Shown in pieces: positions 1-64,000 of a stretch of DNA of 64,000 nt. Numbering within the stretch: the stretch's first letter is position 1; the number at the start of each line of letters is the position of its first letter. Under the pieces are notes generated by a model. It made no database searches, was not told where the DNA came from, and saw nothing but the letters and a program-made list of their open reading frames with translations. The DNA comes from a virus. Lineage: Duplodnaviria; Caudoviricetes. The stretch lies in the IMG/VR virus record IMGVR_UViG_3300009671_000010, positions 32,001 through 96,000 of that record. One strand, 5' to 3'. The position numbers and the translations under genes were made by a program.

Positions 1-3000
1 ATTAATAAATATGAGCAAAGAATTTTACAAAGGTTTAATGATAATAGACCTGTGAATAATAATACTCCTTATTATTCAATGGGTAGGGGTATCGAAGGTA
101 TTGGACAGTATTTAGGTACTTCTATGGATCGTTTAACAGAAATCATGGGAGAAATAACTCCATTTAAAAAAGATCCTGTTAATCACTTCGGACTATTAGG
201 TGGCGCAAAATATTTATCAGGAACAGTATTTAAAATAGCAGCTGCTACTACCGCTTATAGAATTGCAGATACAGCTATTGCGGCAAATCCTTTATTCGAT
301 AATTCTTCATTTGATGATGGTATTACTGGTATGACGGCTGATCAACTTGCTAAAGCCCGATTATTCAGTGCAAAAGTTGGCGATACAATCGGATTAACTG
401 GTGCAATGAAATATCTCGAGGGTTTGATGCCTGGATCAACATCAACTATTCCTGGTTTAATAGCTGGTGCTGCTATGGGAACTTTTACTAAGACTAGTCC
501 ATTCGGAATGATTAAGGCTATGGCTGCAGGAGCTTTAATAAATAGGGTGGCAGATCCATATATTCCAGACTTTAGTAAAGATTATCAACAAGTAAGAAGA
601 GAATATTCTGGTGAAGAAAAAGTTCCAATGATGAAATCTCCTACTTGGTTACTCGGTTCTACTCCATGGGAAGGTAGTAAAGTAGCAGGATATAGACCTA
701 ACTGGTATGTTAGAGCCAAATCTAGGTGGGAAGCCTCTGATACGATGTATGGAAGTGAATTTAGAGCACTTATACATAAACCAATATTTCCACTTGGATT
801 TAATATCGGTGATATAATTGATCCTTACTACATGGAACGCCGCCACTACTTCGATCGTCCCTATCCAAAGTGTCTTTTTGGAAGTGCTAAAGTAGTTACT
901 GTTAATGGTATTAAGAAAATTAAGGATATCGATATTGGTGATTATGTATATGATATAAACGGTTCTGTTACAAAAGTTATCAATGTACTTAAACGTAAGG
1001 TAAATTATAATGATACAATTTTTTCTATGAGGGTTATTGGTCAGGAAGAAGATTTGATACTTACTTCTGATCATAAAATTCCTATTATAAGGGATAAAAA
1101 ATGTATTTTTAAATCACAACATAATAAGAGTTGCACAGGTAATGATAAAGGAATTTGTAGATATTGTACTAAAAAACGTAAAGATTTTGATATTAGTTGG
1201 GTAGAAGCTAAGGATATAAATATTGGTGATTTTTTGGTGAAAAAACCAATAAATCCTGAATATTTAGGATCCACTATAGATATTTCATTATATGTACAAA
1301 GACCATTTGATATTAAAGAAAATAAAATTTTCATTAAAGATAAACTAGGTAGATATACTGGAGATAGTTTTAATAGATACTGGGATATTGATAACGATTT
1401 AGCTTATTATTTTGGTTTATATTTATCAGAAGGATGGCTTGGTAAACAAAGGGGAAAATATATATCTGTTAATACCGTTCATAATAAAAAAGAATTTGAT
1501 CATATTAATAGAATAATTAATAATATATCAAAAAAATATAATTTAAAGTTTTCATATAAAGATTTTGGAACACATGTAAACTTTTATATATTTGATTATA
1601 TTTTTTCTGATATAATATATGGTTTATTTAATTGTGGTTCTGCTACTAAGAGTGTAAAATTTTTTACTAAAGAATTAGATAGAAAAATATTAGCTGGTTT
1701 ATTTTATGGAGATGGTCATTATGATAAAACACATGTTGTTTTAACCAGTATTAATATGAATTTGATTAATTTCGCAACCATAGTTCTAGAAAATGATTTT
1801 ATTTCTACATGTTTGAAGAAACACTGTGATAATGGTCATCAGTCGTACAGGTTATCATTTTCATATTCATACTTAGATGATTATAGATTGTTATTCGATA
1901 TTAATCATAAAAATGAGAACATATTAACTTCTAATAAGAAGTTACATTTAATTTATTTTAGGAATGGTTATCTTCTTAAAAGAATTATTAAAAAAGAGGA
2001 GATAGAGTATAATGATTTTCTATATGACCTTACTGTAGAATCACCAACACATAGTTTTTCTCTTTATGAATTTATTGTCCATAATTCAGGTAGATTATTT
2101 TCCGAGGTTCCTATTATAGGTGATCTTTTAACTCCTATTGGTAGAATTTTAAAACCCGAGAAAACAATGCATCAGGAGTTCTTACAAGGAGAATGGGCTG
2201 GAACAACTGATGGTGATAATCCTTCTATGGCTTCTTTACCACCTCCAACATATCAACAAAATATGTTTATGATGAACCAGGGAAGTGGTGCTAGAAGTCT
2301 TGGAAGAATTACTGCAAATGGTGGCAATTATACAACTGGGGGAATAACTCCTTGGTCTAAAGTTATTCAAGGTAAAGTTTTCGGAGATGTAACTGAAGCA
2401 ATGGGTTTACCTGGATTTTTAGCAAGAACAACTGCAGAAAAAGTATTTGGTGAACCAGAAGTAATTCCTACACTTGAATCAGCTGGAAGAATGGCTTCTA
2501 TGACAAGATCTTTTTATGATAAGAATCTTGGTGGTATGGGATCACTATGTTTACCAGCTTATGAAAAGATTTTAACACCAAGTGGTTTTATTATGTCTGA
2601 AGATATTAATATAGGTGACATAGTCTATGATAATTTTTATACTGAGCAAAAAGTTGTTAACAAATTTTCGAGATTATGTAGTGAAAATGAAAATTTATAC
2701 ACAATTACTATGGGAGCTGGTAAGACTACGATTTCTATGACTGATGAACATCCTGTTGCCATATATAAAAGAATTTCATGTAATGATAATAAAAAAAGAC
2801 CATGTATACCAAATTACTCAAAAAAATGTTTGACTTGTTCTAAACGTAATAGTCCTATTCATTGGAATTGGACAGCAGCAAAAAATATAAGTGTGGGTGA
2901 TTTTGGTGTTGTTCCTTTACCAAAAATTAAATCATTTAACTATATAGATTTAGCTAAGTATAGTGGTTATGTGTACACTGATAAATATATATATTTTCGT

Positions 3001-5994
3001 GCAACTTTAGAATACGCCAAAGGACTTGAGTTACTTGAAAATAATATTTGTAAAACAAGAAAAGATTTAAGAAATTATATATCTGATAACATAGCTAAAG
3101 AAGTTATCAGATGCTATCGATACCATAATTTTTCTAGAGTACGTATCCCTAGATTTATTAGTATTGATGAAGATTTTTGTTATTTTATGGGATGGTGGTT
3201 AGCTGAAGGTTCATCTGATATTAAAACTGGAAATATATGTTTTACATTAAATATTAATGAAATAAATATTGCACAAAAACTTGGAGAAATTTATAAAAGA
3301 TTTTCAAATTGTTCATATAATATTAAAATTATTAAAGAAAAAAATACTTGTATTTTATCACTTAAAAATAAAGCACTTTCATTATACTTAAAAACCTATG
3401 GTAATGTATATACAAAACAACTAAATGATTTAATTTATTTACCAGATAAATTAGCTATTTCATTATTAGATGGTTTGATAAATGGTGATGGGTGGATCAA
3501 TTATGATTTACAAAGAGGTGGATTTACATCTGTGTCTGAACGACTTGTTAGAGATATATGGTTATTATTATATAGATTAGGTGTACAATCTACTATTATT
3601 TTAAATTATAAAGAGCATCCAAATGGTTATTATCCTCAAGGAACACTAAGACACATAACTACGCGATCTTGTCTTAAATTTAATAAGGATGGTTTTATTA
3701 ATTTATCGAAATGTTTTTCCACTGGAGTTTCGAATGGAGTTATATCAAATGGAAGAGTTTTTACAACAACAGAATATCTGTTTATACAGATAACTGATAT
3801 AAATTTTGTTAATTATTCTGGAAAACCTGTATATGACATAGAAGTTGAAAACTCACATTGTTTTATTGGTAATTATATATTATTACATAATTCTGAACCA
3901 ATAAGAAGACTTTTATCTAAAGAAGAATATAATGAATATCAGGTTAATCCAATACCTAATATGATGCCAAACTTTCTACCTAGTCAATTTCTTACAGGAG
4001 ATCCTTATTCTTCCATTCAAAATGGAGAATTAAGATTACCAGGTAAAGCGTATATGCTAACTAATCCAGATTTAAAACAGAGTATGCCAGGTAGAGCAAG
4101 TAGTTTAGGTGCACCATTGGAAAATATAGTTCAATATTTTACTGGTTTATTACCCCCTAATTTAAAAGAAGAATATGATATATTAGAAACTGGTACATTA
4201 TGGCATAGTAAAATACAGGATACTTTAGCTGCAGAAGGATTGCTTATTAAAGCAGAGGCACTGGTATATGATGTTAAAAATGACATATCAGGACACGTGG
4301 ATGCTATTATTAGAGATGGACAAGGTGGTAAAGGAAGAAGAGCGTTAGAAATAAAAACTATCAGCAATAAAGGATTTGAAAAGCTTGATGCTCCGAAGGA
4401 TCAACATATAGGACAACTTAATTTCTATTTACATCAACTTAGATTTAATAATGGAACTATTTTATATATTAATAGAGATAACCCATCTCAAGTTAAAACA
4501 TTCGAGTTAACTTATAATAAAAACAGATGGGAAAGGGATGTTCAAAAACTACAGCGGGCAAGACAGATAGCTAGAGATATGATGAAAGATGATGTCAGTG
4601 ATACTTTAGGTTATTCCTATTCGTGGCTTGATAGATTAAATATCTTATCTGATGTTGCTCCGATGTCTAATGAATTTAAAGAAGCCAAACAGATTGTTAT
4701 GGCTCAAATTAAGGCTGGTCAATTTACACAAAAAGATATCGATAAATATCATAGAATATTAAAACAACAAAAAGCAAGAGCTAGATCATATGAATTATAT
4801 CCATTAAGATTTAAAGGTAAAGTAATGTCTCCTGACAGTGAGTCTAATATACAATCCATTAATGAGAACATAAAAGCATCTTCAGAATATACTTTACCAG
4901 AAAGATTAATTGGAAGTGCATGGGAAACATTCACAAATTCCAGTAACCCCGCAGTTAATAAATTTTGGGCATTTAAGGATCCACTTGAACATTATAAAGA
5001 AAAGAAATTATATGGTCGTGAGTATACACCGTGGGATGAACCGTATAGAAGCTGGATTGACCCATATATTAGAACTTCTCTTAGTAAAACAAGTACTGTA
5101 GGTGGCGGAGTTTCATGGGGAACTACTGGTTATGTATTTGGAGGTGAGTTTGGAGCTTTTGCTGGAAGTATATTAGGAGCAATGTATGGTACTGTAAATG
5201 GGCTATTTAGATCTGCTTCTAATAGTGCTTATATTCCATCAGAGGTAAAAAATCAAAGAAGAATAAATGAATATTTTGATAAGCTTAAATATGAACGTTC
5301 TAATATGATGTCATCTTTAACTATGGGTAACGTTCGTAATGAATTTTTAGCTCAAAGATCTGCTACTATGTATGCATTTAATAATGAGTCTGATCCATCT
5401 GTTGGTAATTTATTTAGAGCAGCAAGTCCATCAGAAAAACCATATCTACAATCATGGATAAATACAACTGATTCTGGTGAAAGAAATGAAATTTTAAAAC
5501 TTGTTCCAAATGATTTAGGGAGTGCACTTAAGAAGGTATGGGGTAAAAATGATGGTAAAACATTTACTAGAAACAGAATTGATAATATAAGTTCTGATAT
5601 GTCTGGAAATCAACAGAATTTTAATTTTGATGCATCTTTGATGGACCCAAGAATTAACGTGGATGATATAAAATTAAAAGCAATAGAGGATTATGGATAT
5701 AATTGTCATGATTTTGGTTTAGGCTGGAATGAACAAATGTTGAGAATAAAAGAATCAGAACTCAACATACCAAAATCTAATTTAAATGATGATATACCAT
5801 ATACTCCAAATTTATCATCAACGCAAATACGAGGTCAGATATATGAATTACTTCATCAGAGTGGTATTAAATGTAACGTAAATGTCTATATTAATAATAT
5901 GGATGGTCCCAATGTTGTTAATTTAACAGTAAGAAGAGATAGATCACTTGTAGCAATTAATGCATTAAGAAATAGAAGAAAGTATGGAGTTTAA
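1..5994 (+). CDS. Giant virion-associated (tape-measure/ejected-type) protein, 5'-truncated, with two inteins and a PD-(D/E)xK nuclease domain
   Basis: Frame is open from base 1 (ATT AAT AAA TAT...), so the true start lies upstream of the window. Gly/Ala-rich hydrophobic helices; two C...HN/S inteins; motif GTLWH...E...ISGHVDAII...LEIKT...QLNFY at about 4190-4480; lies upstream of baseplate genes. Confidence 0.7.
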   Translation: MNKYEQRILQRFNDNRPVNNNTPYYSMGRGIEGIGQYLGTSMDRLTEIMGEITPFKKDPVNHFGLLGGAKYLSGTVFKIAAATTAYRIADTAIAANPLFDNSSFDDGITGMTADQLAKARLFSAKVGDTIGLTGAMKYLEGLMPGSTSTIPGLIAGAAMGTFTKTSPFGMIKAMAAGALINRVADPYIPDFSKDYQQVRREYSGEEKVPMMKSPTWLLGSTPWEGSKVAGYRPNWYVRAKSRWEASDTMYGSEFRALIHKPIFPLGFNIGDIIDPYYMERRHYFDRPYPKCLFGSAKVVTVNGIKKIKDIDIGDYVYDINGSVTKVINVLKRKVNYNDTIFSMRVIGQEEDLILTSDHKIPIIRDKKCIFKSQHNKSCTGNDKGICRYCTKKRKDFDISWVEAKDINIGDFLVKKPINPEYLGSTIDISLYVQRPFDIKENKIFIKDKLGRYTGDSFNRYWDIDNDLAYYFGLYLSEGWLGKQRGKYISVNTVHNKKEFDHINRIINNISKKYNLKFSYKDFGTHVNFYIFDYIFSDIIYGLFNCGSATKSVKFFTKELDRKILAGLFYGDGHYDKTHVVLTSINMNLINFATIVLENDFISTCLKKHCDNGHQSYRLSFSYSYLDDYRLLFDINHKNENILTSNKKLHLIYFRNGYLLKRIIKKEEIEYNDFLYDLTVESPTHSFSLYEFIVHNSGRLFSEVPIIGDLLTPIGRILKPEKTMHQEFLQGEWAGTTDGDNPSMASLPPPTYQQNMFMMNQGSGARSLGRITANGGNYTTGGITPWSKVIQGKVFGDVTEAMGLPGFLARTTAEKVFGEPEVIPTLESAGRMASMTRSFYDKNLGGMGSLCLPAYEKILTPSGFIMSEDINIGDIVYDNFYTEQKVVNKFSRLCSENENLYTITMGAGKTTISMTDEHPVAIYKRISCNDNKKRPCIPNYSKKCLTCSKRNSPIHWNWTAAKNISVGDFGVVPLPKIKSFNYIDLAKYSGYVYTDKYIYFRATLEYAKGLELLENNICKTRKDLRNYISDNIAKEVIRCYRYHNFSRVRIPRFISIDEDFCYFMGWWLAEGSSDIKTGNICFTLNINEINIAQKLGEIYKRFSNCSYNIKIIKEKNTCILSLKNKALSLYLKTYGNVYTKQLNDLIYLPDKLAISLLDGLINGDGWINYDLQRGGFTSVSERLVRDIWLLLYRLGVQSTIILNYKEHPNGYYPQGTLRHITTRSCLKFNKDGFINLSKCFSTGVSNGVISNGRVFTTTEYLFIQITDINFVNYSGKPVYDIEVENSHCFIGNYILLHNSEPIRRLLSKEEYNEYQVNPIPNMMPNFLPSQFLTGDPYSSIQNGELRLPGKAYMLTNPDLKQSMPGRASSLGAPLENIVQYFTGLLPPNLKEEYDILETGTLWHSKIQDTLAAEGLLIKAEALVYDVKNDISGHVDAIIRDGQGGKGRRALEIKTISNKGFEKLDAPKDQHIGQLNFYLHQLRFNNGTILYINRDNPSQVKTFELTYNKNRWERDVQKLQRARQIARDMMKDDVSDTLGYSYSWLDRLNILSDVAPMSNEFKEAKQIVMAQIKAGQFTQKDIDKYHRILKQQKARARSYELYPLRFKGKVMSPDSESNIQSINENIKASSEYTLPERLIGSAWETFTNSSNPAVNKFWAFKDPLEHYKEKKLYGREYTPWDEPYRSWIDPYIRTSLSKTSTVGGGVSWGTTGYVFGGEFGAFAGSILGAMYGTVNGLFRSASNSAYIPSEVKNQRRINEYFDKLKYERSNMMSSLTMGNVRNEFLAQRSATMYAFNNESDPSVGNLFRAASPSEKPYLQSWINTTDSGERNEILKLVPNDLGSALKKVWGKNDGKTFTRNRIDNISSDMSGNQQNFNFDASLMDPRINVDDIKLKAIEDYGYNCHDFGLGWNEQMLRIKESELNIPKSNLNDDIPYTPNLSSTQIRGQIYELLHQSGIKCNVNVYINNMDGPNVVNLTVRRDRSLVAINALRNRRKYGV
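871..2085 (+). mobile_element. Intein 1 with LAGLIDADG homing endonuclease (405 aa)
   Basis: N-terminal CLFGSAKVVT, block B LTSDHKI, endonuclease motifs GLYLSEG and LAGLFYGDG, C-terminal YDLTVE...FIVHN followed by Ser. Confidence 0.93.
2548..3891 (+). mobile_element. Intein 2 with LAGLIDADG homing endonuclease (448 aa)
   Basis: N-terminal CLPAYEKILT, block B MTDEHPV, motifs GWWLAEG and LDGLINGDG, C-terminal VYDIEVENSHCF...LLHN followed by Ser. Confidence 0.93.
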
Positions 5995-8900
5995 ATTGGC
6001 TTTATTCAAAAATGATGATAAAAAAGAAAAAGATAAATTCTGGTTTGTTAAAGTTGCTACTAATGCAGCTATTGCTGGTGGAGCTTTTTATGGATTTAAA
6101 AAGGTAAAAGGACCAGCTGGATCAATCATTAAAAAAATTACAGATACAAATATAAATACAACTGTTGAAAAAGAAGCAGCTAAATACATTAAAACTTCAG
6201 AAGAATTTTCTAATGGTTACAATCCTTTTGATGAAGATGATTTAATTAATCCAAATATTCCAGATCAAATGATGACAATGACTGAATCTCTTATAAGTTC
6301 TAGTGAGGATAGTCTTATATCTGAAATAAATACTCTCAGTAATACTGATAAAGAATTTGGTGAAAAGTTTTCTATTTTCTACTCTAGATTTAATAGTCTT
6401 GAAAAATATGCAATTTCATATGGTCTTGATGGTGAAGATGCACATATAATTTTAGCACTTAGATCTGTTGTTCAAAAAGCACTTGCAAATGGCGTAGTTG
6501 ATGATAGTATTATTTCTAAGGTTAATTCATTACATGAAAAGTATTTAAAGCAAAACGCTTATGGTGTTTTATATCAAAGCCAATTACATCATCTTAAAAA
6601 TAATGCCAGGAAAGTTGTATTTGATAATATGTCATCGAAAGATGTATTAAAAAAATCAATTCTTGGTGATGTTACAACTGACTTAAGTTCTAAAGTAGAA
6701 TCACATCTTCTTGCTGATTTATTTAAAAGGAATAAATCTATCGAGGAATTTGTTCCTGGACAGATTAACAGTGCTCTTACACATGAGCTTGGTTCAACTA
6801 TATCTTCTTTCAAAAAAACAGTTGACTATAATCCACTACTTACAAGGATAGATGACAAACTTAGTTTAATCGAAGCAAAACCAAATTCCAGTATTACTTC
6901 ACATGCTATTCAAATAGCTAGAGATACAAATGGAAAACAGTGGGCTCATATAAATATAACTTTAAATAGCGGGAAGACACACACATTGGAAGTTCCACTT
7001 GCAAAAAATATGATTGTTCCAGGTTCAAATTCAACTGTAAGTTCATATGTTGATATGTTATTCACATTTGGTGGATCTCCAGCAAGTCCATATCAAAATG
7101 TGAAAAGTGCATTAAATTCAAGTGAATATATATTACATACAATATCAAAAAGACTTGATACTAATTCTTCTTTTATGAGTGAGTTTATTAGTGATACTAG
7201 TAATGCTATTCATAGATTAAATAATGAAATTAATGGAATACTTGATAACCTTACAATATATCAAGGTAAACCTGGTCAGTTGATATTACAATTATATAAT
7301 CCAGAATATGATAAACTTTTACATCAAAATGGTGAAGCTGGTCAAAGACAATATGACAAAATGAATCGTGCATTAAATAATATGTCTATGATGAATAGAA
7401 TGGTTCAATATAAAAAAGAAATAAAAAGTGGTAGAATTGGACGTGTATTTATAGTATCATTGGATACAGAAACGATAATGGCATCACAAACACATATACC
7501 TGGTTTAGAACACACTGCTAGAAATCCACAAACTCACTTAGTACAAATTGGTATTGACATAGCAGAGGTTAACAATTCTATGACTCCTAAAGTAGTGGAA
7601 TCTAAAAGATTTTATAGTGATCATGCTACTAATGCTTTGAAAAAAGATAATCTTTTTGATACAAAACAAATGGAATTCATACGTAAGGTTACACCTGGAG
7701 TTGATGCAAGTACAAGTATTGATGAAGTTATAAGCAAATATACTGAACATATTAAATTAAAAACTGATCAAACTGGAACGCGTGCTGCTAATGATACACA
7801 ATTTGCAGACAGTCTTTTAGATTATCTTGATCAATTCTTTGAACACAGTAAAACTGGTAAACTTGGTATTAATGATAAAGTTGTTATAGTTACAAAAAAT
7901 GGTCAACAATATGATTTACCATTGATTAAATTACATGCTACTAAAATGAAATGGAATAAATTTGAACGTAAATATAAAAATATGATTGATACTGGTTCTC
8001 TTGGGGTAATAGAATCAAAATATAATTTCGATGATAGTCCCCTTGGATTGGATTCCGTTATGAAAGGTATTCTTAATAGAACAGGTTTTGGAGATCCGAA
8101 TGTCGATTTTAATAATCCTAAAGTCATAGGAAGTGTATTAGATCATTTTGAAAGAAAAGGTTATCTTACAATTGATAATAATGTTAAAAAACAATTACAG
8201 GGTGCACTAACTCAAACGCATGGTGAAGCAGTAGTGGATGCATTATTTAACATAGTCATATATCAGGATATGTTTCTAAAGGCATCTACTAAAAGAGGGA
8301 TTTGGGATACATCTACACAATTAAAATTAAGAAAAGTAAATGATATGTTTCATGGATCTGCTTCTATTTATGAAAATGTTTTAACTAGAATGGAAAATGA
8401 CTCAGCTTATTTTAATGGGAAATTATTTACTGGATTTTTATCATCTGCTAATAGAGCTACAAAGGGTGCCTTGTATGAAGAATCAGCTGGAGCATTGTAT
8501 GCTTTTGGAGGTGGGTCTAACTTATCTAAACAGATATATCAAAATTTATCTGGACATACATTATCACGAAATATAAACATATCACCAAAAAAAGGTAGAA
8601 ACATTTTTAGAAAAACACTAACTACATTACCCGCTGTTGAATTACATCTAAAAAGAGAAAAAGCAAATAAACAAGCTGGTCTATATAGAGGTAAAGGAGT
8701 AACTCATAACAGTATAACTGTTAAATCAGCTCAAGTTATTTACTCTGCTGCAGAAACTGAAGGTTTGGCAATTTTATCTACTGACATAGCTAAGCAGGTT
8801 AATGTATTACATGATATGAATGTAAATATTAGTTCTATTAATTTTAGCGGAAATAGTACAGATGTAGGACCTCGTATTGATAAGTTTAAAAATATATTAT

Positions 8901-11900
8901 TAGATGCAATGTTAAATGAAAAGAGTAGTAAGCCAGGAAGTATAATTGATATTAATAGATTAGCAAAAAGAATTGCTTCGAGACCCGATATTAATCTTGC
9001 TAGACTACCGCGAGGTACTACTATTGGATCAGGTGATCTTGGACAGATTATATTGAAACATACAGCTAATATTGAGGATTTTGAAATTACACCAATAGAT
9101 GTTAATGGTAGAATTGATTTGGATATACGTGTAAAAATATCAAGAAAGGCTAGGGTTGATGGAAGTGAAGCATGGAAGGCTCGTGATATAAGTGGAAATA
9201 AATCTGTTCTTACATACTCTGATCCAAGTCAAAAAATAAATGGATTATATGGACATGATTTTAGAACTGAAGCAAAATGGATAAAAGATGGTAATGTTTC
9301 AGCTTTTAAAGATTCAGCTGTAAATAAAATTATAGGCACATTACAAGAACAAATTTATTCTGGTGATAGAAAACAATCTATACAAGCTAAATGGCAATTA
9401 AGAAAATTTGCAAGGGAAATTGGCGCTGACATAGTTAAAGATGAATTAATACTTAATCCTTATAAAATGAAAAAAACTAAGTATAAGCATTTGGGTAAAA
9501 AGGAAGAACAGCTTGCACACGCTATTTATGGGGCTCTAGACATCAGTTTAGATACAATCAATAGGTATATGAAGCCTGTTGGCAGTACGTGGTCTAGTGA
9601 GCGTTTAAAGGAGTTTTATGCTAATTTTGGAGGCGGGGATTATAATAAAGGTAGAAGTATTGCTAAAAGATTAGCTGATTCAATGTATGATAAAGCTGTT
9701 TCTAAATTAAAAAATGCAAGTCAGGAAGCATTATATTCAGTTAGTAAAGGTGATGTTTTAAAGGTAGAAGAAGAATATAGAAGAATAGCTGATTCTATAT
9801 ATCAACCAAAAGAAGGCGATACAATTTTTGCTGAATGGGCTAACTCTGATCCTAATGTCAAAAGTTCACATAAATCACTTATATTCTCCTCATTCAGTGA
9901 AATAAGTTTACATTCAGGTAGTATCACTGGAGAAGGTTTCGGATATCATACATTAAAAATGAGTAATAATGTAGTAGATCATATTCTTAGGTCAGATTAT
10001 ATTTCAAAAACTACTAAGGATATGGTTTCCAGTAATAGAGTCTATTATAGAGATGATATAAAGGCGAAAGCTAAAAAATCATTGGATAAATTTAAAAGAG
10101 AAGTATTTGCTGAAGCTTCTATGGCAACACATCTTGATCTTAATGAAATTAATAAATTATTATCTAGACCTGGGACTGAAATGCTTTCTTCTAATAATTT
10201 GGCAAAAAGTATTGATGAAGAGTTGAAAAAAAATATAGCTGGTTATAATATAGAAGCAGATGATATTCTTATTGATGTTAAAGATTCTATGATGACAACG
10301 ATTGAAAAATATAAAGATCATCTAGTTATGATTGATAATGAACTTGATGATCCAGAAAAATTTAGAGAGTATAAAGAAAAACTTGTTTCAAATATTATTT
10401 CACATCATAGAATGGAAACTGCTTTAAAAAAACAAAGTAAATTCGTTACCTATGAAGAAACAAGTGTATGGGCAAAAATGGCTAAAGAGCATAATAATAT
10501 TTTTAGGATTAGTAATAGTGTATCTGGTTTACCAGCAGTATTTGATATTGATATGAATAAAACCTTTAATTCTATTTATGGATCTACAAATTATTCTAAG
10601 CAACAGAAAAATTTATTTGTTAAAATGCTTAATGATATGTTAAAATATCAGCAAAAAAATAAAGTCGATGGACCAATTATATCTATTGATGGAGATAATG
10701 TTAAACTTAGAGAATTATTTATACCAGCACATGATGTAGCAGCAAACATAGCTGACAAAGTTGCTGGACCAATTGCTAGGGAAACTCCAGAAACATATAG
10801 TTCTAAAAGATTCTTACAATCAGTTGTATCTTATGCTAATGGTTTAACTATGCAGGGATGGACAGATGTTAATGCTAAAAGTTCCTATGAAACTATGATT
10901 AAGTTCTGGACTATGCATATTCTTGATACAACTATTGGTAATAAATCTGTATATGGTCAATGGCAGTCATCTAATTTAAAAGTTCAACAGTTTAAATCAA
11001 AAGGTGCTGAAAATTTATATATACAGGCACTTGAAATAAAAAATGCAGGAGGTATGAAAGCTATAGCCAAAGATAAAAATGTATCAGCTGATTATATACG
11101 TAGAGGTAATGAGATTCTTGAACAAATTTTAAATTCAAAATTTAATACTACATTCATATCAGAGACTGCATTTAAAAAAATGAAAGTTGACATAGGTGCG
11201 GGATTATCTACATCGTCAGAATCATATCTCAAGTCATTATCTACTAAGCAGGATAATCTATATAAAAGAATAGTTTCTGGTGAACAGAAAATGATTGGTT
11301 TTTCTACTCGTTATCCAAATGAACCACAGGGACAACACGCAATGATGGATACCATGATTCAGGTTATACCTGATGAATATAAAAAATATTTCCTAATGGA
11401 TGACTGGAGTGCATATACATATGATATATTTACTCAAATGATTAAGATGGACCATGATGGTGATGTTAATAACATCGGTTTAACCAATGTTAATACTATT
11501 GAAAAATTTAGGACTCACCGTAAAGAAATAAAGAATAAATCAAAATTATTATTTCAAAAAATTACTAATGTTATAGAAAAGCAAAAATATGATTATCATA
11601 CATGGATGAGACCTATAGGACTTGATGAAAATGGTGTTATGGATATACTTACATTTGATAAAGTAACCTATAGTCCCAGGGTTATAAAAAAAGAACTAAC
11701 TCAAGCATCTACTGATGAATTAGCTGAATTATTTGCTGGAGACAATATGTCAGCTTTTATTGCTGGATATGGTACTCAACTTCCTGAATTCATGACTGGT
11801 AGAGGATTAAATGCTATTAGGGTTCAAGCTGCATCGGCTGCTGCCACTAAAGATACTATGGGTATTGCAACCAATAGTGTAATGCGTGCAAACATAGCTA

Positions 11901-12919
11901 TGAAAGCTGGACTAGTTAAAGATCAGCATATTATTAATGATTTTTTTGGTGACATGAAAACTGGTTTAGGACGATTTTTACAAGATGTTACTGGTATTAC
12001 AAAAAATCCTACATTAGAAAAAATTATATCATTATCTAGGCAACTTGAAGTTTTACATGGAAAAACATCTGATCTTGAAGCAGTTGAACAATTTAAAGAT
12101 AGTTATATTAAAACATTTGAAAATGAGGCTAAATCTCTTGGTGATGAATATGATTTATTTCTTAATAAAAAAGGTTCTTTTTATGAGAATAAGAAAAATC
12201 AAATAGATACATATATCATGGTTAATAAAATTATTAATACGGCTAATAGAAATAGTGTTACGTTTAGAGATGCATATAAACAAGTTGTTCAATCTGAAAT
12301 GAATTCACCATCCAGAGGTTTGACTAGTATTTTTAATCAACCAGAAGATATTGGGCGTGATGATATATTTGCTGGAGTTCTAGAAAATGCAAGGCAAAAT
12401 CATTTTTATGAAACAAGTTCTATATTTGATGAGTTTTCTGAAAACTTTAAAAATAAAATAAAACTTAGTCATCCTATTATTAATAATAGTAAAAAATTTG
12501 CTAAATATGGTGCTATTGGTGCATCGGTGTTCTTAGCTGCTAATTTCTTTAGGTCAAATCAATTAAGTTCATCAGCCAATCCTTTAGATATGTTTGTTGA
12601 CTTAGATAATAATATAAATTCTGACAATAATATTTTTTCTTCTGATTTACAACTTGATAGAGGATCTTCACTTGAAATGGTAGATGCGTCATTCTCTAAA
12701 AAAGCTTTTGTTAGAATGAATAAAATACAACAAGGTAAAATGAATCAATATAAGTCAAAACAAATTAATAGTATTTTAGGCAGTATGTCTGAAAATTACT
12801 CAAATACAGGCTTTAATGTTTCAAATAGAGATATAGTAACCAATGCGAACTATACTAGTCATATTGGTAAATTCGGTAATAATAATATAGTAAGAAAGAG
12901 AAAATATGGTGGTTATTAA
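5984..12919 (+). CDS. Putative single-subunit two-barrel (DPBB) DNA-dependent RNA polymerase with an N-terminal DEDD/DnaQ-like exonuclease domain; probably virion-packaged
   Basis: DEDD motifs LDTET, KNGQQYDLPLI, HGEAVVD; beta-like WKARDISGNKSV; beta'-like STRYP...KMDHDGDV. Start may be TTG at 5996 (GGAG Shine-Dalgarno). Confidence 0.72.
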   Translation: MEFKLALFKNDDKKEKDKFWFVKVATNAAIAGGAFYGFKKVKGPAGSIIKKITDTNINTTVEKEAAKYIKTSEEFSNGYNPFDEDDLINPNIPDQMMTMTESLISSSEDSLISEINTLSNTDKEFGEKFSIFYSRFNSLEKYAISYGLDGEDAHIILALRSVVQKALANGVVDDSIISKVNSLHEKYLKQNAYGVLYQSQLHHLKNNARKVVFDNMSSKDVLKKSILGDVTTDLSSKVESHLLADLFKRNKSIEEFVPGQINSALTHELGSTISSFKKTVDYNPLLTRIDDKLSLIEAKPNSSITSHAIQIARDTNGKQWAHINITLNSGKTHTLEVPLAKNMIVPGSNSTVSSYVDMLFTFGGSPASPYQNVKSALNSSEYILHTISKRLDTNSSFMSEFISDTSNAIHRLNNEINGILDNLTIYQGKPGQLILQLYNPEYDKLLHQNGEAGQRQYDKMNRALNNMSMMNRMVQYKKEIKSGRIGRVFIVSLDTETIMASQTHIPGLEHTARNPQTHLVQIGIDIAEVNNSMTPKVVESKRFYSDHATNALKKDNLFDTKQMEFIRKVTPGVDASTSIDEVISKYTEHIKLKTDQTGTRAANDTQFADSLLDYLDQFFEHSKTGKLGINDKVVIVTKNGQQYDLPLIKLHATKMKWNKFERKYKNMIDTGSLGVIESKYNFDDSPLGLDSVMKGILNRTGFGDPNVDFNNPKVIGSVLDHFERKGYLTIDNNVKKQLQGALTQTHGEAVVDALFNIVIYQDMFLKASTKRGIWDTSTQLKLRKVNDMFHGSASIYENVLTRMENDSAYFNGKLFTGFLSSANRATKGALYEESAGALYAFGGGSNLSKQIYQNLSGHTLSRNINISPKKGRNIFRKTLTTLPAVELHLKREKANKQAGLYRGKGVTHNSITVKSAQVIYSAAETEGLAILSTDIAKQVNVLHDMNVNISSINFSGNSTDVGPRIDKFKNILLDAMLNEKSSKPGSIIDINRLAKRIASRPDINLARLPRGTTIGSGDLGQIILKHTANIEDFEITPIDVNGRIDLDIRVKISRKARVDGSEAWKARDISGNKSVLTYSDPSQKINGLYGHDFRTEAKWIKDGNVSAFKDSAVNKIIGTLQEQIYSGDRKQSIQAKWQLRKFAREIGADIVKDELILNPYKMKKTKYKHLGKKEEQLAHAIYGALDISLDTINRYMKPVGSTWSSERLKEFYANFGGGDYNKGRSIAKRLADSMYDKAVSKLKNASQEALYSVSKGDVLKVEEEYRRIADSIYQPKEGDTIFAEWANSDPNVKSSHKSLIFSSFSEISLHSGSITGEGFGYHTLKMSNNVVDHILRSDYISKTTKDMVSSNRVYYRDDIKAKAKKSLDKFKREVFAEASMATHLDLNEINKLLSRPGTEMLSSNNLAKSIDEELKKNIAGYNIEADDILIDVKDSMMTTIEKYKDHLVMIDNELDDPEKFREYKEKLVSNIISHHRMETALKKQSKFVTYEETSVWAKMAKEHNNIFRISNSVSGLPAVFDIDMNKTFNSIYGSTNYSKQQKNLFVKMLNDMLKYQQKNKVDGPIISIDGDNVKLRELFIPAHDVAANIADKVAGPIARETPETYSSKRFLQSVVSYANGLTMQGWTDVNAKSSYETMIKFWTMHILDTTIGNKSVYGQWQSSNLKVQQFKSKGAENLYIQALEIKNAGGMKAIAKDKNVSADYIRRGNEILEQILNSKFNTTFISETAFKKMKVDIGAGLSTSSESYLKSLSTKQDNLYKRIVSGEQKMIGFSTRYPNEPQGQHAMMDTMIQVIPDEYKKYFLMDDWSAYTYDIFTQMIKMDHDGDVNNIGLTNVNTIEKFRTHRKEIKNKSKLLFQKITNVIEKQKYDYHTWMRPIGLDENGVMDILTFDKVTYSPRVIKKELTQASTDELAELFAGDNMSAFIAGYGTQLPEFMTGRGLNAIRVQAASAAATKDTMGIATNSVMRANIAMKAGLVKDQHIINDFFGDMKTGLGRFLQDVTGITKNPTLEKIISLSRQLEVLHGKTSDLEAVEQFKDSYIKTFENEAKSLGDEYDLFLNKKGSFYENKKNQIDTYIMVNKIINTANRNSVTFRDAYKQVVQSEMNSPSRGLTSIFNQPEDIGRDDIFAGVLENARQNHFYETSSIFDEFSENFKNKIKLSHPIINNSKKFAKYGAIGASVFLAANFFRSNQLSSSANPLDMFVDLDNNINSDNNIFSSDLQLDRGSSLEMVDASFSKKAFVRMNKIQQGKMNQYKSKQINSILGSMSENYSNTGFNVSNRDIVTNANYTSHIGKFGNNNIVRKRKYGGY

Positions 12920-13088
12920 TCTAACTATTGATCTACAGGATGGAATACAACCTGATAATATTATTTCATCTATTCAAGCAATCTTATCTCAAATTACAAA
13001 TAATCAAACTATGGTTAATGTTAATGAAGTAAATGATCCCATATCATTAAGTCCTATATCTTTTAATAAAATTGGAGATTCTGAATGA
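12906..13088 (+). CDS. Small hypothetical protein (60 aa)
   Basis: Fills the gap between two giant genes, overlaps both and is coupled by ATGA to the next gene. Confidence 0.6.
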   Translation: MVVINLTIDLQDGIQPDNIISSIQAILSQITNNQTMVNVNEVNDPISLSPISFNKIGDSE

Positions 13089-16000
13089 CTAGTAATCTGC
13101 TGTCTATCTGTACATATCTTAAATCTGTTTTTGTTTTAGAACATGATAAATATTATTCTTTTGATTATTCATCAAATATGTCTAAAACTGTATCAATTAA
13201 AAATATAATTAATGATGAATTAAATAAAATAGATGCCAAAATTAATTTTAATAAACAGATTAGATCAGTTGATTTTCAACTTGGAGACATAGTATATAAA
13301 GATTCTATTAATGAATTATATATTATACTTGGTGTTGATGGTGATAAAGTATTTACTTTTCCAGACAGTAAAAATGCAAAATGGATTAATACATCTACTA
13401 AGTCATATACAGTTATAAGACCTGATTACAGTTCTGTTAAAATGGATAATATAAATACTAGAATTAATGATAATATTACTAAAGATATAACTAATAAACT
13501 TAAATCTAATGAAGGTACGTTTATAACTAATTATAATCAGTTACCTGATTCATCATTACAAATTGGAGACATAGTTGTTGCTGTCGATCCAATACAAATA
13601 TCTTTTAGTACTCAGAATGGATATCAATATTATCCTACAGTTAGAACTAATGGTAATCCTATTCTTCCATCCCCGCAGCAAATTAAGAATATATCAGTAG
13701 TTCTTATATTTCCAAATGAAGATTCTATTAATAATCAGCTATTGAATATATATGCAATGTACAGAAGAACCCCTTTTGTTAATATTCGTAATAAACATAT
13801 ATGTGATTTTTTTAAAGATATTAAATCTGAAAAATCAGATTATATACCTGTAGCATTAGAAAGTATAAATATTGAATCTGTATCTGGATTTCCAAATACA
13901 TTACAGGCAACTCTTACTTTACTTCCATTTGATCCTAGGGTTATATCAAACGGATTATTAGCATTAAGATCATTATCTGATGTACAAAATCAAACTATTG
14001 ATAATGATTATCTTTTAAAAGAATATAATAAAGCTATTGAAAGAATGGATAGTAGTTTATATAATTCAAATACTTTCAAAAATGAAGATATTATAACTAA
14101 ACCTGTCAGATATTCTGATGATTTTAGAGAAAGTCTTCCATTTAGAGCATTCTATCAATCAATGATATCTGAAAAAAAATATGTAGAAGATGAATATGGA
14201 AATGTTGTTCCAATTAAAGATATATCTGGTATCGAAATAGCAGATGGATATGATATAAGTGCATATAGACCAACTAATAGTTATAATATGTTACATAGAT
14301 ATACTTCAATTGATAATATTAAACCTATTTCTTTCAAATATTCATATCTTAAAGATGATTATAGATCACTTATAAAAGATATATCCAAAAATAGAGTTAT
14401 AAATCAAGAAGAACTTGTTAATAAATTAAAGGATACTCTTATTCAATTAAATTCTAAAGATACAATGATAAGTTCTATATTTACAAGTTGTTTGTCTTTT
14501 AAGGATTATGTTGCTGAAACTGAATTTACATGGAATAAAGTTGATAATGCACTTAGAAATCTTTTTATTGAAAGTGGAATAGATGTACCTAATCAGAGAG
14601 TAAATTACAATCTTTCTGAAAAAGATATTGGAAATAATGTTACTTCTTTATTTAAGTTTCTTATAGAAAATATAATGAGGAGTGGTTCGAATGCAGTTGG
14701 ATATAATGCACTAAAAAATATACGATCTATAGTTGATGGAAGAAACATAGTAGTAGATGATTATATTGGTTTACTTAATCAATTATATGTTCAAACAGAT
14801 AATGAATTTAACTCTGGAACCAAACTTGTAGGTCTACCAACTTTAATAGATAATATATGGAAATGGTTAAATATAAATGATAATAATAAAATTGCATTTG
14901 CACAATTTTTAAAGAATTGGACTGAAGCACTTGCTAATGATCTTAATACTGGAATAATGACTACTGATATATCATCTCCATCATCTGATATTCAAGGAAA
15001 AAAAATATATAGATTACCTATAGAAAATGATACTATATCTATTGATTCTAAAAATAATATTATTCAGAACTGGAACATAGTGTTTAGCAATAAATTTGTA
15101 CCTATCAATATACAATCTTTTAAATATCCATTTTATCAACACCTTGGTAGTGAAAATGCATCAATTAATCTAAACATAGTTTCTGTTAATAATTCTGATT
15201 TTATTTCAAAAATTTCACAGTTATCTGATAGATTATTAGATTCTTCAAAAGTTTTATCAATGTGTTGTCCTGAATTATTAACATGGCTTGACTCTAGAAT
15301 AACAGTCGAATCTGATACAAATAATATATTTAATGTATTTGGATTTAATAAAGTATCTTATAATTCTTCTAATATTACAAATATACAGGGTCAGCCTGGA
15401 TGTTGGAACATTGTATTGAATTTAACACAATCAAATATAAGTGTAGCTGATTATACAAACATACAACAAGAAAATGATAATTATGCTTATATAGAAGAAC
15501 TTGCTAAATTTATATGTAGGTTACAGATTGAAAATGATAATATAATTGTAGTTGATTATTATAATGAAGATAATACTCTTATAACTGATTTAGAAGATAT
15601 GATAAAATGTTCTTTTATGTTTTCTAAGTATATGGTTATGCTTAATGATGAAACTGGATATTTATCCACTGTAAAAGATAATAGTGTTACTTTGGGTAAA
15701 AAAAAGCTTTTAGCTGATCTTAAAAAGAATGGTGTATATAGTATCATTAATGGTTCTTTAAGTAGTGTACTTAATAACTTTTTTTCTAAAAATGATATAT
15801 TCTATAAAGAATTAAAGACAGTTTTATTTAATGTTGATAAATTACATAAAAAAGAATATCTATTATTTAATAATTTATTAGCAGACAAAAAAAAAATATT
15901 TGAAAGTAATAATGTTAAATTTACCGATGTTTTGTTTGCAGTAATTGGTCCAAATAGATTATTTACTATTTCCAGTATTGTTAATAAAAGTGTTGGTACT

Positions 16001-19000
16001 GTAAGTAAAAATATATTACATAATCAGTTAAACAAAATCCTTATTAGTACTACAAATAGATTTAAAGGATTAATTGATTCATATAAAAAAGAAGTAACTA
16101 TTTCACTTGCACATTCTATTATAAAAGATCCTGCTATGATTAATAACTTAGTTAAGTATAAATTCTTACCAGAATCTGTAAAAAAAACAAATACTTATTC
16201 TAACTGTTATCCAGATTTTGATATTCCTAATTTTTCAATAGATAATAAATTTACAGTATTATCACCTGATTTTTATTTATATAAACCTTCCGTATATAGT
16301 AAAGATATATATGAATATTTAAATACATCACTCGATACAATTTCAAGAGTAGATAATCTTTCTCAAATGATAAATTTTAGTGACTATGAAAGTTATATTA
16401 ATAAATATGAAGATATACGCTCTAAGATTGATTTTGATTCTACTAAGTTAGATAAGATTGATAAAATATTACAATATAAAACAAATATAACAGATTCACT
16501 TGATTATGTTAGAAAACAATATTTTAATTTAATTCTAGAAGATAAGACAGAGATATCTAAAGATGATAGTGATAAGATAGTCGCAATTTTGGATACACTT
16601 GATAATGATGTAAGATTTAAAAATAATCCTGATCAAGTAGCTGCTATAAAGTCTTATTATGGTATGGTTTTAAGAATAAGAGGAACATCGCAACATATTA
16701 ATACTGATGAATTTAAAATTGATATGATAAAAGCCGCAAGAATGGGTCTGATAGTTGAAATACTAGAAATATATGTAGCAATTAATGAATTCTTAGGTGC
16801 TATTGTTAAAAACAGATCAGATGATTATATTAATAGTGTTGTTAAAACAGCAGCAACAAATGTTTCATTAAAATCAATTTTTGATAAATTTTTTTCAAGT
16901 TCAAATAACATTGCTGATACAAATAAAATTCTTGTTACATCCTTAACTGATATTCAATTTAAAGTTAAGAAGATATTAGAAAATCCAGAAACCAATGTTT
17001 TACCTGATAAAATTAATATTAATTTTCAAAAAGGTTTACCATATAATCCAGATGATAAAAAATATACAGTTCTTCCAGAATTACAAGTATTAGAAACTAA
17101 TTTATATAATAAAATAGGTTCATTGATAAGAATGAATTTATTTATTGATGATGTTAAATCTAATGTTGCTAAGAAAGTTAATGTATCAGATTATGTACCA
17201 GAATATGCTGCACTTGATTATTGGAATGTTCAACAAAAAGAATCTAATAAAGAAAGAGTTGATTTACTACAACAACTACAGAATGCAACATCACATCATA
17301 ATAATGGATTTCTTAAAATGTATCCAACCTTTAAAATATATTTTGTTGAAGAAAATAAAGGGCTTACATTTGAATTTAGTAACTATTTTTCTTACAATGC
17401 TGTACAATCTATAGAAATAATTAAACAGAAATCATCTGCAAGTAATACAGCAGTAATAAGACTGAGTAACATTGCTGGAAATTTAAGTGATAGATTTAGT
17501 TTTATGAGAGAACAAGTTGATACATTTGCTGCAGTAAATCCTAATGTTAATAATATTAAATTTCTCGGTACTCTTAATATCAAACCAGGTACCCAGATGA
17601 TAGTTAAACAAGGTTATGCTTCAGATGAAAAAAATCTTAAAACTGTATTTATTGGGAAAATAATTGAAATGAATCCTGGTCCTGATATTGAAATTATATG
17701 TCAAAGTTATGGTGCACAGTTATCATATGAAATTCCAAGAATGAAATTTAATATGTTTTCCAGAGAAAAAGCATATGGTGAGATAGTTAGTGCTATTTTG
17801 GATAAAATTCCAGACTTGAATAAAATGGGTAAATTTGATTTATTTAATCAAGGATTACAAACTTTTTCTGGAATAAATCTTAGAAATTATAAAAGTAATT
17901 TTTATGAAAGATTTATGTTATCGAATTTATTTGGTAAAGTGAGTGCATTGGAATTTGCTAAGGATAATCCACGAGATGAGAATATATATCTTCCATATAA
18001 TTTATTAATCAATTCATTATATCATCCTACATTTGACTGGATAATATATAATCAGTCTATTTGGGAAGCTATACAAGAAATATGTTTATATAATGATAAC
18101 GCTACCCCAATGGTAAAAATATTTAATGATGATTTTATGAGTAATAAGAATCAGATAAGAGAAACACTGGTAATAGGCGATAAATCAGGATATTATAAAT
18201 ATACAGATTCATTTGCATTAAGTTCACTGGATTATAAAAAAATTGATGAAGTGATTAAAGAATCTAGTACCATTATAAGTACAATTTTATCTTTTAAAAT
18301 AGATGCATTCAATAAAGAAGAGACACAAAGACGTGGTTTTTTTATATCAAATACAGGTAATAGATATAAACTTAATAGTAATCTTATTAATGTGTATTCA
18401 TTTTTCCAAAATGAATTGAATGTAAAAGTTATGATAAAATATTTAATGAGTAAAATTGAATTTACTACTAAAGTTGACATAAGTGATATAATGGAAGTTA
18501 TTACTGGTTCATCTTCTCTTTTTACCAAAAAAGATTCTAATACAGAATTACTTAGTAGTATTTGTAAGTTTTATTCACTCGGACCAATCACTGATGATAT
18601 CAGAGAATATTATTTTGATTCAGCTAGGGCAAATGATATGAATCGAATTGAATATTTTAATGATATTATAAAGTATATACAAAAAAGTAATCTTGATTTT
18701 AATCTAAATAAAGAAATGTTATATGATGTAAATACTGTATTATCTAATAAGGATGATAACCTAGCTTCTAACTTACAGTATAAAAAGATACAACAACATC
18801 ATCTTATTACTGATACTAGGGATATTATTTCGAATAATATTATCTTAAATTCTTCTTTTGCAAATTCAGTTAACTTATATTATTTTGATGAACCAAAATT
18901 TCAACATGCTAGTATGGAATTGATAACTGAAAAAGATATTAATAATTTAAAGATTTTTCCTATTAAAGCATTCGGTGATATACAGGATAGTGGACTTAGA

Positions 19001-19897
19001 CCATTAAATTCTTTTCAAAAAAATATAGATACAAACTGGTTTGATGTAAAAAATAAATCAGATCTTTTCTATAATAAATATAAACGTATATATAATAATC
19101 ATGATGATTTAAAGAAATATTTATCTAAAAATGATACTGATTCTCCATCATGGGATTTTTTCCCATCTTTTGTAATTACTGCTGTTAATTTATTAAAGCA
19201 AGAAGTTTCTAAGATGTATCAAGGAACTATTGATATAATAGGTAATCCAGAGATAGAACCATATGACATAGTACATATTTCTGATTATACCAATGATATA
19301 CATGGAGCTGTAGAAGTTGAAGAAGTAATACATACATTTACTCCAGATAGAGGATTTATCACAACTATTACTCCTAATTTAATAACATATGATAGAGATC
19401 CAATACAATTACAAGATATTGAAGTTATTAATAATGTATTAAATGTTGCTAATGATAGAGCAAGAGCTGAAACTTTAATAAGTTTTGGAACAAATATGGT
19501 TGGTGCTTCAACAGGATTTTTGCTTAGTGGTATTGGTGGAATTGTAACAAGTACACTTGCTACTGGTAATTTCTTATATAATGGAATATATAATGTTATT
19601 ATGAAAAAACAAAAATTTCTATATGATCAAATGGCTCAAATACTTGGACGAGATTGTATTAATTTTACAACACTTATATATCATGGACTTCCATATATTA
19701 CTGGTTTTGATGGAGTTGATTATGAAAATCTAAAAACTATTATTAGGCATAATGTAGCTGGTATTAAAAATCCAGTAACAAGACTGGCTGCATTTTGGGA
19801 CCCATATGAAGCTGGTTTAATAAGAGGTGTTGATGATTTTAAAGCTATCAATGCATTAACTCCATCATTTTTACGATTTTTACCAAATAGGAAATAA
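13085..19897 (+). CDS. Giant virion structural protein with C-terminal baseplate-hub (gp27/late-control D-like) region
   Basis: Hub-type motifs IKPGTQMIVKQGY...TVFIGKIIEM...EIICQSYG and YQGTIDIIGNPEIEPYDIVHI...VEVEEVIHTFT..GFITTI; directly precedes spike/gp25/J genes. Confidence 0.65.
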   Translation: MTSNLLSICTYLKSVFVLEHDKYYSFDYSSNMSKTVSIKNIINDELNKIDAKINFNKQIRSVDFQLGDIVYKDSINELYIILGVDGDKVFTFPDSKNAKWINTSTKSYTVIRPDYSSVKMDNINTRINDNITKDITNKLKSNEGTFITNYNQLPDSSLQIGDIVVAVDPIQISFSTQNGYQYYPTVRTNGNPILPSPQQIKNISVVLIFPNEDSINNQLLNIYAMYRRTPFVNIRNKHICDFFKDIKSEKSDYIPVALESINIESVSGFPNTLQATLTLLPFDPRVISNGLLALRSLSDVQNQTIDNDYLLKEYNKAIERMDSSLYNSNTFKNEDIITKPVRYSDDFRESLPFRAFYQSMISEKKYVEDEYGNVVPIKDISGIEIADGYDISAYRPTNSYNMLHRYTSIDNIKPISFKYSYLKDDYRSLIKDISKNRVINQEELVNKLKDTLIQLNSKDTMISSIFTSCLSFKDYVAETEFTWNKVDNALRNLFIESGIDVPNQRVNYNLSEKDIGNNVTSLFKFLIENIMRSGSNAVGYNALKNIRSIVDGRNIVVDDYIGLLNQLYVQTDNEFNSGTKLVGLPTLIDNIWKWLNINDNNKIAFAQFLKNWTEALANDLNTGIMTTDISSPSSDIQGKKIYRLPIENDTISIDSKNNIIQNWNIVFSNKFVPINIQSFKYPFYQHLGSENASINLNIVSVNNSDFISKISQLSDRLLDSSKVLSMCCPELLTWLDSRITVESDTNNIFNVFGFNKVSYNSSNITNIQGQPGCWNIVLNLTQSNISVADYTNIQQENDNYAYIEELAKFICRLQIENDNIIVVDYYNEDNTLITDLEDMIKCSFMFSKYMVMLNDETGYLSTVKDNSVTLGKKKLLADLKKNGVYSIINGSLSSVLNNFFSKNDIFYKELKTVLFNVDKLHKKEYLLFNNLLADKKKIFESNNVKFTDVLFAVIGPNRLFTISSIVNKSVGTVSKNILHNQLNKILISTTNRFKGLIDSYKKEVTISLAHSIIKDPAMINNLVKYKFLPESVKKTNTYSNCYPDFDIPNFSIDNKFTVLSPDFYLYKPSVYSKDIYEYLNTSLDTISRVDNLSQMINFSDYESYINKYEDIRSKIDFDSTKLDKIDKILQYKTNITDSLDYVRKQYFNLILEDKTEISKDDSDKIVAILDTLDNDVRFKNNPDQVAAIKSYYGMVLRIRGTSQHINTDEFKIDMIKAARMGLIVEILEIYVAINEFLGAIVKNRSDDYINSVVKTAATNVSLKSIFDKFFSSSNNIADTNKILVTSLTDIQFKVKKILENPETNVLPDKININFQKGLPYNPDDKKYTVLPELQVLETNLYNKIGSLIRMNLFIDDVKSNVAKKVNVSDYVPEYAALDYWNVQQKESNKERVDLLQQLQNATSHHNNGFLKMYPTFKIYFVEENKGLTFEFSNYFSYNAVQSIEIIKQKSSASNTAVIRLSNIAGNLSDRFSFMREQVDTFAAVNPNVNNIKFLGTLNIKPGTQMIVKQGYASDEKNLKTVFIGKIIEMNPGPDIEIICQSYGAQLSYEIPRMKFNMFSREKAYGEIVSAILDKIPDLNKMGKFDLFNQGLQTFSGINLRNYKSNFYERFMLSNLFGKVSALEFAKDNPRDENIYLPYNLLINSLYHPTFDWIIYNQSIWEAIQEICLYNDNATPMVKIFNDDFMSNKNQIRETLVIGDKSGYYKYTDSFALSSLDYKKIDEVIKESSTIISTILSFKIDAFNKEETQRRGFFISNTGNRYKLNSNLINVYSFFQNELNVKVMIKYLMSKIEFTTKVDISDIMEVITGSSSLFTKKDSNTELLSSICKFYSLGPITDDIREYYFDSARANDMNRIEYFNDIIKYIQKSNLDFNLNKEMLYDVNTVLSNKDDNLASNLQYKKIQQHHLITDTRDIISNNIILNSSFANSVNLYYFDEPKFQHASMELITEKDINNLKIFPIKAFGDIQDSGLRPLNSFQKNIDTNWFDVKNKSDLFYNKYKRIYNNHDDLKKYLSKNDTDSPSWDFFPSFVITAVNLLKQEVSKMYQGTIDIIGNPEIEPYDIVHISDYTNDIHGAVEVEEVIHTFTPDRGFITTITPNLITYDRDPIQLQDIEVINNVLNVANDRARAETLISFGTNMVGASTGFLLSGIGGIVTSTLATGNFLYNGIYNVIMKKQKFLYDQMAQILGRDCINFTTLIYHGLPYITGFDGVDYENLKTIIRHNVAGIKNPVTRLAAFWDPYEAGLIRGVDDFKAINALTPSFLRFLPNRK

Positions 19898-19898
19898 T

Positions 19899-20672
19899 AT
19901 GAATAATATGATTTTAGAACAAAATTCACTACAGTTTTATTTAGGAGAATTAGCTGAGACTAATTACTATAATGAGCAACAACACTTGGTTAGAGTTAAA
20001 TTTAAAAATAGCTATTATGATATGCATTTATTTGGGTATACAGTAGAAGTTCCAGATCCTAAGTATCATCTTGTTATGTTTTTAGCTCCAGAAAGAAGTA
20101 TTTCTACTTCATCCATAGATGGCGATGCTTTAAATAATCCTCCAGGAATAGTTAATAATAAGGTTGTTGATGTACAATTTTGTGTTGCTTTTCTGATTAA
20201 TAGAACACAAAAACTGTCTACCACAAATGCTCAAACTGGTACAGCTAGTTTTGCTATTTCAAATACTAACTTTTATGATTCTAATAATGTCCGTGTGGCT
20301 ATTACTGCTCCAACTTCTAATGACTATACTAGGGTTAATGATGATTCTGGAGTAGATTCTAATAGAAATCAAAGTATAGGATTATTTTTAAATGATGACA
20401 GTGTATTAATTAAATCACGAGGTTCATCGATTACACTTGGTGATGATGGTATACATATTGGTGGTAATGTTTCTTGGGAACAAACTTCACATGGTAAAGG
20501 CGTAATGGCTAGGAACCAATTTGCAGAAATAATTCCATCAAGCATTCCTACTGCTATTATATCTACACCCAATATACCAAATGTAACTCAATTTCTTATG
20601 TTTGCTGAAGCTGGTCAAAGAGTTATGTCTGTAATAAATAAAGCTGGAAAAGTACTGGAGATATTAAAATAA
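19899..20672 (+). CDS. Putative baseplate central spike (gp5/gpV-like) protein
   Basis: Position between hub and gp25; short beta-strand repeats SVLIKSRGSSITLGDDGIHIGG. Confidence 0.4.
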   Translation: MNNMILEQNSLQFYLGELAETNYYNEQQHLVRVKFKNSYYDMHLFGYTVEVPDPKYHLVMFLAPERSISTSSIDGDALNNPPGIVNNKVVDVQFCVAFLINRTQKLSTTNAQTGTASFAISNTNFYDSNNVRVAITAPTSNDYTRVNDDSGVDSNRNQSIGLFLNDDSVLIKSRGSSITLGDDGIHIGGNVSWEQTSHGKGVMARNQFAEIIPSSIPTAIISTPNIPNVTQFLMFAEAGQRVMSVINKAGKVLEILK

Positions 20673-21181
20673 TGGAACCTTTTAGTGAAATGTTTGATAT
20701 AACTCTATCGTATGATACGGATATTTTATTTAGTTCTGGAGATTTGGATATTACAAATGGAGTTGATTATATTGAACGTGAGATATATAAAATATTAGTT
20801 ACATTTGTTGGTGAATGGAAATTAAATCCAACAATTGGTTGTGGTTTGAAAGAATTTGTTGGACAAGAAAATTCTAGGAATACAGCACAGAAAATTGAAA
20901 AAAGAATTCAAGATAGTCTTATATTAACAGTTTATCCAGCACAAGTTAATGTCAGAGTAGTACCAAGTAATTATAATACTATTTTTTGTTTTATAGATGT
21001 CATTGGACCAAATATAAACATTACCAGTATTCCATTTGAATTTACTTTTACAACTGGTACTATTAAAATACATAGAGCAGATAAAAATGTACAAAACATA
21101 TCTGATACTAATTTGGATATTAATGATATCACAAATATGAGAAAACCTAATAAATATCAAAATAGTTTTAGGAAAGTTTAG
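20672..21181 (+). CDS. Baseplate wedge gp25/GPW-like protein
   Basis: Pattern GDLDITNG...GEWKLNPTIGCGLKEFVG; size; precedes baseplate J. Confidence 0.75.
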   Translation: MEPFSEMFDITLSYDTDILFSSGDLDITNGVDYIEREIYKILVTFVGEWKLNPTIGCGLKEFVGQENSRNTAQKIEKRIQDSLILTVYPAQVNVRVVPSNYNTIFCFIDVIGPNINITSIPFEFTFTTGTIKIHRADKNVQNISDTNLDINDITNMRKPNKYQNSFRKV

Positions 21182-21189
21182 GAGTTAAT

Positions 21190-22446
21190 ATGCCAATCAG
21201 TAGAACATATCTGGAAGTATATCGAGATGGTCAACGTAGACTTAGAAATAATACACCAGTAACTAATTTTAATCAACAAAGTTTATCAAAAGCATTCTTA
21301 GATATCATGTCTGTTGAAGTTGAAAAGATATATAGTGACATAGATTTTATATACAGTTCATTAGATCCAACTAGAGCATCTGGTTCTGATTTGGATAAAC
21401 TTGGACTTCTTGTTGGAGTTAAACGTAATGAAGCTACAGTCGCTGTCGATGAGACTGATACAAACTTCTACTTTTACATAGATCTGAAAGTTGATTGGAA
21501 TATACAAAAACTAATTTATAGTTTATACTCTGAACAAGAAATAGATCTTCTCGAATCAAATGGTTATGTTGTTAAAACTAATGGGTATGTCAGTAGACTT
21601 ATCCTACCTAGAGGAATAGTTATTAGTAATTATGATAATACAATTACATATACGACTATTGATGAGATTACCTTTGATGCAGATGATACAAGCAAATATG
21701 TAGGAATTATAGCAACAGGTACTGGACCCGAGTATAATGTCATTAGTAATATTTTAATTAATCATAATATTTCTACTATACCAGAATTAATTAAACTTGC
21801 ATCTATGATTAAATGTACAAATACTTTTCCTATACAAAATGGTTCATATTCTATGACTGATGATGAATATAGATATAATATAAGCATAGCAAAATCAGCA
21901 CTTAATTCTAATGAGCTTTCTATTAGAAAATCAGCATTAGAAATTCCAGGAATTAGAGATATATTATTTGAAAAAAATAAATTTGGTAATGGTACTATTA
22001 ATATAATAGTTGATGGTGTATCTCCACTCATTTCAGATGGATTGTTGCTTGCTGTTAAAGAAAATGTACAAAAAAATATGGCATTCGGTGATGTATTATT
22101 TGTTTCATCACCTGAATATATTGGAATAGAATTGAATTTCAATATAGAATTAGAACTCGGTATAACAGATTCATTATCAATTAGAAATCAAGCTAGAAAT
22201 ACAGTTATACAATATATTAATAATTTAACTATTGGTGGTGAAATAATTTGGAATCAATTGGTTGCTAATGTATTAGAAATTGATGGAATTAAAGATTTTA
22301 TTCCAGTTTATTTTAAATGTGGAAAATATGATCCTGTTAATAAAATTAATAAAGAACAAATTATACTTCGATTTGTTAATCAAACAGCTAAATATAATGA
22401 AAAATTTTATTGTGATGCTGGCATGATAACTACCTGCATAGCATAA
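21190..22446 (+). CDS. Baseplate J/gp47-like wedge protein
   Basis: RASGSDLDKLGLLVGVKR, ATGTGPEYNV, MTDDEYRYNI, IPGIRD...GNGTINIIV, YINNLTIGGEI motifs. Confidence 0.88.
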   Translation: MPISRTYLEVYRDGQRRLRNNTPVTNFNQQSLSKAFLDIMSVEVEKIYSDIDFIYSSLDPTRASGSDLDKLGLLVGVKRNEATVAVDETDTNFYFYIDLKVDWNIQKLIYSLYSEQEIDLLESNGYVVKTNGYVSRLILPRGIVISNYDNTITYTTIDEITFDADDTSKYVGIIATGTGPEYNVISNILINHNISTIPELIKLASMIKCTNTFPIQNGSYSMTDDEYRYNISIAKSALNSNELSIRKSALEIPGIRDILFEKNKFGNGTINIIVDGVSPLISDGLLLAVKENVQKNMAFGDVLFVSSPEYIGIELNFNIELELGITDSLSIRNQARNTVIQYINNLTIGGEIIWNQLVANVLEIDGIKDFIPVYFKCGKYDPVNKINKEQIILRFVNQTAKYNEKFYCDAGMITTCIA

Positions 22447-22455
22447 TGAGGATTA

Positions 22456-24594
22456 ATGAAAACACAACGTGCAATACAGTCTAAGAATACATCAAGAATA
22501 TTAAAAGCTGTCTTACCTGAATCCTTCAGAATAGTTAATGATAAATCATCTAATGGATATAAATTTATTAATTTATTATATGGAGTAGAAGTTGATGAAG
22601 TAAGAGAAAGACTTAAAGATTTATATAATAATACATCACTTGAATTTATGGAGTATGATGATAATATTATATATGAATCATATTTATCTGGTATTCCTCA
22701 CAGTGGAGTTCTTAATGCAGGTATATCAGGTATTCCAATATATATTGTAGACTATGATGAATTTCATAATGGAGATCCTACACGACTAAAACATATTGAA
22801 AATATTTCTATATCGGGAATCAGTTTTGTTAATGGACTTGAATATTTTAGAGATAATAATAGGTTATCTGGATATTATTTAATAAATTCAGATATAGATC
22901 AACTATCTGGATATATTGATAATATTTTTCCTAATAATAAAGTAATTCTTACGAGTACTGGTATAATTGCCAGTGGATTTTATGATGGCATTAAAGACCA
23001 TAATTTTAATACAAAAGGATATTATGAATTACTAGAACCAATGGATTATAATTCTTTATTATCTAAATATCCATTATATAGAAAAATATTAGATGATAAT
23101 GAAAATGAAGTATTTATAGATCACTATGAGCCTTATTATGGATGGATATATGATCATAATAATAACATAGTGGCTGATACATCTAGTTATAATGGAGATT
23201 ATTATTTTGATGAGAATGGTAATAAAATCTATTATAGAACAGCGTATAATAATCCTTATGGTTATAATAATTATAGTTCTGTATATATTGATCTAGAATA
23301 CATTCCTATTTCTGGAACATTACATGTATTTGATGTTGATTTACTTGATGCAGATGGCAATGCAATTGAAATACCAATGTCTGGAATTGATCTATATTAT
23401 AAAAAATCTGATAATACATTTAATCCAATTTATACTGGGTATGATGAATATGTTCCAGATGATATACAGTTTGGAAGTATTGCTGGTTTAAAAGCTGATA
23501 AAATATCTACAATTACATGGGACTATGTAACAGAAGGTAGTGGAAAAGATGATGTTACATTATCCTGGATTAATTCTTCAGGTAATATTACTAATAAAAT
23601 AAGAATCAATAACCCATCGAGTAGATATATAGTTGAATATAAATATAAAACATATGATAAATCTAGTTATATATCATCATTAAGTACCTCCAAATTTATT
23701 AGACTTGATTCATCAAATTCTATTTTTTCTATTAATAATAATGAATATAAAGAAATAGATTTTAAATTTACAAATGATCCAAATCTTAATGAATCCATTT
23801 CTGGATTGTATAGATCTACCATATTGACAATGGATGGGTTTAATGTTAGACCTAATTCAAGAATTAGTAAAATTGATTTTAATATTCCTGTTGAAATTAA
23901 AACCGATATTCTAACATCATATAATCTTATACAACCAGAGTATTTACATATTGGATATTCTAATGAGTTTATTCCGAGTATGTTATCTAAGAGAGAATAT
24001 TTATATAAGACTTACTTTGATTCTATAATTGATATTAATAATGATACTGAAAATGATTTATATAACAAATATACAATGAAATTTATTTCTGATGATATAT
24101 CAATAATAAATAGAATTCCTTATAATGGTAGGTTTTGTAAAAATATTCTTAATTTTAATATGAATTCCGAATATAGTATATCTCAATGTGATTTTATTAA
24201 AAATAACATATTTTTTAGAATATCTCTTAAGAAAGATTTTATTGAAGATTTTACACTATTAGAAGTATCGGATGCTACTAATGATATGTATTTTAAAGTT
24301 GATGTATTGAGCAATGGTGATATTAAACTTCATTCAAATATTGAATCTGATATAATGTGTACTAATTATATTTTTAAAAATGCATTTGTATATAACAAAG
24401 ATAATGATATCATTATTAGATATAATAATGGATCGTATGATATATATTCTAAAAATCATTTTACATACTTTAAACAAAATGAATATTATAGTGAGTATGT
24501 TACATTATTTACTGTAGATGATAGTTTTGTTAAATTAGCTAAAAATTGTTCACTTGAACTCTTTAATTTTGAAATTTATTATGAGGATCTGTAA
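22456..24594 (+). CDS. Putative baseplate/virion structural protein (Ser-Gly motif-rich)
   Basis: 712-aa ORF with GAGG RBS, in structural operon after baseplate J; beta-rich composition. Confidence 0.55.
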   Translation: MKTQRAIQSKNTSRILKAVLPESFRIVNDKSSNGYKFINLLYGVEVDEVRERLKDLYNNTSLEFMEYDDNIIYESYLSGIPHSGVLNAGISGIPIYIVDYDEFHNGDPTRLKHIENISISGISFVNGLEYFRDNNRLSGYYLINSDIDQLSGYIDNIFPNNKVILTSTGIIASGFYDGIKDHNFNTKGYYELLEPMDYNSLLSKYPLYRKILDDNENEVFIDHYEPYYGWIYDHNNNIVADTSSYNGDYYFDENGNKIYYRTAYNNPYGYNNYSSVYIDLEYIPISGTLHVFDVDLLDADGNAIEIPMSGIDLYYKKSDNTFNPIYTGYDEYVPDDIQFGSIAGLKADKISTITWDYVTEGSGKDDVTLSWINSSGNITNKIRINNPSSRYIVEYKYKTYDKSSYISSLSTSKFIRLDSSNSIFSINNNEYKEIDFKFTNDPNLNESISGLYRSTILTMDGFNVRPNSRISKIDFNIPVEIKTDILTSYNLIQPEYLHIGYSNEFIPSMLSKREYLYKTYFDSIIDINNDTENDLYNKYTMKFISDDISIINRIPYNGRFCKNILNFNMNSEYSISQCDFIKNNIFFRISLKKDFIEDFTLLEVSDATNDMYFKVDVLSNGDIKLHSNIESDIMCTNYIFKNAFVYNKDNDIIIRYNNGSYDIYSKNHFTYFKQNEYYSEYVTLFTVDDSFVKLAKNCSLELFNFEIYYEDL

Positions 24595-26621
24595 TGAAAA
24601 TTATTAAATATGTTGATCCAACTGGATCTGGAGATTATCTTGATCTTATTACTGGTATATCTGGAGTTATAAATTTAGCTAATGATGCAAATGAATACTC
24701 TGATATATATTTATATGTATCAAGAGGAATATATAGTGGATCATTTAATATTAATATACCTTATTCAGGATCACTTAGTATCATTGGTAATGATTCTGTA
24801 TTTTATCCAACTACAACATGTTATATATACGGCAACTATTCTAATAAAGAAAATTTTATTATTAATGGATTTAATATATATGGAAAATATAATTCAAATA
24901 CATGTTTTTCTTTATCTTCTGGATTATATTCTACTATTAATAATGCTAAAGTAGTTCATAATAATTTTATTAATAATTCAGGTGTACTAAGTATATATGA
25001 TTCAAAAATCACAGGTAGTGGTTATGGTGTAATAAGTGATGGGAGTGTATATTTTATTAGGTCTAGTATATCAAATTATAACATAGGAATTACATCAAAT
25101 GATATCAGTATATATGATTCATTTATAAGTTATTGTGATTCAGGTGTATTTAATATTGGAAATATAAATATATTTAATACTGTTATTAATAAATGTCATA
25201 CAGGTATATATAATATTGGAACTGTAGAATTACATAATACTACATTATATAATACATATGATATTTATTCTGTAAGTGGAATTGTAAGTTCAGAATCGTC
25301 TATTGCTAATATATTTGGTATATCTAATTCTGGATTTTTTAACAATCATAATTTTTATTCAGGCTATCAAGCTTCAGTATTTAGTTTTACTGATTCTAAT
25401 AATATTTCTGAACATACTCCTATATATAATTCAATACAGAATGATGACTACAGACTTGTCTTTAATAGTACTTCTGGATCTTATCTTGTTAATTTCTCTA
25501 ATAAAATAGATTCTGATATTAATGTTATAAATGATATTGAAAATATTAAATTAATAGAATACTTTGACACAGTAAATTATAATATTCCTATAGAGCAGTA
25601 TTCAAATTTTATATATAAAAATGATAGTACTATGATCTTATCTGATTATGGTAAAGAAATTCAGTTCTCAAATTTTATACAAAGTAAAGAAATATTATTA
25701 AATACTATCTCTATTTTTAAATTTAGCAATTATAATGTTTATACTGATAGTTCTTTTCCAATAGAATTAGATAAAATAGCATATACATGGGATTGGGATT
25801 TTAAAAATATAGCAACTTATAAAATAGGTAATGATTATAATTTTATAATTCCTCGATCAATAGTTAATGTAAAAAATATAATTGATGAAAAAATTCCTAA
25901 TTATAAAATAAGATATGATCTTTTAAATAAAAATTCATATAATGTATACAATCAAATATTTTATACTGGGATTTCGTATGATGATAACCTGTCTACTCTT
26001 CAAGATAAAATTATCTGGCTAGTTGATGGTAATAATCAAACATTATTAAAGAAGAATATTTATAATGACGAAATATATGATTCATATCCTCTTATGATAC
26101 CAAGTGGTACATATTATGTTAATCCATCAGGATTAATATATGTTGGTAGAGAAAATGAAAAATATAAATATGTATATGAAGCTGATCCATCGAAATACAT
26201 ATATACAGATAATTATAATGGTAGATTTCAACTACTTCCTACTAATATAAATAATAATATTGATATTAGAGGAATTAGAAATTATTATGATAAATTACTT
26301 ATTACTGGTTCAGAATACTCAATGAATATCAATAATAGACTGATTCCTTCATCTGGTAATTGTGTAGGAAAAATGTATATGTTAAATAATAATGATGATT
26401 TTTTACATTATATATATGAGCCAAATAATAGTTTTATTTTAGAAAATAATATTCCAACTGATTTAACAGTTGATGAATTTAATAATATTGTTATATCAGA
26501 TTATTATGATTCTAATTTATATAAATATAAATTTCTTTATGATTATGCTGTAATTGAATCTAATTATGATCAAGATATAAAAGTTCTATTAAGAGAATAC
26601 TATCCTAATATTGAATTGTAA
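24594..26621 (+). CDS. Virion protein with N-terminal right-handed beta-helix (pectin-lyase-like) region and probable C-terminal propeller-like region
   Basis: YVDPTGSGDY start, IYVSRGIY, repeated N/G/I beta-helix turns; C-terminal PTDLTVDEFNNIVISD blade-like motif. Confidence 0.5.
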   Translation: MKIIKYVDPTGSGDYLDLITGISGVINLANDANEYSDIYLYVSRGIYSGSFNINIPYSGSLSIIGNDSVFYPTTTCYIYGNYSNKENFIINGFNIYGKYNSNTCFSLSSGLYSTINNAKVVHNNFINNSGVLSIYDSKITGSGYGVISDGSVYFIRSSISNYNIGITSNDISIYDSFISYCDSGVFNIGNINIFNTVINKCHTGIYNIGTVELHNTTLYNTYDIYSVSGIVSSESSIANIFGISNSGFFNNHNFYSGYQASVFSFTDSNNISEHTPIYNSIQNDDYRLVFNSTSGSYLVNFSNKIDSDINVINDIENIKLIEYFDTVNYNIPIEQYSNFIYKNDSTMILSDYGKEIQFSNFIQSKEILLNTISIFKFSNYNVYTDSSFPIELDKIAYTWDWDFKNIATYKIGNDYNFIIPRSIVNVKNIIDEKIPNYKIRYDLLNKNSYNVYNQIFYTGISYDDNLSTLQDKIIWLVDGNNQTLLKKNIYNDEIYDSYPLMIPSGTYYVNPSGLIYVGRENEKYKYVYEADPSKYIYTDNYNGRFQLLPTNINNNIDIRGIRNYYDKLLITGSEYSMNINNRLIPSSGNCVGKMYMLNNNDDFLHYIYEPNNSFILENNIPTDLTVDEFNNIVISDYYDSNLYKYKFLYDYAVIESNYDQDIKVLLREYYPNIEL

Positions 26622-26632
26622 ATGGAGGTAAT

Positions 26633-27787
26633 ATGTCGTATCCTGTAGGTAACCCAGTTAGTGGTTTATATAATATTTGGAGTGAAGGTGCATTCACTCC
26701 TGAACAAGTAGTATCTTTTATTAGAGATAATCAAACGCCAATTAATAAAGCATCATTAATTAATTCAGTTGGTCACCATGTATCATTGATTGAAAATTTT
26801 ATTAATACAAGTTATTTAGCCAGAGCTGATTATCCAATTAACAGCGGATGGATTAATAATATATACAATAATTTTATACAGACAGACAATATTAATATGT
26901 CTGGTTCTATAACAATGAATGTAAAAAATAGTGATCAAGGAATAATTGCTTATTATGATGAAGCAGATAAGTATACCTTTACTTCATCTCTTAAACCCAA
27001 TAGTATTTCACTTACACAAAATCCTTGGAATAATTCAGATTATTGGGGAAAAACTACTATTACTCCTGGCGTTATTACTGTATGTGGTGCTAATAATTCT
27101 GGAATCACTGCATCGGGTTCTGTAATGCATTTTAATAGTGATACATTTGCTACATTAAATTTTAATTCACATGCACATGTTATTTCCGATAATAAAATTT
27201 TTTCTTATATTGATACAACCTTTAGAGTAAGTTCAGCTGGAATTCATACTGAGGTTAAACCAGATTCGATAACATCAACCTCTGCATGTGGATTTTTTAT
27301 AACAAATACTAATAAAATAAAACTTAAATCGAAATTATTAGATATGTCAGCTGGTACTGTTTTAACTAATTATCTTGGCAACTATGATTATCCAATTGTT
27401 AACTCATACATGTCCAAAGTTATAATTACTGATTCTCTTCAGATGGGAACTAATCCTAATAGTAAATTTAAAATTGGTGTATATAAGAAAAATTTATCTG
27501 GTAGTACAACATCACCAATTGTTTTAAGTGGAACTGTTGAAAATAATTATGGAGACTTTGATTCTGTAGTTGCTACTGCAATCTTTAATAATCAACTTAT
27601 AACTGCTGGTTTTGAAATTACTGGTGGAGATTTAGATGATTGGACAGTATATCCTTGTACTGGTTATACTATATCCACTGATTCATCAACTGGAGTAGTT
27701 AACATATCTGTAACTGGTTCCTTTGCTGGAATGGCTAGTACTACAAACACATATGTATCTATGTTTTTTATATATTTTTCAGAATAA
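26633..27787 (+). CDS. Putative tail/fibre-associated structural protein
   Basis: 384-aa ORF, GGAGG RBS, Thr/Ser/Gly-rich beta composition. Confidence 0.5.
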   Translation: MSYPVGNPVSGLYNIWSEGAFTPEQVVSFIRDNQTPINKASLINSVGHHVSLIENFINTSYLARADYPINSGWINNIYNNFIQTDNINMSGSITMNVKNSDQGIIAYYDEADKYTFTSSLKPNSISLTQNPWNNSDYWGKTTITPGVITVCGANNSGITASGSVMHFNSDTFATLNFNSHAHVISDNKIFSYIDTTFRVSSAGIHTEVKPDSITSTSACGFFITNTNKIKLKSKLLDMSAGTVLTNYLGNYDYPIVNSYMSKVIITDSLQMGTNPNSKFKIGVYKKNLSGSTTSPIVLSGTVENNYGDFDSVVATAIFNNQLITAGFEITGGDLDDWTVYPCTGYTISTDSSTGVVNISVTGSFAGMASTTNTYVSMFFIYFSE

Positions 27788-27799
27788 TTAGGAGTATTA

Positions 27800-29206
27800 A
27801 TGGCTAAAGTTACCAAGAAACAAGTATGGTCGAATATAGATGCATTCGGTTTATTGAATGGAATATCTGTATGGGATGAACAATATAAAAATCTGAAATA
27901 TGTAAGAAAACCATTTGATACTACTCATGATATCAGAAAAAAGATTTATAATTTACATGATAATAAAGTTGATACTACATATCAAGGTATTGTTAATGGA
28001 CTTTCAATTGAATTTGATTATGAACCATATAATGTATATGATAAACATATTTTTTTACTTTCATACGAACCCAATGTGTATAACAGTATAAATGAACAGG
28101 ATGTATTTGTATATTATAAACTACAAAATTCAGATGATTGGAATGAATTAACTCCACAGACTTGGAATGTATCAGCTAGTGGTTTTATGGTTTGGCAAAA
28201 ATCACATTATAATAATTTGTCTACAAAGAATTTTATATATTCTAATATTCTTCAAATTTTTTCTGATTTACCTGATTTGACTGAAATTAAAGTTAAATAT
28301 AAAATTTATATTGATACTGAGGATGGAAAAAAACTTGTTGATTTTACAGACGTAAATAGTATAAATGAAGACAGACTTACATATAGAAAAAAAACATTTA
28401 ATAATATTAATGATTCAATACAAGTATATAATTTAACTAATATTCCTAGCGGAATATACAGTCAATATTATAAAAATGGAATTCCTACTGATTTTACATA
28501 TAAATTAAAAAATTATATATCATCGAAGTTTAAACATAAATGGGGTGAATTTAATGATTCTTCATGTATATGGGATATTAATAAATATTATGGAAGTGGT
28601 CATTTACCATCATATTATGATGCATATGATCCAATAGATAGTGGTTATTTGGGTGGTATCGAGAGCTCAAGTACATGTTTATATCCATATGAAATCATAG
28701 AAACAGATAATCAAGTATTTAATCTTAAAATGTATCCTGGTAAATTTTATATAAGTGGTATTCCATTTTATATGTTTGAAAATCCACGAGTATCTAATCT
28801 TGTATTTTTTAATGGTTCATGTAATATTCCATCTGGTTTATCACGTACTATGCATACAATATTAAGTCCATCTGATTTCTATAATTCTACTCAGGATGAG
28901 TATTTAAATGGTCATGTATATGAAGATTACATATATCCAACTGGAATAAATCAGATTAAAATTAATGATATTTTAAGGCGTAGACCATATCTTAATAATA
29001 ATAACTCAGAACTTGATATAAGTTTAGCTAGTGGCGAATATAGTATTGATTTTAGTGCTGGTAAAATTTATGCATCAGGTATTAATAATGGCGTTTTAAT
29101 ATGGGATAATAGTTTAATAAATAGTGGATTTATAGTTCCATTTAATGTAAATCCAAGTTTATATTCAAATATAAACAGTAGTTTTTTTATTTACCTAAAT
29201 ATATAA
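27800..29206 (+). CDS. Putative virion structural protein (Ser-Gly motif-rich)
   Basis: 468-aa ORF, AGGAG RBS, within structural operon. Confidence 0.55.
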   Translation: MAKVTKKQVWSNIDAFGLLNGISVWDEQYKNLKYVRKPFDTTHDIRKKIYNLHDNKVDTTYQGIVNGLSIEFDYEPYNVYDKHIFLLSYEPNVYNSINEQDVFVYYKLQNSDDWNELTPQTWNVSASGFMVWQKSHYNNLSTKNFIYSNILQIFSDLPDLTEIKVKYKIYIDTEDGKKLVDFTDVNSINEDRLTYRKKTFNNINDSIQVYNLTNIPSGIYSQYYKNGIPTDFTYKLKNYISSKFKHKWGEFNDSSCIWDINKYYGSGHLPSYYDAYDPIDSGYLGGIESSSTCLYPYEIIETDNQVFNLKMYPGKFYISGIPFYMFENPRVSNLVFFNGSCNIPSGLSRTMHTILSPSDFYNSTQDEYLNGHVYEDYIYPTGINQIKINDILRRRPYLNNNNSELDISLASGEYSIDFSAGKIYASGINNGVLIWDNSLINSGFIVPFNVNPSLYSNINSSFFIYLNI

Positions 29207-29219
29207 GATTTGAATACAT

Positions 29220-32200
29220 ATGGATGAAATATATAAATTATATGAAGGTTCTGATGAACAATGTGATATAGTTCAACACAATCGTGAGTTACTTTGGGTT
29301 AAAGATGTTGGAGCAAGTGGTGCATTACGTTATATGGATAATGATGGTGTAGTAACATATATCTATCCATACATTAATGATCTCGATCTAACACATATTT
29401 TCGATGGACTAAATACTGGAATTATTACAGAGAGTGGAAATTTATATTACACAGATGAACGTGTTGATTTAAGAATATCTAATATGATGGGTGTTCCATA
29501 TGGAATTGTTCCACTTAATGATTCTGGTTTGATTCCATATCAATATATACCACCTATATCTGGAAGTGTCAGCTTAGTTAACTATTATACAAAGAAAAAT
29601 TTACAAACTCCTGGTCAATCATATGTTCATTGGGATAATATTATAAATGCTCCTGTAACTGATTTACCATCTAATGAAGGTGCAGAAGGATATTTATATA
29701 CTGATATATCTGGAATTCTTTCATGGAAAGATATATCCACATCTGATAATTCAGAACCATATCTTGGGTTACCAGCTGTAAGTGGTTATATATTATCTTC
29801 ATCAAATACTGGAGTTAGATCATGGGTGCCAGCTTATACACATCCTGTATATCAAACTATAAATTTATCATTATCTGGTAATATGGTGTTATCTAGCATA
29901 GTGGTTGATTCATTAGGACATATAACTACATTATCTGGTAGAACAATTTCATATAATGATATATCAGCACAAAAACATAATTCTAAACTGGATTCTTTAT
30001 CTAATCTAAATAGTACTAGTGGTTTTATTTATCAAAATGGAACTAATACATTTACAAAATATCAGTTTGGTGGAACAGGTACAAGTAATTTTATATCTCG
30101 AAGTGATCATACACATACTGGAGATTATGAACCAATCCTAACATCTGGCACTATTGCTCAGTATTTTCGTGGTGATAAAACATGGCAAACCTTAAATACA
30201 AGTAATGTACCCGAGGGTAGTAATTTATATTTTACAAGTTCTAGAGTTATTAGTACTTTAAGTGGTGCTATTTCTACTGCACTTACATCAAATCTAACAT
30301 CAAGTAGAGTAATAGTATCCAATAGTTCTGGTAAATTAACAACATCCAGCATTACATCAACACAGTTGTCATATTTATCGGGTGTATTATCTCCAATTCA
30401 AGCACAACTTGATTTAAAACAAGATCATTCAAATATTCTCGATGGCATCGTTAACCTGAATACTAGTACTGGTTTTGTATATAAATCTGATGCTAATTCT
30501 TTTATTACTTATAATTTCGGAGGAAATGGTGTATCTAGTGATATAAGCAGAAGCGATCACAATCATAGTGGCACGTATGAACCTGTAATAACAGGAACAG
30601 CTAACAGAATATTAAAAATACAATCTGATGGAACAGGGGTTACTGAATCAATTATCCGTGATAACGGAACAACTGCAACTATTAACGGGGCAATGAGTAT
30701 TAGTGGTAATATTATCGGTACAGGTAGTGCAAATCTTACAGTAAGCATGAATGCTACAAATAAGCAACTATTACTTACAGGTGGAACATCAGCAGTGCAA
30801 TCAAGTGGAGCAATAATTAAACTATATGGGATAACAGAGTCTACTAACGCAGGCAGATTGTATTTAGGTGCAGGTACAGGTAAGGAAATAGTTTTAAATG
30901 CTGATGCAGTATCGTTGAGTAAATCGTATTTCGGGACAAGACCTGTAAAAGATTATTATGATTTAGCAATAGGCAATCATACTTTTTGGGATAATAGCAA
31001 CTATTTAAACATAATTGACAATGCTTATTATGATGGAGGGTGGAAATATCGCACAACACGAGGGGCCGCTCGTATAGCGATAGGCAGTAACGGCAATATT
31101 AATTTAATGGTTGCCTCAGAAGGAACTGCTGATAGTGCTTTAACATGGAAGACTGCTATATACTCTGCCAATACTGGTAATGTTGCAATTGGTCATACTT
31201 CCCCTACAGAGAATCTTGACGTATCAGGTAATATAAAATTATCAGGAACATTAAATGTTGGTTCGATTCCAGCATACAGTTCATCAGCAACAACGTATTT
31301 AACAAGTAATTCTGGTATAATAAGCAGTAGAACGGCAGCACAAGTTAGGTCCGATATCGGAGCACAAACAGCAATTGCAGGAACAGCAAATAGAATATTA
31401 AAAGTGCAATCAGATGGAACTGGTGTAACAGAATCGAGTATTAGTGATAATGGAACTATTGTAGATTTCACTAATACAGGTTCTACTCTATTTAAAAGTT
31501 ATTTATATATAGGGGGTTTACCTACATCTGTAAACTCGCTTTTTACTGGTAATAATTATGCGTTAATCTATAGTACTGGTACAAATACAGGTTCTTACCC
31601 ATTTAATAATTACGGCCATTTGATTATACAGGCACAGTCTACGCAACCACGAAGTATATTATTTGTAGCTGGTACAACTCCTGAAGTTAAAATGAGGATA
31701 AATCCTAATAATGTAGTTGTAAATAATCCGCTTTCAGTCGATGGCAATATAAATGTTGGTGGTTTAACGGCGTCACGTATTGTTGAAACAGATGCAACAA
31801 AAACACTGGTGTCGGTAGCTAAAAACACAGCTTACAATAAAAATTTTGGAACTACGTCAGGTACAGTGTGTCAAGGAAACGATTCAAGGTTGAGTGATGC
31901 AAGAACACCAACATCTCATGCAAGTACTCACTTATCGGGAGGTAGCGATCAGTTGTTTGATCAAAACTTAAATACTACAAACGCACCACTATTTACTGGA
32001 GGTTCATATAGAACCAATTCAGGTTCCAATCCATTGTATATTACACGAATAGGTACTAATACTGAATCTATGGCCATGTGGGTTGATGATGTAATCGGGC
32101 ATGTCTATAGAACAAATGATGAATTTTCGGGAAAGTTTAGAATTACTATAGAAAATACAGATACTGAAGATTCAGACGGATCAAGAGCAAATACAGCGTA

Positions 32201-34037
32201 TTGGGATTTTACATCAGATAATACAAGCAGTAATTTAACGCTTACAAGAGGTGCCAATACGTATACGTATTGGCATAGTGGTAATTTTGATCCATCTACT
32301 AAAGCAGATAGTAATCATAATCATGATTCAAGATATGCAAGATTAAACCTTGGTACAGCTACAACTATTGAACAAAACAGAGATGTATTAGCTACAGGCA
32401 TTTATTCGTATATAGTTAAATCAACCACAATTAACAGACCTTCAGGCTTATCTTACGGTTCTTCTATTACTTGGGGTACTGGTGCAACAGGTAGTGCACA
32501 ATTATTAATCGGGTGGACTTCATCAGATCAAAATTATATTGCGTTCAGAAGTCTTAGAAATACAACAGATAACTGGTGGAACTTCAAAAGAATTTATCAT
32601 GAAGGATATAAACCATCTCCTGCAGACATTGGGGCAGCAGCATCAACACATTCTCATACATCAACAGAATTACCATCCAATGTTGTCTATACAGATACTA
32701 CTCAAACGATAAGTGGAGCAAAAACATTTTCAAATAATGTAATAGTGGGTTCTACTTCTACTGCGTCAAATAGAGTTGTAAGGGTTTTAACCAATGATTC
32801 ATATAATGCAGGGTTTGAAGCTTACGGGTCAAACCAAGGAACAGGTTATCTTTTTGTAGGGCAAGGATCTACTTACGGGGGTGGAATATTTTATAATGGA
32901 GATGGTAGCCCGTCTTTCGCTTCAGGGGAAATAGCAGACAGAATATGTTTTTATAGGATGAACTCAAGTTCTAAGAGTGTAGTTTTTTATTATCCACATA
33001 ATTCAAACGATGTTTACTTTAATGGAAATCTTATTTTAAATAGTGATTCAAATGGGTTTAAATTATCTCAAGGGCAGTTAATAACAAATGGTGCACATTA
33101 TAGTTCAGTAAATTTTGCATTTACTGGTAGTACTACAGGCGAAAATATACAATTGCAGACAGATAATGGTTATCAAAGAGTGTTAGCAAATGCAGGATTG
33201 GGTTACGGTGCATTAGCACTTGGAGTTGGTAATTACGGTAATCAATTAGTAGTATATTCATCCGAAATACAGTCTAATATTCCTTTAATTGCAAATAGTA
33301 CTTTTACTTGCTCAGGTTCTGCGGTTTTTAGTTCTAATTTGGCAGTTTCAGGTTCTGCTGTTTTTAGTTCTAATGTCACAGTTTATGGTACTCTGGATGT
33401 GGAGGACATCTATTGTGTTGGTATACAGACCATGCACACAGTGGGTAATACTAATATCAGGGCAACAGGTGCAGTAAATTTACAGTGGTACGATACAACA
33501 GGGATTGCTAATGCTCGAGTATCCGCACATAGTGGTGGAACTACCCTATATGGTAATACTAAAGTGGATATAAGTAATTGGAAAGAGTTCAGGATCTCGA
33601 ATGCATCTACTCAGATGCTGGTAAATGCTGATGGGGCCAACTTCTATAAGAAATGTACTATTGACTCATCTGATGCTGAAGTGTTCAAAATTTGCAATGG
33701 TGCTAACACTTACCTTTCAGTAACAAGCAGTGCAATAAATGTTGAACACCCTTTAGTTTTTAAAGATGCAGTAATATCTGGATTTGCCGAAATTGCAGCT
33801 TTTACAGGGACTTTTAACAGTGTAAAGTATTATTCTTCTATCCTTATTACAAGTGGTCCGAATGGTGCACATATAACATTACCAACTACTGGAATTTCAG
33901 ATGGTCAGATAGTTACATTTGCAAGGATTCCCCTGCAGCACACTGAATGGTATGTGAATGGAATAGCTTTAGTAGTTGGAAAATTATATGTGTTTCAGTT
34001 TTGCGCAAACCTAGGACAATGGCTAGTTAATCAGTAA
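29220..34037 (+). CDS. Long tail fibre protein
   Basis: 1605 aa, T/S/G/N-rich; fibre motifs YFRGDKTWQTLNT, VPEGSNLYFT, GTTSGTVCQGNDSRLSDAR, WHSGNFDP, IYHEGYKPSPADIGA; HxH motifs; internal repeats. Confidence 0.88.
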   Translation: MDEIYKLYEGSDEQCDIVQHNRELLWVKDVGASGALRYMDNDGVVTYIYPYINDLDLTHIFDGLNTGIITESGNLYYTDERVDLRISNMMGVPYGIVPLNDSGLIPYQYIPPISGSVSLVNYYTKKNLQTPGQSYVHWDNIINAPVTDLPSNEGAEGYLYTDISGILSWKDISTSDNSEPYLGLPAVSGYILSSSNTGVRSWVPAYTHPVYQTINLSLSGNMVLSSIVVDSLGHITTLSGRTISYNDISAQKHNSKLDSLSNLNSTSGFIYQNGTNTFTKYQFGGTGTSNFISRSDHTHTGDYEPILTSGTIAQYFRGDKTWQTLNTSNVPEGSNLYFTSSRVISTLSGAISTALTSNLTSSRVIVSNSSGKLTTSSITSTQLSYLSGVLSPIQAQLDLKQDHSNILDGIVNLNTSTGFVYKSDANSFITYNFGGNGVSSDISRSDHNHSGTYEPVITGTANRILKIQSDGTGVTESIIRDNGTTATINGAMSISGNIIGTGSANLTVSMNATNKQLLLTGGTSAVQSSGAIIKLYGITESTNAGRLYLGAGTGKEIVLNADAVSLSKSYFGTRPVKDYYDLAIGNHTFWDNSNYLNIIDNAYYDGGWKYRTTRGAARIAIGSNGNINLMVASEGTADSALTWKTAIYSANTGNVAIGHTSPTENLDVSGNIKLSGTLNVGSIPAYSSSATTYLTSNSGIISSRTAAQVRSDIGAQTAIAGTANRILKVQSDGTGVTESSISDNGTIVDFTNTGSTLFKSYLYIGGLPTSVNSLFTGNNYALIYSTGTNTGSYPFNNYGHLIIQAQSTQPRSILFVAGTTPEVKMRINPNNVVVNNPLSVDGNINVGGLTASRIVETDATKTLVSVAKNTAYNKNFGTTSGTVCQGNDSRLSDARTPTSHASTHLSGGSDQLFDQNLNTTNAPLFTGGSYRTNSGSNPLYITRIGTNTESMAMWVDDVIGHVYRTNDEFSGKFRITIENTDTEDSDGSRANTAYWDFTSDNTSSNLTLTRGANTYTYWHSGNFDPSTKADSNHNHDSRYARLNLGTATTIEQNRDVLATGIYSYIVKSTTINRPSGLSYGSSITWGTGATGSAQLLIGWTSSDQNYIAFRSLRNTTDNWWNFKRIYHEGYKPSPADIGAAASTHSHTSTELPSNVVYTDTTQTISGAKTFSNNVIVGSTSTASNRVVRVLTNDSYNAGFEAYGSNQGTGYLFVGQGSTYGGGIFYNGDGSPSFASGEIADRICFYRMNSSSKSVVFYYPHNSNDVYFNGNLILNSDSNGFKLSQGQLITNGAHYSSVNFAFTGSTTGENIQLQTDNGYQRVLANAGLGYGALALGVGNYGNQLVVYSSEIQSNIPLIANSTFTCSGSAVFSSNLAVSGSAVFSSNVTVYGTLDVEDIYCVGIQTMHTVGNTNIRATGAVNLQWYDTTGIANARVSAHSGGTTLYGNTKVDISNWKEFRISNASTQMLVNADGANFYKKCTIDSSDAEVFKICNGANTYLSVTSSAINVEHPLVFKDAVISGFAEIAAFTGTFNSVKYYSSILITSGPNGAHITLPTTGISDGQIVTFARIPLQHTEWYVNGIALVVGKLYVFQFCANLGQWLVNQ
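29970..30599 (+). repeat. Internal duplication in tail fibre (about 60 aa; copies at about 29970-30150 and 30420-30599)
   Basis: Q.H...LD...NLN...GF.Y....N.F..Y.FGG.G.S..ISRSDH.H.G.YEP occurs twice. Confidence 0.85.
30594..31457 (+). repeat. 26-aa repeat in tail fibre (30594-30671 and 31380-31457)
   Basis: GTANRILKIQSDGTGVTESIIRDNGT versus GTANRILKVQSDGTGVTESSISDNGT; DNA copies differ mostly at synonymous sites. Confidence 0.9.
33312..33374 (+). repeat. Short tandem duplication, 36-bp period (SGSAVFSSN x2)
   Basis: tcaggttctgcggtttttagttctaat and tcaggttctgctgtttttagttctaat, 26/27 identical. Confidence 0.9.
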
Positions 34038-34099
34038 TATTTACTGTGTAAAATAGAATAATATTTTTTATATATACTATCTTTAAAGGAGGGAAATTT

Positions 34100-34477
34100 A
34101 TGGAAATTAAAGCATCTAATTTTTTGAATCAAAGATTTATCGATGCATATCGTTCGTTGGCAGAAAAAGACAATCTTGGCATATCAACTATGTCGGTAAT
34201 TAAAGTTATTAAAAAACTTTCAGAAGAACATGAGGTTTTCGAAAAGACAAGGTTAAGTATTTTTAAAAAATACGGTACACTTGAAGGTGAACAATATGTG
34301 GTCAAAGCATCTAATTTAGATGAAAAACAATTTGAAGATTTTACCAAAGAAATCAATGATTTACATGAATCAAATATTAATATTCCTATTGATTCAAAAA
34401 TAAAAATTTCATATAAATGTGGATTAAAACCTGTTGAATTTATTCTATTAGATGAATTTATTGAAGCCAGTGAATAA
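34100..34477 (+). CDS. Small acidic helical protein after tail fibre (DUF1617-like, possible fibre chaperone)
   Basis: Strong AAGGAGGG RBS; FEKTRLSIFKKYG...FTKEINDL pattern. Confidence 0.55.
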   Translation: MEIKASNFLNQRFIDAYRSLAEKDNLGISTMSVIKVIKKLSEEHEVFEKTRLSIFKKYGTLEGEQYVVKASNLDEKQFEDFTKEINDLHESNINIPIDSKIKISYKCGLKPVEFILLDEFIEASE

Positions 34478-35766
34478 TGAAATATTATATACAATATCCA
34501 ATATCTGTAGATTGTAATTTATCTTGCCCATATTGTTTTTTCACAGAAGAGAAGAACAGGAGTGATTTAAATGCTCCTGATTTTTCTGTTCATGAATATA
34601 ATATTTGGAGAGATACACATCTAAAGGATGCTGATGAAATTTTATTACATTTTCAAGGTGGAGAACCAACTACTGATAAAAATATCAGTGATATAGTAGA
34701 ATTTTTAAGTAATACATCAATTGAGAAAATTGATTTACTTACTAATGGACTAGGTTCAATTGATAGTTATGAAAAACTCTTACCTTATAGACATAGGTTT
34801 CATAGGATAGGATTTACTTTTCATAGAAAAGTTATTGGTCATGATTCCAATTTATGTCAGACATTTCATGATAATGTTTTATTAATGAAATCATTAGGAT
34901 TTCCAGTTTATGTTAAAGAATTACTTTTTTCAGAAGAAACAGATAGAATTATATCTAGTAAGTTATCCTGGGAAAAATATGATATTCCTTTTAAGATTCA
35001 AGATTTTAAAGGATGGGATGCAGGAACTGATTTTACAGAATACATGAATTATACAGATGAAGAACTTGCTTTAATAGATCAAGAATATCTTAAATCTGGA
35101 AATGAATGTTATTGTGTAAAAGGATATAAAAATATAATTATTCGTAGTGGCTGGATGAGTGGTGATATATTAGCATGTTGGAAAGATCTAACTGTAATTG
35201 GTAATATAAAAGATAATACATATAATCCTAATTATAAAATAATGGTGGATACCAGTTATCCAGATGGAATAGATGTTATTGTTGATAAGAAATTATATAG
35301 AGGTACCTATCCTAGGGATTCACGTAAATTAGAAAAACTTAGATTAGAAGGGTCCTATACTAGTGGAGAGAAAAGGTGTATGAAACTTAAAAATTTTCTT
35401 ATATTTGATAGTACTTTTAATGAATCATTTAATAAATTATTATCTATGGAATTTGATTCTGAAATATCAATGCAACTAGTGAAAACACTTAATGTAATTG
35501 AAAAACAGAAAATGGATATTATAACTACACGTGATATTATAATTAAACGTTATGCTGTCTTAAATGATGACGGTGGTTATAAAATGGAAAATGATAAACT
35601 AGTGTTTGTTGATGATTCTAAAAAACAAAAACTTAATGATGAAATAAATTTATTATTAAATGGTGAATTTGAAATTCCATTAAATAAAAAATTAAGTATA
35701 GTAAGTGGTAAAATAACTCCATTGTCTATTAAATCTTTAATTGATGCTGGTATAATATCAATATAA
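34477..35766 (+). CDS. Radical SAM enzyme with C-terminal Cys (SPASM/twitch-like) segment, in frame with a DUF1617-like domain
   Basis: CNLSCPYC, FQGGEP, LLTNG; ECYCVKG...GDILACW; last 128 aa (from ATG 35380) resemble the 34100 protein. Confidence 0.85.
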   Translation: MKYYIQYPISVDCNLSCPYCFFTEEKNRSDLNAPDFSVHEYNIWRDTHLKDADEILLHFQGGEPTTDKNISDIVEFLSNTSIEKIDLLTNGLGSIDSYEKLLPYRHRFHRIGFTFHRKVIGHDSNLCQTFHDNVLLMKSLGFPVYVKELLFSEETDRIISSKLSWEKYDIPFKIQDFKGWDAGTDFTEYMNYTDEELALIDQEYLKSGNECYCVKGYKNIIIRSGWMSGDILACWKDLTVIGNIKDNTYNPNYKIMVDTSYPDGIDVIVDKKLYRGTYPRDSRKLEKLRLEGSYTSGEKRCMKLKNFLIFDSTFNESFNKLLSMEFDSEISMQLVKTLNVIEKQKMDIITTRDIIIKRYAVLNDDGGYKMENDKLVFVDDSKKQKLNDEINLLLNGEFEIPLNKKLSIVSGKITPLSIKSLIDAGIISI

Positions 35767-35795
35767 AAATATTATGAGGTACGGTGGATTAATAA

Positions 35796-37499
35796 ATGAG
35801 AACAAGTGGTTATTTTCCAAAATTAAATATAGGATCTACATTTTCTGACATAGATTGCCCTATTGCTGCTATCGAATTTAAAGATATTGTACCTGATAAA
35901 AATATAGATGTTATTAATAGCATTGACAGTATATATGATATTTATAAAAATTATTATATTCCTACTAAACTTCAAAATATAAGCGGTTTATATACATATC
36001 ATCCATATTTTATAAATACAAATTCACCTATTATAATTACAGATATGGTTTCCGATAACGGCTTACCTTTATTCTATCAGTATGAGTTATTATATAATTG
36101 TTATGGAAATATTAATGATGGTAATATCGTTACTATCTATAAAAATAATAATGAACTAGTTGACCCTAGCACATACAAACTACAATTTTCATATGATTTA
36201 CTTGATTCTAATCTTAGATACAGTAATACTATTTGGGATAAACAAGGAAACACATCAACTTATACACATAGAATTAGAATTTTATTTTCTAATACAATTC
36301 AATCCAATGATTTTTATGTTATAAAATATAAGAAAATTTATAATAATATAATTAATTATACAGAAGAACTTCTTTCATATAAGATATTATATTCAGATAG
36401 TTATTATACAATTACATCATCTGGTATTCAAACTGGTTCTGATATTAATAATGAATATATATATTATATGTATGATCCTAAAAGTCAGATCAATATATCT
36501 AGTGTTCAAACATTTTGTTCAGGTAATTTATGGAAATTATGTATAAATAGTGGCATTATATATGATGATAATAATTTATATAATATTTCTAATTTATATA
36601 ATTCAAATTACACGTTATCAGGAATAATTCCTGAATACATATATGGTAATATTATAAAGGTAAATCCTTCATATATTAATATTCCTTCAGGATATATATA
36701 TCCAAACTATGACTCTAATATTAAAGTTAGAGTTAATAATACAGATATGAATATAAAATCAGTTGATTATAATAATGGATATATATATTTAGATAATACA
36801 TGTAATAATATTGATAATATAACTGTCGACTTTGACATAGATACAAATAAAGTATTAATATTAGATAAAGTTGAATTAAATCCATATATATCAGGATCTG
36901 TATTTAATATAAGTAGTTATAATAATGGAATTGGAATATCAGCTTTAAAAGTTAATTCTAATGAAATATCAAAATTATTTATATATGATATCGACAGTAA
37001 TATATCTACCAGAGAGTGTTATGAAATATCACCATCAGGATCATATGAAACACTTTCATGGGATAATATGATTACTATTAGTGAGATATATAAAAAAAAT
37101 ATTTCTAAAGATAATATTAATATATATGATGCTAGAAGAATTGGTGGTGGATATAAAGATAATATCATACATGATAATTTAAAAAATACTGAAAATAGTA
37201 TTGAATATAATTGGTACTCTGATATTGGTTTTTATGATGGCGAACCATTTGCTAATAATGGACTTATTATTATTAATATTCCTGAATATAAATTAAACAA
37301 TTTGAAACAAAAATGGATTGATGAATATATTACATATTCTGAAGATCCAATAAAAGCATATAATGACGCAATTAGAGAATATAACTATTATCTTGATTTT
37401 ACAATACGTAAATATATATCTGCAGGCAGCAGTTATGTATTAGTTCCAGTTACGTCATCTGGTACTTTTGGAGACATAGTTGATTTACAAAATTATTAA
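35796..37499 (+). CDS. Putative baseplate/virion structural protein (Ser-Gly motif-rich)
   Basis: 567 aa; VDYNNGYIYL and C-terminal DARRIGGG...DIGFYDGEP..NNGLIIINIP motifs of the kind seen in large-phage structural proteins. Confidence 0.55.
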   Translation: MRTSGYFPKLNIGSTFSDIDCPIAAIEFKDIVPDKNIDVINSIDSIYDIYKNYYIPTKLQNISGLYTYHPYFINTNSPIIITDMVSDNGLPLFYQYELLYNCYGNINDGNIVTIYKNNNELVDPSTYKLQFSYDLLDSNLRYSNTIWDKQGNTSTYTHRIRILFSNTIQSNDFYVIKYKKIYNNIINYTEELLSYKILYSDSYYTITSSGIQTGSDINNEYIYYMYDPKSQINISSVQTFCSGNLWKLCINSGIIYDDNNLYNISNLYNSNYTLSGIIPEYIYGNIIKVNPSYINIPSGYIYPNYDSNIKVRVNNTDMNIKSVDYNNGYIYLDNTCNNIDNITVDFDIDTNKVLILDKVELNPYISGSVFNISSYNNGIGISALKVNSNEISKLFIYDIDSNISTRECYEISPSGSYETLSWDNMITISEIYKKNISKDNINIYDARRIGGGYKDNIIHDNLKNTENSIEYNWYSDIGFYDGEPFANNGLIIINIPEYKLNNLKQKWIDEYITYSEDPIKAYNDAIREYNYYLDFTIRKYISAGSSYVLVPVTSSGTFGDIVDLQNY

Positions 37500-37507
37500 G
37501 GAATATA

Positions 37508-39694
37508 ATGAAAGATTTTAATTATAGTAATAATTTAATAGATATACAAAATCAGCTAATTGCTCAGTCAATACGAGATTCATCTAATCTACAATTAGCT
37601 AAAACAGAAGAAGCTATTAAATCTGTCATGCAATCATATATAGATAGATTTAATAAAGTTGGAGGAATGCTCACTGATATATCTAAATATATTGTACAAA
37701 GTAAAACTTTAATTAAAGTAGATACTTTTAATAAGTTATTTGAAAGTATATATATAGATTTTTTATCATTATATAAAAACTTAGAAACAGTGGATAATAT
37801 ACTCAGTTTAAATCTTAATAGAAATAAACTGTTTTATTTTTCAATTAAAAAGAAAATTCGTGATCTATGGAATCAACTTGAACTAGTTGAAAACTCAATA
37901 CTTACTGATACTAATTCTAGTTCTATTATATATGAATCATTTCAAAATGATATTAACATTAGTAAGAGTAAAGATATATTTATAGATAAAAAAAATGGAA
38001 TAATACATTTAAATACTGTAAAAAAACAAGTTATAAATAAATCATTTAATATAAAATCAGTAGTCTGTAATACATATCCATCTGATAACATAGATGGTGG
38101 TGTTTATTATTCATCTAATACATTAAATTCTTTTAATGAAAATTATTCTAGTGGATCGCATGATTTGTTAGAAAATGGTTTATGGAAAGAAGAAGTTATA
38201 TGTAATGATATTCCATCATTATTATTAAATATAGGTTCTTCAGTTCAAAAACTATATAAATCATTCGATGGTATAGTCTCAGTTATTGATATTGAATTTG
38301 CAAGTAATATATCTTTTAATAGATTTGACATAGATGTATTTTGTGATAGTTATCTAAATTTAGATTCTATATTATATAAAAGTTATAATGAAGATACATG
38401 GAAATATGTTAAATCAAATAATCAATCTGTTTCTATGAAAAATTTTGATATTATTTCTCAAATGAATATAGATATATGTACATGTAGATTTTTAAGAATT
38501 GTATTAAATCAAAAAAATTATACCATTCTAACACAATTAAGTGAACCTAGTTTAAATATAGATGAACAAGTTAAAAAAGATTTATCTGAACGAAGATATG
38601 AACTTGTTAAATTTGATAAAAATATATATAATTTAGCAGTTCCTAATAATTCAAATAATATTTCATTATATAACAAAATTATTAATGTTATTGAAACTAC
38701 CAGAGATATTAATAAAATTTTGAATAAGATAGAAAAAATACTTATTCCAGATATTAATGTCTTAAAATATGATTATCATAATACTTATAAATATGAAATA
38801 GGAGCATGGTCTATTGAACCTATTTTAGAAAAATATACATCAAATACTGGTTTTTTTAAATCATCTGATTATTTAATAGATAAAGGTACTCCAATATCGA
38901 TTACTATAGATACAATTCAGAGTACTCCAGATTTAAGTACATGTAATTGGTATATTACTTATAATAATAAAAATATTCCAATCTTAGAAAATAAAAATAC
39001 ATTTAGACGAGAAAAAATAAAAAACTTTGATATAAGCAAATATTTAGATTTTTCATTATGGAATGGTACATTTATGTTACTTGATTTTCCTGTTGACCCC
39101 AGTAAATTAAGTTATATATCAATATATGAAAATGGAATAAAAATGTCTATTAATTATACTGATATTATTTTTCTCAATTCAAAATTAATATATATAGATA
39201 GTATTAGTAAATTTTCTAAACTTGATTATGTAATTGAATATTATACCCCTATTAATAGTTGCGTTAATCTATGGGCTCTGAGACCTAATGACACTAACAT
39301 TTCTAATATTAATGATATTCCATTAGGGGTTGTATCATCCAGAAGAGATTTTTTAGAATTATTCATTAATAATGCTAAAATAAATATAACTGGAGAAGAA
39401 AGTTATCTATCATCTTTTTTTATTATTGAAAATTTTATAGCATTAAAAGATGAAGCTATGATGTGGTTTGGTTCTACTTTTAATACTTGTTTATTTATTT
39501 CATCTGAATTATTAGAAAAAAATATTATATCATTTGATATAAATTCATATATTACTATTTCATCATCTAAGATATCTGGAAATATAAATATAGCAAATGA
39601 CTATTTAAATAGTAATATAATTTCTTCATGTGACTATAGTTTAATAGGTAGCACATGTAATCTAATTTCTTCTTTTAATAAGGATATGCTATGA
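37508..39694 (+). CDS. Putative virion structural protein (paralog family with 40389, 45994)
   Basis: N-terminal helical segment FNKLFESIYIDFLSLY then YESF...IDKKNGIIHL. Confidence 0.55.
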   Translation: MKDFNYSNNLIDIQNQLIAQSIRDSSNLQLAKTEEAIKSVMQSYIDRFNKVGGMLTDISKYIVQSKTLIKVDTFNKLFESIYIDFLSLYKNLETVDNILSLNLNRNKLFYFSIKKKIRDLWNQLELVENSILTDTNSSSIIYESFQNDINISKSKDIFIDKKNGIIHLNTVKKQVINKSFNIKSVVCNTYPSDNIDGGVYYSSNTLNSFNENYSSGSHDLLENGLWKEEVICNDIPSLLLNIGSSVQKLYKSFDGIVSVIDIEFASNISFNRFDIDVFCDSYLNLDSILYKSYNEDTWKYVKSNNQSVSMKNFDIISQMNIDICTCRFLRIVLNQKNYTILTQLSEPSLNIDEQVKKDLSERRYELVKFDKNIYNLAVPNNSNNISLYNKIINVIETTRDINKILNKIEKILIPDINVLKYDYHNTYKYEIGAWSIEPILEKYTSNTGFFKSSDYLIDKGTPISITIDTIQSTPDLSTCNWYITYNNKNIPILENKNTFRREKIKNFDISKYLDFSLWNGTFMLLDFPVDPSKLSYISIYENGIKMSINYTDIIFLNSKLIYIDSISKFSKLDYVIEYYTPINSCVNLWALRPNDTNISNINDIPLGVVSSRRDFLELFINNAKINITGEESYLSSFFIIENFIALKDEAMMWFGSTFNTCLFISSELLEKNIISFDINSYITISSSKISGNINIANDYLNSNIISSCDYSLIGSTCNLISSFNKDML

Positions 39695-40389
39695 TATTTG
39701 TGCCAGATTCATATATTCCATCAACAATATATTTACCATTTTATACATCTCCAAGAAAAAACATTATTAAATTAAATGATATTTCTCAGGAGATCGATAG
39801 TAATGGAATTAAATCAATAATTCATTTCGACAAACATACTCCATATATTGATTTTTCTAAGTTTAATTATGAAACGAAGAATTGGTATTGGTATGATATT
39901 AATAAATTTATGTATAAAATGAATTATAAATACATAGATAATAAAAAGAAATTTGTATTTGTAAATATTATGAATGATGATTCAATTGTAATGGATAATA
40001 TAAATTTATTATGGGATGATATAAAGTATGAATCATATATACTTACTGAAAATAAAACCAGGTTAACAAGCTATTCACCTATAGTAATATTATATAATAA
40101 AATACCTTTGATTGATTTGACAGATTATAATTTTTTTAAATTAAGAAATCCTGAAGTATTTAATAAATCTAATAAATATGAATTCTATTATGATTTTTCA
40201 TCTAGATGCTATACTAATATAGACTTTGATAATATAGATATTAATAATATAGAAATATGTTATTATGATATTCATAATATTTTTAATGTTAAATGTGACA
40301 TGGCGGCTAATAATGGAATGAATGGATATATTACTCCATACATTGATAATTATATGATAAAAATACATACACAAAATTCGAGAATATAA
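39691..40389 (+). CDS. Hypothetical (structural operon) protein
   Basis: 232-aa ORF coupled by ATGA/TAATG overlaps. Confidence 0.55.
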   Translation: MIFVPDSYIPSTIYLPFYTSPRKNIIKLNDISQEIDSNGIKSIIHFDKHTPYIDFSKFNYETKNWYWYDINKFMYKMNYKYIDNKKKFVFVNIMNDDSIVMDNINLLWDDIKYESYILTENKTRLTSYSPIVILYNKIPLIDLTDYNFFKLRNPEVFNKSNKYEFYYDFSSRCYTNIDFDNIDINNIEICYYDIHNIFNVKCDMAANNGMNGYITPYIDNYMIKIHTQNSRI

Positions 40390-41735
40390 TGAAAAACTTT
40401 TTTAAAATTAATGGAAAATATATCAATATTTTTAGAAGCAATGTATACAGTAGATTCGTTTCTTCTGATAAAAAAACAGATACTTCATTTTTAAAGTCAT
40501 TATTTGATGAAATATATTCTTTATTTTTAAAAATAGGTGGAAGAGTATCAAATAAAAATAATATTCAAAAAGATGGTGATTACCCTGATTCAAATAAATA
40601 TAATAGATTAATTACAGATATCAGTATAGATATGGATAAACTATACACCAGTCATAAAATTATAGAAGATGATATTAATAATTTAATTAAGTTTAATTCA
40701 TATCAAAGAGAACAAATAGAGAATAAAATATTAAATATACAACAATCTTTATTTGATTTACAGATTATTAATAAGATAAGTTCCTCGTTAAATGAATATA
40801 CTGATACATTCGAACATGGCAGTCTAATTGGTTCTGATTCTAAAAATGTTTTTGTAGATGAAAGTAGAAAAATATTAACTCTTGATAGCTCTACTACTGC
40901 AGATCATTCTATTGATATTGATAATGTTGAAATATTTTTTATAGATAAACCTTTAAATAATAATATATATCCTGATAATATTGCATTATCTGTAGGTTCT
41001 TTTTGGAAAAAGGAATCAAATGATCCACATTTTGTTGATAATAGAAATTTAAATGTAATTAAATCATACAAATCAATGTTAATCGATGATCCAAATAATT
41101 CCAATGGTATTGGTATATGTGAGTTTGAAGCTGTAGATACATATGATTCTACAGGTGGATTTTCGATGTATGAATCAATTAAAACATATATTCGTAAAAA
41201 TTATAATAAACCTAAAATATACATTGATATGTTAAATTCACTGCATAGTAAATATATAAGAAAAGTATATGATCCCTATTTTGATAATGAACAAAAATTT
41301 AAGGTTGTTATTCCTTTTAATTCTCAACTAAAAACTAATGAAGTTGTAATTGAGTTTACAAATACATATGATGGCTACGCTCCCCCGATAATTATATGGG
41401 ATGAATCAAAATTATATTCAGGAAATACATCTCATAATTTAATACCGTGTAAAAGTTCATCAAATGGAAAATATTCATGTATGATTAATACATTTGTTAT
41501 ACCTGATAGATTGGAACTTGTTATTAAGTATAAATCATCTAGTATTATGTGGAATACCTTCGATTATTATATGAGTCAATATACATATAAATCATCATAT
41601 CTATATTCAAGTATTGAATTAAATGGAATTAGACTTATTATAAATGATGAATGTAATATTTTTGTAGATAGCGAATATGATGAAATAAAAGAAAAAACAC
41701 GAGCAGTAAATATTTTAAAAGGAATAAGTAGATGA
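40389..41735 (+). CDS. Putative virion structural protein (paralog family)
   Basis: YNRLITDISIDMDKLY then YTDTF...VDESRKILTL. Confidence 0.55.
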   Translation: MKNFFKINGKYINIFRSNVYSRFVSSDKKTDTSFLKSLFDEIYSLFLKIGGRVSNKNNIQKDGDYPDSNKYNRLITDISIDMDKLYTSHKIIEDDINNLIKFNSYQREQIENKILNIQQSLFDLQIINKISSSLNEYTDTFEHGSLIGSDSKNVFVDESRKILTLDSSTTADHSIDIDNVEIFFIDKPLNNNIYPDNIALSVGSFWKKESNDPHFVDNRNLNVIKSYKSMLIDDPNNSNGIGICEFEAVDTYDSTGGFSMYESIKTYIRKNYNKPKIYIDMLNSLHSKYIRKVYDPYFDNEQKFKVVIPFNSQLKTNEVVIEFTNTYDGYAPPIIIWDESKLYSGNTSHNLIPCKSSSNGKYSCMINTFVIPDRLELVIKYKSSSIMWNTFDYYMSQYTYKSSYLYSSIELNGIRLIINDECNIFVDSEYDEIKEKTRAVNILKGISR

Positions 41736-44641
41736 ATAGTAAGTTATTATTTGGATATAAAACATCTGTTGGAACATACAGAGATTCTAGGTCTCTAATA
41801 TATTCATTACGACATGAAACAGACTACAGTGGTACAAAGGTAGTTATAGATGTATATGAAGATAATGGTAGAACATTTAATAAAGTAAGTACAATTGAAC
41901 CAGTTATTCCATATAGAGTTATGTTAGCAGATTATAATTTATTACATAATGATCCAAGTTTTTTGATAAATCAACCTATTGATTCAAGTAATAATTTAAT
42001 ATTCAATAGTGGATGTGCTGTAGTAGATGGAAAAATATATTCTACAATATGTTCTAGTAATTCACAGCCTTACTTTGAATTCAGTTTTACTAGATCTGGA
42101 CTACAGAACTTATTAAATAAACAAATTATTATTGAAAAAAAATCTAATGGTTCTGAAAATAAAAAACAATTTACGTCTATAAAAGCATATGATTTAAATC
42201 CAAGGTTAGGTATCAGAAAATCAGATACACTTGATATACTCGTGCTTTCCTGTGTCACAAGAATTAATATAAGAAATGATAATGGTATAGATTATGATTA
42301 TTGTATACCAGTATGTCTAGTGTTTAAAATTGATATATCTTCAATTCCTTCAGGTATTCTTAAGCCCAATGTTTTTTTTCCAGGTGTATCTAATTATAGG
42401 CTTATTAATAATAATTCTGGAAACTATTATATTAATTATAATATTATACCTAAATACACTAATGGTTATTGGTATAGTGTAGATAAGTATAATAGTTGCG
42501 ATTGTGATATATATGTTGATGAAAATATTGCACTTTTTACTAGTTACTACTTATTTAAATTTACAACAATAATGGCAATAGCTACACAAAAAACAAGAAA
42601 AATTCAAACTAATTTATTTAATATAAATCTTACATATTCTGATCAATATTCTGTTGGTACAAAAAATGATGTAATATCTGTATCATATAAAGATGAAAAT
42701 GATTCATATATACCAACTAAAATTTCTGTTGTAAATTATAATAATATCACGTATTTAGCATCCACTATTTTATCAAAGAATAAATATTTATCATATATTT
42801 ATTCTATTAGCAATAATAATATATCATCAAGTATACAAAATGATACTCTAAACATAGAGCTTAATAGAGTCGATAATAATATATATGCATCATATTTTTC
42901 ACATATTGATGGATTTTATGTTGGAAATTTTGTTGATATAATAGCAAAAAAAAATTACTGTAGATTTTATTTAAAAGAAGAAACAACTCAATATAAATAT
43001 AATAATATACAAATAAAAAATGTAGCTATAGATAAATCTAGAATGGATATATCTACTTTAGAAAAATACTTATTGCCAGTAATAAATAATGCTATATATG
43101 AACAATCTGCTTATATGTATGTAAAAGATTATATGATGTTTCATTCTCAGAATTACGGATATATATCTTCAAGAAAGTATTTAATAACTGAAAATACATT
43201 TCCCATAAAACTTGTTGATCTGCCAGATGACTATGTATGTACTGCAAATATTAGAAATAATCAATTATATTTTGTATATGATAATATACCGTTATCTATT
43301 AACTCAGATATGTCTATTAAATGGTCTTTATCTGGACTATATAACATAGATAATAAAGATATATCATATATAAATTTTTATATACCTAATAATAGTGGAA
43401 TATTTAAAGGTGATATTAATAAAGATAAAACAGTTTATTTTGATTATTCTAAAACTAATATTAATTTAACACAGTTTATATATGGAGCTAATGATTTATC
43501 ATATTGGGCAAAATTTAGCAGTCTGCAAAAATCCAATAGACCCACTGCAAGATTTTATCTTACATATAATGATGGAATAGAGAGAAGTATATTAGCTAGT
43601 GGTATAGAAACAAATGTAATCGCCAGTAATTATGATACTAATGGTATATTTGATTTGGATATATTTACATCTATTGATACATCAAATTTATATGATGGTA
43701 ATGGATACTCTTTTAATGATATTGGCTTCAGTTTAGATAATGTTAATTGGAAATTAGAAATATATGACTGTTTTGAAAATCTTTTAACATCAAATAGTGG
43801 CGTTATATCACTATCTTTACCTACTTTTAGTGGAAGTATATTATCTTCTGTTACTAAAACAGTATCCGATGAGCTATTATATAATTGGAATAGAACTGAA
43901 TATGCACAACTGAAAAATGTAATTGTAACAGTAGATGGTGATAATTCAACAAAATTTAGTTTATCACCAATATTAAATGTAAATGATGGTTATTCTGGAG
44001 TATATAACATTCCCATTATATCTTATAGTAAAGGTTCTACTGTGGAAATATCATCTAATATATATCTACATGGAACAAATATGTTTTATAAATATATATC
44101 TAATAAAGTTACATATTGTAAAAATCATAAGTATATTATTCAATCAGTAAGTATATATAATGATCTTGTCGATATAACTAATAAATTGGGATCATATAAT
44201 AGATTAAAGATTTATAAACCAGGTGAATCCAATACTGCATTAAGTTGTACATTTTCTATAATTCCAGAATCATGGTCATCCAACTCATATCCATATATAA
44301 AGAATATATTTTTATGTGCAGTTGATTCAGATTCTATAGATTTAAATGATAAGGAAATAATTAATCAATATTATGATCCGAATATTTCTTATGTTAACAC
44401 GACCTATCCTAACTGTAACTCATCATTTGGAAGTTTGATAATAAATAATTCTATTGTTAATACATCTATTGATGTTCTTAACCAAAATAAATATGAACTC
44501 AATAATCAAACTTTGGAAGTAGAACTTACAGCAAATGGTGAATATACCTTATATTTAATTATACAAGATGAATTTGATCAATACTCATCTTACTGTCTTA
44601 ATAATATTAATGACTATTTTCATATTCCATTTGGTGGTTAA
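41732..44641 (+). CDS. Large hypothetical virion protein
   Basis: 969-aa beta-rich ORF in structural operon. Confidence 0.55.
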   Translation: MNSKLLFGYKTSVGTYRDSRSLIYSLRHETDYSGTKVVIDVYEDNGRTFNKVSTIEPVIPYRVMLADYNLLHNDPSFLINQPIDSSNNLIFNSGCAVVDGKIYSTICSSNSQPYFEFSFTRSGLQNLLNKQIIIEKKSNGSENKKQFTSIKAYDLNPRLGIRKSDTLDILVLSCVTRINIRNDNGIDYDYCIPVCLVFKIDISSIPSGILKPNVFFPGVSNYRLINNNSGNYYINYNIIPKYTNGYWYSVDKYNSCDCDIYVDENIALFTSYYLFKFTTIMAIATQKTRKIQTNLFNINLTYSDQYSVGTKNDVISVSYKDENDSYIPTKISVVNYNNITYLASTILSKNKYLSYIYSISNNNISSSIQNDTLNIELNRVDNNIYASYFSHIDGFYVGNFVDIIAKKNYCRFYLKEETTQYKYNNIQIKNVAIDKSRMDISTLEKYLLPVINNAIYEQSAYMYVKDYMMFHSQNYGYISSRKYLITENTFPIKLVDLPDDYVCTANIRNNQLYFVYDNIPLSINSDMSIKWSLSGLYNIDNKDISYINFYIPNNSGIFKGDINKDKTVYFDYSKTNINLTQFIYGANDLSYWAKFSSLQKSNRPTARFYLTYNDGIERSILASGIETNVIASNYDTNGIFDLDIFTSIDTSNLYDGNGYSFNDIGFSLDNVNWKLEIYDCFENLLTSNSGVISLSLPTFSGSILSSVTKTVSDELLYNWNRTEYAQLKNVIVTVDGDNSTKFSLSPILNVNDGYSGVYNIPIISYSKGSTVEISSNIYLHGTNMFYKYISNKVTYCKNHKYIIQSVSIYNDLVDITNKLGSYNRLKIYKPGESNTALSCTFSIIPESWSSNSYPYIKNIFLCAVDSDSIDLNDKEIINQYYDPNISYVNTTYPNCNSSFGSLIINNSIVNTSIDVLNQNKYELNNQTLEVELTANGEYTLYLIIQDEFDQYSSYCLNNINDYFHIPFGG

Positions 44642-44643
44642 AA

Positions 44644-45993
44644 TTGAACGACATAATAATATCATTTGATAGTCCTTCTAATAATAATTTTTCATTACAA
44701 CCATATAATATTAATGATGATAATATATATTTTAAAATTATTCCAACATCTACTCCAAGTCTACTTGCAGGTGAGAGACTGAGATTTGCTGCCATACCTA
44801 AAGACACAACTTTAACTAGTGGTGATATCTTTTCATATCTTAGTGAATCTAAAATAAATGATATATCCAGTAGTGGAATATTTATATATGAATATACATC
44901 TAATGATACATCTAATTTGTTTCCAGAATGTTTAATTAAAATATATGATAATACTTTTGAAAATACACAGTATGATTTATATTGGACCAGTTTATATAAT
45001 GGTTTAGAATCAACATATATTAATAACAATAGTGTATATTCAAATATCAGAAATATAAGATCAGATGATGTTATAATAACTAGTACTATAAATACAGATT
45101 ATATAGATTATAATATTAAATACAATGAAATTAATAATGATGATTTGGATTACGGAGAATATGGACCTTATGTATTAAAAGTAACATATCATCCATACAA
45201 TATAACAAGTCCTAATATAAGTGGTTATCTGGACTCTTCTGAATTTATTTTTGAAAAAATAGAATATTATTATGATGATATTGCTACTGTAAGTGGAATA
45301 AATATAGCATTGCCATATTATTTTGATGATAGTAATATACCAGCTGTATATAGATTTGAAATGGCATATAGAAGTTTAAATGGAAATAACTCAAATATAA
45401 TATCTAGTACTATGGATCATAGAATATATGATTCTATTCCATCTCAACAATTATCTTCTATTAAAAATATAAATACTGATTATGTTATAAAAAGTGGAGA
45501 TATAAAAATACCAAAAGAAGTTAATCCATATAGAAAAAGATTATCTATTGGCATACAGGACATAGCTATTAACAAAAACATATATAATAAAACTGGAACT
45601 TATATCTCTAAACAAAAAATACTACCATATTATATGTATACATTTTCTCTTGAAGTAAATGAATATATACCAGATTATAAAGACATTAACAAATATGACA
45701 CAGTTAAATATTACATCTCATTTAATGATAATAAATGGATTCGTATTTCACCAATTAATAGAGTAAATGAATATGAAAACGAACAGTTAATTCCAAAATT
45801 AATAGTATTTGATAAAGAGATAGATAATAATAATAAATCAGTTTTATATATACCAGAATCAATTAATAACTCATATATATATAAAGTGGTGTTTGATTTA
45901 TCATCTATGGATGATATTTTTGTACCACCTGAAATAAGAGAAATTAAGTGTAATGTATCAGATAGAAATATAATTTTAAATAGTGGAGTATAA
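44644..45993 (+). CDS. Putative virion structural protein
   Basis: TTG start after GGTGG RBS; C-terminal SIGIQDI...YISK...VKYYISFNDNKWIRISPINR. Confidence 0.55.
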   Translation: MNDIIISFDSPSNNNFSLQPYNINDDNIYFKIIPTSTPSLLAGERLRFAAIPKDTTLTSGDIFSYLSESKINDISSSGIFIYEYTSNDTSNLFPECLIKIYDNTFENTQYDLYWTSLYNGLESTYINNNSVYSNIRNIRSDDVIITSTINTDYIDYNIKYNEINNDDLDYGEYGPYVLKVTYHPYNITSPNISGYLDSSEFIFEKIEYYYDDIATVSGINIALPYYFDDSNIPAVYRFEMAYRSLNGNNSNIISSTMDHRIYDSIPSQQLSSIKNINTDYVIKSGDIKIPKEVNPYRKRLSIGIQDIAINKNIYNKTGTYISKQKILPYYMYTFSLEVNEYIPDYKDINKYDTVKYYISFNDNKWIRISPINRVNEYENEQLIPKLIVFDKEIDNNNKSVLYIPESINNSYIYKVVFDLSSMDDIFVPPEIREIKCNVSDRNIILNSGV

Positions 45994-48900
45994 ATGAATT
46001 ATAAATTTAATAATATTGTTAAAAAAATATTTGATAATTTCATTCATGGGGAATATGGTAAACCAGTTATTCCTACCAAAAATGATATAATGAAAAAAAT
46101 AAAAGAATATACATCTAATGAATATACTCCAATTTTAAACAATAATAAATTAACTGATTTATCATATAAAAATATATCAACAAAATTTGAAGATATTATT
46201 GATGATATTGATGTTTTATATTCATCAATACAAGATGAATCAAATGATATTTTAGATCAACTTACTAACTCATTAAAAGAATATAATGGGGTTAACAGAG
46301 AGATCAATAGAATAAAATCAAATATAAATGATATTAATAATAACAACTACAGAAAATCACTCCATAGTATATCATTCACTGAATCATTTAATTCATTAGA
46401 AAATATAGATACATCAAGAAGTAATATAGTTGATATTAATGCAGGTATATTTACCATTCAATCAAATAAAAATAACATTGTACCTTTAAATCATTATATT
46501 GGAAAGAGACTTGATTTTAATATATATGATAATTATTCAGAAGTATTATCCAATGGTTTTGTTGGTGATCCAGATGTATCAAATATATTGGATAATAATG
46601 ATTCTAATCAAATATTATATAAAATCAAAACTAAACAACCATCTAGTTTAAAAGCAGCTACTACTATACAACTACATCCTAATGGTGATATGATTAATAT
46701 TAATAAAGTGTCTATAGAAACCGATTCTACAGTTGGTAACGGATCAATATGTTTATATTATATGGATAAGTATACATGGAAAATTATTCCAAATTTTGCT
46801 ATCAAAAATATAGATAAAAATGTTATAATCTATAATTTTTCTGAAATATCTTGTACACATATTAAAATAGAATTTATTAAATATATTCCTGATAATTCTG
46901 AAACTAATGAATATTATATATTATTAAAAAATATATCAATAGGCAAAGTCAATAATGAAAGCAGTGCTGTAGTTGTATCTAAACCTATAAATATTAATAC
47001 TACATCTATTGATAATCTTTCATATAATATAGATAGCGATGTACCAAATGGTTGTAACATAAAAGTATACGTTACTAGTGATATTAAAATTAATGGTTCA
47101 TTTAGAGATAATCTAGGTTCACTTACAAGTTCTAACTCTAATAACATATCATCATTTGATTTTAATGCACCAGGATATGTATATCTTAGTGACATAAAAA
47201 ATGCTGCTCAGTATGTATCTGGTTTATATTCATATATTTCATCTGATTATTTGTGGAAAGAAATAACATCAGATAATACATCTAATACTCCTAATAAAAT
47301 TTATTTTAATAATACCAATAGCAGTGATAAAAATATTAATTCATTACATTGTTTAAAATATGAAACATATTGGGGTGACAACAGTTTTTCTGGGGTGTAC
47401 AGTGATTGGATTATAAGTGGATGGTGTAATGAAAGTAATCCATATTGGTATTATTTAGAACCTATGGTTAGTAGTGGAATATTTATTTATGGTGATACAA
47501 TTACTCATAATATATCTGGTGAGCTTATTACGTGGATAGAAGATAGTGAAGGTAATATTAATCCAGAAGTAACAACACATCCTTCATATTCTGGTCAATG
47601 GTTGGGCAATGGCAAAGGATATCCATATAACTATGCAAGTGGTTCATTATTATATGGAACATCAATAACTGGTGTTTATGGATGGTGGAGACCATATTCT
47701 TATGCAGTTACTCCATCTGGAATAGATGAATATCATGATCTTGATAGAGATGGATATCTTGATCAAGGATTTTGTAATACAATGCCTGATTTTGTTTTTA
47801 ATAATAATAATTATTATAAAATTTATTGTTTTGGACATGATACATCAATAATTTCATCGAGTGTTAAATTATATAATTATCAATCTATATCAGAAATCAA
47901 ATCAAAATATGATAATATTAATAATAAATTTGTATGGGAATATAATAATAATTGGACAATTTTAAATAAAACAACAACTATTACCTATAGTTCAGATAAT
48001 ACTGTATGGTCGGGATATAAATTTAAATTTAATATTGGAATGAAAGATTGTGAATTTGTTGATGATCCAATAGTAGAAATAAGAAAATCTGGTACTAATG
48101 TTATATTGCAAAAATCAGAATATACTGTTAGTTTTGGAAAAACTGAATTAGAAATTAATTTCTTAAGACTTTCTAACAGACTGGAAGCAAATACCGCCAG
48201 TTTTGATATTACCTATAGATATAAATTATTTAACACATATAGTTCATCATGGACTGGATTCTTAATAGTATCACCTAATATTGATAAACCATCTATTACA
48301 ATTAATAATTTTAAAATTTACAATACTGATATAAATGGTATTGGAAAAATTGAATTAATTAATGTAGACACAAATGAAAAAATAATATATAATGAACAAA
48401 ATAAATTTGATATATTACTTCAAAATATATCAAAAAATTCTAATACTCATTTTAAAATTAAAATTTTTTGTGCATCAAATACAACAACTGGATTTACAGC
48501 ATTAAAAAATTCATACGAACCATGGATACCAATAGTAGCAAATGATAATATCAGTATTTCAGATGGTATTAAAATTGTACCTAAACTATCATCAATAGAT
48601 ATAGTTGATTTTGCTACATTACTATATGATACAACAACTGGAGAAAATGCATCTATTGTTACAGAAGAAGATGGATATAAATATCTTGTAGTTAAAGAAC
48701 CTTCTAAAGACTATTTTCCTGGATACTATTATGATAGTGATTTACAAGAATATAAAAGGTATATAGAATATAATGTAAATAATGGTCATTTTATTAGAAT
48801 GGCATATGATTCATCTGGTAACTTACATAGATATACAACAGGATCATCAGGAAATTATGTTTATAACATAGATAACACGATAGATAGTAATTGGAATAAT

Positions 48901-49374
48901 GGAAGTATTTTAAAAGGATATGAAAATTCTAATAATGATTTATACTATAGACATCATTCTACTATCGGTTATCCTTTAAATTTAGAAAAAGATAGTATAA
49001 TACAAATACAGAAAACATTATTTAAAGGTGATATAGATCCATGTCCATCTGGTGAATATTGGGATGCAAAGATAGTAGGATCTAGTAGATGGTTAGAATG
49101 GACATTACTTGAAAATGAACAAAAGTTAGAACGAAATATGTCATGGCAAAGAACTAACAGTGTTTATATAAATGAAGTAGTTCCTAATAGAGGATTTTTG
49201 TTTTATAATACAGCAGAAAATCTTCCTTTATATTACAGTATTTCCTATCTAACATCAATTGAAAGTAATGAATCTAATAACTCATTTCTTTATAAGATTG
49301 AATTAAATGGGAACCCGTCTGATAATAATGTACCTGTTATTAGATCTATTAATTTTATAATAAATGGAGAATAA
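45994..49374 (+). CDS. Large putative virion structural protein (paralog family)
   Basis: 1126 aa; KFEDIIDDIDVLY then FTESF...VDINAGIFTI; C-terminal PVIRS. Confidence 0.55.
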   Translation: MNYKFNNIVKKIFDNFIHGEYGKPVIPTKNDIMKKIKEYTSNEYTPILNNNKLTDLSYKNISTKFEDIIDDIDVLYSSIQDESNDILDQLTNSLKEYNGVNREINRIKSNINDINNNNYRKSLHSISFTESFNSLENIDTSRSNIVDINAGIFTIQSNKNNIVPLNHYIGKRLDFNIYDNYSEVLSNGFVGDPDVSNILDNNDSNQILYKIKTKQPSSLKAATTIQLHPNGDMININKVSIETDSTVGNGSICLYYMDKYTWKIIPNFAIKNIDKNVIIYNFSEISCTHIKIEFIKYIPDNSETNEYYILLKNISIGKVNNESSAVVVSKPININTTSIDNLSYNIDSDVPNGCNIKVYVTSDIKINGSFRDNLGSLTSSNSNNISSFDFNAPGYVYLSDIKNAAQYVSGLYSYISSDYLWKEITSDNTSNTPNKIYFNNTNSSDKNINSLHCLKYETYWGDNSFSGVYSDWIISGWCNESNPYWYYLEPMVSSGIFIYGDTITHNISGELITWIEDSEGNINPEVTTHPSYSGQWLGNGKGYPYNYASGSLLYGTSITGVYGWWRPYSYAVTPSGIDEYHDLDRDGYLDQGFCNTMPDFVFNNNNYYKIYCFGHDTSIISSSVKLYNYQSISEIKSKYDNINNKFVWEYNNNWTILNKTTTITYSSDNTVWSGYKFKFNIGMKDCEFVDDPIVEIRKSGTNVILQKSEYTVSFGKTELEINFLRLSNRLEANTASFDITYRYKLFNTYSSSWTGFLIVSPNIDKPSITINNFKIYNTDINGIGKIELINVDTNEKIIYNEQNKFDILLQNISKNSNTHFKIKIFCASNTTTGFTALKNSYEPWIPIVANDNISISDGIKIVPKLSSIDIVDFATLLYDTTTGENASIVTEEDGYKYLVVKEPSKDYFPGYYYDSDLQEYKRYIEYNVNNGHFIRMAYDSSGNLHRYTTGSSGNYVYNIDNTIDSNWNNGSILKGYENSNNDLYYRHHSTIGYPLNLEKDSIIQIQKTLFKGDIDPCPSGEYWDAKIVGSSRWLEWTLLENEQKLERNMSWQRTNSVYINEVVPNRGFLFYNTAENLPLYYSISYLTSIESNESNNSFLYKIELNGNPSDNNVPVIRSINFIINGE

Positions 49375-49602
49375 ATGAGAAGTATATATCCTGTATCATC
49401 ACAAGAAATAAACGATATATTATTATCACACTACGAGAATTTAATATATATACTTGGGTATAAAAATAATAATGTATTATATTCAGGAGTATACACTATA
49501 TTAGATAATGTTGTTAATAATACTACTATTGAAGATAAACAACAGTTAATTAATATTTTAAAATATGATTATATATATAAAAAGAATAGTAAAAGTATAT
49601 AG
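49375..49602 (+). CDS. Small hypothetical protein
   Basis: GGAG RBS; abuts neighbours. Confidence 0.55.
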   Translation: MRSIYPVSSQEINDILLSHYENLIYILGYKNNNVLYSGVYTILDNVVNNTTIEDKQQLINILKYDYIYKKNSKSI

Positions 49603-49616
49603 ATTTGGAGAAAATA

Positions 49617-50750
49617 ATGTCTGATTTAGTTGCATATCCAATAATAGAACAATTAGAATATCGACAAAATATTGATTCAAAACAATTGAATAGAATGTTT
49701 AAATCATTAGAAGAATCAGTACTACGTTGTATACTAAGAAGTTCTGAGTTAAATGAAAAATTTGACTCATTAAGCCTTGGGGTAAATTCATCATATCAAG
49801 CATTATCACAATATATGGTACAGATGGGTTATAAAAATATTACAGATTTATATGCTACGTCATTTGATAATATAAATATTATAAGTGGTATTAATCAGAA
49901 TAAACTTGCTGGAATAATTACACTTGATTGGGATAAGAATAAAAAATATTCAAAAATTCCAAGATATGATGCTGATAATGATGGTATAAGTGAAACTGTA
50001 TCCCCAAATGTAACAATACTAGTTGATGGTGTTGAGAGAGAAAAAGAAGATAGTGTATATAATATATTATCAAAGAAAAAAAATAGTTTTTGGATTGAAC
50101 AAATTGCTGATAATCAAACAGATATCACTCATACATTAGAAATACAATTACCGCCATCTATTAATAAAAGTTTAAATTATATTGAAATAGTACCATTTCC
50201 AATATTTGGAATACATATAAATAAAGTAGAATATTTTGATATATATTCACAACTACAGACTATATATGATAGTACTGCTAAGAACTATAAATTTTATAAT
50301 AGCAGCGGTCCAATGATATTTCACTTTAGTCCAAAGGATTATAATAATACAATTAAAATAACATATTCAGTAGATAGTTCTTTAGGTGTAATGGGTTTTT
50401 CTAATATTGATATATCGTTAATTGATTATATAGATACACCAAATAAAGTAGATTTAATATATGAAAATATTCCAGAAGGAACAACCTCATTAAATATATC
50501 TACGTTCGATTTAGATATATATGTTGATGATGATAATATTAGCAAGTATGTTACTAGTGTCAGACTGGTTGATCTTGATGATAGAGATAGTTCATCTCAT
50601 TATATATTACTTGATAATAAAACAATATCTCAACAGGTTAATGAAACTATATCGCTAACTAATGGTAGGATGGGTCTAGAAATTACTTTCCAAGAAAACT
50701 TTATGACTACTCCAGTTATAAGAGGATCAAAAATTACATATGGAGCTTAA
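49617..50750 (+). CDS. Putative virion structural protein
   Basis: ATG 49617 follows GGAG RBS (ORF track start 49605); IDSKQLNRMFKSLEES resembles the paralog-family N-terminus; C-terminal TPVIRG. Confidence 0.55.
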   Translation: MSDLVAYPIIEQLEYRQNIDSKQLNRMFKSLEESVLRCILRSSELNEKFDSLSLGVNSSYQALSQYMVQMGYKNITDLYATSFDNINIISGINQNKLAGIITLDWDKNKKYSKIPRYDADNDGISETVSPNVTILVDGVEREKEDSVYNILSKKKNSFWIEQIADNQTDITHTLEIQLPPSINKSLNYIEIVPFPIFGIHINKVEYFDIYSQLQTIYDSTAKNYKFYNSSGPMIFHFSPKDYNNTIKITYSVDSSLGVMGFSNIDISLIDYIDTPNKVDLIYENIPEGTTSLNISTFDLDIYVDDDNISKYVTSVRLVDLDDRDSSSHYILLDNKTISQQVNETISLTNGRMGLEITFQENFMTTPVIRGSKITYGA

Positions 50751-50751
50751 A

Positions 50752-51093
50752 ATGAGTGCAGTTATATTAAATAAAATTAATGTTTTAGAAAAGAATGTAT
50801 CTGATATAAACGTAGCTATTAATAAAATAATAAGTTTATTAAATAGCTACGTCAAAACATCAGACCTAGTTAAATCAGAAAATAGTTTACTTGATGATAT
50901 TAAAGATTTAAAAACATCAATATCAAAATTAGAAAATAAACTATCAATGATTGTGTTACCAAATGATACTAAATATTATCTTAAACAAGATGAAATTCAA
51001 AATTTTAGAAACACAGTTCAACAGATAACAGCAATGATGACATCGATGGAACAGTTATATACTAATGTGGTAGCATATACAGCAAGTAAATAA
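50752..51093 (+). CDS. Coiled-coil hypothetical protein, last gene of the structural operon
   Basis: Heptad pattern; ATG 50752 after GGAG (ORF track start 50740). Confidence 0.6.
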   Translation: MSAVILNKINVLEKNVSDINVAINKIISLLNSYVKTSDLVKSENSLLDDIKDLKTSISKLENKLSMIVLPNDTKYYLKQDEIQNFRNTVQQITAMMTSMEQLYTNVVAYTASK

Positions 51094-51119
51094 AGGTAGT
51101 TACTCTACCTTTATTTTTA
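51088..51119. terminator. Putative bidirectional intrinsic terminator between convergent operons
   Basis: Perfect 12-bp inverted repeat aaataaaggtag-ttact-ctacctttattt with T-rich tails on both strands. Confidence 0.65.
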
Positions 51120-51525
51120 TGTTGCTCTTCTTCTCTTCTACTTTTTTCTTGATTGAAACAATTAAAATTCCATCTTCCATTTTTGCAGAAGTTTTTGTAA
51201 AGTCGAAACGATCTTTATTCAATCTTATACATCTATGAATTTTTCTTTCATATTTGTCTACTCCTTCGATATTCAACATATTATCTTCATAGAAAATATT
51301 AACATTTTCCTTTTTAACTCCAGGAACTGCAAATTCAAAAATTATCTCTTTTTCATTTGAACTGGTTGCATATTTTTCATCATCATTTAATGATGGTTTA
51401 ATTTTATTGAATGTTTCTTTAACATTAGGTAAATTGTAGAGTTCATTGAAACCTCTTTGTAATGATACAAAGAAGTCTTCATCAGACAGTGAGTTTAGTA
51501 ATTGATTAAATAAATTTTTAGACAT
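51100..51525 (-). CDS. hsp20: Small heat-shock protein (Hsp20/alpha-crystallin)
   Basis: FAVPGVKKENVNI, AKMEDGILIVSIKK, C-terminal IKI motif; AAGGAGG RBS at 51531-51537. Confidence 0.92.
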   Translation of the reverse strand: MSKNLFNQLLNSLSDEDFFVSLQRGFNELYNLPNVKETFNKIKPSLNDDEKYATSSNEKEIIFEFAVPGVKKENVNIFYEDNMLNIEGVDKYERKIHRCIRLNKDRFDFTKTSAKMEDGILIVSIKKKVEEKKSNIKIKVE

Positions 51526-51552
51526 AAAGTCCTCCTTTTTGTTATGATAGTT

Positions 51553-51574
51553 TAACCTATACCATTATAGGTTA
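51553..51574. promoter_or_regulatory. Perfect 9-bp inverted repeat in the hsp20 leader
   Basis: taacctata-ccat-tataggtta; would form a 5' hairpin or operator just downstream of the predicted sigma54 start site. Confidence 0.5.
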
Positions 51575-51586
51575 TATAATGTTATA

Positions 51587-51603
51587 TGCAACTACTATGC
51601 CAA
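51587..51603 (-). promoter_or_regulatory. Sigma54 (RpoN) -24/-12 promoter for hsp20
   Basis: Minus strand reads TTGGCA-TAGTAG-TTGCA, with exact GG-N10-GC spacing. Confidence 0.72.
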
Positions 51604-51608
51604 TTTTG

Positions 51609-51621
51609 TAAGTTGTTGATT
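51609..51621 (-). promoter_or_regulatory. IHF-binding consensus upstream of the sigma54 promoter
   Basis: Minus strand AATCAA-CAAC-TTA matches WATCAANNNNTTR at about -33 to -45. Confidence 0.55.
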
Positions 51622-51640
51622 TTATTGAGTTTAATTTTTA

Positions 51641-51913
51641 TTACTGTATTTTTGTAATATAAATTGTTTTATTTTGAAGCATGTTAATAAACACTATGAT
51701 AAGTTTACCTAATATTTCATCATATTTATCTGGTATTATTAATAGTGTTTTGTCTAAGCGGTCTAATTGCATACCTTTAAGTGCAGAATCTACAATCATT
51801 AGATCTATTTTATCTAAATTAAAATTAGAAAGAATACGAAAAACATTATCTGAACTGATAAATATTTGCGCAATCTTTCTAATTAATTTTTTTAGTTCAT
51901 ATATATAGATCAT
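51641..51913 (-). CDS. Hypothetical protein (about 90 aa)
   Basis: ATG at 51913 overlaps the stop of the upstream gene (ATGA); the longer 51997 start would overlap another gene. Confidence 0.5.
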   Translation of the reverse strand: MIYIYELKKLIRKIAQIFISSDNVFRILSNFNLDKIDLMIVDSALKGMQLDRLDKTLLIIPDKYDEILGKLIIVFINMLQNKTIYITKIQ

Positions 51914-52110
51914 TCTTTTTTGTTGAATATACATTGTTTTATATCCACGACAATTCCATATTTTGCAATTGAAGCAAATGTAAGTAATGGTGAACATATT
52001 ATTGAATTAATACATTCAGCACATTTAGTTGGAATGAATTCATCAACATATTCAATTTCATCATTTGTTTTTGTTACAAGGCTATCTAATATACTTTTTT
52101 TGGATGTCAT
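51910..52110 (-). CDS. Small Cys-rich protein (CxxC...C...C)
   Basis: KCAECINSIICSP...KQCIF. Confidence 0.6.
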   Translation of the reverse strand: MTSKKSILDSLVTKTNDEIEYVDEFIPTKCAECINSIICSPLLTFASIAKYGIVVDIKQCIFNKKE

Positions 52111-52124
52111 GGTTATATTTTCTA

Positions 52125-52649
52125 TTAATCTTTAATGATCTTCCATTCGATCATTTCATCCCTAGTTAACCAAGCATTTTTAGCTATAAGTGTTTTAACT
52201 TTATTGGGTGATATTTTTAAACGTTTTGACACATAATCAATATATGTAGTATATAAAATAGTATTACTTGCTTCTTCTTTTTTAAATTCACTATATGTTT
52301 GGCCATCAGTAAAAGTAATATGCTCATGTATAAACATTCTTCCATTAGGTAATACAATTCGAGTATCACCTAATAAGAATAAAAAGAATCCAGCACTTGA
52401 AGCTTCACCAAGTACTACTGTTGTTATTTTAAATTTATAAGTTGCTTTTAATAATTCAATACTATCTATCATTGAAAAACAATCACTAAGAAGTCCGCCA
52501 CAAGTACTAATATATATTACTAGTTCATTGTATTTTTCATCTTTCCAATCTGTATTAAATAGATCTGTTACTATTTCTTTATTTATTTCATGATTAATTT
52601 CACCAATTATAAATATTTGTTTAATAATAGCTTTCTTATTTGTACTCAT
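52125..52649 (-). CDS. clpP: ClpP-like ATP-dependent Clp protease proteolytic subunit
   Basis: IFIIGEI, YISTCGG, GEASSAG (catalytic Ser), RMFIHE (His), WLTRDEMIEWKII. Confidence 0.82.
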   Translation of the reverse strand: MSTNKKAIIKQIFIIGEINHEINKEIVTDLFNTDWKDEKYNELVIYISTCGGLLSDCFSMIDSIELLKATYKFKITTVVLGEASSAGFFLFLLGDTRIVLPNGRMFIHEHITFTDGQTYSEFKKEEASNTILYTTYIDYVSKRLKISPNKVKTLIAKNAWLTRDEMIEWKIIKD

Positions 52650-52924
52650 GATTGTTCCTTTGAATGTTTATTTTTGAACTTAGCAATGGACATATTAATA
52701 TAACAATTACATTTAGAACAAATATCTTTGTCTATACCTCTAGGCCAATCAGTTCTATCCATTAAACTTGAACATGTTATAGATGATATATTAGAATTTA
52801 AAATAGGACATTTAATTTTTCCTTTAAGTTCTAACTTTATCTTTTTATCATCTTTTCTAACGTACCATTCATTGTAGTGGATTTCTAGTTTTTTATTATA
52901 AATTGAAGCTATGAGTTTATTCAT
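52646..52924 (-). CDS. Small Cys-rich hypothetical protein
   Basis: IKCPI...ITC...ICSKCNC; ATGA-coupled to clpP. Confidence 0.6.
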   Translation of the reverse strand: MNKLIASIYNKKLEIHYNEWYVRKDDKKIKLELKGKIKCPILNSNISSITCSSLMDRTDWPRGIDKDICSKCNCYINMSIAKFKNKHSKEQS

Positions 52925-52945
52925 TTTTATATCTTTCGATAAGGT

Positions 52946-54097
52946 TTATTTGTTTTGTTTGTTTATTATATTTAAATAATCACTGAATGCTTTTTTCCAA
53001 CTAAAATTAGTGGATATGTATTCACTGATTGATTCATCTCTATTAGTATAAATATCTTTGTTATAAGTATTATTTAACATTAACGGTAATTCGTTTATAT
53101 CAATGTTTTCCCATTCACCCTGATCACCATTAAACCAAATTCCATCATTTGCTATTTCTTTTTCATTAAAATCTAATAATAAGTTTTTTTGGATCTCTGG
53201 TATATCTTTCAAATACTCTCTATGACCTAAAGTATTAGAAGCTATACATGGTATCCCACAAGATAGTTGTTCTATTAAAGGCAAGTTCCACGCTTCACCG
53301 TGGCTTAATTGAATACCTACATTAGCTGAATGATATAACATTGGCATTTCATTTATCTGTAGGTTAGGTGCTGTAAAATAAATATCACATTTATCTTTAG
53401 TAAACAAGTGTGCTTTTCCAGTATATCCTTTATATTCAAAACCATATTTTATAGGATTGATATCTGTCCAACACATTAGATTGACAAGAGGATTATCTTT
53501 AAATTTATTTACAAATGGATTAAAGGTATGTGCTATTAATGCAACGTCTTTATCCATCATTGTTAATATAAAGTTTGATATAATTTCATTTGTATATTTT
53601 CTTTTTTCTTTCTTTCCAACAGTTATATAGGTAAATTTTCCAGTATCAATCCACTTACTAGTCGGAATAGTATTATATATCGTATCATCTACTCCTTCAT
53701 GTAATACTTCAATTGGCTTTGTAATTCCATTATTTATTAATATATTTTTATGATCTTCACTTGTAGTTAAAACTATATTAGTAGGTCCATTATTTAACAT
53801 ATTTATAGACATCTGTTTTAATTTATATGTTTCAAATATTGAAAATGTTGTTAATGGATTACCGCAAGCCTGATAACTGTGGTTATCATGAAATATATAT
53901 AATGATGGATTCTTAGCATTAAAATTTATTAAATTATCACTTCCTTTTTTCCAATAAGATTCAAAATATGGATCTAATTGTGGTTGAGATATATTAACTA
54001 TAGATATGTCTTCACCTGCATCAATGGCTGCTTTTACCATATTTAGTGAATGAATTCCATATCCAAGATTACTTCCTGTTCCAAATATATTAATCAT
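52946..54097 (-). CDS. GT-B (GT4-like) glycosyltransferase
   Basis: GYGIHS, LHEGVDDTIY, VGKKEKRK, SHGEAWNLPLIEQLSCGIPCIAS. Confidence 0.88.
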   Translation of the reverse strand: MINIFGTGSNLGYGIHSLNMVKAAIDAGEDISIVNISQPQLDPYFESYWKKGSDNLINFNAKNPSLYIFHDNHSYQACGNPLTTFSIFETYKLKQMSINMLNNGPTNIVLTTSEDHKNILINNGITKPIEVLHEGVDDTIYNTIPTSKWIDTGKFTYITVGKKEKRKYTNEIISNFILTMMDKDVALIAHTFNPFVNKFKDNPLVNLMCWTDINPIKYGFEYKGYTGKAHLFTKDKCDIYFTAPNLQINEMPMLYHSANVGIQLSHGEAWNLPLIEQLSCGIPCIASNTLGHREYLKDIPEIQKNLLLDFNEKEIANDGIWFNGDQGEWENIDINELPLMLNNTYNKDIYTNRDESISEYISTNFSWKKAFSDYLNIINKQNK

Positions 54098-54116
54098 TGT
54101 GTATCTTTCTATTTAA

Positions 54117-54650
54117 TTATATACAATATGCAATTAGGATATCATTTACAGCATAACCATCTTCATAGCATAATTTATAATTAGAATTTATCTGTAGTAG
54201 CTTACTGGTAATAGTATTTAGTGTTATGTCTTTTCCCCAATGTTTACCTATTATCCTCATATCATCTATCATTATAGTATGATTTTTAATATTACTACTA
54301 GCTATTGCATCTAGTTCTTCATATAAAGGACAAGTTTTAATACCACATATACCATCATCTACATGTGCATCAAGCCAAAATGTAGTCGGTTTATCTAATA
54401 AAGGAATTAACTTTTTTAATTCAATTAATGAATCACCTGTAATTAAACATAATTGTTTTGATATAATATATTTATTATATTTTATTATATTATCTTCTTG
54501 TCTTAAAGGATCAATTTCGATACTAAATACTTTCTCAAATCCTTCATCTAGTGCTAAATGTACACAATCTCCATTTGCAGTACCAGTTTCTAAAAAATAC
54601 GGATTTTTATATTTAGATAATACTTTATGTGTTAATGTTGTTTGTATCAT
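54117..54650 (-). CDS. Class I SAM-dependent methyltransferase-like protein
   Basis: FLETGTANGD, SIEID, ITGDS, FWLDAH, IMIDDMR. Confidence 0.7.
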   Translation of the reverse strand: MIQTTLTHKVLSKYKNPYFLETGTANGDCVHLALDEGFEKVFSIEIDPLRQEDNIIKYNKYIISKQLCLITGDSLIELKKLIPLLDKPTTFWLDAHVDDGICGIKTCPLYEELDAIASSNIKNHTIMIDDMRIIGKHWGKDITLNTITSKLLQINSNYKLCYEDGYAVNDILIAYCI

Positions 54651-55473
54651 ATATATCTATGTTTCTATAAATAAGTGAAAAATGTAAAAATGAACTATTT
54701 GATGTAATTAATGGAGTAGATCTTGATAAAATTAACATATCTATAAATCCTTCAATTATTGATTGTTTAGATCTGAAAACATTAAATGGCATACACCTAC
54801 CTTCATTATCAGTATACATTGAATTCCATGAACCATCTATTGCTTTTTGAACATAAGATGTTTTACTATATACATATACATTATTCATTTTATTAAAATA
54901 ATCTTCTGTTTCTTTATCATCTGAACAAACAAAATATCTTTTATCTGATGATATAAAATTTGATAGTTGATTATTTGGTATACCCACATTAGCATCAGTT
55001 CTTCGTATATGAATACCAATTGTATCAGAATTTATATTATTATATAAACAAAAATTTTTAACTTCATTAAGAATATAGTTATTAATTTTTATTGAATCCA
55101 GTACTTTAATTGATTCATATATAGGTATAAATTTTGGAATTGAATTGTTATAATATATAATGTTAGTTTGAGTATTTTTTAACATTATAATATTTTCTTC
55201 AATAATAGGTATCATCTTTAGATCTAAATTAGTTTGATTTTCATGTATTAAAAATATATTATCTTTATTTTTAAGAAATAAATCATTTATATTATCAGTT
55301 ATAACATTATATTTTATATTAAATAAATCTTCATAATTACAATTACACCAACTATTACACGGCCAACATATTACTGGATTTAAATTTAATTTACTAGCTA
55401 TTACTAATCCCCCAACAAGTGAACCCAGTCTATTTCCTAAACCACCATCACATAATATAATAATATCAGACAT
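54625..55473 (-). CDS. Fucosyltransferase-like glycosyltransferase (GT11/GT23/O-FucT-like)
   Basis: GGLGNRL, GIHIRRTD, FVCSDD, DMLILS...SSF GDP-sugar-binding motifs. Confidence 0.8.
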   Translation of the reverse strand: MSDIIILCDGGLGNRLGSLVGGLVIASKLNLNPVICWPCNSWCNCNYEDLFNIKYNVITDNINDLFLKNKDNIFLIHENQTNLDLKMIPIIEENIIMLKNTQTNIIYYNNSIPKFIPIYESIKVLDSIKINNYILNEVKNFCLYNNINSDTIGIHIRRTDANVGIPNNQLSNFISSDKRYFVCSDDKETEDYFNKMNNVYVYSKTSYVQKAIDGSWNSMYTDNEGRCMPFNVFRSKQSIIEGFIDMLILSRSTPLITSNSSFLHFSLIYRNIDIYDTNNINT

Positions 55474-56074
55474 TATTTCTCCTAAATACTACATTACCAG
55501 CTCCATTATTTTCATCAAATGTATCTACAATAGTAAAATTTTTGGATATCATATATTCATTTAATTCATGTAAACCTTGATTGCCTTCATATAATTCAAC
55601 ATTAATATATTCTGCAATGACTAGGTCCATGTTATTAATATAATTATCAAATTCTTTAATAACATTAAGATCATATCCTTGTGTATCTATTACTAGAACG
55701 TTATAGTTCGAATAATTATATTGAGGATTATTTTTCATAAAAGTTGTAAATCTATTAACTGTAACATGTGTTTTATCATTAAATAAAATATCAGGATAAA
55801 TATTTATATGTTTTTTGGGCCTCAGTAGTGAAGATGATTCATCCATATTAGATGACTTATATATTTTTTTTATTCCGTCTTCATTTCCTAAAGCTATATT
55901 AAAAATATCAATATCGTTAAATTTATTTTTAAATAAAAAGCTGGCTGTTAGTGAAGGTTCAAATGCTAATATATTATTTGTATAAGTTTTAAATAATGAA
56001 ATTTCCTGACCTATATTTGCACCTACTTGAATTATTCCTTTTATATCTATTGTATCTAAGTATTTTTTAAACAT
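55466..56074 (-). CDS. FkbM-family methyltransferase
   Basis: QVGANIGQE, AFEP, IALGN, SSSLL, IDTQGYDLNVI, ELYEG. Confidence 0.9.
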   Translation of the reverse strand: MFKKYLDTIDIKGIIQVGANIGQEISLFKTYTNNILAFEPSLTASFLFKNKFNDIDIFNIALGNEDGIKKIYKSSNMDESSSLLRPKKHINIYPDILFNDKTHVTVNRFTTFMKNNPQYNYSNYNVLVIDTQGYDLNVIKEFDNYINNMDLVIAEYINVELYEGNQGLHELNEYMISKNFTIVDTFDENNGAGNVVFRRNNV

Positions 56075-57402
56075 TAAAATCCTCTCTTTATTCCTTTTTC
56101 ATATGGTATATTAAACTTATTAAAATAATAATCTATTGGAGCTTTATATTCTTTGTTTTTTAATTCTTGTTTTAACCATAAAAATTCTTGTACAACTTCT
56201 CTATCAAGGAATGGATATCTCATTTCTATACCAAAACTTCCACCGACATATTCTTCCTTTGCAATATATGATTCCATTGTACTTTCATAAAAACTTGGCC
56301 AGGGAAATATAGATTTTAAATCTTCTGGAAAATATCCACCGAAAGTACTGTGATTATATATTTTAACATTATTAAATCCATAATCTGAAATAATTTCATC
56401 TGCTCCTGTACCAGATAGACATATGACACATTTATCTTGTATAGCCATTTTACAGATAGTAGCAAAATTATTAGAACCATAATCATTAATAAGCAGAGTG
56501 TTAAATTCATTATAATTACTTGAACCAGATCTTATTGTATATAAAAATGGTTCAGTTGTTTTTTTAATCCAATTGTGTGAATTAATATATAAATCATCAT
56601 TTTTTGATTGTATTTTACTTTTTATATTATCTGAATTGGATAAAATTCTTTGATTAATAATATAATCATTTTCTGAACCAATCAAAGTATATGTAAAACA
56701 TTTTGTATTTGTTTTTATTAATTCAGAATGTATTAATCCACTATCATACCCACTACTTAAACCAATAAATATATTTTTATTAGTATTTGAAACTCTTTTT
56801 ATTATTGATTTTCTGAATGAATTAATCCAATCGTCATAATTATCTTTAAATTGTTTTAGATCAAAATCGTAAATATTATATGAATTATAAAATCCATTAT
56901 CTAAATTAAAAACATAATATGTGTTTGGTTTAGCTTTAAATATTTGTTTATAATCTAATAATTGTAGTGGTTGTTTATATGTTGAACATGATATATTATT
57001 GTTATCTATTCCTATAAATAATGGTTTTGTTTTAAATGTATCAGTACTTATTAATACTATTTTTTTTCTATAATCTACTAAGCATATGGCAAATTCACCA
57101 TCTAATTTTTTAATAAAATTTGTACCAAATTCTTTATATAGCGGAATTATACATTCACCGTCTGTATTATAATTTCCAAAATCTCTATAGTTATAAATCT
57201 CACCATTATATATTAATGCTATGTCATCATCATAAAAAGGTTGTGTTTTAAATTCACCAGTAATCGATAATAAATTATGTATATATAAATGTTCATTTAT
57301 TTCAACCATGGATGTATAATCTGGTCCTCTAAACTTTAAGTAATAATTAAGTTCATTATAATTTTTATAATTATTTTTTGTTGAAAATAAAATACTACAC
57401 AT
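56074..57402 (-). CDS. Asparagine-synthetase-like glutamine amidotransferase (probably glycan amidation)
   Basis: True start MCSI at 57402 (GGAG RBS; Ntn Cys2); RGPD, YNGEIYNY, LDGEFA, LSSGYDS, SGTGADE, EMRYPFLD. Confidence 0.88.
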   Translation of the reverse strand: MCSILFSTKNNYKNYNELNYYLKFRGPDYTSMVEINEHLYIHNLLSITGEFKTQPFYDDDIALIYNGEIYNYRDFGNYNTDGECIIPLYKEFGTNFIKKLDGEFAICLVDYRKKIVLISTDTFKTKPLFIGIDNNNISCSTYKQPLQLLDYKQIFKAKPNTYYVFNLDNGFYNSYNIYDFDLKQFKDNYDDWINSFRKSIIKRVSNTNKNIFIGLSSGYDSGLIHSELIKTNTKCFTYTLIGSENDYIINQRILSNSDNIKSKIQSKNDDLYINSHNWIKKTTEPFLYTIRSGSSNYNEFNTLLINDYGSNNFATICKMAIQDKCVICLSGTGADEIISDYGFNNVKIYNHSTFGGYFPEDLKSIFPWPSFYESTMESYIAKEEYVGGSFGIEMRYPFLDREVVQEFLWLKQELKNKEYKAPIDYYFNKFNIPYEKGIKRGF

Positions 57403-57410
57403 TATATCTC

Positions 57411-57998
57411 CTAGCTTCCATGTGGTCTCCATCTAAAAATTTCTTCTTTAACTTTTTGTTCCAAAAGAATAAAATTATTATAATTAGTTTTCCACATAGA
57501 ATATAATAATGATGGTTGATCACGTTTCATACCTTGTTGATATTCATTATACCAAATATCTTGACAATATTGAAGATCCAAGTCATGTGTTTTTCTTATT
57601 AGAACATTATTTTCCATTAATTGAATTTTATCATCAAATCCTTCTTTTTTCCATTTATCATATCGATTAAGTACATCATGTGATAATAATCCTCTCTTAA
57701 TACATTCTTCTATTTCTTCTTTAGCAGTTGTTCTATCAGGATGTTTAAAAAATATAGCAGATTTATTACTATTTGATAACATATTACATAATGATATAAG
57801 TTTATCTGGATATAATAATGTCATATTAGCATCACAATATACTGTAATTATAGAATGAAATAGGTATTGTGGATTCATTTTATAAAATCTATCTGATTTA
57901 TTTCCAGTAATTAATATACTGGAAATATCATCATTAAGATTATGATTACTAATTCTTTTTTCATAATTATTAGTATTTACAGAATATAATAAAATCAT
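57411..57998 (-). CDS. DUF616/TOD1-MUCI70-like glycosyltransferase
   Basis: YSVNTNNYE, RFYKMNP, YCDAN, FKHPDR, RDQPSL; probable ATG at 57998. Confidence 0.75.
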   Translation of the reverse strand: MILLYSVNTNNYEKRISNHNLNDDISSILITGNKSDRFYKMNPQYLFHSIITVYCDANMTLLYPDKLISLCNMLSNSNKSAIFFKHPDRTTAKEEIEECIKRGLLSHDVLNRYDKWKKEGFDDKIQLMENNVLIRKTHDLDLQYCQDIWYNEYQQGMKRDQPSLLYSMWKTNYNNFILLEQKVKEEIFRWRPHGS

Positions 57999-58000
57999 TA

Positions 58001-58675
58001 TTATTTCTTCCAATCCACTAATGGACAGATCCAAGGATCATGACAGTGAGTTGCATATCCAGGTATAGGTACTATCAAATCACGAAATTGTAACAATTCC
58101 CGCCACATATTGTAATCATCAGGCGTAGTATTTTTTACATAGTTTCTCATTATATTACCTGTATTTTTAATATCAGATATACGTGCAGCAAAAGTCATAG
58201 TAGTACTGTTGGTTGTTTTCCAATGAGTAGAATTAGTAAGATAAACTTTGGATGTTTCAGCTCCTATACTTCTTACAATTGGATTAGGACTATCTAAAAG
58301 ATATTTATCAGGATGATCATATAGTGTAACAAATGTTGCAATTTCTAATCCTTCTAATATAATGTCTTTTGATTTCGGTTTATGTAGATAATCATCTTCT
58401 ACAAAATAAACTATGTCGTCATCTTTATATGAATTTGCAATTTCAAGTGCTTTAATAAAGCTACCTGAATTTCCAGCATTAGTTTCCACTATAGTAAATT
58501 TATTTGACTTAGTAAAATCATTAACTACTACTTTACTTGTATTATCAAATATTATTGTGAATCCTTCCCCAAATACATCTATAAAATTATATAGACAATC
58601 AAATTTTGTAATATTATCATAGTGCGTTAATATTCTATTATCACAGAATCTGTATATTATTTTGAAATCACTTAT
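58001..58675 (-). CDS. GT-A fold glycosyltransferase; frame extends 62 codons upstream of the ORF-track start
   Basis: IVYFVEDDYLH, TLYDHPDKY, STTMTFA, PIPGYATH; open frame back to ATA at 58675. Confidence 0.75.
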   Translation of the reverse strand: MSDFKIIYRFCDNRILTHYDNITKFDCLYNFIDVFGEGFTIIFDNTSKVVVNDFTKSNKFTIVETNAGNSGSFIKALEIANSYKDDDIVYFVEDDYLHKPKSKDIILEGLEIATFVTLYDHPDKYLLDSPNPIVRSIGAETSKVYLTNSTHWKTTNSTTMTFAARISDIKNTGNIMRNYVKNTTPDDYNMWRELLQFRDLIVPIPGYATHCHDPWICPLVDWKK

Positions 58676-59306
58676 TAAAACTAGTAAATCCTTTCCAATT
58701 ACTTATATCTGTTTGTTTGAAATCATGAAAACCAAATTGATCCGTCCAGATTCTTCCCTGTTTCATATTACCTTCTAATGAAAATCTTTTAGCCAAACTC
58801 TCTGGTGCATATGTGATTCCTTCTTTTTCCATAAGATTTCTATACGTACGACAAAGAATTAAATCTTCTGGATTAAAATTTTTAATTGGTAATCTAGAAC
58901 TAACATCTAGAAATTTTTTAGATCTAAGGCTAAATCCACCATTACCGACATTCATATTATCATCATACCACCAAGGTGCTCCGATATAATCATAATTAAG
59001 AAATTCATCTGTCCAAGCATCTGGATTTAATATGTATCCATCCCATTGAATACATAATGCAAAATCTGTGTCAACATAGCTAGTGAGATCTTTAATCATA
59101 AATCTACTATAATCTTGGATAGTATTTATATCATATATTTTAACAATCTTATCTCCTGCAAAATCATTTTTATTATACAATAAAGATGTAAGCAGTTTTA
59201 TTTCTTTAAATTTTATTTTGCTTTTACTAATCTTTATGGCATGATTTGCTCTATGTACGTTAACACAATCAACACACACTAATGTTACATTATTTAATTC
59301 TATCAT
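58668..59306 (-). CDS. DUF5672-like (glycosyltransferase-related) protein
   Basis: QWDGYILN...FLNYDYIGAPW...VGNGGFSLRSK...ED...FGFH. Confidence 0.82.
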   Translation of the reverse strand: MIELNNVTLVCVDCVNVHRANHAIKISKSKIKFKEIKLLTSLLYNKNDFAGDKIVKIYDINTIQDYSRFMIKDLTSYVDTDFALCIQWDGYILNPDAWTDEFLNYDYIGAPWWYDDNMNVGNGGFSLRSKKFLDVSSRLPIKNFNPEDLILCRTYRNLMEKEGITYAPESLAKRFSLEGNMKQGRIWTDQFGFHDFKQTDISNWKGFTSFNK

Positions 59307-59563
59307 TTTCTATACCATCCCATTTTGTTCATTTCAATTTCTGGTATTTGTTGCAGTGAAAATCCATCAGGTAATACAAGAATTGGTCGTTCCATATTTA
59401 ATTGTTTCAAACCATCGAATAAAGATTTAACTATTTCTTCCATCTCTGAAACTTTGATATTTTTTGTATCAACTGTACAAACTAATATACTTGAATCATT
59501 TAGATTTAATGAATTTAATTTATCCATTAATAAATCACTATACACTATTTTTCTTAGATTCAT
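59303..59563 (-). CDS. Hypothetical protein
   Basis: 86-aa ORF coupled to neighbours. Confidence 0.6.
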   Translation of the reverse strand: MNLRKIVYSDLLMDKLNSLNLNDSSILVCTVDTKNIKVSEMEEIVKSLFDGLKQLNMERPILVLPDGFSLQQIPEIEMNKMGWYRK

Positions 59564-60071
59564 AATCTATCCATACTGTATTGTGTATATCTTCTAGATC
59601 TGTTTTTTTAAAATAAATAAATTTATCTTTTCTTCCAAATCTTCTATATAATGTATAAAGTTTCTTATTTTCACGAGGAGATAATAATGGCTCCGATAAA
59701 ATATCTACGGTGTTTTCAACGTAATCAACTAGTTTTACTCTGTTGATTAACATAAATCCGTTTTCTGTTTCAAACGCAATATAATCAGCTTTACCATAAA
59801 TCCATCCAGGATATCCAGTAATTCCTTTAATTTCAATACATATCCATTCAGATTGTTGATTATTATCATTTCTGTTAACTCTTTTCAATCCTTTTACTTC
59901 TATTTTATAAGAATTTCCATTAGGATATGTTATTAGCACATCCCAATGTTCAATTCTATCTTGTTTACTTGATGCAAAGGAATAATTAATATCTCTATCT
60001 TTACACATTCTAGTAAATTTTTCAATGCCTTTTATTCCTATTTGTTCTGAATTATTTGTTTTGAAGTTCAT
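59538..60071 (-). CDS. PD-(D/E)xK-family nuclease
   Basis: E...DRIEHWDVLI...KIEVKG; GWIYGKADYIAF. Confidence 0.7.
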   Translation of the reverse strand: MNFKTNNSEQIGIKGIEKFTRMCKDRDINYSFASSKQDRIEHWDVLITYPNGNSYKIEVKGLKRVNRNDNNQQSEWICIEIKGITGYPGWIYGKADYIAFETENGFMLINRVKLVDYVENTVDILSEPLLSPRENKKLYTLYRRFGRKDKFIYFKKTDLEDIHNTVWIDYESKKNSV

Positions 60072-63000
60072 GGTAAATATTTTAAATTCATATGTTTATT
60101 ATTTAAATCTCTTAAGTCTCTTTTAACTAGTTCTGGATCTAAATTTTTAAATCTATCCTGTTCAAAGTTTAATGGAATTGAATCAAGTAAATCTACCCAA
60201 TCTTCTGTAACAGTATCCCATTGTAATTTCTTTCCAAGATCTATTCCTTTTCTACTATATTCTCTACACATTTTTTCACTATTATAAAGAAGCTCTAACT
60301 GTTTAGCTGTATGATTTACATCAACTAGGGCCTTTATAAAGCCAGTTCGTGTTTCATGTTCGTATGCTGATACTTTACTTAATAAAAAAGTATCTTTTCC
60401 CCAATCAGCCGCAGCGGAATAGTTAGTAGTTATATTTGGAATACCTGCGGCAGCAGTTTCTAACAAAGGAAGACAGTTATGTACAGCAAAACCATCTGTT
60501 AAATATGATTCGTCATTTTCTACAGATATATTGTACACTTTTCCAGAATATTCTTTTTTGAATATTTTCTTAATTGGTATATAAAAATAATCATTATCTT
60601 CTAACACATAATCTATTTTTTTTCTTTTTATTGAAAAATCTATATTATTACATTTATTTATAAATTCTTTACACTTTTTTAAATCTTTAAATAATTGTAT
60701 TTGTACTACAATAGAATTTCTATTTATTTTTCTTTTTGTAATATATATTTTACTATATATTCCTAAAGTTAGAAATAAATATTTAATTTGATAAGATAAT
60801 ACTTCACTTGTAGTAGTGTAAACAATACCATTTTTGTTACTTACATGTCCGTCTCCTTCTATTACACCATTTAAGAATTTTTTACATAAAACCTCATTAG
60901 TTTTAAGTATATCATAAATTTCAGTTGGTATTTTTTTATTGTATGCTTTAGATCCAAATGATTTAAATAAATTTGATAAGGTTCTAGAAGTGATACATAT
61001 ATTTTCTCTATTTCTTTTCATTATATAGCTCTTATAGTTTAATTTTAATTTATTTGCTAATTCTATTGTATTATTTCTAATAATATCATCTGAAGAAGCA
61101 TTTATTGATATTTTTATATCATCGTGACCGCACGAACCTTCTGCTATATAATTTCCTATAAATTCAGCAGTATTCTCATCTATTGTTAGTTTTAAACTTA
61201 CAGGTTTTGATTTTAAATTAGGTTTATTATTTTTTAATCCATAAATAAAATTATTTTTTTCTACTACTTTATACTCTGTATATTTTTCAATCATGTATTT
61301 TGTATCAATTACATTTTCTATACTATCTAACTTTTTGTATTTTGGTAAACATAAATAATGACCTTTATTTACAAATCCAGCTGGTACCCATTCTTTTAAC
61401 AATTCTTTGTTTGCTACAAATAATCTATGATTAGGAGTAAACCATACAGTTAAACTTGAGCCAAGATATTTAAATCCATACATAGTTCCTGTATAATTTC
61501 TAGATAATGGTTCTATTACTTTATTAATATTACCATTATGTGTTATTACTAAATCATCTTTGTTAAAATCTTGTAATTGTTTAATGCCATCAGGTGTAAT
61601 TATACGGGTATCACCAAAACTACACCAACCCTCACTATTTGATAATAAAATATGTGCATCAAAACAATTAGCTATCTCATTTAATTGTGTAGTAGTTGGT
61701 CCTTTACCAGGTACTAAATCTTTATTAAAAATACAATATTCATCTACTCCGTAATATTTAGCTAGCCATGGTAAGTTCCATCCTAATTCATCATTTGGTG
61801 AACAATGAAAGTATACTCTCAAGTCTCTATTTGGTTTTTGATACTTCTCTTTGAATATTTTAACAACTTGTAAAACTGCATCAAATCGCTTGCGCGGTTG
61901 GTTACGTGAGATACTATTATGTACACCAACATTTCCTATAACATAACTATTTTTATTTTTAACTTCAAAATTATAAACTGTACCATTGAAGTATTTTTTA
62001 TTAATAGAATTAATCCTTCTATATATAAAATTATTATGTATTTTAATGTGTAATTCTTTTAAATTAGTAGTTACTCTATATTTAATTGAATGTTTGGAAT
62101 TAAGTCTATTGCAATAATTATCAACTGTTATTGAACAAGCTATTTTATTTCTCGCATACAAGATCTCTGCTTGCCTAGCCATTTCTTTACAGGTTGTTAT
62201 TACAATTTGTCTACCATCACGAGTATTACAACCATTTCCTTCTTCCCATCCTTTTAAAAATGCAAGTTGTTTATAAGGGGGTAATAATAAAAATTCTTTC
62301 GAAAGTGACTTAGTTTGGCATTTATCTCCATTCAAAAGTTTTTTAAATAATCTAAACAGTTGTACTGAATTAACTTCAATAGTTACATGACCAATATCCA
62401 TAGAATTTCTATATGATACTCTAGTATTCGTATTTACATTTAGTTTTCTAGAATAATCTTCTACAAATTTAATTAACTCTGGTTCTTTTGAATTAAAATT
62501 AAAATACAAGCTCGCTTCATATTTTTTTCCTCTTGCCCATGAATATTGAAAGCTTCCTTCAGCAACAAATAAACCAAGATATCTCATAAAATCCTCATCC
62601 AGTTTTATTTTGTTTGGTAATTTTTTTGCATTTTTCATTTTAACTTCAATTTCATCTGTCGATATTTCATCAATATCTATTATATCTGTAATAATTGGTT
62701 CTACGAGCCATGATCCTTCTTTTAAATTTTTTATTTCTATCCATTCTGGATCTTGCCTATTAAAACATGTATTAATAGATGGATAACCATGTTTTTGATT
62801 AGGATGTATAGCATAAAATGGATGTTCTTGTGTTGCTGTGATTGGATCCAATATACCAGCTATGTTGAGTGTATATATATCACCATTATATTCTTTTGGA
62901 TCTGGTGATATGACATAATCTTTTTCACCAAGGTGATTTATTATTTCATCACCTGATTTTATATCCTGAATGGGTTTGGTAGTTAGATCAGACATTAAAA

Positions 63001-63766
63001 CAGGAGTATCTTTTAAAAAACATCCCACTAGGAAGGTATTATCATTAATATTAAAATATTTTCTTCTTAATTCTTTTTTATTATCTAAAGGTTTCCATAT
63101 ACTAGTATCTACTCCATGAGGAATTACATTAATCTTTGCAACTTCTTTATTAATTACTATCCTACATGTTTTATTTATTTCATTTTTTGCCCATTCAGTA
63201 AATACAACTATTCTATCAGATAATCCAAGTGTATTGATAAGGTTTATCTTTGGAAGATATGGATTAATTGGATTGATTTCTGGAAATATACATTCACTGT
63301 CTATAGCTAAATATGGTACAAGTTTAAAACTATTTCTATTTCTTACCAGACCTAGATTATATAAACCCCAAATATCATTAATAGGAACAACTATGTCTGG
63401 TTTAAAATGGTTAATTACATAATAAACAGAATCATATCCATAACTCTCATTTCTACTTGGTATTCCACTAACACATACTTTTTGATCTTGATTATATGAA
63501 ACTAGGGGATGAACATTAATATATGAAATCTTCTTTTCTAAATTACAATATTCAATTACGTTACCTTTAGAACAACAGTTTTTATGTTCTTTTATAACAG
63601 TATAATTATGTATTGGTAGATCAACTATGGGTACGCTATTGTTTAAACCAAGTTGAGCTATTTCGAATTTATTACTTTTAAGAAGTTTTGTTATTATATT
63701 TCTACTAACTACTCCATACCCAGTATTTTTCATTACAGAATCACTTACAAATAAAACTTTTTTCAT
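60068..63766 (-). CDS. GT4-family glycosyltransferase interrupted by two inteins (about 480 aa after splicing)
   Basis: SDS...TGYGVV, IPHGVDTSIWKP, G|SISRNQPRK, SEGW|CLPLLETAAAGIP. Confidence 0.9.
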   Translation of the reverse strand: MKKVLFVSDSVMKNTGYGVVSRNIITKLLKSNKFEIAQLGLNNSVPIVDLPIHNYTVIKEHKNCCSKGNVIEYCNLEKKISYINVHPLVSYNQDQKVCVSGIPSRNESYGYDSVYYVINHFKPDIVVPINDIWGLYNLGLVRNRNSFKLVPYLAIDSECIFPEINPINPYLPKINLINTLGLSDRIVVFTEWAKNEINKTCRIVINKEVAKINVIPHGVDTSIWKPLDNKKELRRKYFNINDNTFLVGCFLKDTPVLMSDLTTKPIQDIKSGDEIINHLGEKDYVISPDPKEYNGDIYTLNIAGILDPITATQEHPFYAIHPNQKHGYPSINTCFNRQDPEWIEIKNLKEGSWLVEPIITDIIDIDEISTDEIEVKMKNAKKLPNKIKLDEDFMRYLGLFVAEGSFQYSWARGKKYEASLYFNFNSKEPELIKFVEDYSRKLNVNTNTRVSYRNSMDIGHVTIEVNSVQLFRLFKKLLNGDKCQTKSLSKEFLLLPPYKQLAFLKGWEEGNGCNTRDGRQIVITTCKEMARQAEILYARNKIACSITVDNYCNRLNSKHSIKYRVTTNLKELHIKIHNNFIYRRINSINKKYFNGTVYNFEVKNKNSYVIGNVGVHNSISRNQPRKRFDAVLQVVKIFKEKYQKPNRDLRVYFHCSPNDELGWNLPWLAKYYGVDEYCIFNKDLVPGKGPTTTQLNEIANCFDAHILLSNSEGWCSFGDTRIITPDGIKQLQDFNKDDLVITHNGNINKVIEPLSRNYTGTMYGFKYLGSSLTVWFTPNHRLFVANKELLKEWVPAGFVNKGHYLCLPKYKKLDSIENVIDTKYMIEKYTEYKVVEKNNFIYGLKNNKPNLKSKPVSLKLTIDENTAEFIGNYIAEGSCGHDDIKISINASSDDIIRNNTIELANKLKLNYKSYIMKRNRENICITSRTLSNLFKSFGSKAYNKKIPTEIYDILKTNEVLCKKFLNGVIEGDGHVSNKNGIVYTTTSEVLSYQIKYLFLTLGIYSKIYITKRKINRNSIVVQIQLFKDLKKCKEFINKCNNIDFSIKRKKIDYVLEDNDYFYIPIKKIFKKEYSGKVYNISVENDESYLTDGFAVHNCLPLLETAAAGIPNITTNYSAAADWGKDTFLLSKVSAYEHETRTGFIKALVDVNHTAKQLELLYNSEKMCREYSRKGIDLGKKLQWDTVTEDWVDLLDSIPLNFEQDRFKNLDPELVKRDLRDLNNKHMNLKYLP
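60476..61624 (-). mobile_element. Intein 4 (383 aa) with LAGLIDADG endonuclease
   Basis: CSFGDTRIIT, FTPNHRL, GNYIAEG, LNGVIEGDG, VYNISVENDESY...AVHN followed by Cys. Confidence 0.93.
61916..63022 (-). mobile_element. Intein 3 (369 aa) with LAGLIDADG-type endonuclease, second motif possibly degenerate
   Basis: CFLKDTPVLM, ATQEHPF, GLFVAEG, LKGWEEGNG, VYNFEV...VGVHN followed by Ser. Confidence 0.93.
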
Positions 63767-63912
63767 TCTTGTTCCTGTATTGTTTCCTTTTTAGATTTTC
63801 TCTTTTTGTTTTTTATTGGTTGTTTTTCTTCGACTACGGTATCAACTTTTTCATTATCTACTGTAGTTATCATGTTATTGATTGGTGGCATTTTTACTTT
63901 TCTTAGTAACAT
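63763..63912 (-). CDS. Small Lys/Glu-rich protein (49 aa), not in ORF track
   Basis: MLLRKVKMPP...KRKSKKETIQEQE*, ATGA-coupled to the GT4 gene. Confidence 0.5.
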   Translation of the reverse strand: MLLRKVKMPPINNMITTVDNEKVDTVVEEKQPIKNKKRKSKKETIQEQE

Positions 63913-64000
63913 TTAATTCATCCCTTAATGATGCTATGAAAGTACTATATATTTTACTAATCTGTTTTCTATTAAGATTAAATAAATCATTTGATTGTAC
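63875..64000 (-). CDS. 3' end of a gene truncated by the window edge
   Basis: Open frame VQSNDLFNLNRKQ...KNATNQ* from the window end. Confidence 0.45.
   Translation of the reverse strand, partial: VQSNDLFNLNRKQISKIYSTFIASLRDELNVTKKSKNATNQ

What the first reader, a model, noticed from the sequence alone, without database searches (positions are those of the whole stretch)
8700..12000. Hidden single-chain two-barrel RNA polymerase in a giant virion-module gene
Seen: within the 2311-aa ORF, WKARDISGNKSV (9173-9208) reproduces the beta-subunit motif K-x7-K ending in GNK (E. coli GDKMAGRHGNKGV). It is preceded by ETEGLAILSTDIA (resembles EDxIxxS). Further on are STRYP (R at 11309) and KMDHDGDV (D-x-D-G-D at 11450-11464), matching beta' NRxP...NADFDGD, then a bridge-helix-like ATKDTMGIATN. 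Established: beta-barrel-then-beta'-barrel order in one chain is the architecture of crAss-like virion RNAPs (phi14:2 gp66), YonO and QDE-1. Inference: this myovirus-type phage packages and ejects a highly diverged single-subunit RNAP. Its location between a tape-measure-like gene and the baseplate hub means it would probably be annotated as hypothetical.
Basis: partly seen in the sequence, partly recalled or inferred. Interest (0 to 1): 0.87.

Follow-up and report, generated by a model that had tools for sequence, protein, structure and literature searches.

The report
Hidden RNA polymerase in phage tail-module giant
A 2311-residue protein with no database annotation, encoded among the tail genes of an uncultured contractile-tailed phage, contains a single-chain version of the cellular RNA polymerase core behind an exonuclease-like domain, so the phage probably carries its own transcription enzyme into the host.

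Summary
Every motif is at the stated coordinates. In a family of about 2300-residue metagenomic proteins that are only about 22% identical, E926, K1073, R1776, P1778, D1823/D1825/D1827, T1963, Q2000 and K2007 are invariant or nearly so.

The gene sits in a conserved block: giant 1, this gene, giant 3, then baseplate genes. The block recurs in two distant contigs.

Verdict: this is a real single-chain two-barrel RNA polymerase with an intact catalytic set, fused behind DEDDh exonuclease motifs. Packaging into the virion and ejection are inferred from gene position only.

It is a new sequence family and architecture of a known kind (crAss gp66, P23-45 gp96). This scan has already reported what appears to be the same exonuclease-polymerase fusion on other DNA.

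The parts
5984..12919 (+). Whole gene, 2311 aa (P0001). Its ATG overlaps the stop of the upstream giant gene by 11 nt.
   Evidence: the same 8-nt overlap is seen in relatives L014 and L015
6038..6097 (+). N-terminal Gly/Ala-rich hydrophobic helix (aa 19-38), followed by GPAGSIIKK. A similar N-terminus occurs in giant 1.
   Evidence: W20, F21, K40, G43 and P44 are conserved in the family
7451..8248 (+). DEDDh (DnaQ/RNase T-type) exonuclease motif set: D494-x-E496, N639-x4-D644, D669, H746-x5-D752.
   Evidence: All are invariant or nearly invariant in 20 homologues. Support here is at motif level only: no Pfam or PDB sequence hit, and hhalign to RNase T ExoIII gives P 0.017.
8573..9946 (+). Beta-like half containing DPBB-A (aa 864-1321). 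E926 = nt 8759-8761, R1067 = nt 9182-9184, K1073 = nt 9200-9202.
9947..10978 (+). Connector and clamp-like region (aa 1322-1665), including a low-confidence stretch at aa 1411-1483.
10979..11488 (+). Beta-prime-like DPBB-B (aa 1666-1835). R1776-x-P1778 = nt 11309-11317; D1823-H-D-G-D1827 = nt 11450-11464.
11798..11902 (+). Bridge-helix-like 35-residue helix (aa 1939-1973) carrying K1956, T1963 and N1964.
11963..12055 (+). Helical hairpin in the trigger-loop position (aa 1994-2024) with invariant Q2000 and K2007. Position 2008 is His in 15/20 relatives but Asn here.
   Evidence: The assignment as a trigger loop is inference.
12476..12919 (+). C-terminal module (about aa 2165-2311) with a hydrophobic helix. 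It holds 12 of the 38 invariant columns in about 6% of the protein's length, and it ends in RKRKYGGY.
   Evidence: Function unknown; a virion-incorporation or ejection signal is inferred.
1..5994 (+). Upstream giant 1 (2902 aa in the full genome; open at its 5' end in the window). It has inteins and a Cas4/RecB-like nuclease.
   Evidence: Conserved upstream of the polymerase gene in L014 and L015.
13085..19897 (+). Downstream giant 3 (2270 aa). It has a lysin-like C-terminal region and Gly-rich hydrophobic segments, and it is the more tape-measure-like of the three giants.
   Evidence: It is 33% identical to its counterparts in L014 and L015.
20672..22446 (+). gp25-like (169 aa) and gp6-like (418 aa) baseplate wedge genes.
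   Evidence: PHROG 120 at E 1.6e-9 and PHROG 6 at E 1.1e-33

Best explanation
Residues about 864-2040 of this 2311-aa protein form a single-chain two-barrel (DPBB-A then DPBB-B) RNA polymerase. The catalytic set appears complete: a DxDGD metal loop, an RxP strand, a conserved Glu and Lys in the beta-like barrel, a bridge helix and a trigger-loop-like hairpin. This core is fused behind a DEDDh-type 3'-5' exonuclease motif set and flanked by hydrophobic terminal modules. The gene lies inside the late structural operon, between the sheath/tube genes and the baseplate genes, and is translationally coupled to another giant enzyme-bearing protein. The most likely mechanism (inferred) is that the protein is built into the virion, is ejected through the contractile tail with the DNA, and transcribes the first phage genes independently of host RNA polymerase. 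Later genes would probably use host polymerase redirected by the phage sigma-like factor. The role of the exonuclease is open; it may trim or proofread RNA 3' ends or attack host nucleic acid.
Confidence: 0.7

Rival explanations
1. The protein is itself the tail tape measure, or part of the tail-lumen complex, with a fused polymerase. This would follow the P23-45 gp96 model, in which the enzyme transcribes while anchored in the membrane channel rather than being released as a free cargo protein.
Against: Three giants share the slot. Giant 3 looks more like a tape measure, with a lysin-like region and Gly-rich hydrophobic segments. P0001 has no metallopeptidase domain. Unlike the clamp-less, flat gp96, its model has a region that aligns with the clamp.
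Confidence: 0.12
2. It is a two-barrel polymerase with a different specificity. It could be an RNA-dependent RNA polymerase or primase-like enzyme. Alternatively, given the fused 3'-5' exonuclease, it could be a proofreading DNA polymerase that follows the PolD logic of an exonuclease plus a two-barrel catalytic core.
Against: The bridge helix and trigger-loop-like hairpin are RNAP features, and PolD scores far below the RNAPs. The phage has its own family-B DNA polymerase and a primase-helicase. A dsDNA phage has no evident need for an RdRP.
Confidence: 0.08
3. It is an active RNA polymerase that is not packaged. It would be made late and act inside the infected cell, for example on late genes.
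For: Nothing here shows virion association. The record is about 48% complete, so the transcription programme is unknown.
Against: A polymerase encoded inside the structural operon and translationally coupled to other giant proteins would appear too late to start transcription of that operon. It has terminal hydrophobic modules shared with giant 1. The precedents with this gene placement are virion proteins (PMC10770324; 10.1101/2020.03.07.982082).
Confidence: 0.06
4. It is a structural protein that keeps a relic RNAP fold without catalysis.
For: Giant virion proteins often carry decayed domains. The His at the trigger-loop position is lost in this protein.
Against: Every residue expected for catalysis is invariant across relatives of about 22% identity, while only 1.8% of columns are invariant overall.
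Confidence: 0.04

Closest known systems
Thermus phage P23-45 gp96 (tape-measure-fused virion RNAP; PDB 8H2M/8H2N) and the non-virion paralogues gp64 and P74-26 gp62 (PDB 8F72, 8F5M); PMC10770324
   Different: There is no significant sequence similarity. gp96 has its polymerase at the N-terminus of a 5002-aa siphovirus tape measure with a metallopeptidase domain, and it is clamp-less. Here the polymerase is the C-terminal two-thirds of a 2311-aa protein of a contractile-tailed phage. It has a clamp-like connector and an upstream DEDDh exonuclease motif set.
crAss-like phage phi14:2 gp66 virion RNAP (PDB 6VR4); 10.1101/2020.03.07.982082
   Same: It is a giant (2180 aa) virion protein with DPBB-A then DPBB-B in one chain. 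It is one of a run of adjacent giant structural genes. Its YRIPNQGQ...DFDID segment aligns to TRYPNEPQGQ...DHDGD.
   Different: gp66 belongs to a podovirus. Its motif is DFDID, not DxDGD. No exonuclease is reported for it. There is no detectable sequence homology beyond about 55 residues (P 0.018). gp66 did not appear in my structure lists, so fold-level closeness to it is untested.
QDE-1 and RDR2 (eukaryotic RNA-silencing two-barrel polymerases)
   Different: They are eukaryotic, act on RNA and ssDNA templates, and share no sequence similarity with this protein.
Multisubunit RNAP beta/beta-prime (Rpb2/Rpb1), including the split phage forms of AR9 and phiKZ
   Same: Both barrels, the clamp-like region and the bridge helix superpose. 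Seven relatives carry exactly DFDGD, as in NADFDGD.
   Different: This protein is one polypeptide with no other subunits and lacks most lineage domains. Pfam RNA_pol_Rpb1_2 finds nothing in the genome.

Membership tests
Two-barrel (DPBB) RNA polymerase superfamily | Beta-prime-type double-psi beta-barrel carrying the DxDxD metal-binding loop | tested here: met
Two-barrel (DPBB) RNA polymerase superfamily | Second, beta-type DPBB with a conserved basic residue or residues and an acidic residue facing the active site | tested here: met
Two-barrel (DPBB) RNA polymerase superfamily | The two barrels are packed face to face to form one active site | tested here: inconclusive
Two-barrel (DPBB) RNA polymerase superfamily | Bridge helix, and trigger loop, after DPBB-B | tested here: met
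   A 35-residue helix at aa 1939-1973 carries invariant T1963 and near-invariant K1956 and N1964. It is followed by a helical hairpin at aa 1994-2024 with invariant Q2000 and K2007. The gp96 alignment covers this span. The trigger-loop identity is inferred.
Two-barrel (DPBB) RNA polymerase superfamily | Template-dependent NTP polymerisation | not testable with these tools
   This needs biochemistry.
crAss-like virion RNAP (gp66 family) | Detectable sequence homology to gp66 or crAss RNAP profiles | tested here: not met
   tblastn against phages finds nothing. hhalign of the family profile against gp66 gives P 0.018-0.05 over 55 residues around the motif only.
P23-45-type tape-measure-fused vRNAP (gp96 family) | Polymerase at the N-terminus of a tape-measure protein with a metallopeptidase domain and membrane segments, and a clamp-less flat structure | tested here: not met
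   The polymerase lies at aa 864-2040 of 2311. There is no peptidase hit. A clamp-like region aligns with beta-prime clamps. Sequence similarity is P 0.0014 over 55 residues only.
Virion-packaged (ejected) RNA polymerases | Presence in purified virions and delivery into the host | not testable with these tools
   Only gene position and conserved synteny in the structural operon support this.
DEDDh (DnaQ/RNase T) 3'-5' exonucleases | ExoI D-x-E, ExoII N-x(2-4)-[FY]-D and ExoIII H-x(4-5)-D in order, on an RNase H-like fold | tested here: inconclusive
The motifs are present and invariant: D494, E496, N639, D644, H746 and D752. However, there is no Pfam or PDB sequence hit, hhalign to RNase T gives P 0.017 over 24 residues, and the fold was not modelled here.

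The most novel reading that the evidence does not exclude
The family is a previously undescribed class of injected transcription machine. It would be an RNA polymerase physically coupled to a dedicated DEDDh 3'-5' exonuclease, which no known RNAP has. The exonuclease might serve for transcript proofreading or processing, or for clearing host nucleic acid. The protein would be co-delivered through a contractile tail with a second giant enzyme carrier (giant 1: nuclease plus helicase-loader-like regions) that shares its N- and C-terminal targeting signals.
Probability: 0.3. Interest if true: 0.8.

Novelty: new variant of a known kind. Interest (0 to 1): 0.62.

Why it matters
Two groups of phages are known to hide a cellular-type RNA polymerase inside a giant virion protein: crAss-like podoviruses and Thermus siphoviruses. 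This family would extend that strategy to large contractile-tailed phages. It uses an unrelated sequence family and a new domain combination of exonuclease plus polymerase. That supports the view that host-independent early transcription by ejected two-barrel polymerases is widespread but invisible to standard annotation, since Pfam, PHROGs, BLAST and PDB sequence searches all fail here. The polymerase evolves much faster than its structural neighbours, which fits an enzyme at the host interface. The exonuclease fusion offers a testable case of a polymerase coupled to an exonuclease outside DNA replication.

Tried and rejected
**Searches on P0001 that returned nothing useful**
- Pfam, PHROGs and a PDB sequence search gave nothing meaningful.
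- tblastn of P0001 against the phage and plasmid collections, and of P0021 against phages, gave no match.
- Word-indexed homologue searches found only one close relative. The family came from the exhaustive HMMER search.
- Four IMG/VR scans found nothing, and alignment A1 was too divergent to give search patterns.
- The metagenome scan gave only a 1.3-kb fragment.
- The first genome-contig scan was empty. The second gave L014 and L015.
- The ESM Atlas gave only unnamed viral clusters scoring below 0.9.

**hhalign comparisons**
- The beta-like half against rpoB, gp66, gp64 and gp96 gave no signal.
- The exonuclease region against DnaQ gave nothing, and against RNase T it was weak.

**BFVD lead not resolved**
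- BFVD gave long structural matches to a 'minor tail protein' of Siphoviridae sp. ctnpt50 (E 2e-8), to an unnamed entry, and to an Acinetobacter phage ME3 protein (E 2.5e-4).
- I could not locate the ME3 gene. A profile search of the ME3 record was empty. Its two DxDGD sites lie in small unrelated ORFs.

**Rejected**
- A second DxDxD site, DFDID in the 567-aa ORF at window 35796-37499, is chance in an Asn/Tyr/Ile-rich fibre-like protein.
- K1065 is rejected as a catalytic lysine because it is not conserved.
Full report
**Observation**

The window is bases 32001-96000 of a 111,472-bp linear virus record. CheckV estimates that record to be about 48% complete.

The ORF at window 5984-12919 (+) encodes 2311 aa (P0001).

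From composition, D.DGD is expected 0.04 times in a protein of this size. Together with an R.P 35-60 residues upstream it is expected 0.0008 times.

**The family**

Standard annotation fails completely. There is no meaningful Pfam, PHROG or PDB sequence hit, and tblastn finds nothing in 50,697 phage records or 72,556 plasmids.

An exhaustive HMMER search of 1.84 billion representatives found 23 proteins. Most are 2250-2400 aa and 21-28% identical to the query, and all are metagenomic and unnamed.

Mean pairwise identity in an 11-sequence alignment is 22.5%, and only 38 of 2152 columns are invariant. Those invariant or near-invariant columns fall into four groups.

- **Beta-prime-like motifs:** R1776 (19/21), P1778 (21/21) and D1823, D1825, D1827 (21/21), with G1826 at 18/21. 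Seven relatives read exactly DFDGD.
- **Beta-like barrel:** E926 (20/20) and K1073 (19/20).
- **After the second barrel:** K1956, T1963 and N1964 lie in a long helix, followed by Q2000 and K2007.
- **N-terminal DEDDh set:** D494, E496, N639, D644, D669, H746 and D752.

R1067 (15/20) is the conserved basic residue.

**Fold**

I modelled aa 860-2059 with a 24-sequence alignment. The model has pLDDT 74.8 and pTM 0.72, with one disordered stretch at aa 1411-1483.

- **Foldseek against the PDB:** all top-50 hits are the largest or second-largest subunits of multisubunit RNAPs.
- **Secondary structure:** DSSP shows a 35-residue helix at aa 1939-1973, which I take as the bridge helix. A helical hairpin follows at aa 1994-2024, in the trigger-loop position.

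**Sequence-level bridges**

These bridges are weak but consistent. The family profile's best local alignment to four independent polymerases always lands on their catalytic segment and pairs RxP...DxDGD with theirs.

| Polymerase | Residues aligned | P-value |
|---|---|---|
| P23-45 gp96 | 738-792 | 0.0014 |
| P23-45 gp64 | 285-335 | 0.004 |
| E. coli beta-prime | 442-470 | 0.007 |
| phi14:2 gp66 | 1321-1375 | 0.018 |

In addition, 12 of 15 weak PDB profile hits are beta-prime at NADFDGD. This matches the published remark that two-barrel RNAP families share little beyond the DxDxD region (PMC10770324).

**Context**

The record encodes a terminase, a portal protein, a major capsid protein and a 913-aa sheath upstream. 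Three giant genes follow, of 2902, 2311 and 2270 aa. After them come gp25-like and gp6-like baseplate proteins.

- **Giant 1** carries inteins and a Cas4/RecB-like nuclease.
- **Giant 3** has a lysin-like region and Gly-rich hydrophobic segments. It is the more tape-measure-like of the three.

Giants 1 and 2 overlap by 11 nt. They share a Gly/Ala-rich N-terminal helix followed by GSI(V/I)K, and a C-terminal R(K/R)RKYG.

Two contigs from MAGs, L014 and L015, carry the same block. The MAGs are labelled Bathyarchaeia and Omnitrophota, and the contigs are probably mis-binned phage DNA. The block runs 183-aa protein, giant 1, polymerase giant, giant 3, 257-aa protein, gp25-like, gp6-like.

In those contigs the polymerase giant is the most diverged member, at 22-23% identity. 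Its neighbours are 32-55% identical.

Elsewhere the record has a family-B DNA polymerase, a primase-helicase, an ERF recombinase and a sigma-70 region-2 protein. No second RNAP was seen, but the record is incomplete.

**Mechanism**

Shown by the tests here: a two-barrel RNAP fold, a fully conserved catalytic set, and conserved placement in the structural operon.

Inferred: the protein is incorporated into the virion, ejected with the DNA, and starts early transcription independently of the host polymerase. This is the role shown experimentally for phi14:2 gp66 (10.1101/2020.03.07.982082) and P23-45 gp96 (PMC10770324). The phage sigma-like factor suggests that later genes use the host polymerase.

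The exonuclease motifs are invariant. In my tests, however, the domain is supported only at motif level, and its role is open.

**Comparison and novelty**

The protein works like gp96 and gp66 but fails the membership tests for both families.

- It has no sequence homology to either.
- The domain order differs.
- It has a clamp-like region, which gp96 lacks.
- It has an upstream exonuclease-type motif set.
- It comes from a contractile-tailed phage.

I found no paper describing such a family in the searchable library. I could not check it against the 23 family alignments of PMC10770324, because that supplement is not held.

This scan has already reported what appears to be the same exonuclease-polymerase giant on other DNA, for example notes e1-3270818 and e1-1954232. 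Note e1-5865540 reports the exonuclease domain of this very gene.

I therefore rate it a new variant of a known kind. It is of solid interest but is not a first sighting.

Noticed in passing
window 1-5994 and 5984-12919 (giant 1 and giant 2): The two giants share terminal features despite having no BLAST similarity: a Gly/Ala-rich hydrophobic N-terminal helix followed by G(K/P)xGSI(V/I)K, and a C-terminus ending in R(K/R)RKYG. Giant 3 lacks both. This may be a common virion-incorporation or ejection signal.
   Followed up: partly
window 12476-12919 (aa ~2165-2311 of P0001): The C-terminal ~150 residues hold 12 of the 38 invariant columns, so they are proportionally more conserved than the rest of the protein (consensus NFFRPxQxSNSxNPLD and PLDMVNASFSKQAF). 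The segment includes a hydrophobic helix and has no known relative.
   Followed up: no
L014:9977-17044 and L015:9995-16840 compared with the window: Within a conserved gene block the polymerase giant is only 22-23% identical between relatives, whereas its neighbours are 32-55% identical. This is unusually fast divergence.
   Followed up: partly
L014 (CAYVGZ010000001.1) and L015 (JALNZI010000006.1): Contigs binned into a Bathyarchaeia MAG and an Omnitrophota MAG carry this phage tail module. They are probably phage contigs mis-binned into MAGs, so they give no reliable host.
   Followed up: no
L003:10911-11714 (-), genome 105911-106714, outside the window: A 267-aa protein matches Sigma70 region 2 (E 1.2e-10). 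It is probably a phage sigma factor for host polymerase.
   Followed up: no
window 1-5994; L003:1972-5433 (-); L003:13793-16237 (-): Inteins with LAGLIDADG or homing-endonuclease domains interrupt giant 1, the primase-helicase and the family-B DNA polymerase.
   Followed up: no
model of P0001 aa 860-2059 against BFVD: There are long structural matches to viral proteins annotated otherwise: 'Minor tail protein' of Siphoviridae sp. ctnpt50 (E 2e-8, 1158 columns), an unnamed entry A0A7R7G2L5 (E 5e-6), an Acinetobacter phage ME3 protein (E 2.5e-4), and weaker ones in Microcystis phages LMM01 and MaMV-DC. These may be further hidden polymerases in cultured phages.
   Followed up: partly
window 35796-37499 (+): A 567-aa Asn/Tyr/Ile-rich fibre-like protein contains DFDID, the crAss gp66 catalytic motif string. 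I judge this to be chance.
   Followed up: yes

Follow-up and report, generated by a model that had tools for sequence, protein, structure and literature searches.

The middle one of three giant proteins encoded in the tail module of an uncultured jumbo phage combines, within a single polypeptide, a DnaQ-like DEDDh 3'-5' exonuclease domain and a polymerase-like core. As judged from its predicted fold, the region at about residues 487-768 of this protein (giant 2) is a complete and very divergent DEDDh exonuclease of the DnaQ/TREX/RNase T type with two lineage-specific inserts, and modelling indicates that the core is probably that of a cell-type (two-barrel) RNA polymerase. We consider it highly probable that an active exonuclease and a beta'-type core are united here in one tail-slot protein that is carried in the virion and acts at entry.

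Genomic setting of the three giant proteins

The window analysed here is a stretch of 64,000 nucleotides, corresponding to bases 32001-96000 of a 111,472-bp IMG/VR virus record, and its G+C content ranges from 21 to 36%. CheckV rated the record 48% complete, which implies a genome of about 230 kb; one complete relative measures 230,193 bp. The large terminase, portal and major capsid genes come first, followed by the sheath, the lytic protein, the three giants and then baseplate genes that include baseplate J (Table 1). The three giants lie between the sheath and the baseplate genes and therefore take the place of the tape-measure gene (the tape-measure slot) in a contractile-tailed jumbo phage. 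Giant 1 includes a Cas4/RecB-type nuclease, and giant 3 includes a lysin-like region.

The trio recurs in the same order in loci L002-L005, on the contig of P0002 and in metagenome loci, and the giant 2 homologue is its middle member at every locus long enough to tell. Full-length homologues, including further loci from IMG/VR and JGI metagenome scans, are 2,286-2,452 aa long and share the three-giant layout; all members of the family come from uncultured metagenomic contigs. The C-terminal part of giant 2 is its best-conserved portion, with a mean identity of 42%. A segment similar to the Gly/Ala-rich hydrophobic N-terminus of giant 2 was also seen at the start of giant 1. In the complete 230-kb relative, the 'terminal repeat' is merely a 117-bp overlap and the end-proximal genes lie nearly all on one strand, so that neither the real termini nor the polarity of entry can be inferred for that genome.

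Table 1. Positions of the giant proteins, their neighbours and the motifs of giant 2 (window coordinates unless prefixed otherwise)
Feature	Position	Strand	Size or residues	Remarks
Tail sheath	L007:5670-8411		913 aa	Upstream of the giants
Protein bearing a lytic transglycosylase region			711 aa	Between sheath and giants
Giant 1	ends at 5994		about 2,902 aa	
Giant 2	5984..12919	+	2,311 aa	Middle giant; from ORF list and translation
Gly/Ala-rich hydrophobic N-terminal segment, then KGPAG	6038..6118	+		K40 and G43 invariant
Predicted DnaQ-like DEDDh 3'-5' exonuclease domain	7442..8287	+	about aa 487-768	
Exo I, D-x-E in SLDTETI	7463..7471	+	D494, E496	D 7463-7465, E 7469-7471; strand beta1
LVQIG motif	in frame within the exonuclease domain	+		From translation
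Family-specific helical insert 1	7661..7846	+	aa 560-621	Between beta3/alphaA region and beta4
Exo II, N-G-x-x-Y-D, TKNGQQYDLPLI	7898..7915	+	N639, D644	N 7898-7900, D 7913-7915
[IV]-D motif (IDT)	7988..7990	+	D669	End of beta5; invariant 16/16
Family-specific helical insert 2	8048..8206	+	aa 689-741	After beta5, before Exo III
Exo III, H-x5-D, THGEAVVD	8219..8239	+	H746, D752	H 8219-8221, D 8237-8239
Predicted beta'-type double-psi beta-barrel region	10970..11680	+	aa 1663-1899	Model m4bf4eef9fd85, residues 664-900
R-Y-P, resembling beta' NRxP	11309..11317	+	R1776, P1778	P1778 invariant; R in 14/16
D-H-D-G-D metal-binding motif	11450..11464	+	D1823, D1825, D1827	Three Asp invariant 16/16
C-terminal part: hydrophobic segment, SFS motif, RKRKYGGY end	12494..12919	+		
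Giant 3	13085-19897		2,270 aa	
Baseplate J/wedge protein	21190-22446			Among the baseplate genes after the giants

The exonuclease domain: motifs, conservation and fold

The exonuclease motifs that an earlier note had picked out from the letters all proved to lie in frame in the giant 2 ORF, and their coordinates were correct. No ORF competes with this frame in 7300-8400 on either strand, the longest other open stretch being 79 codons. The Exo III residue is a histidine rather than a tyrosine, which assigns the domain to the DEDDh type. The note had also remarked that the spacing from this histidine to the following aspartate exceeds the canonical one by a residue; this is true of the window's protein, and the canonical H-x4-D is found in four or five homologues.

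Sixteen non-identical homologues were aligned, with between-clade identity of 17-25%. Invariant residues occupy 24 of the 2,311 positions, and six of these belong to the exonuclease (D494, E496, N639, D669, H746 and D752); three more are the aspartates of the D-x-D-x-D motif in the polymerase core (D1823, D1825 and D1827), and both active sites are equally strictly conserved across the family. At D644, 15 sequences have Asp and the remaining one has Glu; the residue preceding it is aromatic, with Ile in a single sequence. Since the catalytic positions have stayed fixed while the domain drifted to a mean pairwise identity of about 23%, selection has evidently kept the catalytic set. A chance motif match was considered and rejected, given that six catalytic residues stand among just 24 invariants. 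The same pattern bears on the idea that the domain has lost catalysis and survives as the structural relic of an exonuclease. Its extreme divergence from all profiles and its two large inserts would suit such a relic; the catalytic positions, however, are invariant or D/E despite the drift elsewhere to about 23% identity, and we regard this explanation as extremely improbable.

AlphaFold2 modelling of residues 468-806, using an 11-row alignment, yielded a model with a mean pLDDT of 83.5 and a pTM of 0.84. The model has an RNase H-like alpha/beta fold that can be superposed on solved DEDDh members. Foldseek searches against the PDB returned DEDD exonucleases as all of the best matches (E from 3e-4); these were Pop2/CAF1, Pol III epsilon, the exonuclease domains of the herpesvirus and RB69 polymerases, RNase T, TREX2, Orn, REXO2 and PARN. 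Matches in BFVD were all viral exonucleases, phage DEDDh proteins or exonuclease domains of viral PolB enzymes. In the alignment with epsilon, model residues 21-298 correspond to chain residues 6-180, D494 and E496 fall on epsilon D12 and E14, and D752 falls on epsilon D167, preceded by a one-residue insertion.

The motifs occupy the expected elements of the model. The Exo I D-x-E lies within the strand at model residues 21-33; N639 and D644 of Exo II open the helix at 173-184, following strand 4 (165-170); and D669 closes strand 5 (199-202). H746 stands just before the last long helix (282-301), and D752 lies inside it. Insert 1 forms helices at model residues 93-102, 112-130 and 137-154, and insert 2 forms helices at 222-232, 245-257 and 265-274; together the two helical inserts double the size of the domain. 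The 175-aa epsilon core lacks insert 1 and nevertheless aligns over its full length. The earlier assignment of the motifs to the DnaQ/DEDDh type is therefore upheld by the agreement of fold and conserved active-site residues: the region adopts a DnaQ-like fold in the model and in its Foldseek matches, and the acidic residues are conserved in the 16 sequences, along with the histidine, with D644 conserved as D/E.

Profile comparison with the DEDDh/RNase T families gave a divided answer. Pfam RNase_T (PF00929) produced no match at E <= 1 to either the domain or the whole protein, and when the whole genome was translated in six frames and searched with PF00929, no match came up at E <= 10; the exonuclease domain falls outside the Pfam definition of RNase_T. 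An hhalign comparison with a single E. coli DnaQ sequence gave no result, and one with a seven-sequence DnaQ alignment (E. coli epsilon plus six phage proteins) was positive but weak (P 0.03), the alignment running collinearly through every motif. It is accordingly structure and motifs, not profiles, that place the domain in the DEDDh group. PHROGs matched neither whole giant 2 nor the domain, and searches of PDB sequences with phmmer and with the family profile returned noise only for both. These blank results in Pfam, PHROGs and the PDB mark the domain as a very divergent superfamily member. A tblastn search against 50,697 phage records likewise found no match to giant 2 or to the domain, and a word-indexed protein search recovered the query and one 57%-identical relative only, even with the alignment as query.

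When 1.84 billion representative proteins were searched by phmmer with the 339-aa domain as query, only five other clusters came up, all of them giants of 2,286-2,378 aa in which the domain matched at the same relative position. No exonuclease of this kind was found apart from the polymerase among these representatives, whether free-standing or as part of a different giant. A survey of homologues for the same fusion, which the earlier note had proposed, thus found the exonuclease and the polymerase core together in every family member.

The probable polymerase core and its link to the exonuclease

AlphaFold2 modelling of residues 1000-2150 was of mediocre quality overall (pLDDT 63.8, pTM 0.44), with a better stretch at about model residues 490-950. 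In this model the D-x-D-x-D loop sits in a beta'-type double-psi barrel. The barrel region aligns to residues 345-627 of E. coli beta' and to beta' of the AR9 non-virion RNA polymerase, as well as to the largest subunits of Pol IV/V and to generic double-psi barrel domains. The best 50 Foldseek matches in the PDB were all largest subunits of multisubunit RNA polymerases (E from 2e-4), and an unfiltered wide structure search was led by the RNA polymerases of AR9 and PhiKZ, P74 gp62, P23-45 gp96 and QDE-1.

A second barrel could not be made out in this model, whose first 100 residues (aa 1000 on) have a pLDDT below 50, and a candidate basic motif for it, K1065...K1073 (K-x7-K), is not conserved in the 16-sequence alignment. 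Pfam gave no match of any kind on giant 2, and profile searches of the PDB with giant 2 returned no RNA polymerase. In the window's genome and the complete relative, PF00623 matched nothing, no PolA or Rpb1-type gene was recognisable, and a search with the C-terminal region as query found no second polymerase copy (non-virion paralogue). The earlier description of the exonuclease as fused to an RNA polymerase is thus probable, on less firm ground than the exonuclease assignment: the invariant DxDGD motif in a beta'-type barrel speaks for it, but no second barrel was shown.

The core might instead be a PolD-like DNA polymerase or a primase-like enzyme with the DEDDh domain as its proofreader; replicative DNA polymerases have a fused 3'-5' DEDD exonuclease as their hallmark. 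PolD shows that DNA can be made by two-barrel enzymes (PMC7281927). This identity of the core is nevertheless very unlikely, because the phage encodes its own family B DNA polymerase, as does the complete 230-kb relative. The gene also sits in the tail module, and the fold matches are RNA polymerases, PolD being absent among the matches listed.

If the core is an RNA polymerase, the exonuclease could serve it directly by trimming the 3' ends of nascent or backtracked transcripts, for proofreading, arrest rescue or release, in place of the Gre/TFIIS-assisted cleavage seen in cellular RNA polymerases and by analogy with the ExoN of coronavirus nsp14. The modules are fused without exception across a family at about 20% identity, their active sites are equally invariant, and RNA-acting DEDDh enzymes score level with DNA-acting ones, all of which would fit such a partnership. 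Against it, the DxDGD barrel lies about 900 residues away from the exonuclease in the same polypeptide, RNA cleavage by two-barrel RNA polymerases takes place in the polymerase active site itself, and no specific RNA-binding feature was found. A complex prediction for the exonuclease domain and residues 1480-2100 scored 0.00, that is, it gave no answer and is evidence neither way. We judge action on transcripts to be unlikely, and the narrower proposal of a nuclease dedicated to RNA 3'-end proofreading or arrest rescue for the attached DNA-dependent two-barrel polymerase to be slightly less likely still. If true, no cell-type RNA polymerase before this one would have had a proofreading exonuclease of its own, separate and fused, comparable to DNA polymerases and to coronavirus ExoN.

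Proposed role and comparison with known systems

The virion location of giant 2 is one that we infer from gene position. The protein would be carried in the virion, in the tail lumen or as ejected cargo, and would enter the host with the DNA in the manner of P23-45 gp96. On that assumption the exonuclease would act at the very start of infection, next to the polymerase. The domain itself is predicted to be an active two-metal hydrolase that would strip nucleotides off free 3'-OH ends, with D494, E496, D644 and D752 as its metal ligands and H746 as its general base.

The substrate, too, is one that we infer. DNA- and RNA-acting exonucleases are tied in structural Z, with 3'hExo, Orn, RNase T, ERI, PARN and Pop2 as the equally scoring RNA-acting matches, which leaves the substrate undecided by structure. 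We lean, tentatively, towards DNA 3' ends and end processing, on account of the DNA enzymes among the top structural neighbours and of the nuclease in giant 1. The Exo II spacing N-G-x-x-Y-D-L-P-L, which we take to resemble that of TREX1/2, was also counted towards a DNA substrate. The exonuclease may thus trim or resect the end of the incoming phage genome at the entry site, leaving it ready for end joining or for the polymerase delivered with it, possibly in partnership with the Cas4/RecB-type nuclease of neighbouring giant 1. Given that nuclease, end processing of both polarities may be among the activities that the slot delivers.

The contents of the slot can also be read differently. With a nuclease in giant 1 and a lysin-like region in giant 3, it looks like a multi-enzyme cargo, in which the polymerase and the exonuclease might merely share a delivery vehicle and the latter might be an independent injected takeover or counter-defence nuclease, degrading host DNA or RNA, or the nucleic acids of defence systems, at entry. 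Two structural matches, Cap18 and the DnaQ domain of Cas2-DnaQ, come from defence contexts and agree with such a role. The phmmer search of 1.84 billion representatives, however, never found the exonuclease apart from the polymerase, and a processive attack on the host chromosome needs free 3' ends; we think this role rather unlikely. Processing of incoming DNA ends is the reading that we prefer.

Virion-delivered RNA polymerases let phages begin transcription without the host enzyme. They are present in N4, crAss-like and phiKZ-like phages, and in P23-45 the enzyme is fused to the tape measure. A conserved and, by prediction, apparently active exonuclease on a virion-type polymerase points to an unstudied step in genome entry, for which end processing, template preparation, transcript editing and attack on host nucleic acids are the candidates. 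The lineage carrying the fusion consists of widespread, uncultured contractile-tailed jumbo phages, and since neither Pfam nor PHROGs recognises the family, both activities are overlooked by current annotation pipelines. At about 340 aa the domain should be small enough for expression and assay, which makes the question directly testable. In the full-text literature searched, no phage RNA polymerase was described as carrying a fused DEDD exonuclease, and a survey of jumbo phages (PMC7824862) contained no such fused enzyme.

Within a textbook superfamily, the domain represents a new branch that is highly divergent. It shares its active-site layout with the DnaQ-like DEDDh exonucleases, such as E. 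coli Pol III epsilon, TREX1/2, ExoI, RNase T and the N-terminal domain of S. aureus DinG: an Exo I D-x-E, an Exo II N...[FY]-D and an Exo III H...D are carried on the same structural elements. It differs from them in its length (about 340 aa versus about 175), in its two helical inserts, in the H-x5-D spacing, in escaping detection by Pfam RNase_T and other sequence profiles, and in being embedded in a 2,311-aa tail-module protein.

Coupling of a 3'-5' exonuclease to a polymerase is a feature that giant 2 shares with family B DNA polymerases, with PolD DP1/DP2 and with coronavirus nsp12/nsp14. Those pairings are replicases, whereas the partner in giant 2 looks like a DNA-dependent, cell-type RNA polymerase. 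The nuclease of archaeal PolD is Mre11-like, not DEDDh, and nsp14 is a separate protein that acts with an unrelated RNA-dependent RNA polymerase.

Among virion enzymes, N4 gp50 is T7-like rather than two-barrel, and we know of no exonuclease domain described in it or in phi14:2 gp66, from a crAss-like phage. Both are large virion-delivered polymerases fused to big regions of unknown function (PMC10770324). They are podovirus proteins, whereas giant 2 belongs to a contractile-tailed phage; PDB entry 6VR4 was absent among the fold matches listed.

The closest known case to giant 2 is gp96 of Thermus phage P23-45, a tape-measure-fused virion two-barrel RNA polymerase (PDB 8H2N/8H2M) that transcribes the first-entering genes (PMC10770324). 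Searches of PDB sequences with phmmer and with profiles detected no sequence similarity between the two proteins. They are alike in being giants of the tape-measure slot with a DxDxD motif and a single-chain core of apparently two-barrel type. Whereas gp96 is the 5,002-aa single tape measure of a siphovirus, giant 2 is one of three giants of a contractile-tailed jumbo phage, and it carries upstream of its core an exonuclease, a nuclease being mentioned nowhere in the gp96 paper (PMC10770324).

Termini shared by giants 1 and 2

Three consecutive giant genes occupy the tape-measure slot. In giant 1, matches to LAGLIDADG_3 and Intein_splicing revealed an intein, PHROG matches delineated a Cas4/RecB-type nuclease region, and a weak lysyl-oxidase-like match was also recorded. 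A BLAST comparison of giant 1 with giant 2, the protein carrying the DEDDh exonuclease domain and the putative RNA polymerase core, detected no similarity between the two. At the start of both proteins, around residues 30-55, lies a hydrophobic segment rich in Gly and Ala, and both end in a C-terminal R-[KR]-K-Y-G motif. These like termini may represent a shared packaging or processing signal.

Within giant 2, WKARDISGNKSV, a candidate for the K-x7-K motif of a beta subunit, is unconserved in the alignment of 16 homologues; it also falls within a low-confidence part of the predicted structure model.

Positions of the features (window coordinates unless another record is named)
Feature	Position	Protein coordinates or length
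Giant 1	1-5994; gene start at genome 29286 (L007:13286, in the locus upstream of the window)	about 2,902 aa
Giant 1, intein		aa about 943-1280, counted in the part encoded by the window
Giant 1, Cas4/RecB-type region		aa about 1376-1506
Giant 2, hydrophobic segment	6038-6118	
Giant 2, K-x7-K candidate	9173-9208	
Giant 2, C-terminal motif	12890-12916	
Giant 3	13085-19897	2,270 aa
Giant 3, 'endolysin' match		aa 1897-2104
Radical-SAM-like protein	34477-35766	429 aa
Minus-strand gene run	52946-63766	
Family B DNA polymerase gene, minus strand	G000:C1:110644-111093 (whole record)	open frame 892 aa

Giant 3 and other genes of the record

A Pfam search with giant 3 returned no match. A PHROG of 1,954 positions, annotated 'endolysin', matched a region of this protein. 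Giant 3 could be the actual tape measure, or a hub with a lytic domain.

Elsewhere in the window, radical-SAM PHROG matches fell on a protein encoded midway through the block of tail and fibre genes. The minus-strand run includes two glycosyltransferase-like proteins, one of which is 1,232 aa long and has additional unknown regions. The family B DNA polymerase gene lies near the record end, outside the window.

Terminal regions of the 230,193-bp relative

The related record G001 is rated '100% complete' because of a 'direct terminal repeat', which is merely an exact overlap of 117 bp. In the 20 kb next to each end (L031/L032), almost every gene is on the plus strand. In appearance the overlap is closer to the product of a circular assembly than to a genuine terminal repeat.

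What the first reader, a model, noticed from the sequence alone, without database searches (positions are those of the whole stretch)
22456..49602. Ser-Gly motif strongly enriched in a subset of structural proteins: candidate glycosylation sequon
Seen (hand counts, approximate), glycines preceded by Ser: 12/34 in 22456, 15/39 in 24594, 9/25 in 27800, 10/28 in 35796, 6/13 in 44644, plus many in 41732, 45994 and the fibre N-terminus. The motif is usually S-G-[I/L/V/Y/F] (ISGI, PSGY, LSGY, VSGL, NSGF). That is about 35-45% versus roughly 10% expected from Ser content. By contrast, the RNAP and hub proteins have only about 10 SG each in about 2300 aa, baseplate J has 1, and 37508/40389 have 1-2. 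The motif uses varied codons, so it is not a DNA repeat. Established: Ser-Gly is the acceptor for proteoglycan O-xylosylation, and some mycobacteriophages glycosylate virion proteins with their own GTs. Inference: unrelated surface-exposed proteins have independently acquired a short sequon for phage-encoded O-glycosylation, giving a glycan-coated virion.
Basis: partly seen in the sequence, partly recalled or inferred. Interest (0 to 1): 0.85.

Follow-up and report, generated by a model that had tools for sequence, protein, structure and literature searches.

The report
Ser-Gly excess in outer phage-tail proteins
The outer tail proteins of this uncultured large phage and its relatives carry two to four times more Ser-Gly pairs than chance allows, at the corners where loops enter beta-strands. 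This may mark attachment sites for the phage's own sugar-adding enzymes, but no chemistry shows that yet.

Summary
In the distal-tail block (window 22456-49374), SG is the most over-represented of all 400 dipeptides: 123 seen against 54.5 expected (z about 10), even when local composition is kept. GS, TG, NG and DG are not comparably enriched. Both serine codon families are used, and the proteins share no BLAST similarity. Four relatives from metagenomes show the same pattern in the same orthologues. It is absent from non-structural and giant internal virion proteins. It is also absent from T4, 0305phi8-36 and phiCDHM19 and weak in Moorella phage; none of these four has GT4/GT2-type genes.

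In a confident model of the 24594 tailspike-like protein, the SG glycines sit 1-2 residues before strand starts at beta-helix corners. Only about a third of SG sites are shared between orthologues, yet the density is kept. Within one fold family SG-richness was lost or gained at least four times, independently of AT content.

All of this fits a factor acting in trans. Two conserved GT4-type glycosyltransferases lie beside the structural operon. Glycosylation remains unproven (about 0.4), and a purely structural turn habit is nearly as likely.

This scan has flagged the same pattern in other phage genomes.

The parts
22456..24594 (+). SG-rich protein (712 aa), first gene after baseplate J. It has 12 SG vs 3.3 expected, all within residues 78-450.
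   Evidence: Orthologues are enriched in every relative (O/E 3.0-3.8). The AF2 model was too poor to use (pLDDT 47).
24594..26621 (+). Tailspike-like protein (675 aa): N-terminal right-handed beta-helix plus C-terminal NHL-like propeller. It has 15 SG vs 4.3 expected, 12 of them in the beta-helix.
   Evidence: Family of 42 homologues.
26633..27787 (+). Moderately SG-rich protein (384 aa), 7 SG vs 3.5 expected.
   Evidence: Orthologues have O/E 2.3-2.9 in G001, G003 and G004.
27800..29206 (+). SG-rich protein (468 aa), 9 SG vs 2.5 expected.
   Evidence: Orthologues have O/E 3.5-4.6.
29220..34037 (+). Long fibre protein (1605 aa), 32 SG vs 19.2 expected (O/E 1.67). Enrichment is strongest in residues 1-150.
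   Evidence: Among the relatives it has only partial matches in G003.
34477..35766 (+). Radical SAM protein inside the fibre module (context, not explained here); 5 SG vs 1.8 expected.
   Evidence: Present in G004 (48% identity), not found in G001 or G002.
35796..37499 (+). SG-rich protein (567 aa), 10 SG vs 2.8 expected. Only 1 site is shared with the G001 orthologue, which itself has 18 SG.
37508..41735 (+). Three distal-block proteins without SG excess (728, 232 and 448 aa; O/E 0-0.9). They serve as internal negative controls.
   Evidence: The G001 orthologues are also unenriched.
41732..44641 (+). SG-rich protein (969 aa), 11 SG vs 4.7 expected.
44644..45993 (+). SG-rich protein (449 aa), 6 SG of only 13 Gly (O/E 4.3).
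45994..49374 (+). Large distal protein (1126 aa), 13 SG vs 6.5 expected. They are clustered in residues 409-699; residues 1-300 have none.
52946..54097 (-). GT4-type (GT-B) glycosyltransferase, conserved in the lineage. It is the candidate trans-acting enzyme.
   Evidence: Pfam Glycos_transf_1. Orthologues are 54% identical in G001 and G004 and 37-38% in G002.
54117..60071 (-). Variable sugar-tailoring cassette: FkbM methyltransferase, AsnB-like amidotransferase, TOD1/MUCI70-like protein, DUF5672 and others.
   Evidence: Partly shared with G004. In G001 it is replaced by a nucleotide-sugar synthesis cassette.
60068..63766 (-). Second conserved glycosyltransferase, interrupted by intein sequence.
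   Evidence: PHROG glycosyltransferase hit and intein models. Orthologues are 42-49% identical in G001, G002 and G004.

Best explanation
The motif S-G-x-hydrophobic marks the corner where a surface loop enters a beta-strand on the outward-facing proteins of the virion. These are the distal tail proteins, the sheath insertion domains and a head-associated protein. Selection keeps the number of such serines high in many unrelated proteins at once, while their positions drift. That points to a factor acting in trans.

The most likely factor is one of the phage's own conserved GT4-type glycosyltransferases. Inferred, not shown: it would O-glycosylate the exposed serine on folded or folding beta-structures in the cytoplasm before assembly. 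A variable sugar cassette would supply and tailor the glycan, giving a sugar-coated tail.

Shown here: the enrichment, its specificity, its structural position, its turnover, its lability and its co-occurrence with GTs. Inferred: that the serines are modified, and by which enzyme.
For: 1. The excess is specific to Ser and to one direction. SG O/E is 2.26-2.55 in the distal sets of G000, G001 and G003, while TG is 0.93-1.39 and NG 0.91-1.30; in G000 DG is 1.07 and GS about 1.1.
2. It is coordinated across proteins with no mutual similarity, and it is weakened in several of them together in relative G002.
3. There is positional turnover with density kept. Between G000 and G001, 33 of 102 and 133 SG sites share a column. 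The non-shared sites alone are about 1.8-2.3 times expectation.
4. The trait is labile within one fold. In the 24594 family, 30 members have O/E of at least 2 and 7 have O/E 0.4-1.25. At least 4 changes are needed on the tree, including sisters P0045 (3.6) and P0049 (1.2).
5. AT pressure does not explain it. SG O/E vs an AT-codon proxy gives rho -0.26 (p 0.10). Non-SG glycines fall with AT-richness (rho -0.70), yet the very AT-rich window protein keeps 15 SG.
6. It is confined to outer virion proteins. Non-structural proteins are at 1.08-1.12 and the giant internal proteins at 0.68 pooled. Eleven of 12 sheath SGs lie between the regions that match sheath-family profiles.
7. Two GTs are conserved beside the structural operon in G000, G001, G002 and G004. 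The four control phages have no GT1/GT4- or GT2-family gene, and none shows a comparable excess (three at about 1.0-1.2, Moorella phage at 1.47).
8. There is a precedent. TibC heptosylates serines, not threonines, of the TibA beta-helix, including Ser-313 in N-S-G-G (PMC4358343).
Against: - There is no chemical evidence for any modification.
- The sites occupy a classic structural position. In the model, 9 of 15 SG glycines lie 1-2 residues before a strand start, stacked at beta-helix corners. SG-poor homologues have TN, NN, NS or TS there, residues typical of such turns.
- SG dipeptides are about twice as conserved as average dipeptides (0.28 vs 0.14), as a structural motif would be.
- G002 keeps all three GT4-type genes, yet its pooled distal SG O/E is only 1.55.
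- Remote beta-propeller homologues, probably cellular, also reach O/E 1.5-3.4.
- The GTs have no feature that identifies a protein acceptor, and one orthologue also matches Pfam GT4-conflict. The sugar genes could instead modify DNA or the host surface.
- The correlation between GTs and SG excess is one phylogenetic contrast.
Confidence: 0.4

Rival explanations
1. A purely structural turn habit. Ser-Gly is this lineage's preferred way to build the tight corner before a beta-strand: Gly in the left-handed conformation, with the Ser hydroxyl capping the backbone. It would be used in beta-helices, propellers and sandwiches of the outer tail, with no modification.
For: - SG glycines sit 1-2 residues before strand starts and stack at beta-helix corners in a confident model (pLDDT 87).
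- SG-poor homologues have N, D, S or T at the Gly column and T, N, S or A at the Ser column.
- When the Gly is kept, Thr is the commonest replacement for Ser.
- SG is better conserved than other dipeptides.
- One SG (P-S-G-L at residue 512) is kept in 33 of the 37 SG-rich and SG-poor family members scored.
- Remote beta-helix and propeller homologues show O/E of about 1.3-2.
- SG count is anticorrelated with [STN][ND] turn dipeptides (rho -0.67).
Against: - Folding physics does not explain why Ser, and not Thr, Asn or Asp, is enriched.
- It does not explain why unrelated proteins gain and lose the habit together.
- It does not explain why the same fold exists with and without it, with at least 4 switches.
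- It does not explain why T4, 0305phi8-36 and phiCDHM19 tail proteins lack it.
- Two thirds of the sites are not positionally conserved.
Confidence: 0.38
2. Another lineage-specific factor selects for Ser before Gly. Candidates are a different modification (for example by the radical SAM enzyme in the fibre module), avoidance of deamidation-prone Asn-Gly or Asp-Gly in long-lived particles, or evasion of a host protease or defence that recognises other turn sequences.
For: - Coordinated, labile, surface-restricted enrichment implies some factor acting in trans.
- A radical SAM gene lies inside the fibre module in G000 and G004.
- AGY serine codons are over-used in SG (42% vs 28%), one transition away from Asn AAT.
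Against: - The radical SAM gene is missing from G001, which has the strongest enrichment.
- NG and DG are not depleted in SG-rich proteins: NG O/E is 0.91-1.30 and DG is 1.07 in G000. Deamidation avoidance is therefore not visible.
- No protease or defence candidate was identified.
Confidence: 0.12
3. A compositional or DNA-level artefact, such as a hidden DNA repeat, codon-boundary bias, AT mutational pressure or paralogy.
For: The genome is extremely AT-rich (22-31% GC across the window). There is a modest AGT excess in SG serines.
Against: - Both serine codon families and both major Gly codons are used.
- Other NNT-GGN pairs (IG, YG, FG) are depleted.
- Block shuffles keep z at about 10.
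- There is no BLAST similarity among or within the proteins.
- Enrichment persists in relatives from 26 to 38% GC.
- There is no significant correlation with the AT proxy.
Confidence: 0.03

Closest known systems
Bacterial autotransporter heptosyltransferases (TibC/AAH) acting on the TibA/AIDA-I beta-helices (PMC4358343)
   Same: A cytoplasmic enzyme hyperglycosylates many serines, not threonines, at loops of a right-handed beta-helix. One mapped site is Ser-313 in N-S-G-G. Here 12 of the 15 SG in 24594 lie in its beta-helix domain, mostly at turns, and the excess is Ser-specific.
   Different: No GT9/heptosyltransferase-like gene is present; the phage enzymes are GT4-type. The other mapped TibA site, Ser-322, is in T-S-A-A, not SG. 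The substrates here are many unrelated phage tail proteins, not one repeat-built adhesin. Modification is not shown.
Mycobacteriophage virion glycosylation (Freeman et al. 2023, cited as ref. 80 in PMC12582341)
   Same: Phage-encoded glycosyltransferases and extensive glycosylation of virion proteins.
   Different: The original paper was not held. From my own knowledge, the sugars there sit on C-terminal extensions of capsid and tail-tube proteins, not on a dispersed SG motif in distal tail proteins. The phages are unrelated.
Turn motifs with a left-handed glycine before a strand (type I turn plus G1 bulge; beta-arcs and Asn ladders of beta-solenoids)
   Same: The Gly lies 1-2 residues before a strand. 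The preceding residue is polar. N or D replaces G in SG-poor homologues, and sites stack along the helix.
   Different: The textbook motif accepts D, N, S and T before the Gly (established knowledge, not tested against a database here). In this lineage only Ser is enriched, and the preference is switched on and off between clades.
Eukaryotic proteoglycan xylosylation at Ser-Gly
   Same: The acceptor dipeptide is Ser-Gly.
   Different: That site needs acidic flanks and often S-G-x-G (established knowledge). Here the flanks are hydrophobic or polar and the site is followed by a beta-strand. No XylT-like enzyme was found by the Pfam, NCBIfam and PHROG scans of the window's genes.

Membership tests
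Phage-encoded virion O-glycosylation system | The phage encodes glycosyltransferases conserved with the structural module | tested here: met
   The GT4-type gene 52946-54097 and the GT 60068-63766 are conserved in G001, G002 and G004.
Phage-encoded virion O-glycosylation system | Glycans are covalently attached to virion proteins | not testable with these tools
   This needs glycoproteomics or glycan staining. The phage is uncultured.
Phage-encoded virion O-glycosylation system | Candidate acceptor sites are restricted to exposed virion proteins and absent elsewhere | tested here: met
   SG O/E by class: distal tail 2.3-2.6, head and sheath 1.3-1.6, non-structural 1.1, giant internal proteins 0.68 pooled. 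Sheath sites lie between the regions that match sheath-family profiles.
Phage-encoded virion O-glycosylation system | Site excess tracks the presence of the enzymes across phages | tested here: inconclusive
   GTs are present in all four lineage genomes long enough to judge. GT1/GT4 and GT2 families are absent from the four control phages, none of which shows a comparable excess. This is one phylogenetic contrast, and G002 keeps its GTs with a weak excess.
BAHT (TibC/AAH) type serine heptosylation | GT9-like heptosyltransferase | tested here: not met
   No PF01075 match in G000, which is only 48% complete. The GTs found are GT1/GT4-type.
BAHT (TibC/AAH) type serine heptosylation | Acceptors are serines, not threonines, on beta-helix loops | tested here: inconclusive
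   The sequence pattern fits: it is Ser-specific and sits at beta-helix corners. No modification was measured.
Proteoglycan-type Ser-Gly xylosylation | Acidic residues flank S-G, often S-G-x-G | tested here: not met
   The flanks are I, L, N, S, P or T before and I, Y, L or F after. The second residue after the Gly is hydrophobic in 70% of sites.
Structural turn motif with left-handed Gly before a strand | The Gly lies in the last loop positions before a beta-strand | tested here: met
   This holds for 9 of 15 SG glycines vs 4 of 24 other glycines in the 24594 model. It rests on one protein; the second model failed.
Structural turn motif with left-handed Gly before a strand | D, N, S and T are interchangeable before the Gly | tested here: not met
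   Only Ser is enriched. TG, NG and DG are near expectation in G000, G001 and G003, although T, N and D do replace S in orthologues.

The most novel reading that the evidence does not exclude
S-G-x-hydrophobic at loop-to-strand corners is a genuine O-glycosylation sequon. It would be read by a conserved phage GT4-type enzyme that decorates folded beta-structures of many unrelated tail proteins. A swappable sugar cassette would set the glycan, giving large environmental phages an evolvable glycan coat on their receptor-binding apparatus.
Probability: 0.35. Interest if true: 0.8.

Novelty: new variant of a known kind. Interest (0 to 1): 0.55.

Why it matters
If the serines are glycosylated, this would be a sequence-readable sequon for phage tail glycosylation. 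It would be a way for phages to shield or tune their receptor-binding proteins with a swappable glycan. It would also be a marker that lets glycosylated virions be predicted from metagenomes.

If they are not, the finding still needs an explanation. It would be a lineage-specific, Ser-specific, reversible rule for building beta-strand corners, imposed on many unrelated proteins at once. Either way it warns against reading every tail-protein dipeptide bias as a modification site.

Tried and rejected
Explanations rejected:
- DNA repeat or codon-boundary effect. Both Ser codon families are used, and IG, YG and FG are depleted.
- Local composition. Block shuffles keep z at about 10.
- Paralogy or internal repeats. 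There were no BLAST hits at E 0.01.
- A generic property of tail or fibre proteins. T4, 0305phi8-36, phiCDHM19 and Moorella phage do not show it.
- AT pressure as the cause of SG-poor homologues.
- Deamidation avoidance. NG and DG are not depleted.
- Avoidance of SG in giant internal proteins as a sign of a sequon. NG is also low there in two of the three relatives, so it may only reflect fold class.

Dead ends:
- The AF2 model of 22456 was unusable (pLDDT 47). No model coordinates are exposed, so solvent exposure of the serines could not be computed.
- Viral scans with P0048 and P0030 found nothing.
- The Freeman 2023 paper is not held.
- PDB and NCBIfam searches did not say what the GT4 acts on.
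- Searches were mistyped references and gave errors only.


Full report
**Setting**

The window is bases 32001-96000 of a single 111,472-bp viral contig (G000; CheckV completeness 48%). It carries the tail part of a contractile-tailed phage:
- three giant proteins;
- a gp25-like protein and a baseplate-J protein;
- a block of fourteen plus-strand genes, 22456-49374, without Pfam or PHROG matches apart from a radical SAM protein at 34477;
- a minus-strand run of glycosyltransferase and sugar-tailoring genes.

The nearest cultured relatives, all distant, are Bacillus phage 0305phi8-36, Moorella phage MTATph1 and Clostridioides phages.

**Observation**

- Five proteins have SG O/E of 3.5-4.3.
- Three have 2.0-2.4.
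- The fibre has 1.67.
- Three proteins inside the block (37508, 39691, 40389) have none.

Pooled over the block, SG is 123 observed vs 54.5 expected. It is the most deviant of all 400 dipeptides (z 9.3). Shuffling only within 15-60 residue blocks leaves z at about 10. In the rest of the contig SG is 1.18.

The excess is directional: GS is about 1.1. It is largely Ser-specific: TG is 1.39, NG 1.30 and DG 1.07.

It is not a DNA effect. AGY and TCN serine codons and both GGT and GGA are used. Other codon pairs ending in T before GGN (IG, YG, FG) are depleted.

The motif extends to S-G-x-hydrophobic. The second residue after the Gly is hydrophobic in 70% of SG sites against 39% after other glycines (p 5e-9).

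The enriched proteins have no BLAST similarity to each other and no internal repeats.

**Relatives**

Baseplate-J and family searches brought in four large relatives:
- G001, 219 kb;
- G002, 147 kb;
- G003, 62.7 kb;
- G004, 196.6 kb, filed in a MAG.

They also brought in eight metagenome fragments. Gene order is conserved.

The same orthologues are enriched everywhere, at GC contents from 26 to 38%.

SG O/E by class:

| Class | G000 | G001 | G002 | G003 |
|---|---|---|---|---|
| Distal tail | 2.26 | 2.55 | 1.55 | 2.55 |
| Head, sheath and proximal tail | 1.37 | 1.56 | 1.25 | 1.30 |
| Non-structural | 1.12 | 1.08 | 1.10 | - |
| Three giant internal proteins | 0.96 | 0.42 | 0.60 | 0.68 |

The giant internal proteins pool to 94 vs 138.5 expected.

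In the sheath, 11 of 12 SGs in G000 and 14 of 16 in G001 lie between the regions that match sheath-family profiles. That is the part expected on the outside.

**Controls**

| Phage and region | Pooled or typical SG O/E |
|---|---|
| T4 fibres | 1.01 |
| T4 baseplate | 1.17 |
| 0305phi8-36 distal tail | about 1 |
| phiCDHM19 | about 1 |
| Moorella phage | 1.47 |

Remote beta-helix homologues of 24594 are about 1.3. Remote NHL-propeller proteins are about 2.

A strong excess is therefore not a generic property of tail proteins or of the beta-helix fold. A mild one is common in such folds.

**Structure**

The 24594 family alignment (42 sequences) gave a confident model (pLDDT 87). It has a right-handed beta-helix like the Det7 and P22 tailspikes and pectin methylesterases, followed by an NHL-like propeller.

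Nine of the 15 SG glycines lie 1-2 residues before a strand start, against 4 of 24 other glycines. In the helix they recur at the same corners of successive coils.

In SG-poor homologues these columns hold TN, NN, NS, TS or AI. Only P-S-G-L at residue 512 is common to SG-rich and SG-poor members alike (SG in 28 of 30 rich and 5 of 7 poor).

The model of 22456 failed, so the structural mapping rests on one protein.

**Evolution**

Across orthologue pairs, dipeptides are conserved as follows:
- SG: 28% of comparisons;
- other xG: 16%;
- other Sx: 9%;
- the remaining dipeptides: 14%.

So SG is under some purifying selection.

Yet G000 and G001 share only 33 columns out of 102 and 133 SG sites. 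The non-shared sites alone exceed expectation about twofold. Families 35796 and 44644 keep a 3.4-4.7-fold excess with almost no shared sites.

In the 24594 family, 30 members are SG-rich and 7 SG-poor. On a quick maximum-likelihood tree the poor state needs at least 4 changes. These include a well-supported sister pair with O/E 3.6 and 1.2.

SG O/E does not follow an AT-codon proxy (rho -0.26, p 0.10). Non-SG glycines do fall with AT-richness (rho -0.70). The window's protein is among the most AT-driven, yet it keeps 15 SG while having the second-fewest other glycines in the family.

**Enzymes**

- The GT4-type gene next to the structural operon is conserved at 54% identity in G001 and G004 and 37-38% in G002.
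- A second GT, intein-bearing in G000, is conserved at 42-49%.
- The genes between them differ. G000 and G004 carry FkbM, AsnB-like and DUF5672 genes. G001 carries DegT, dehydratases, C-methyltransferases, a B12-radical SAM enzyme and a UDP-GlcNAc 2-epimerase.
- The four control phages have no GT1/GT4- or GT2-family gene.
- Nothing identifies the acceptor of these enzymes.
- No GT9-type heptosyltransferase is present.

**Reading**

Several features argue for a factor acting in trans on exposed Ser-Gly corners:
- specificity for Ser;
- confinement to outer virion proteins;
- simultaneous presence in unrelated proteins;
- partial simultaneous loss in G002;
- repeated switching within one fold;
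- maintenance despite positional turnover.

The conserved GTs are the obvious candidates. TibC/AAH heptosylation of beta-helix serines, one of them in N-S-G-G, is a real precedent.

Against this stand the classic turn position of the sites, their above-average conservation, the weak excess in G002 despite its GTs, and the complete lack of chemical evidence.

I put O-glycosylation at about 0.4, a purely structural habit at about 0.38, another trans factor at about 0.12, and an artefact at about 0.03.

Earlier notes of this scan report the same pattern in many other phage genomes, with the same unresolved choice.

Noticed in passing
window 34477-35766 (+): A radical SAM gene sits inside the fibre module. 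It has an orthologue in G004 (48% identity) but none was found in G001 or G002. Its presence therefore does not track the SG excess.
   Followed up: partly
L047 / L049-L058 (G004 contig C1, 196,613 bp): A collinear relative of this phage is filed as a contig of a MAG labelled Candidatus Bathyarchaeia. It looks like a whole viral genome binned with the archaeon. The phage's lytic-transglycosylase and endolysin-like domains argue for a bacterial host, so the label is probably a binning artefact. No CRISPR check was made.
   Followed up: no
L006-L007 (G001 94.5-114.5 kb): In G001 the sugar cassette is a nucleotide-sugar pathway: DegT aminotransferase, several dehydratases/epimerases, two C-methyltransferases, a B12-binding radical SAM enzyme and a UDP-GlcNAc 2-epimerase. 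Inteins interrupt one dehydratase and the radical SAM enzyme.
   Followed up: partly
L009 region, G001 147812-154861 (-): The 2349-aa hub/lysin giant of G001 has no SG at all where 7.7 are expected. The three giant internal proteins pooled over the four genomes have 94 vs 138.5 expected. NG is also low in two of the three relatives, so this may only reflect fold class.
   Followed up: partly
window 51641-52924 (-): Three genes lie directly downstream of the GT4: a 92-aa protein (60-63% identical in relatives), a ClpP-like protease and a 118-aa protein. They are conserved in G000, G001 and G004 but were not found in the SG-poorer G002, which is only 64% complete.
   Followed up: partly
L023:9647-12646 (G000, upstream of the window): The portal gene encodes 999 aa here against 625-714 aa in relatives. 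It carries an insert (residues about 327-415) that matches a PHROG of intein-type thymidylate synthases, so it is probably another intein.
   Followed up: no
window 22456-49374, SG serine codons: Serines in SG use AGY codons more often than other serines (42% vs 28%, p 0.001). AGT is one transition from Asn AAT, which hints that many SG sites arose from Asn-Gly turns.
   Followed up: partly
L007:13366-14523 (G001 orthologue of the GT4): The G001 GT4 orthologue also matches Pfam PF20706 (GT4 in conflict systems) over its C-terminal half, above the family cut-off. The window's own copy does not.
   Followed up: no
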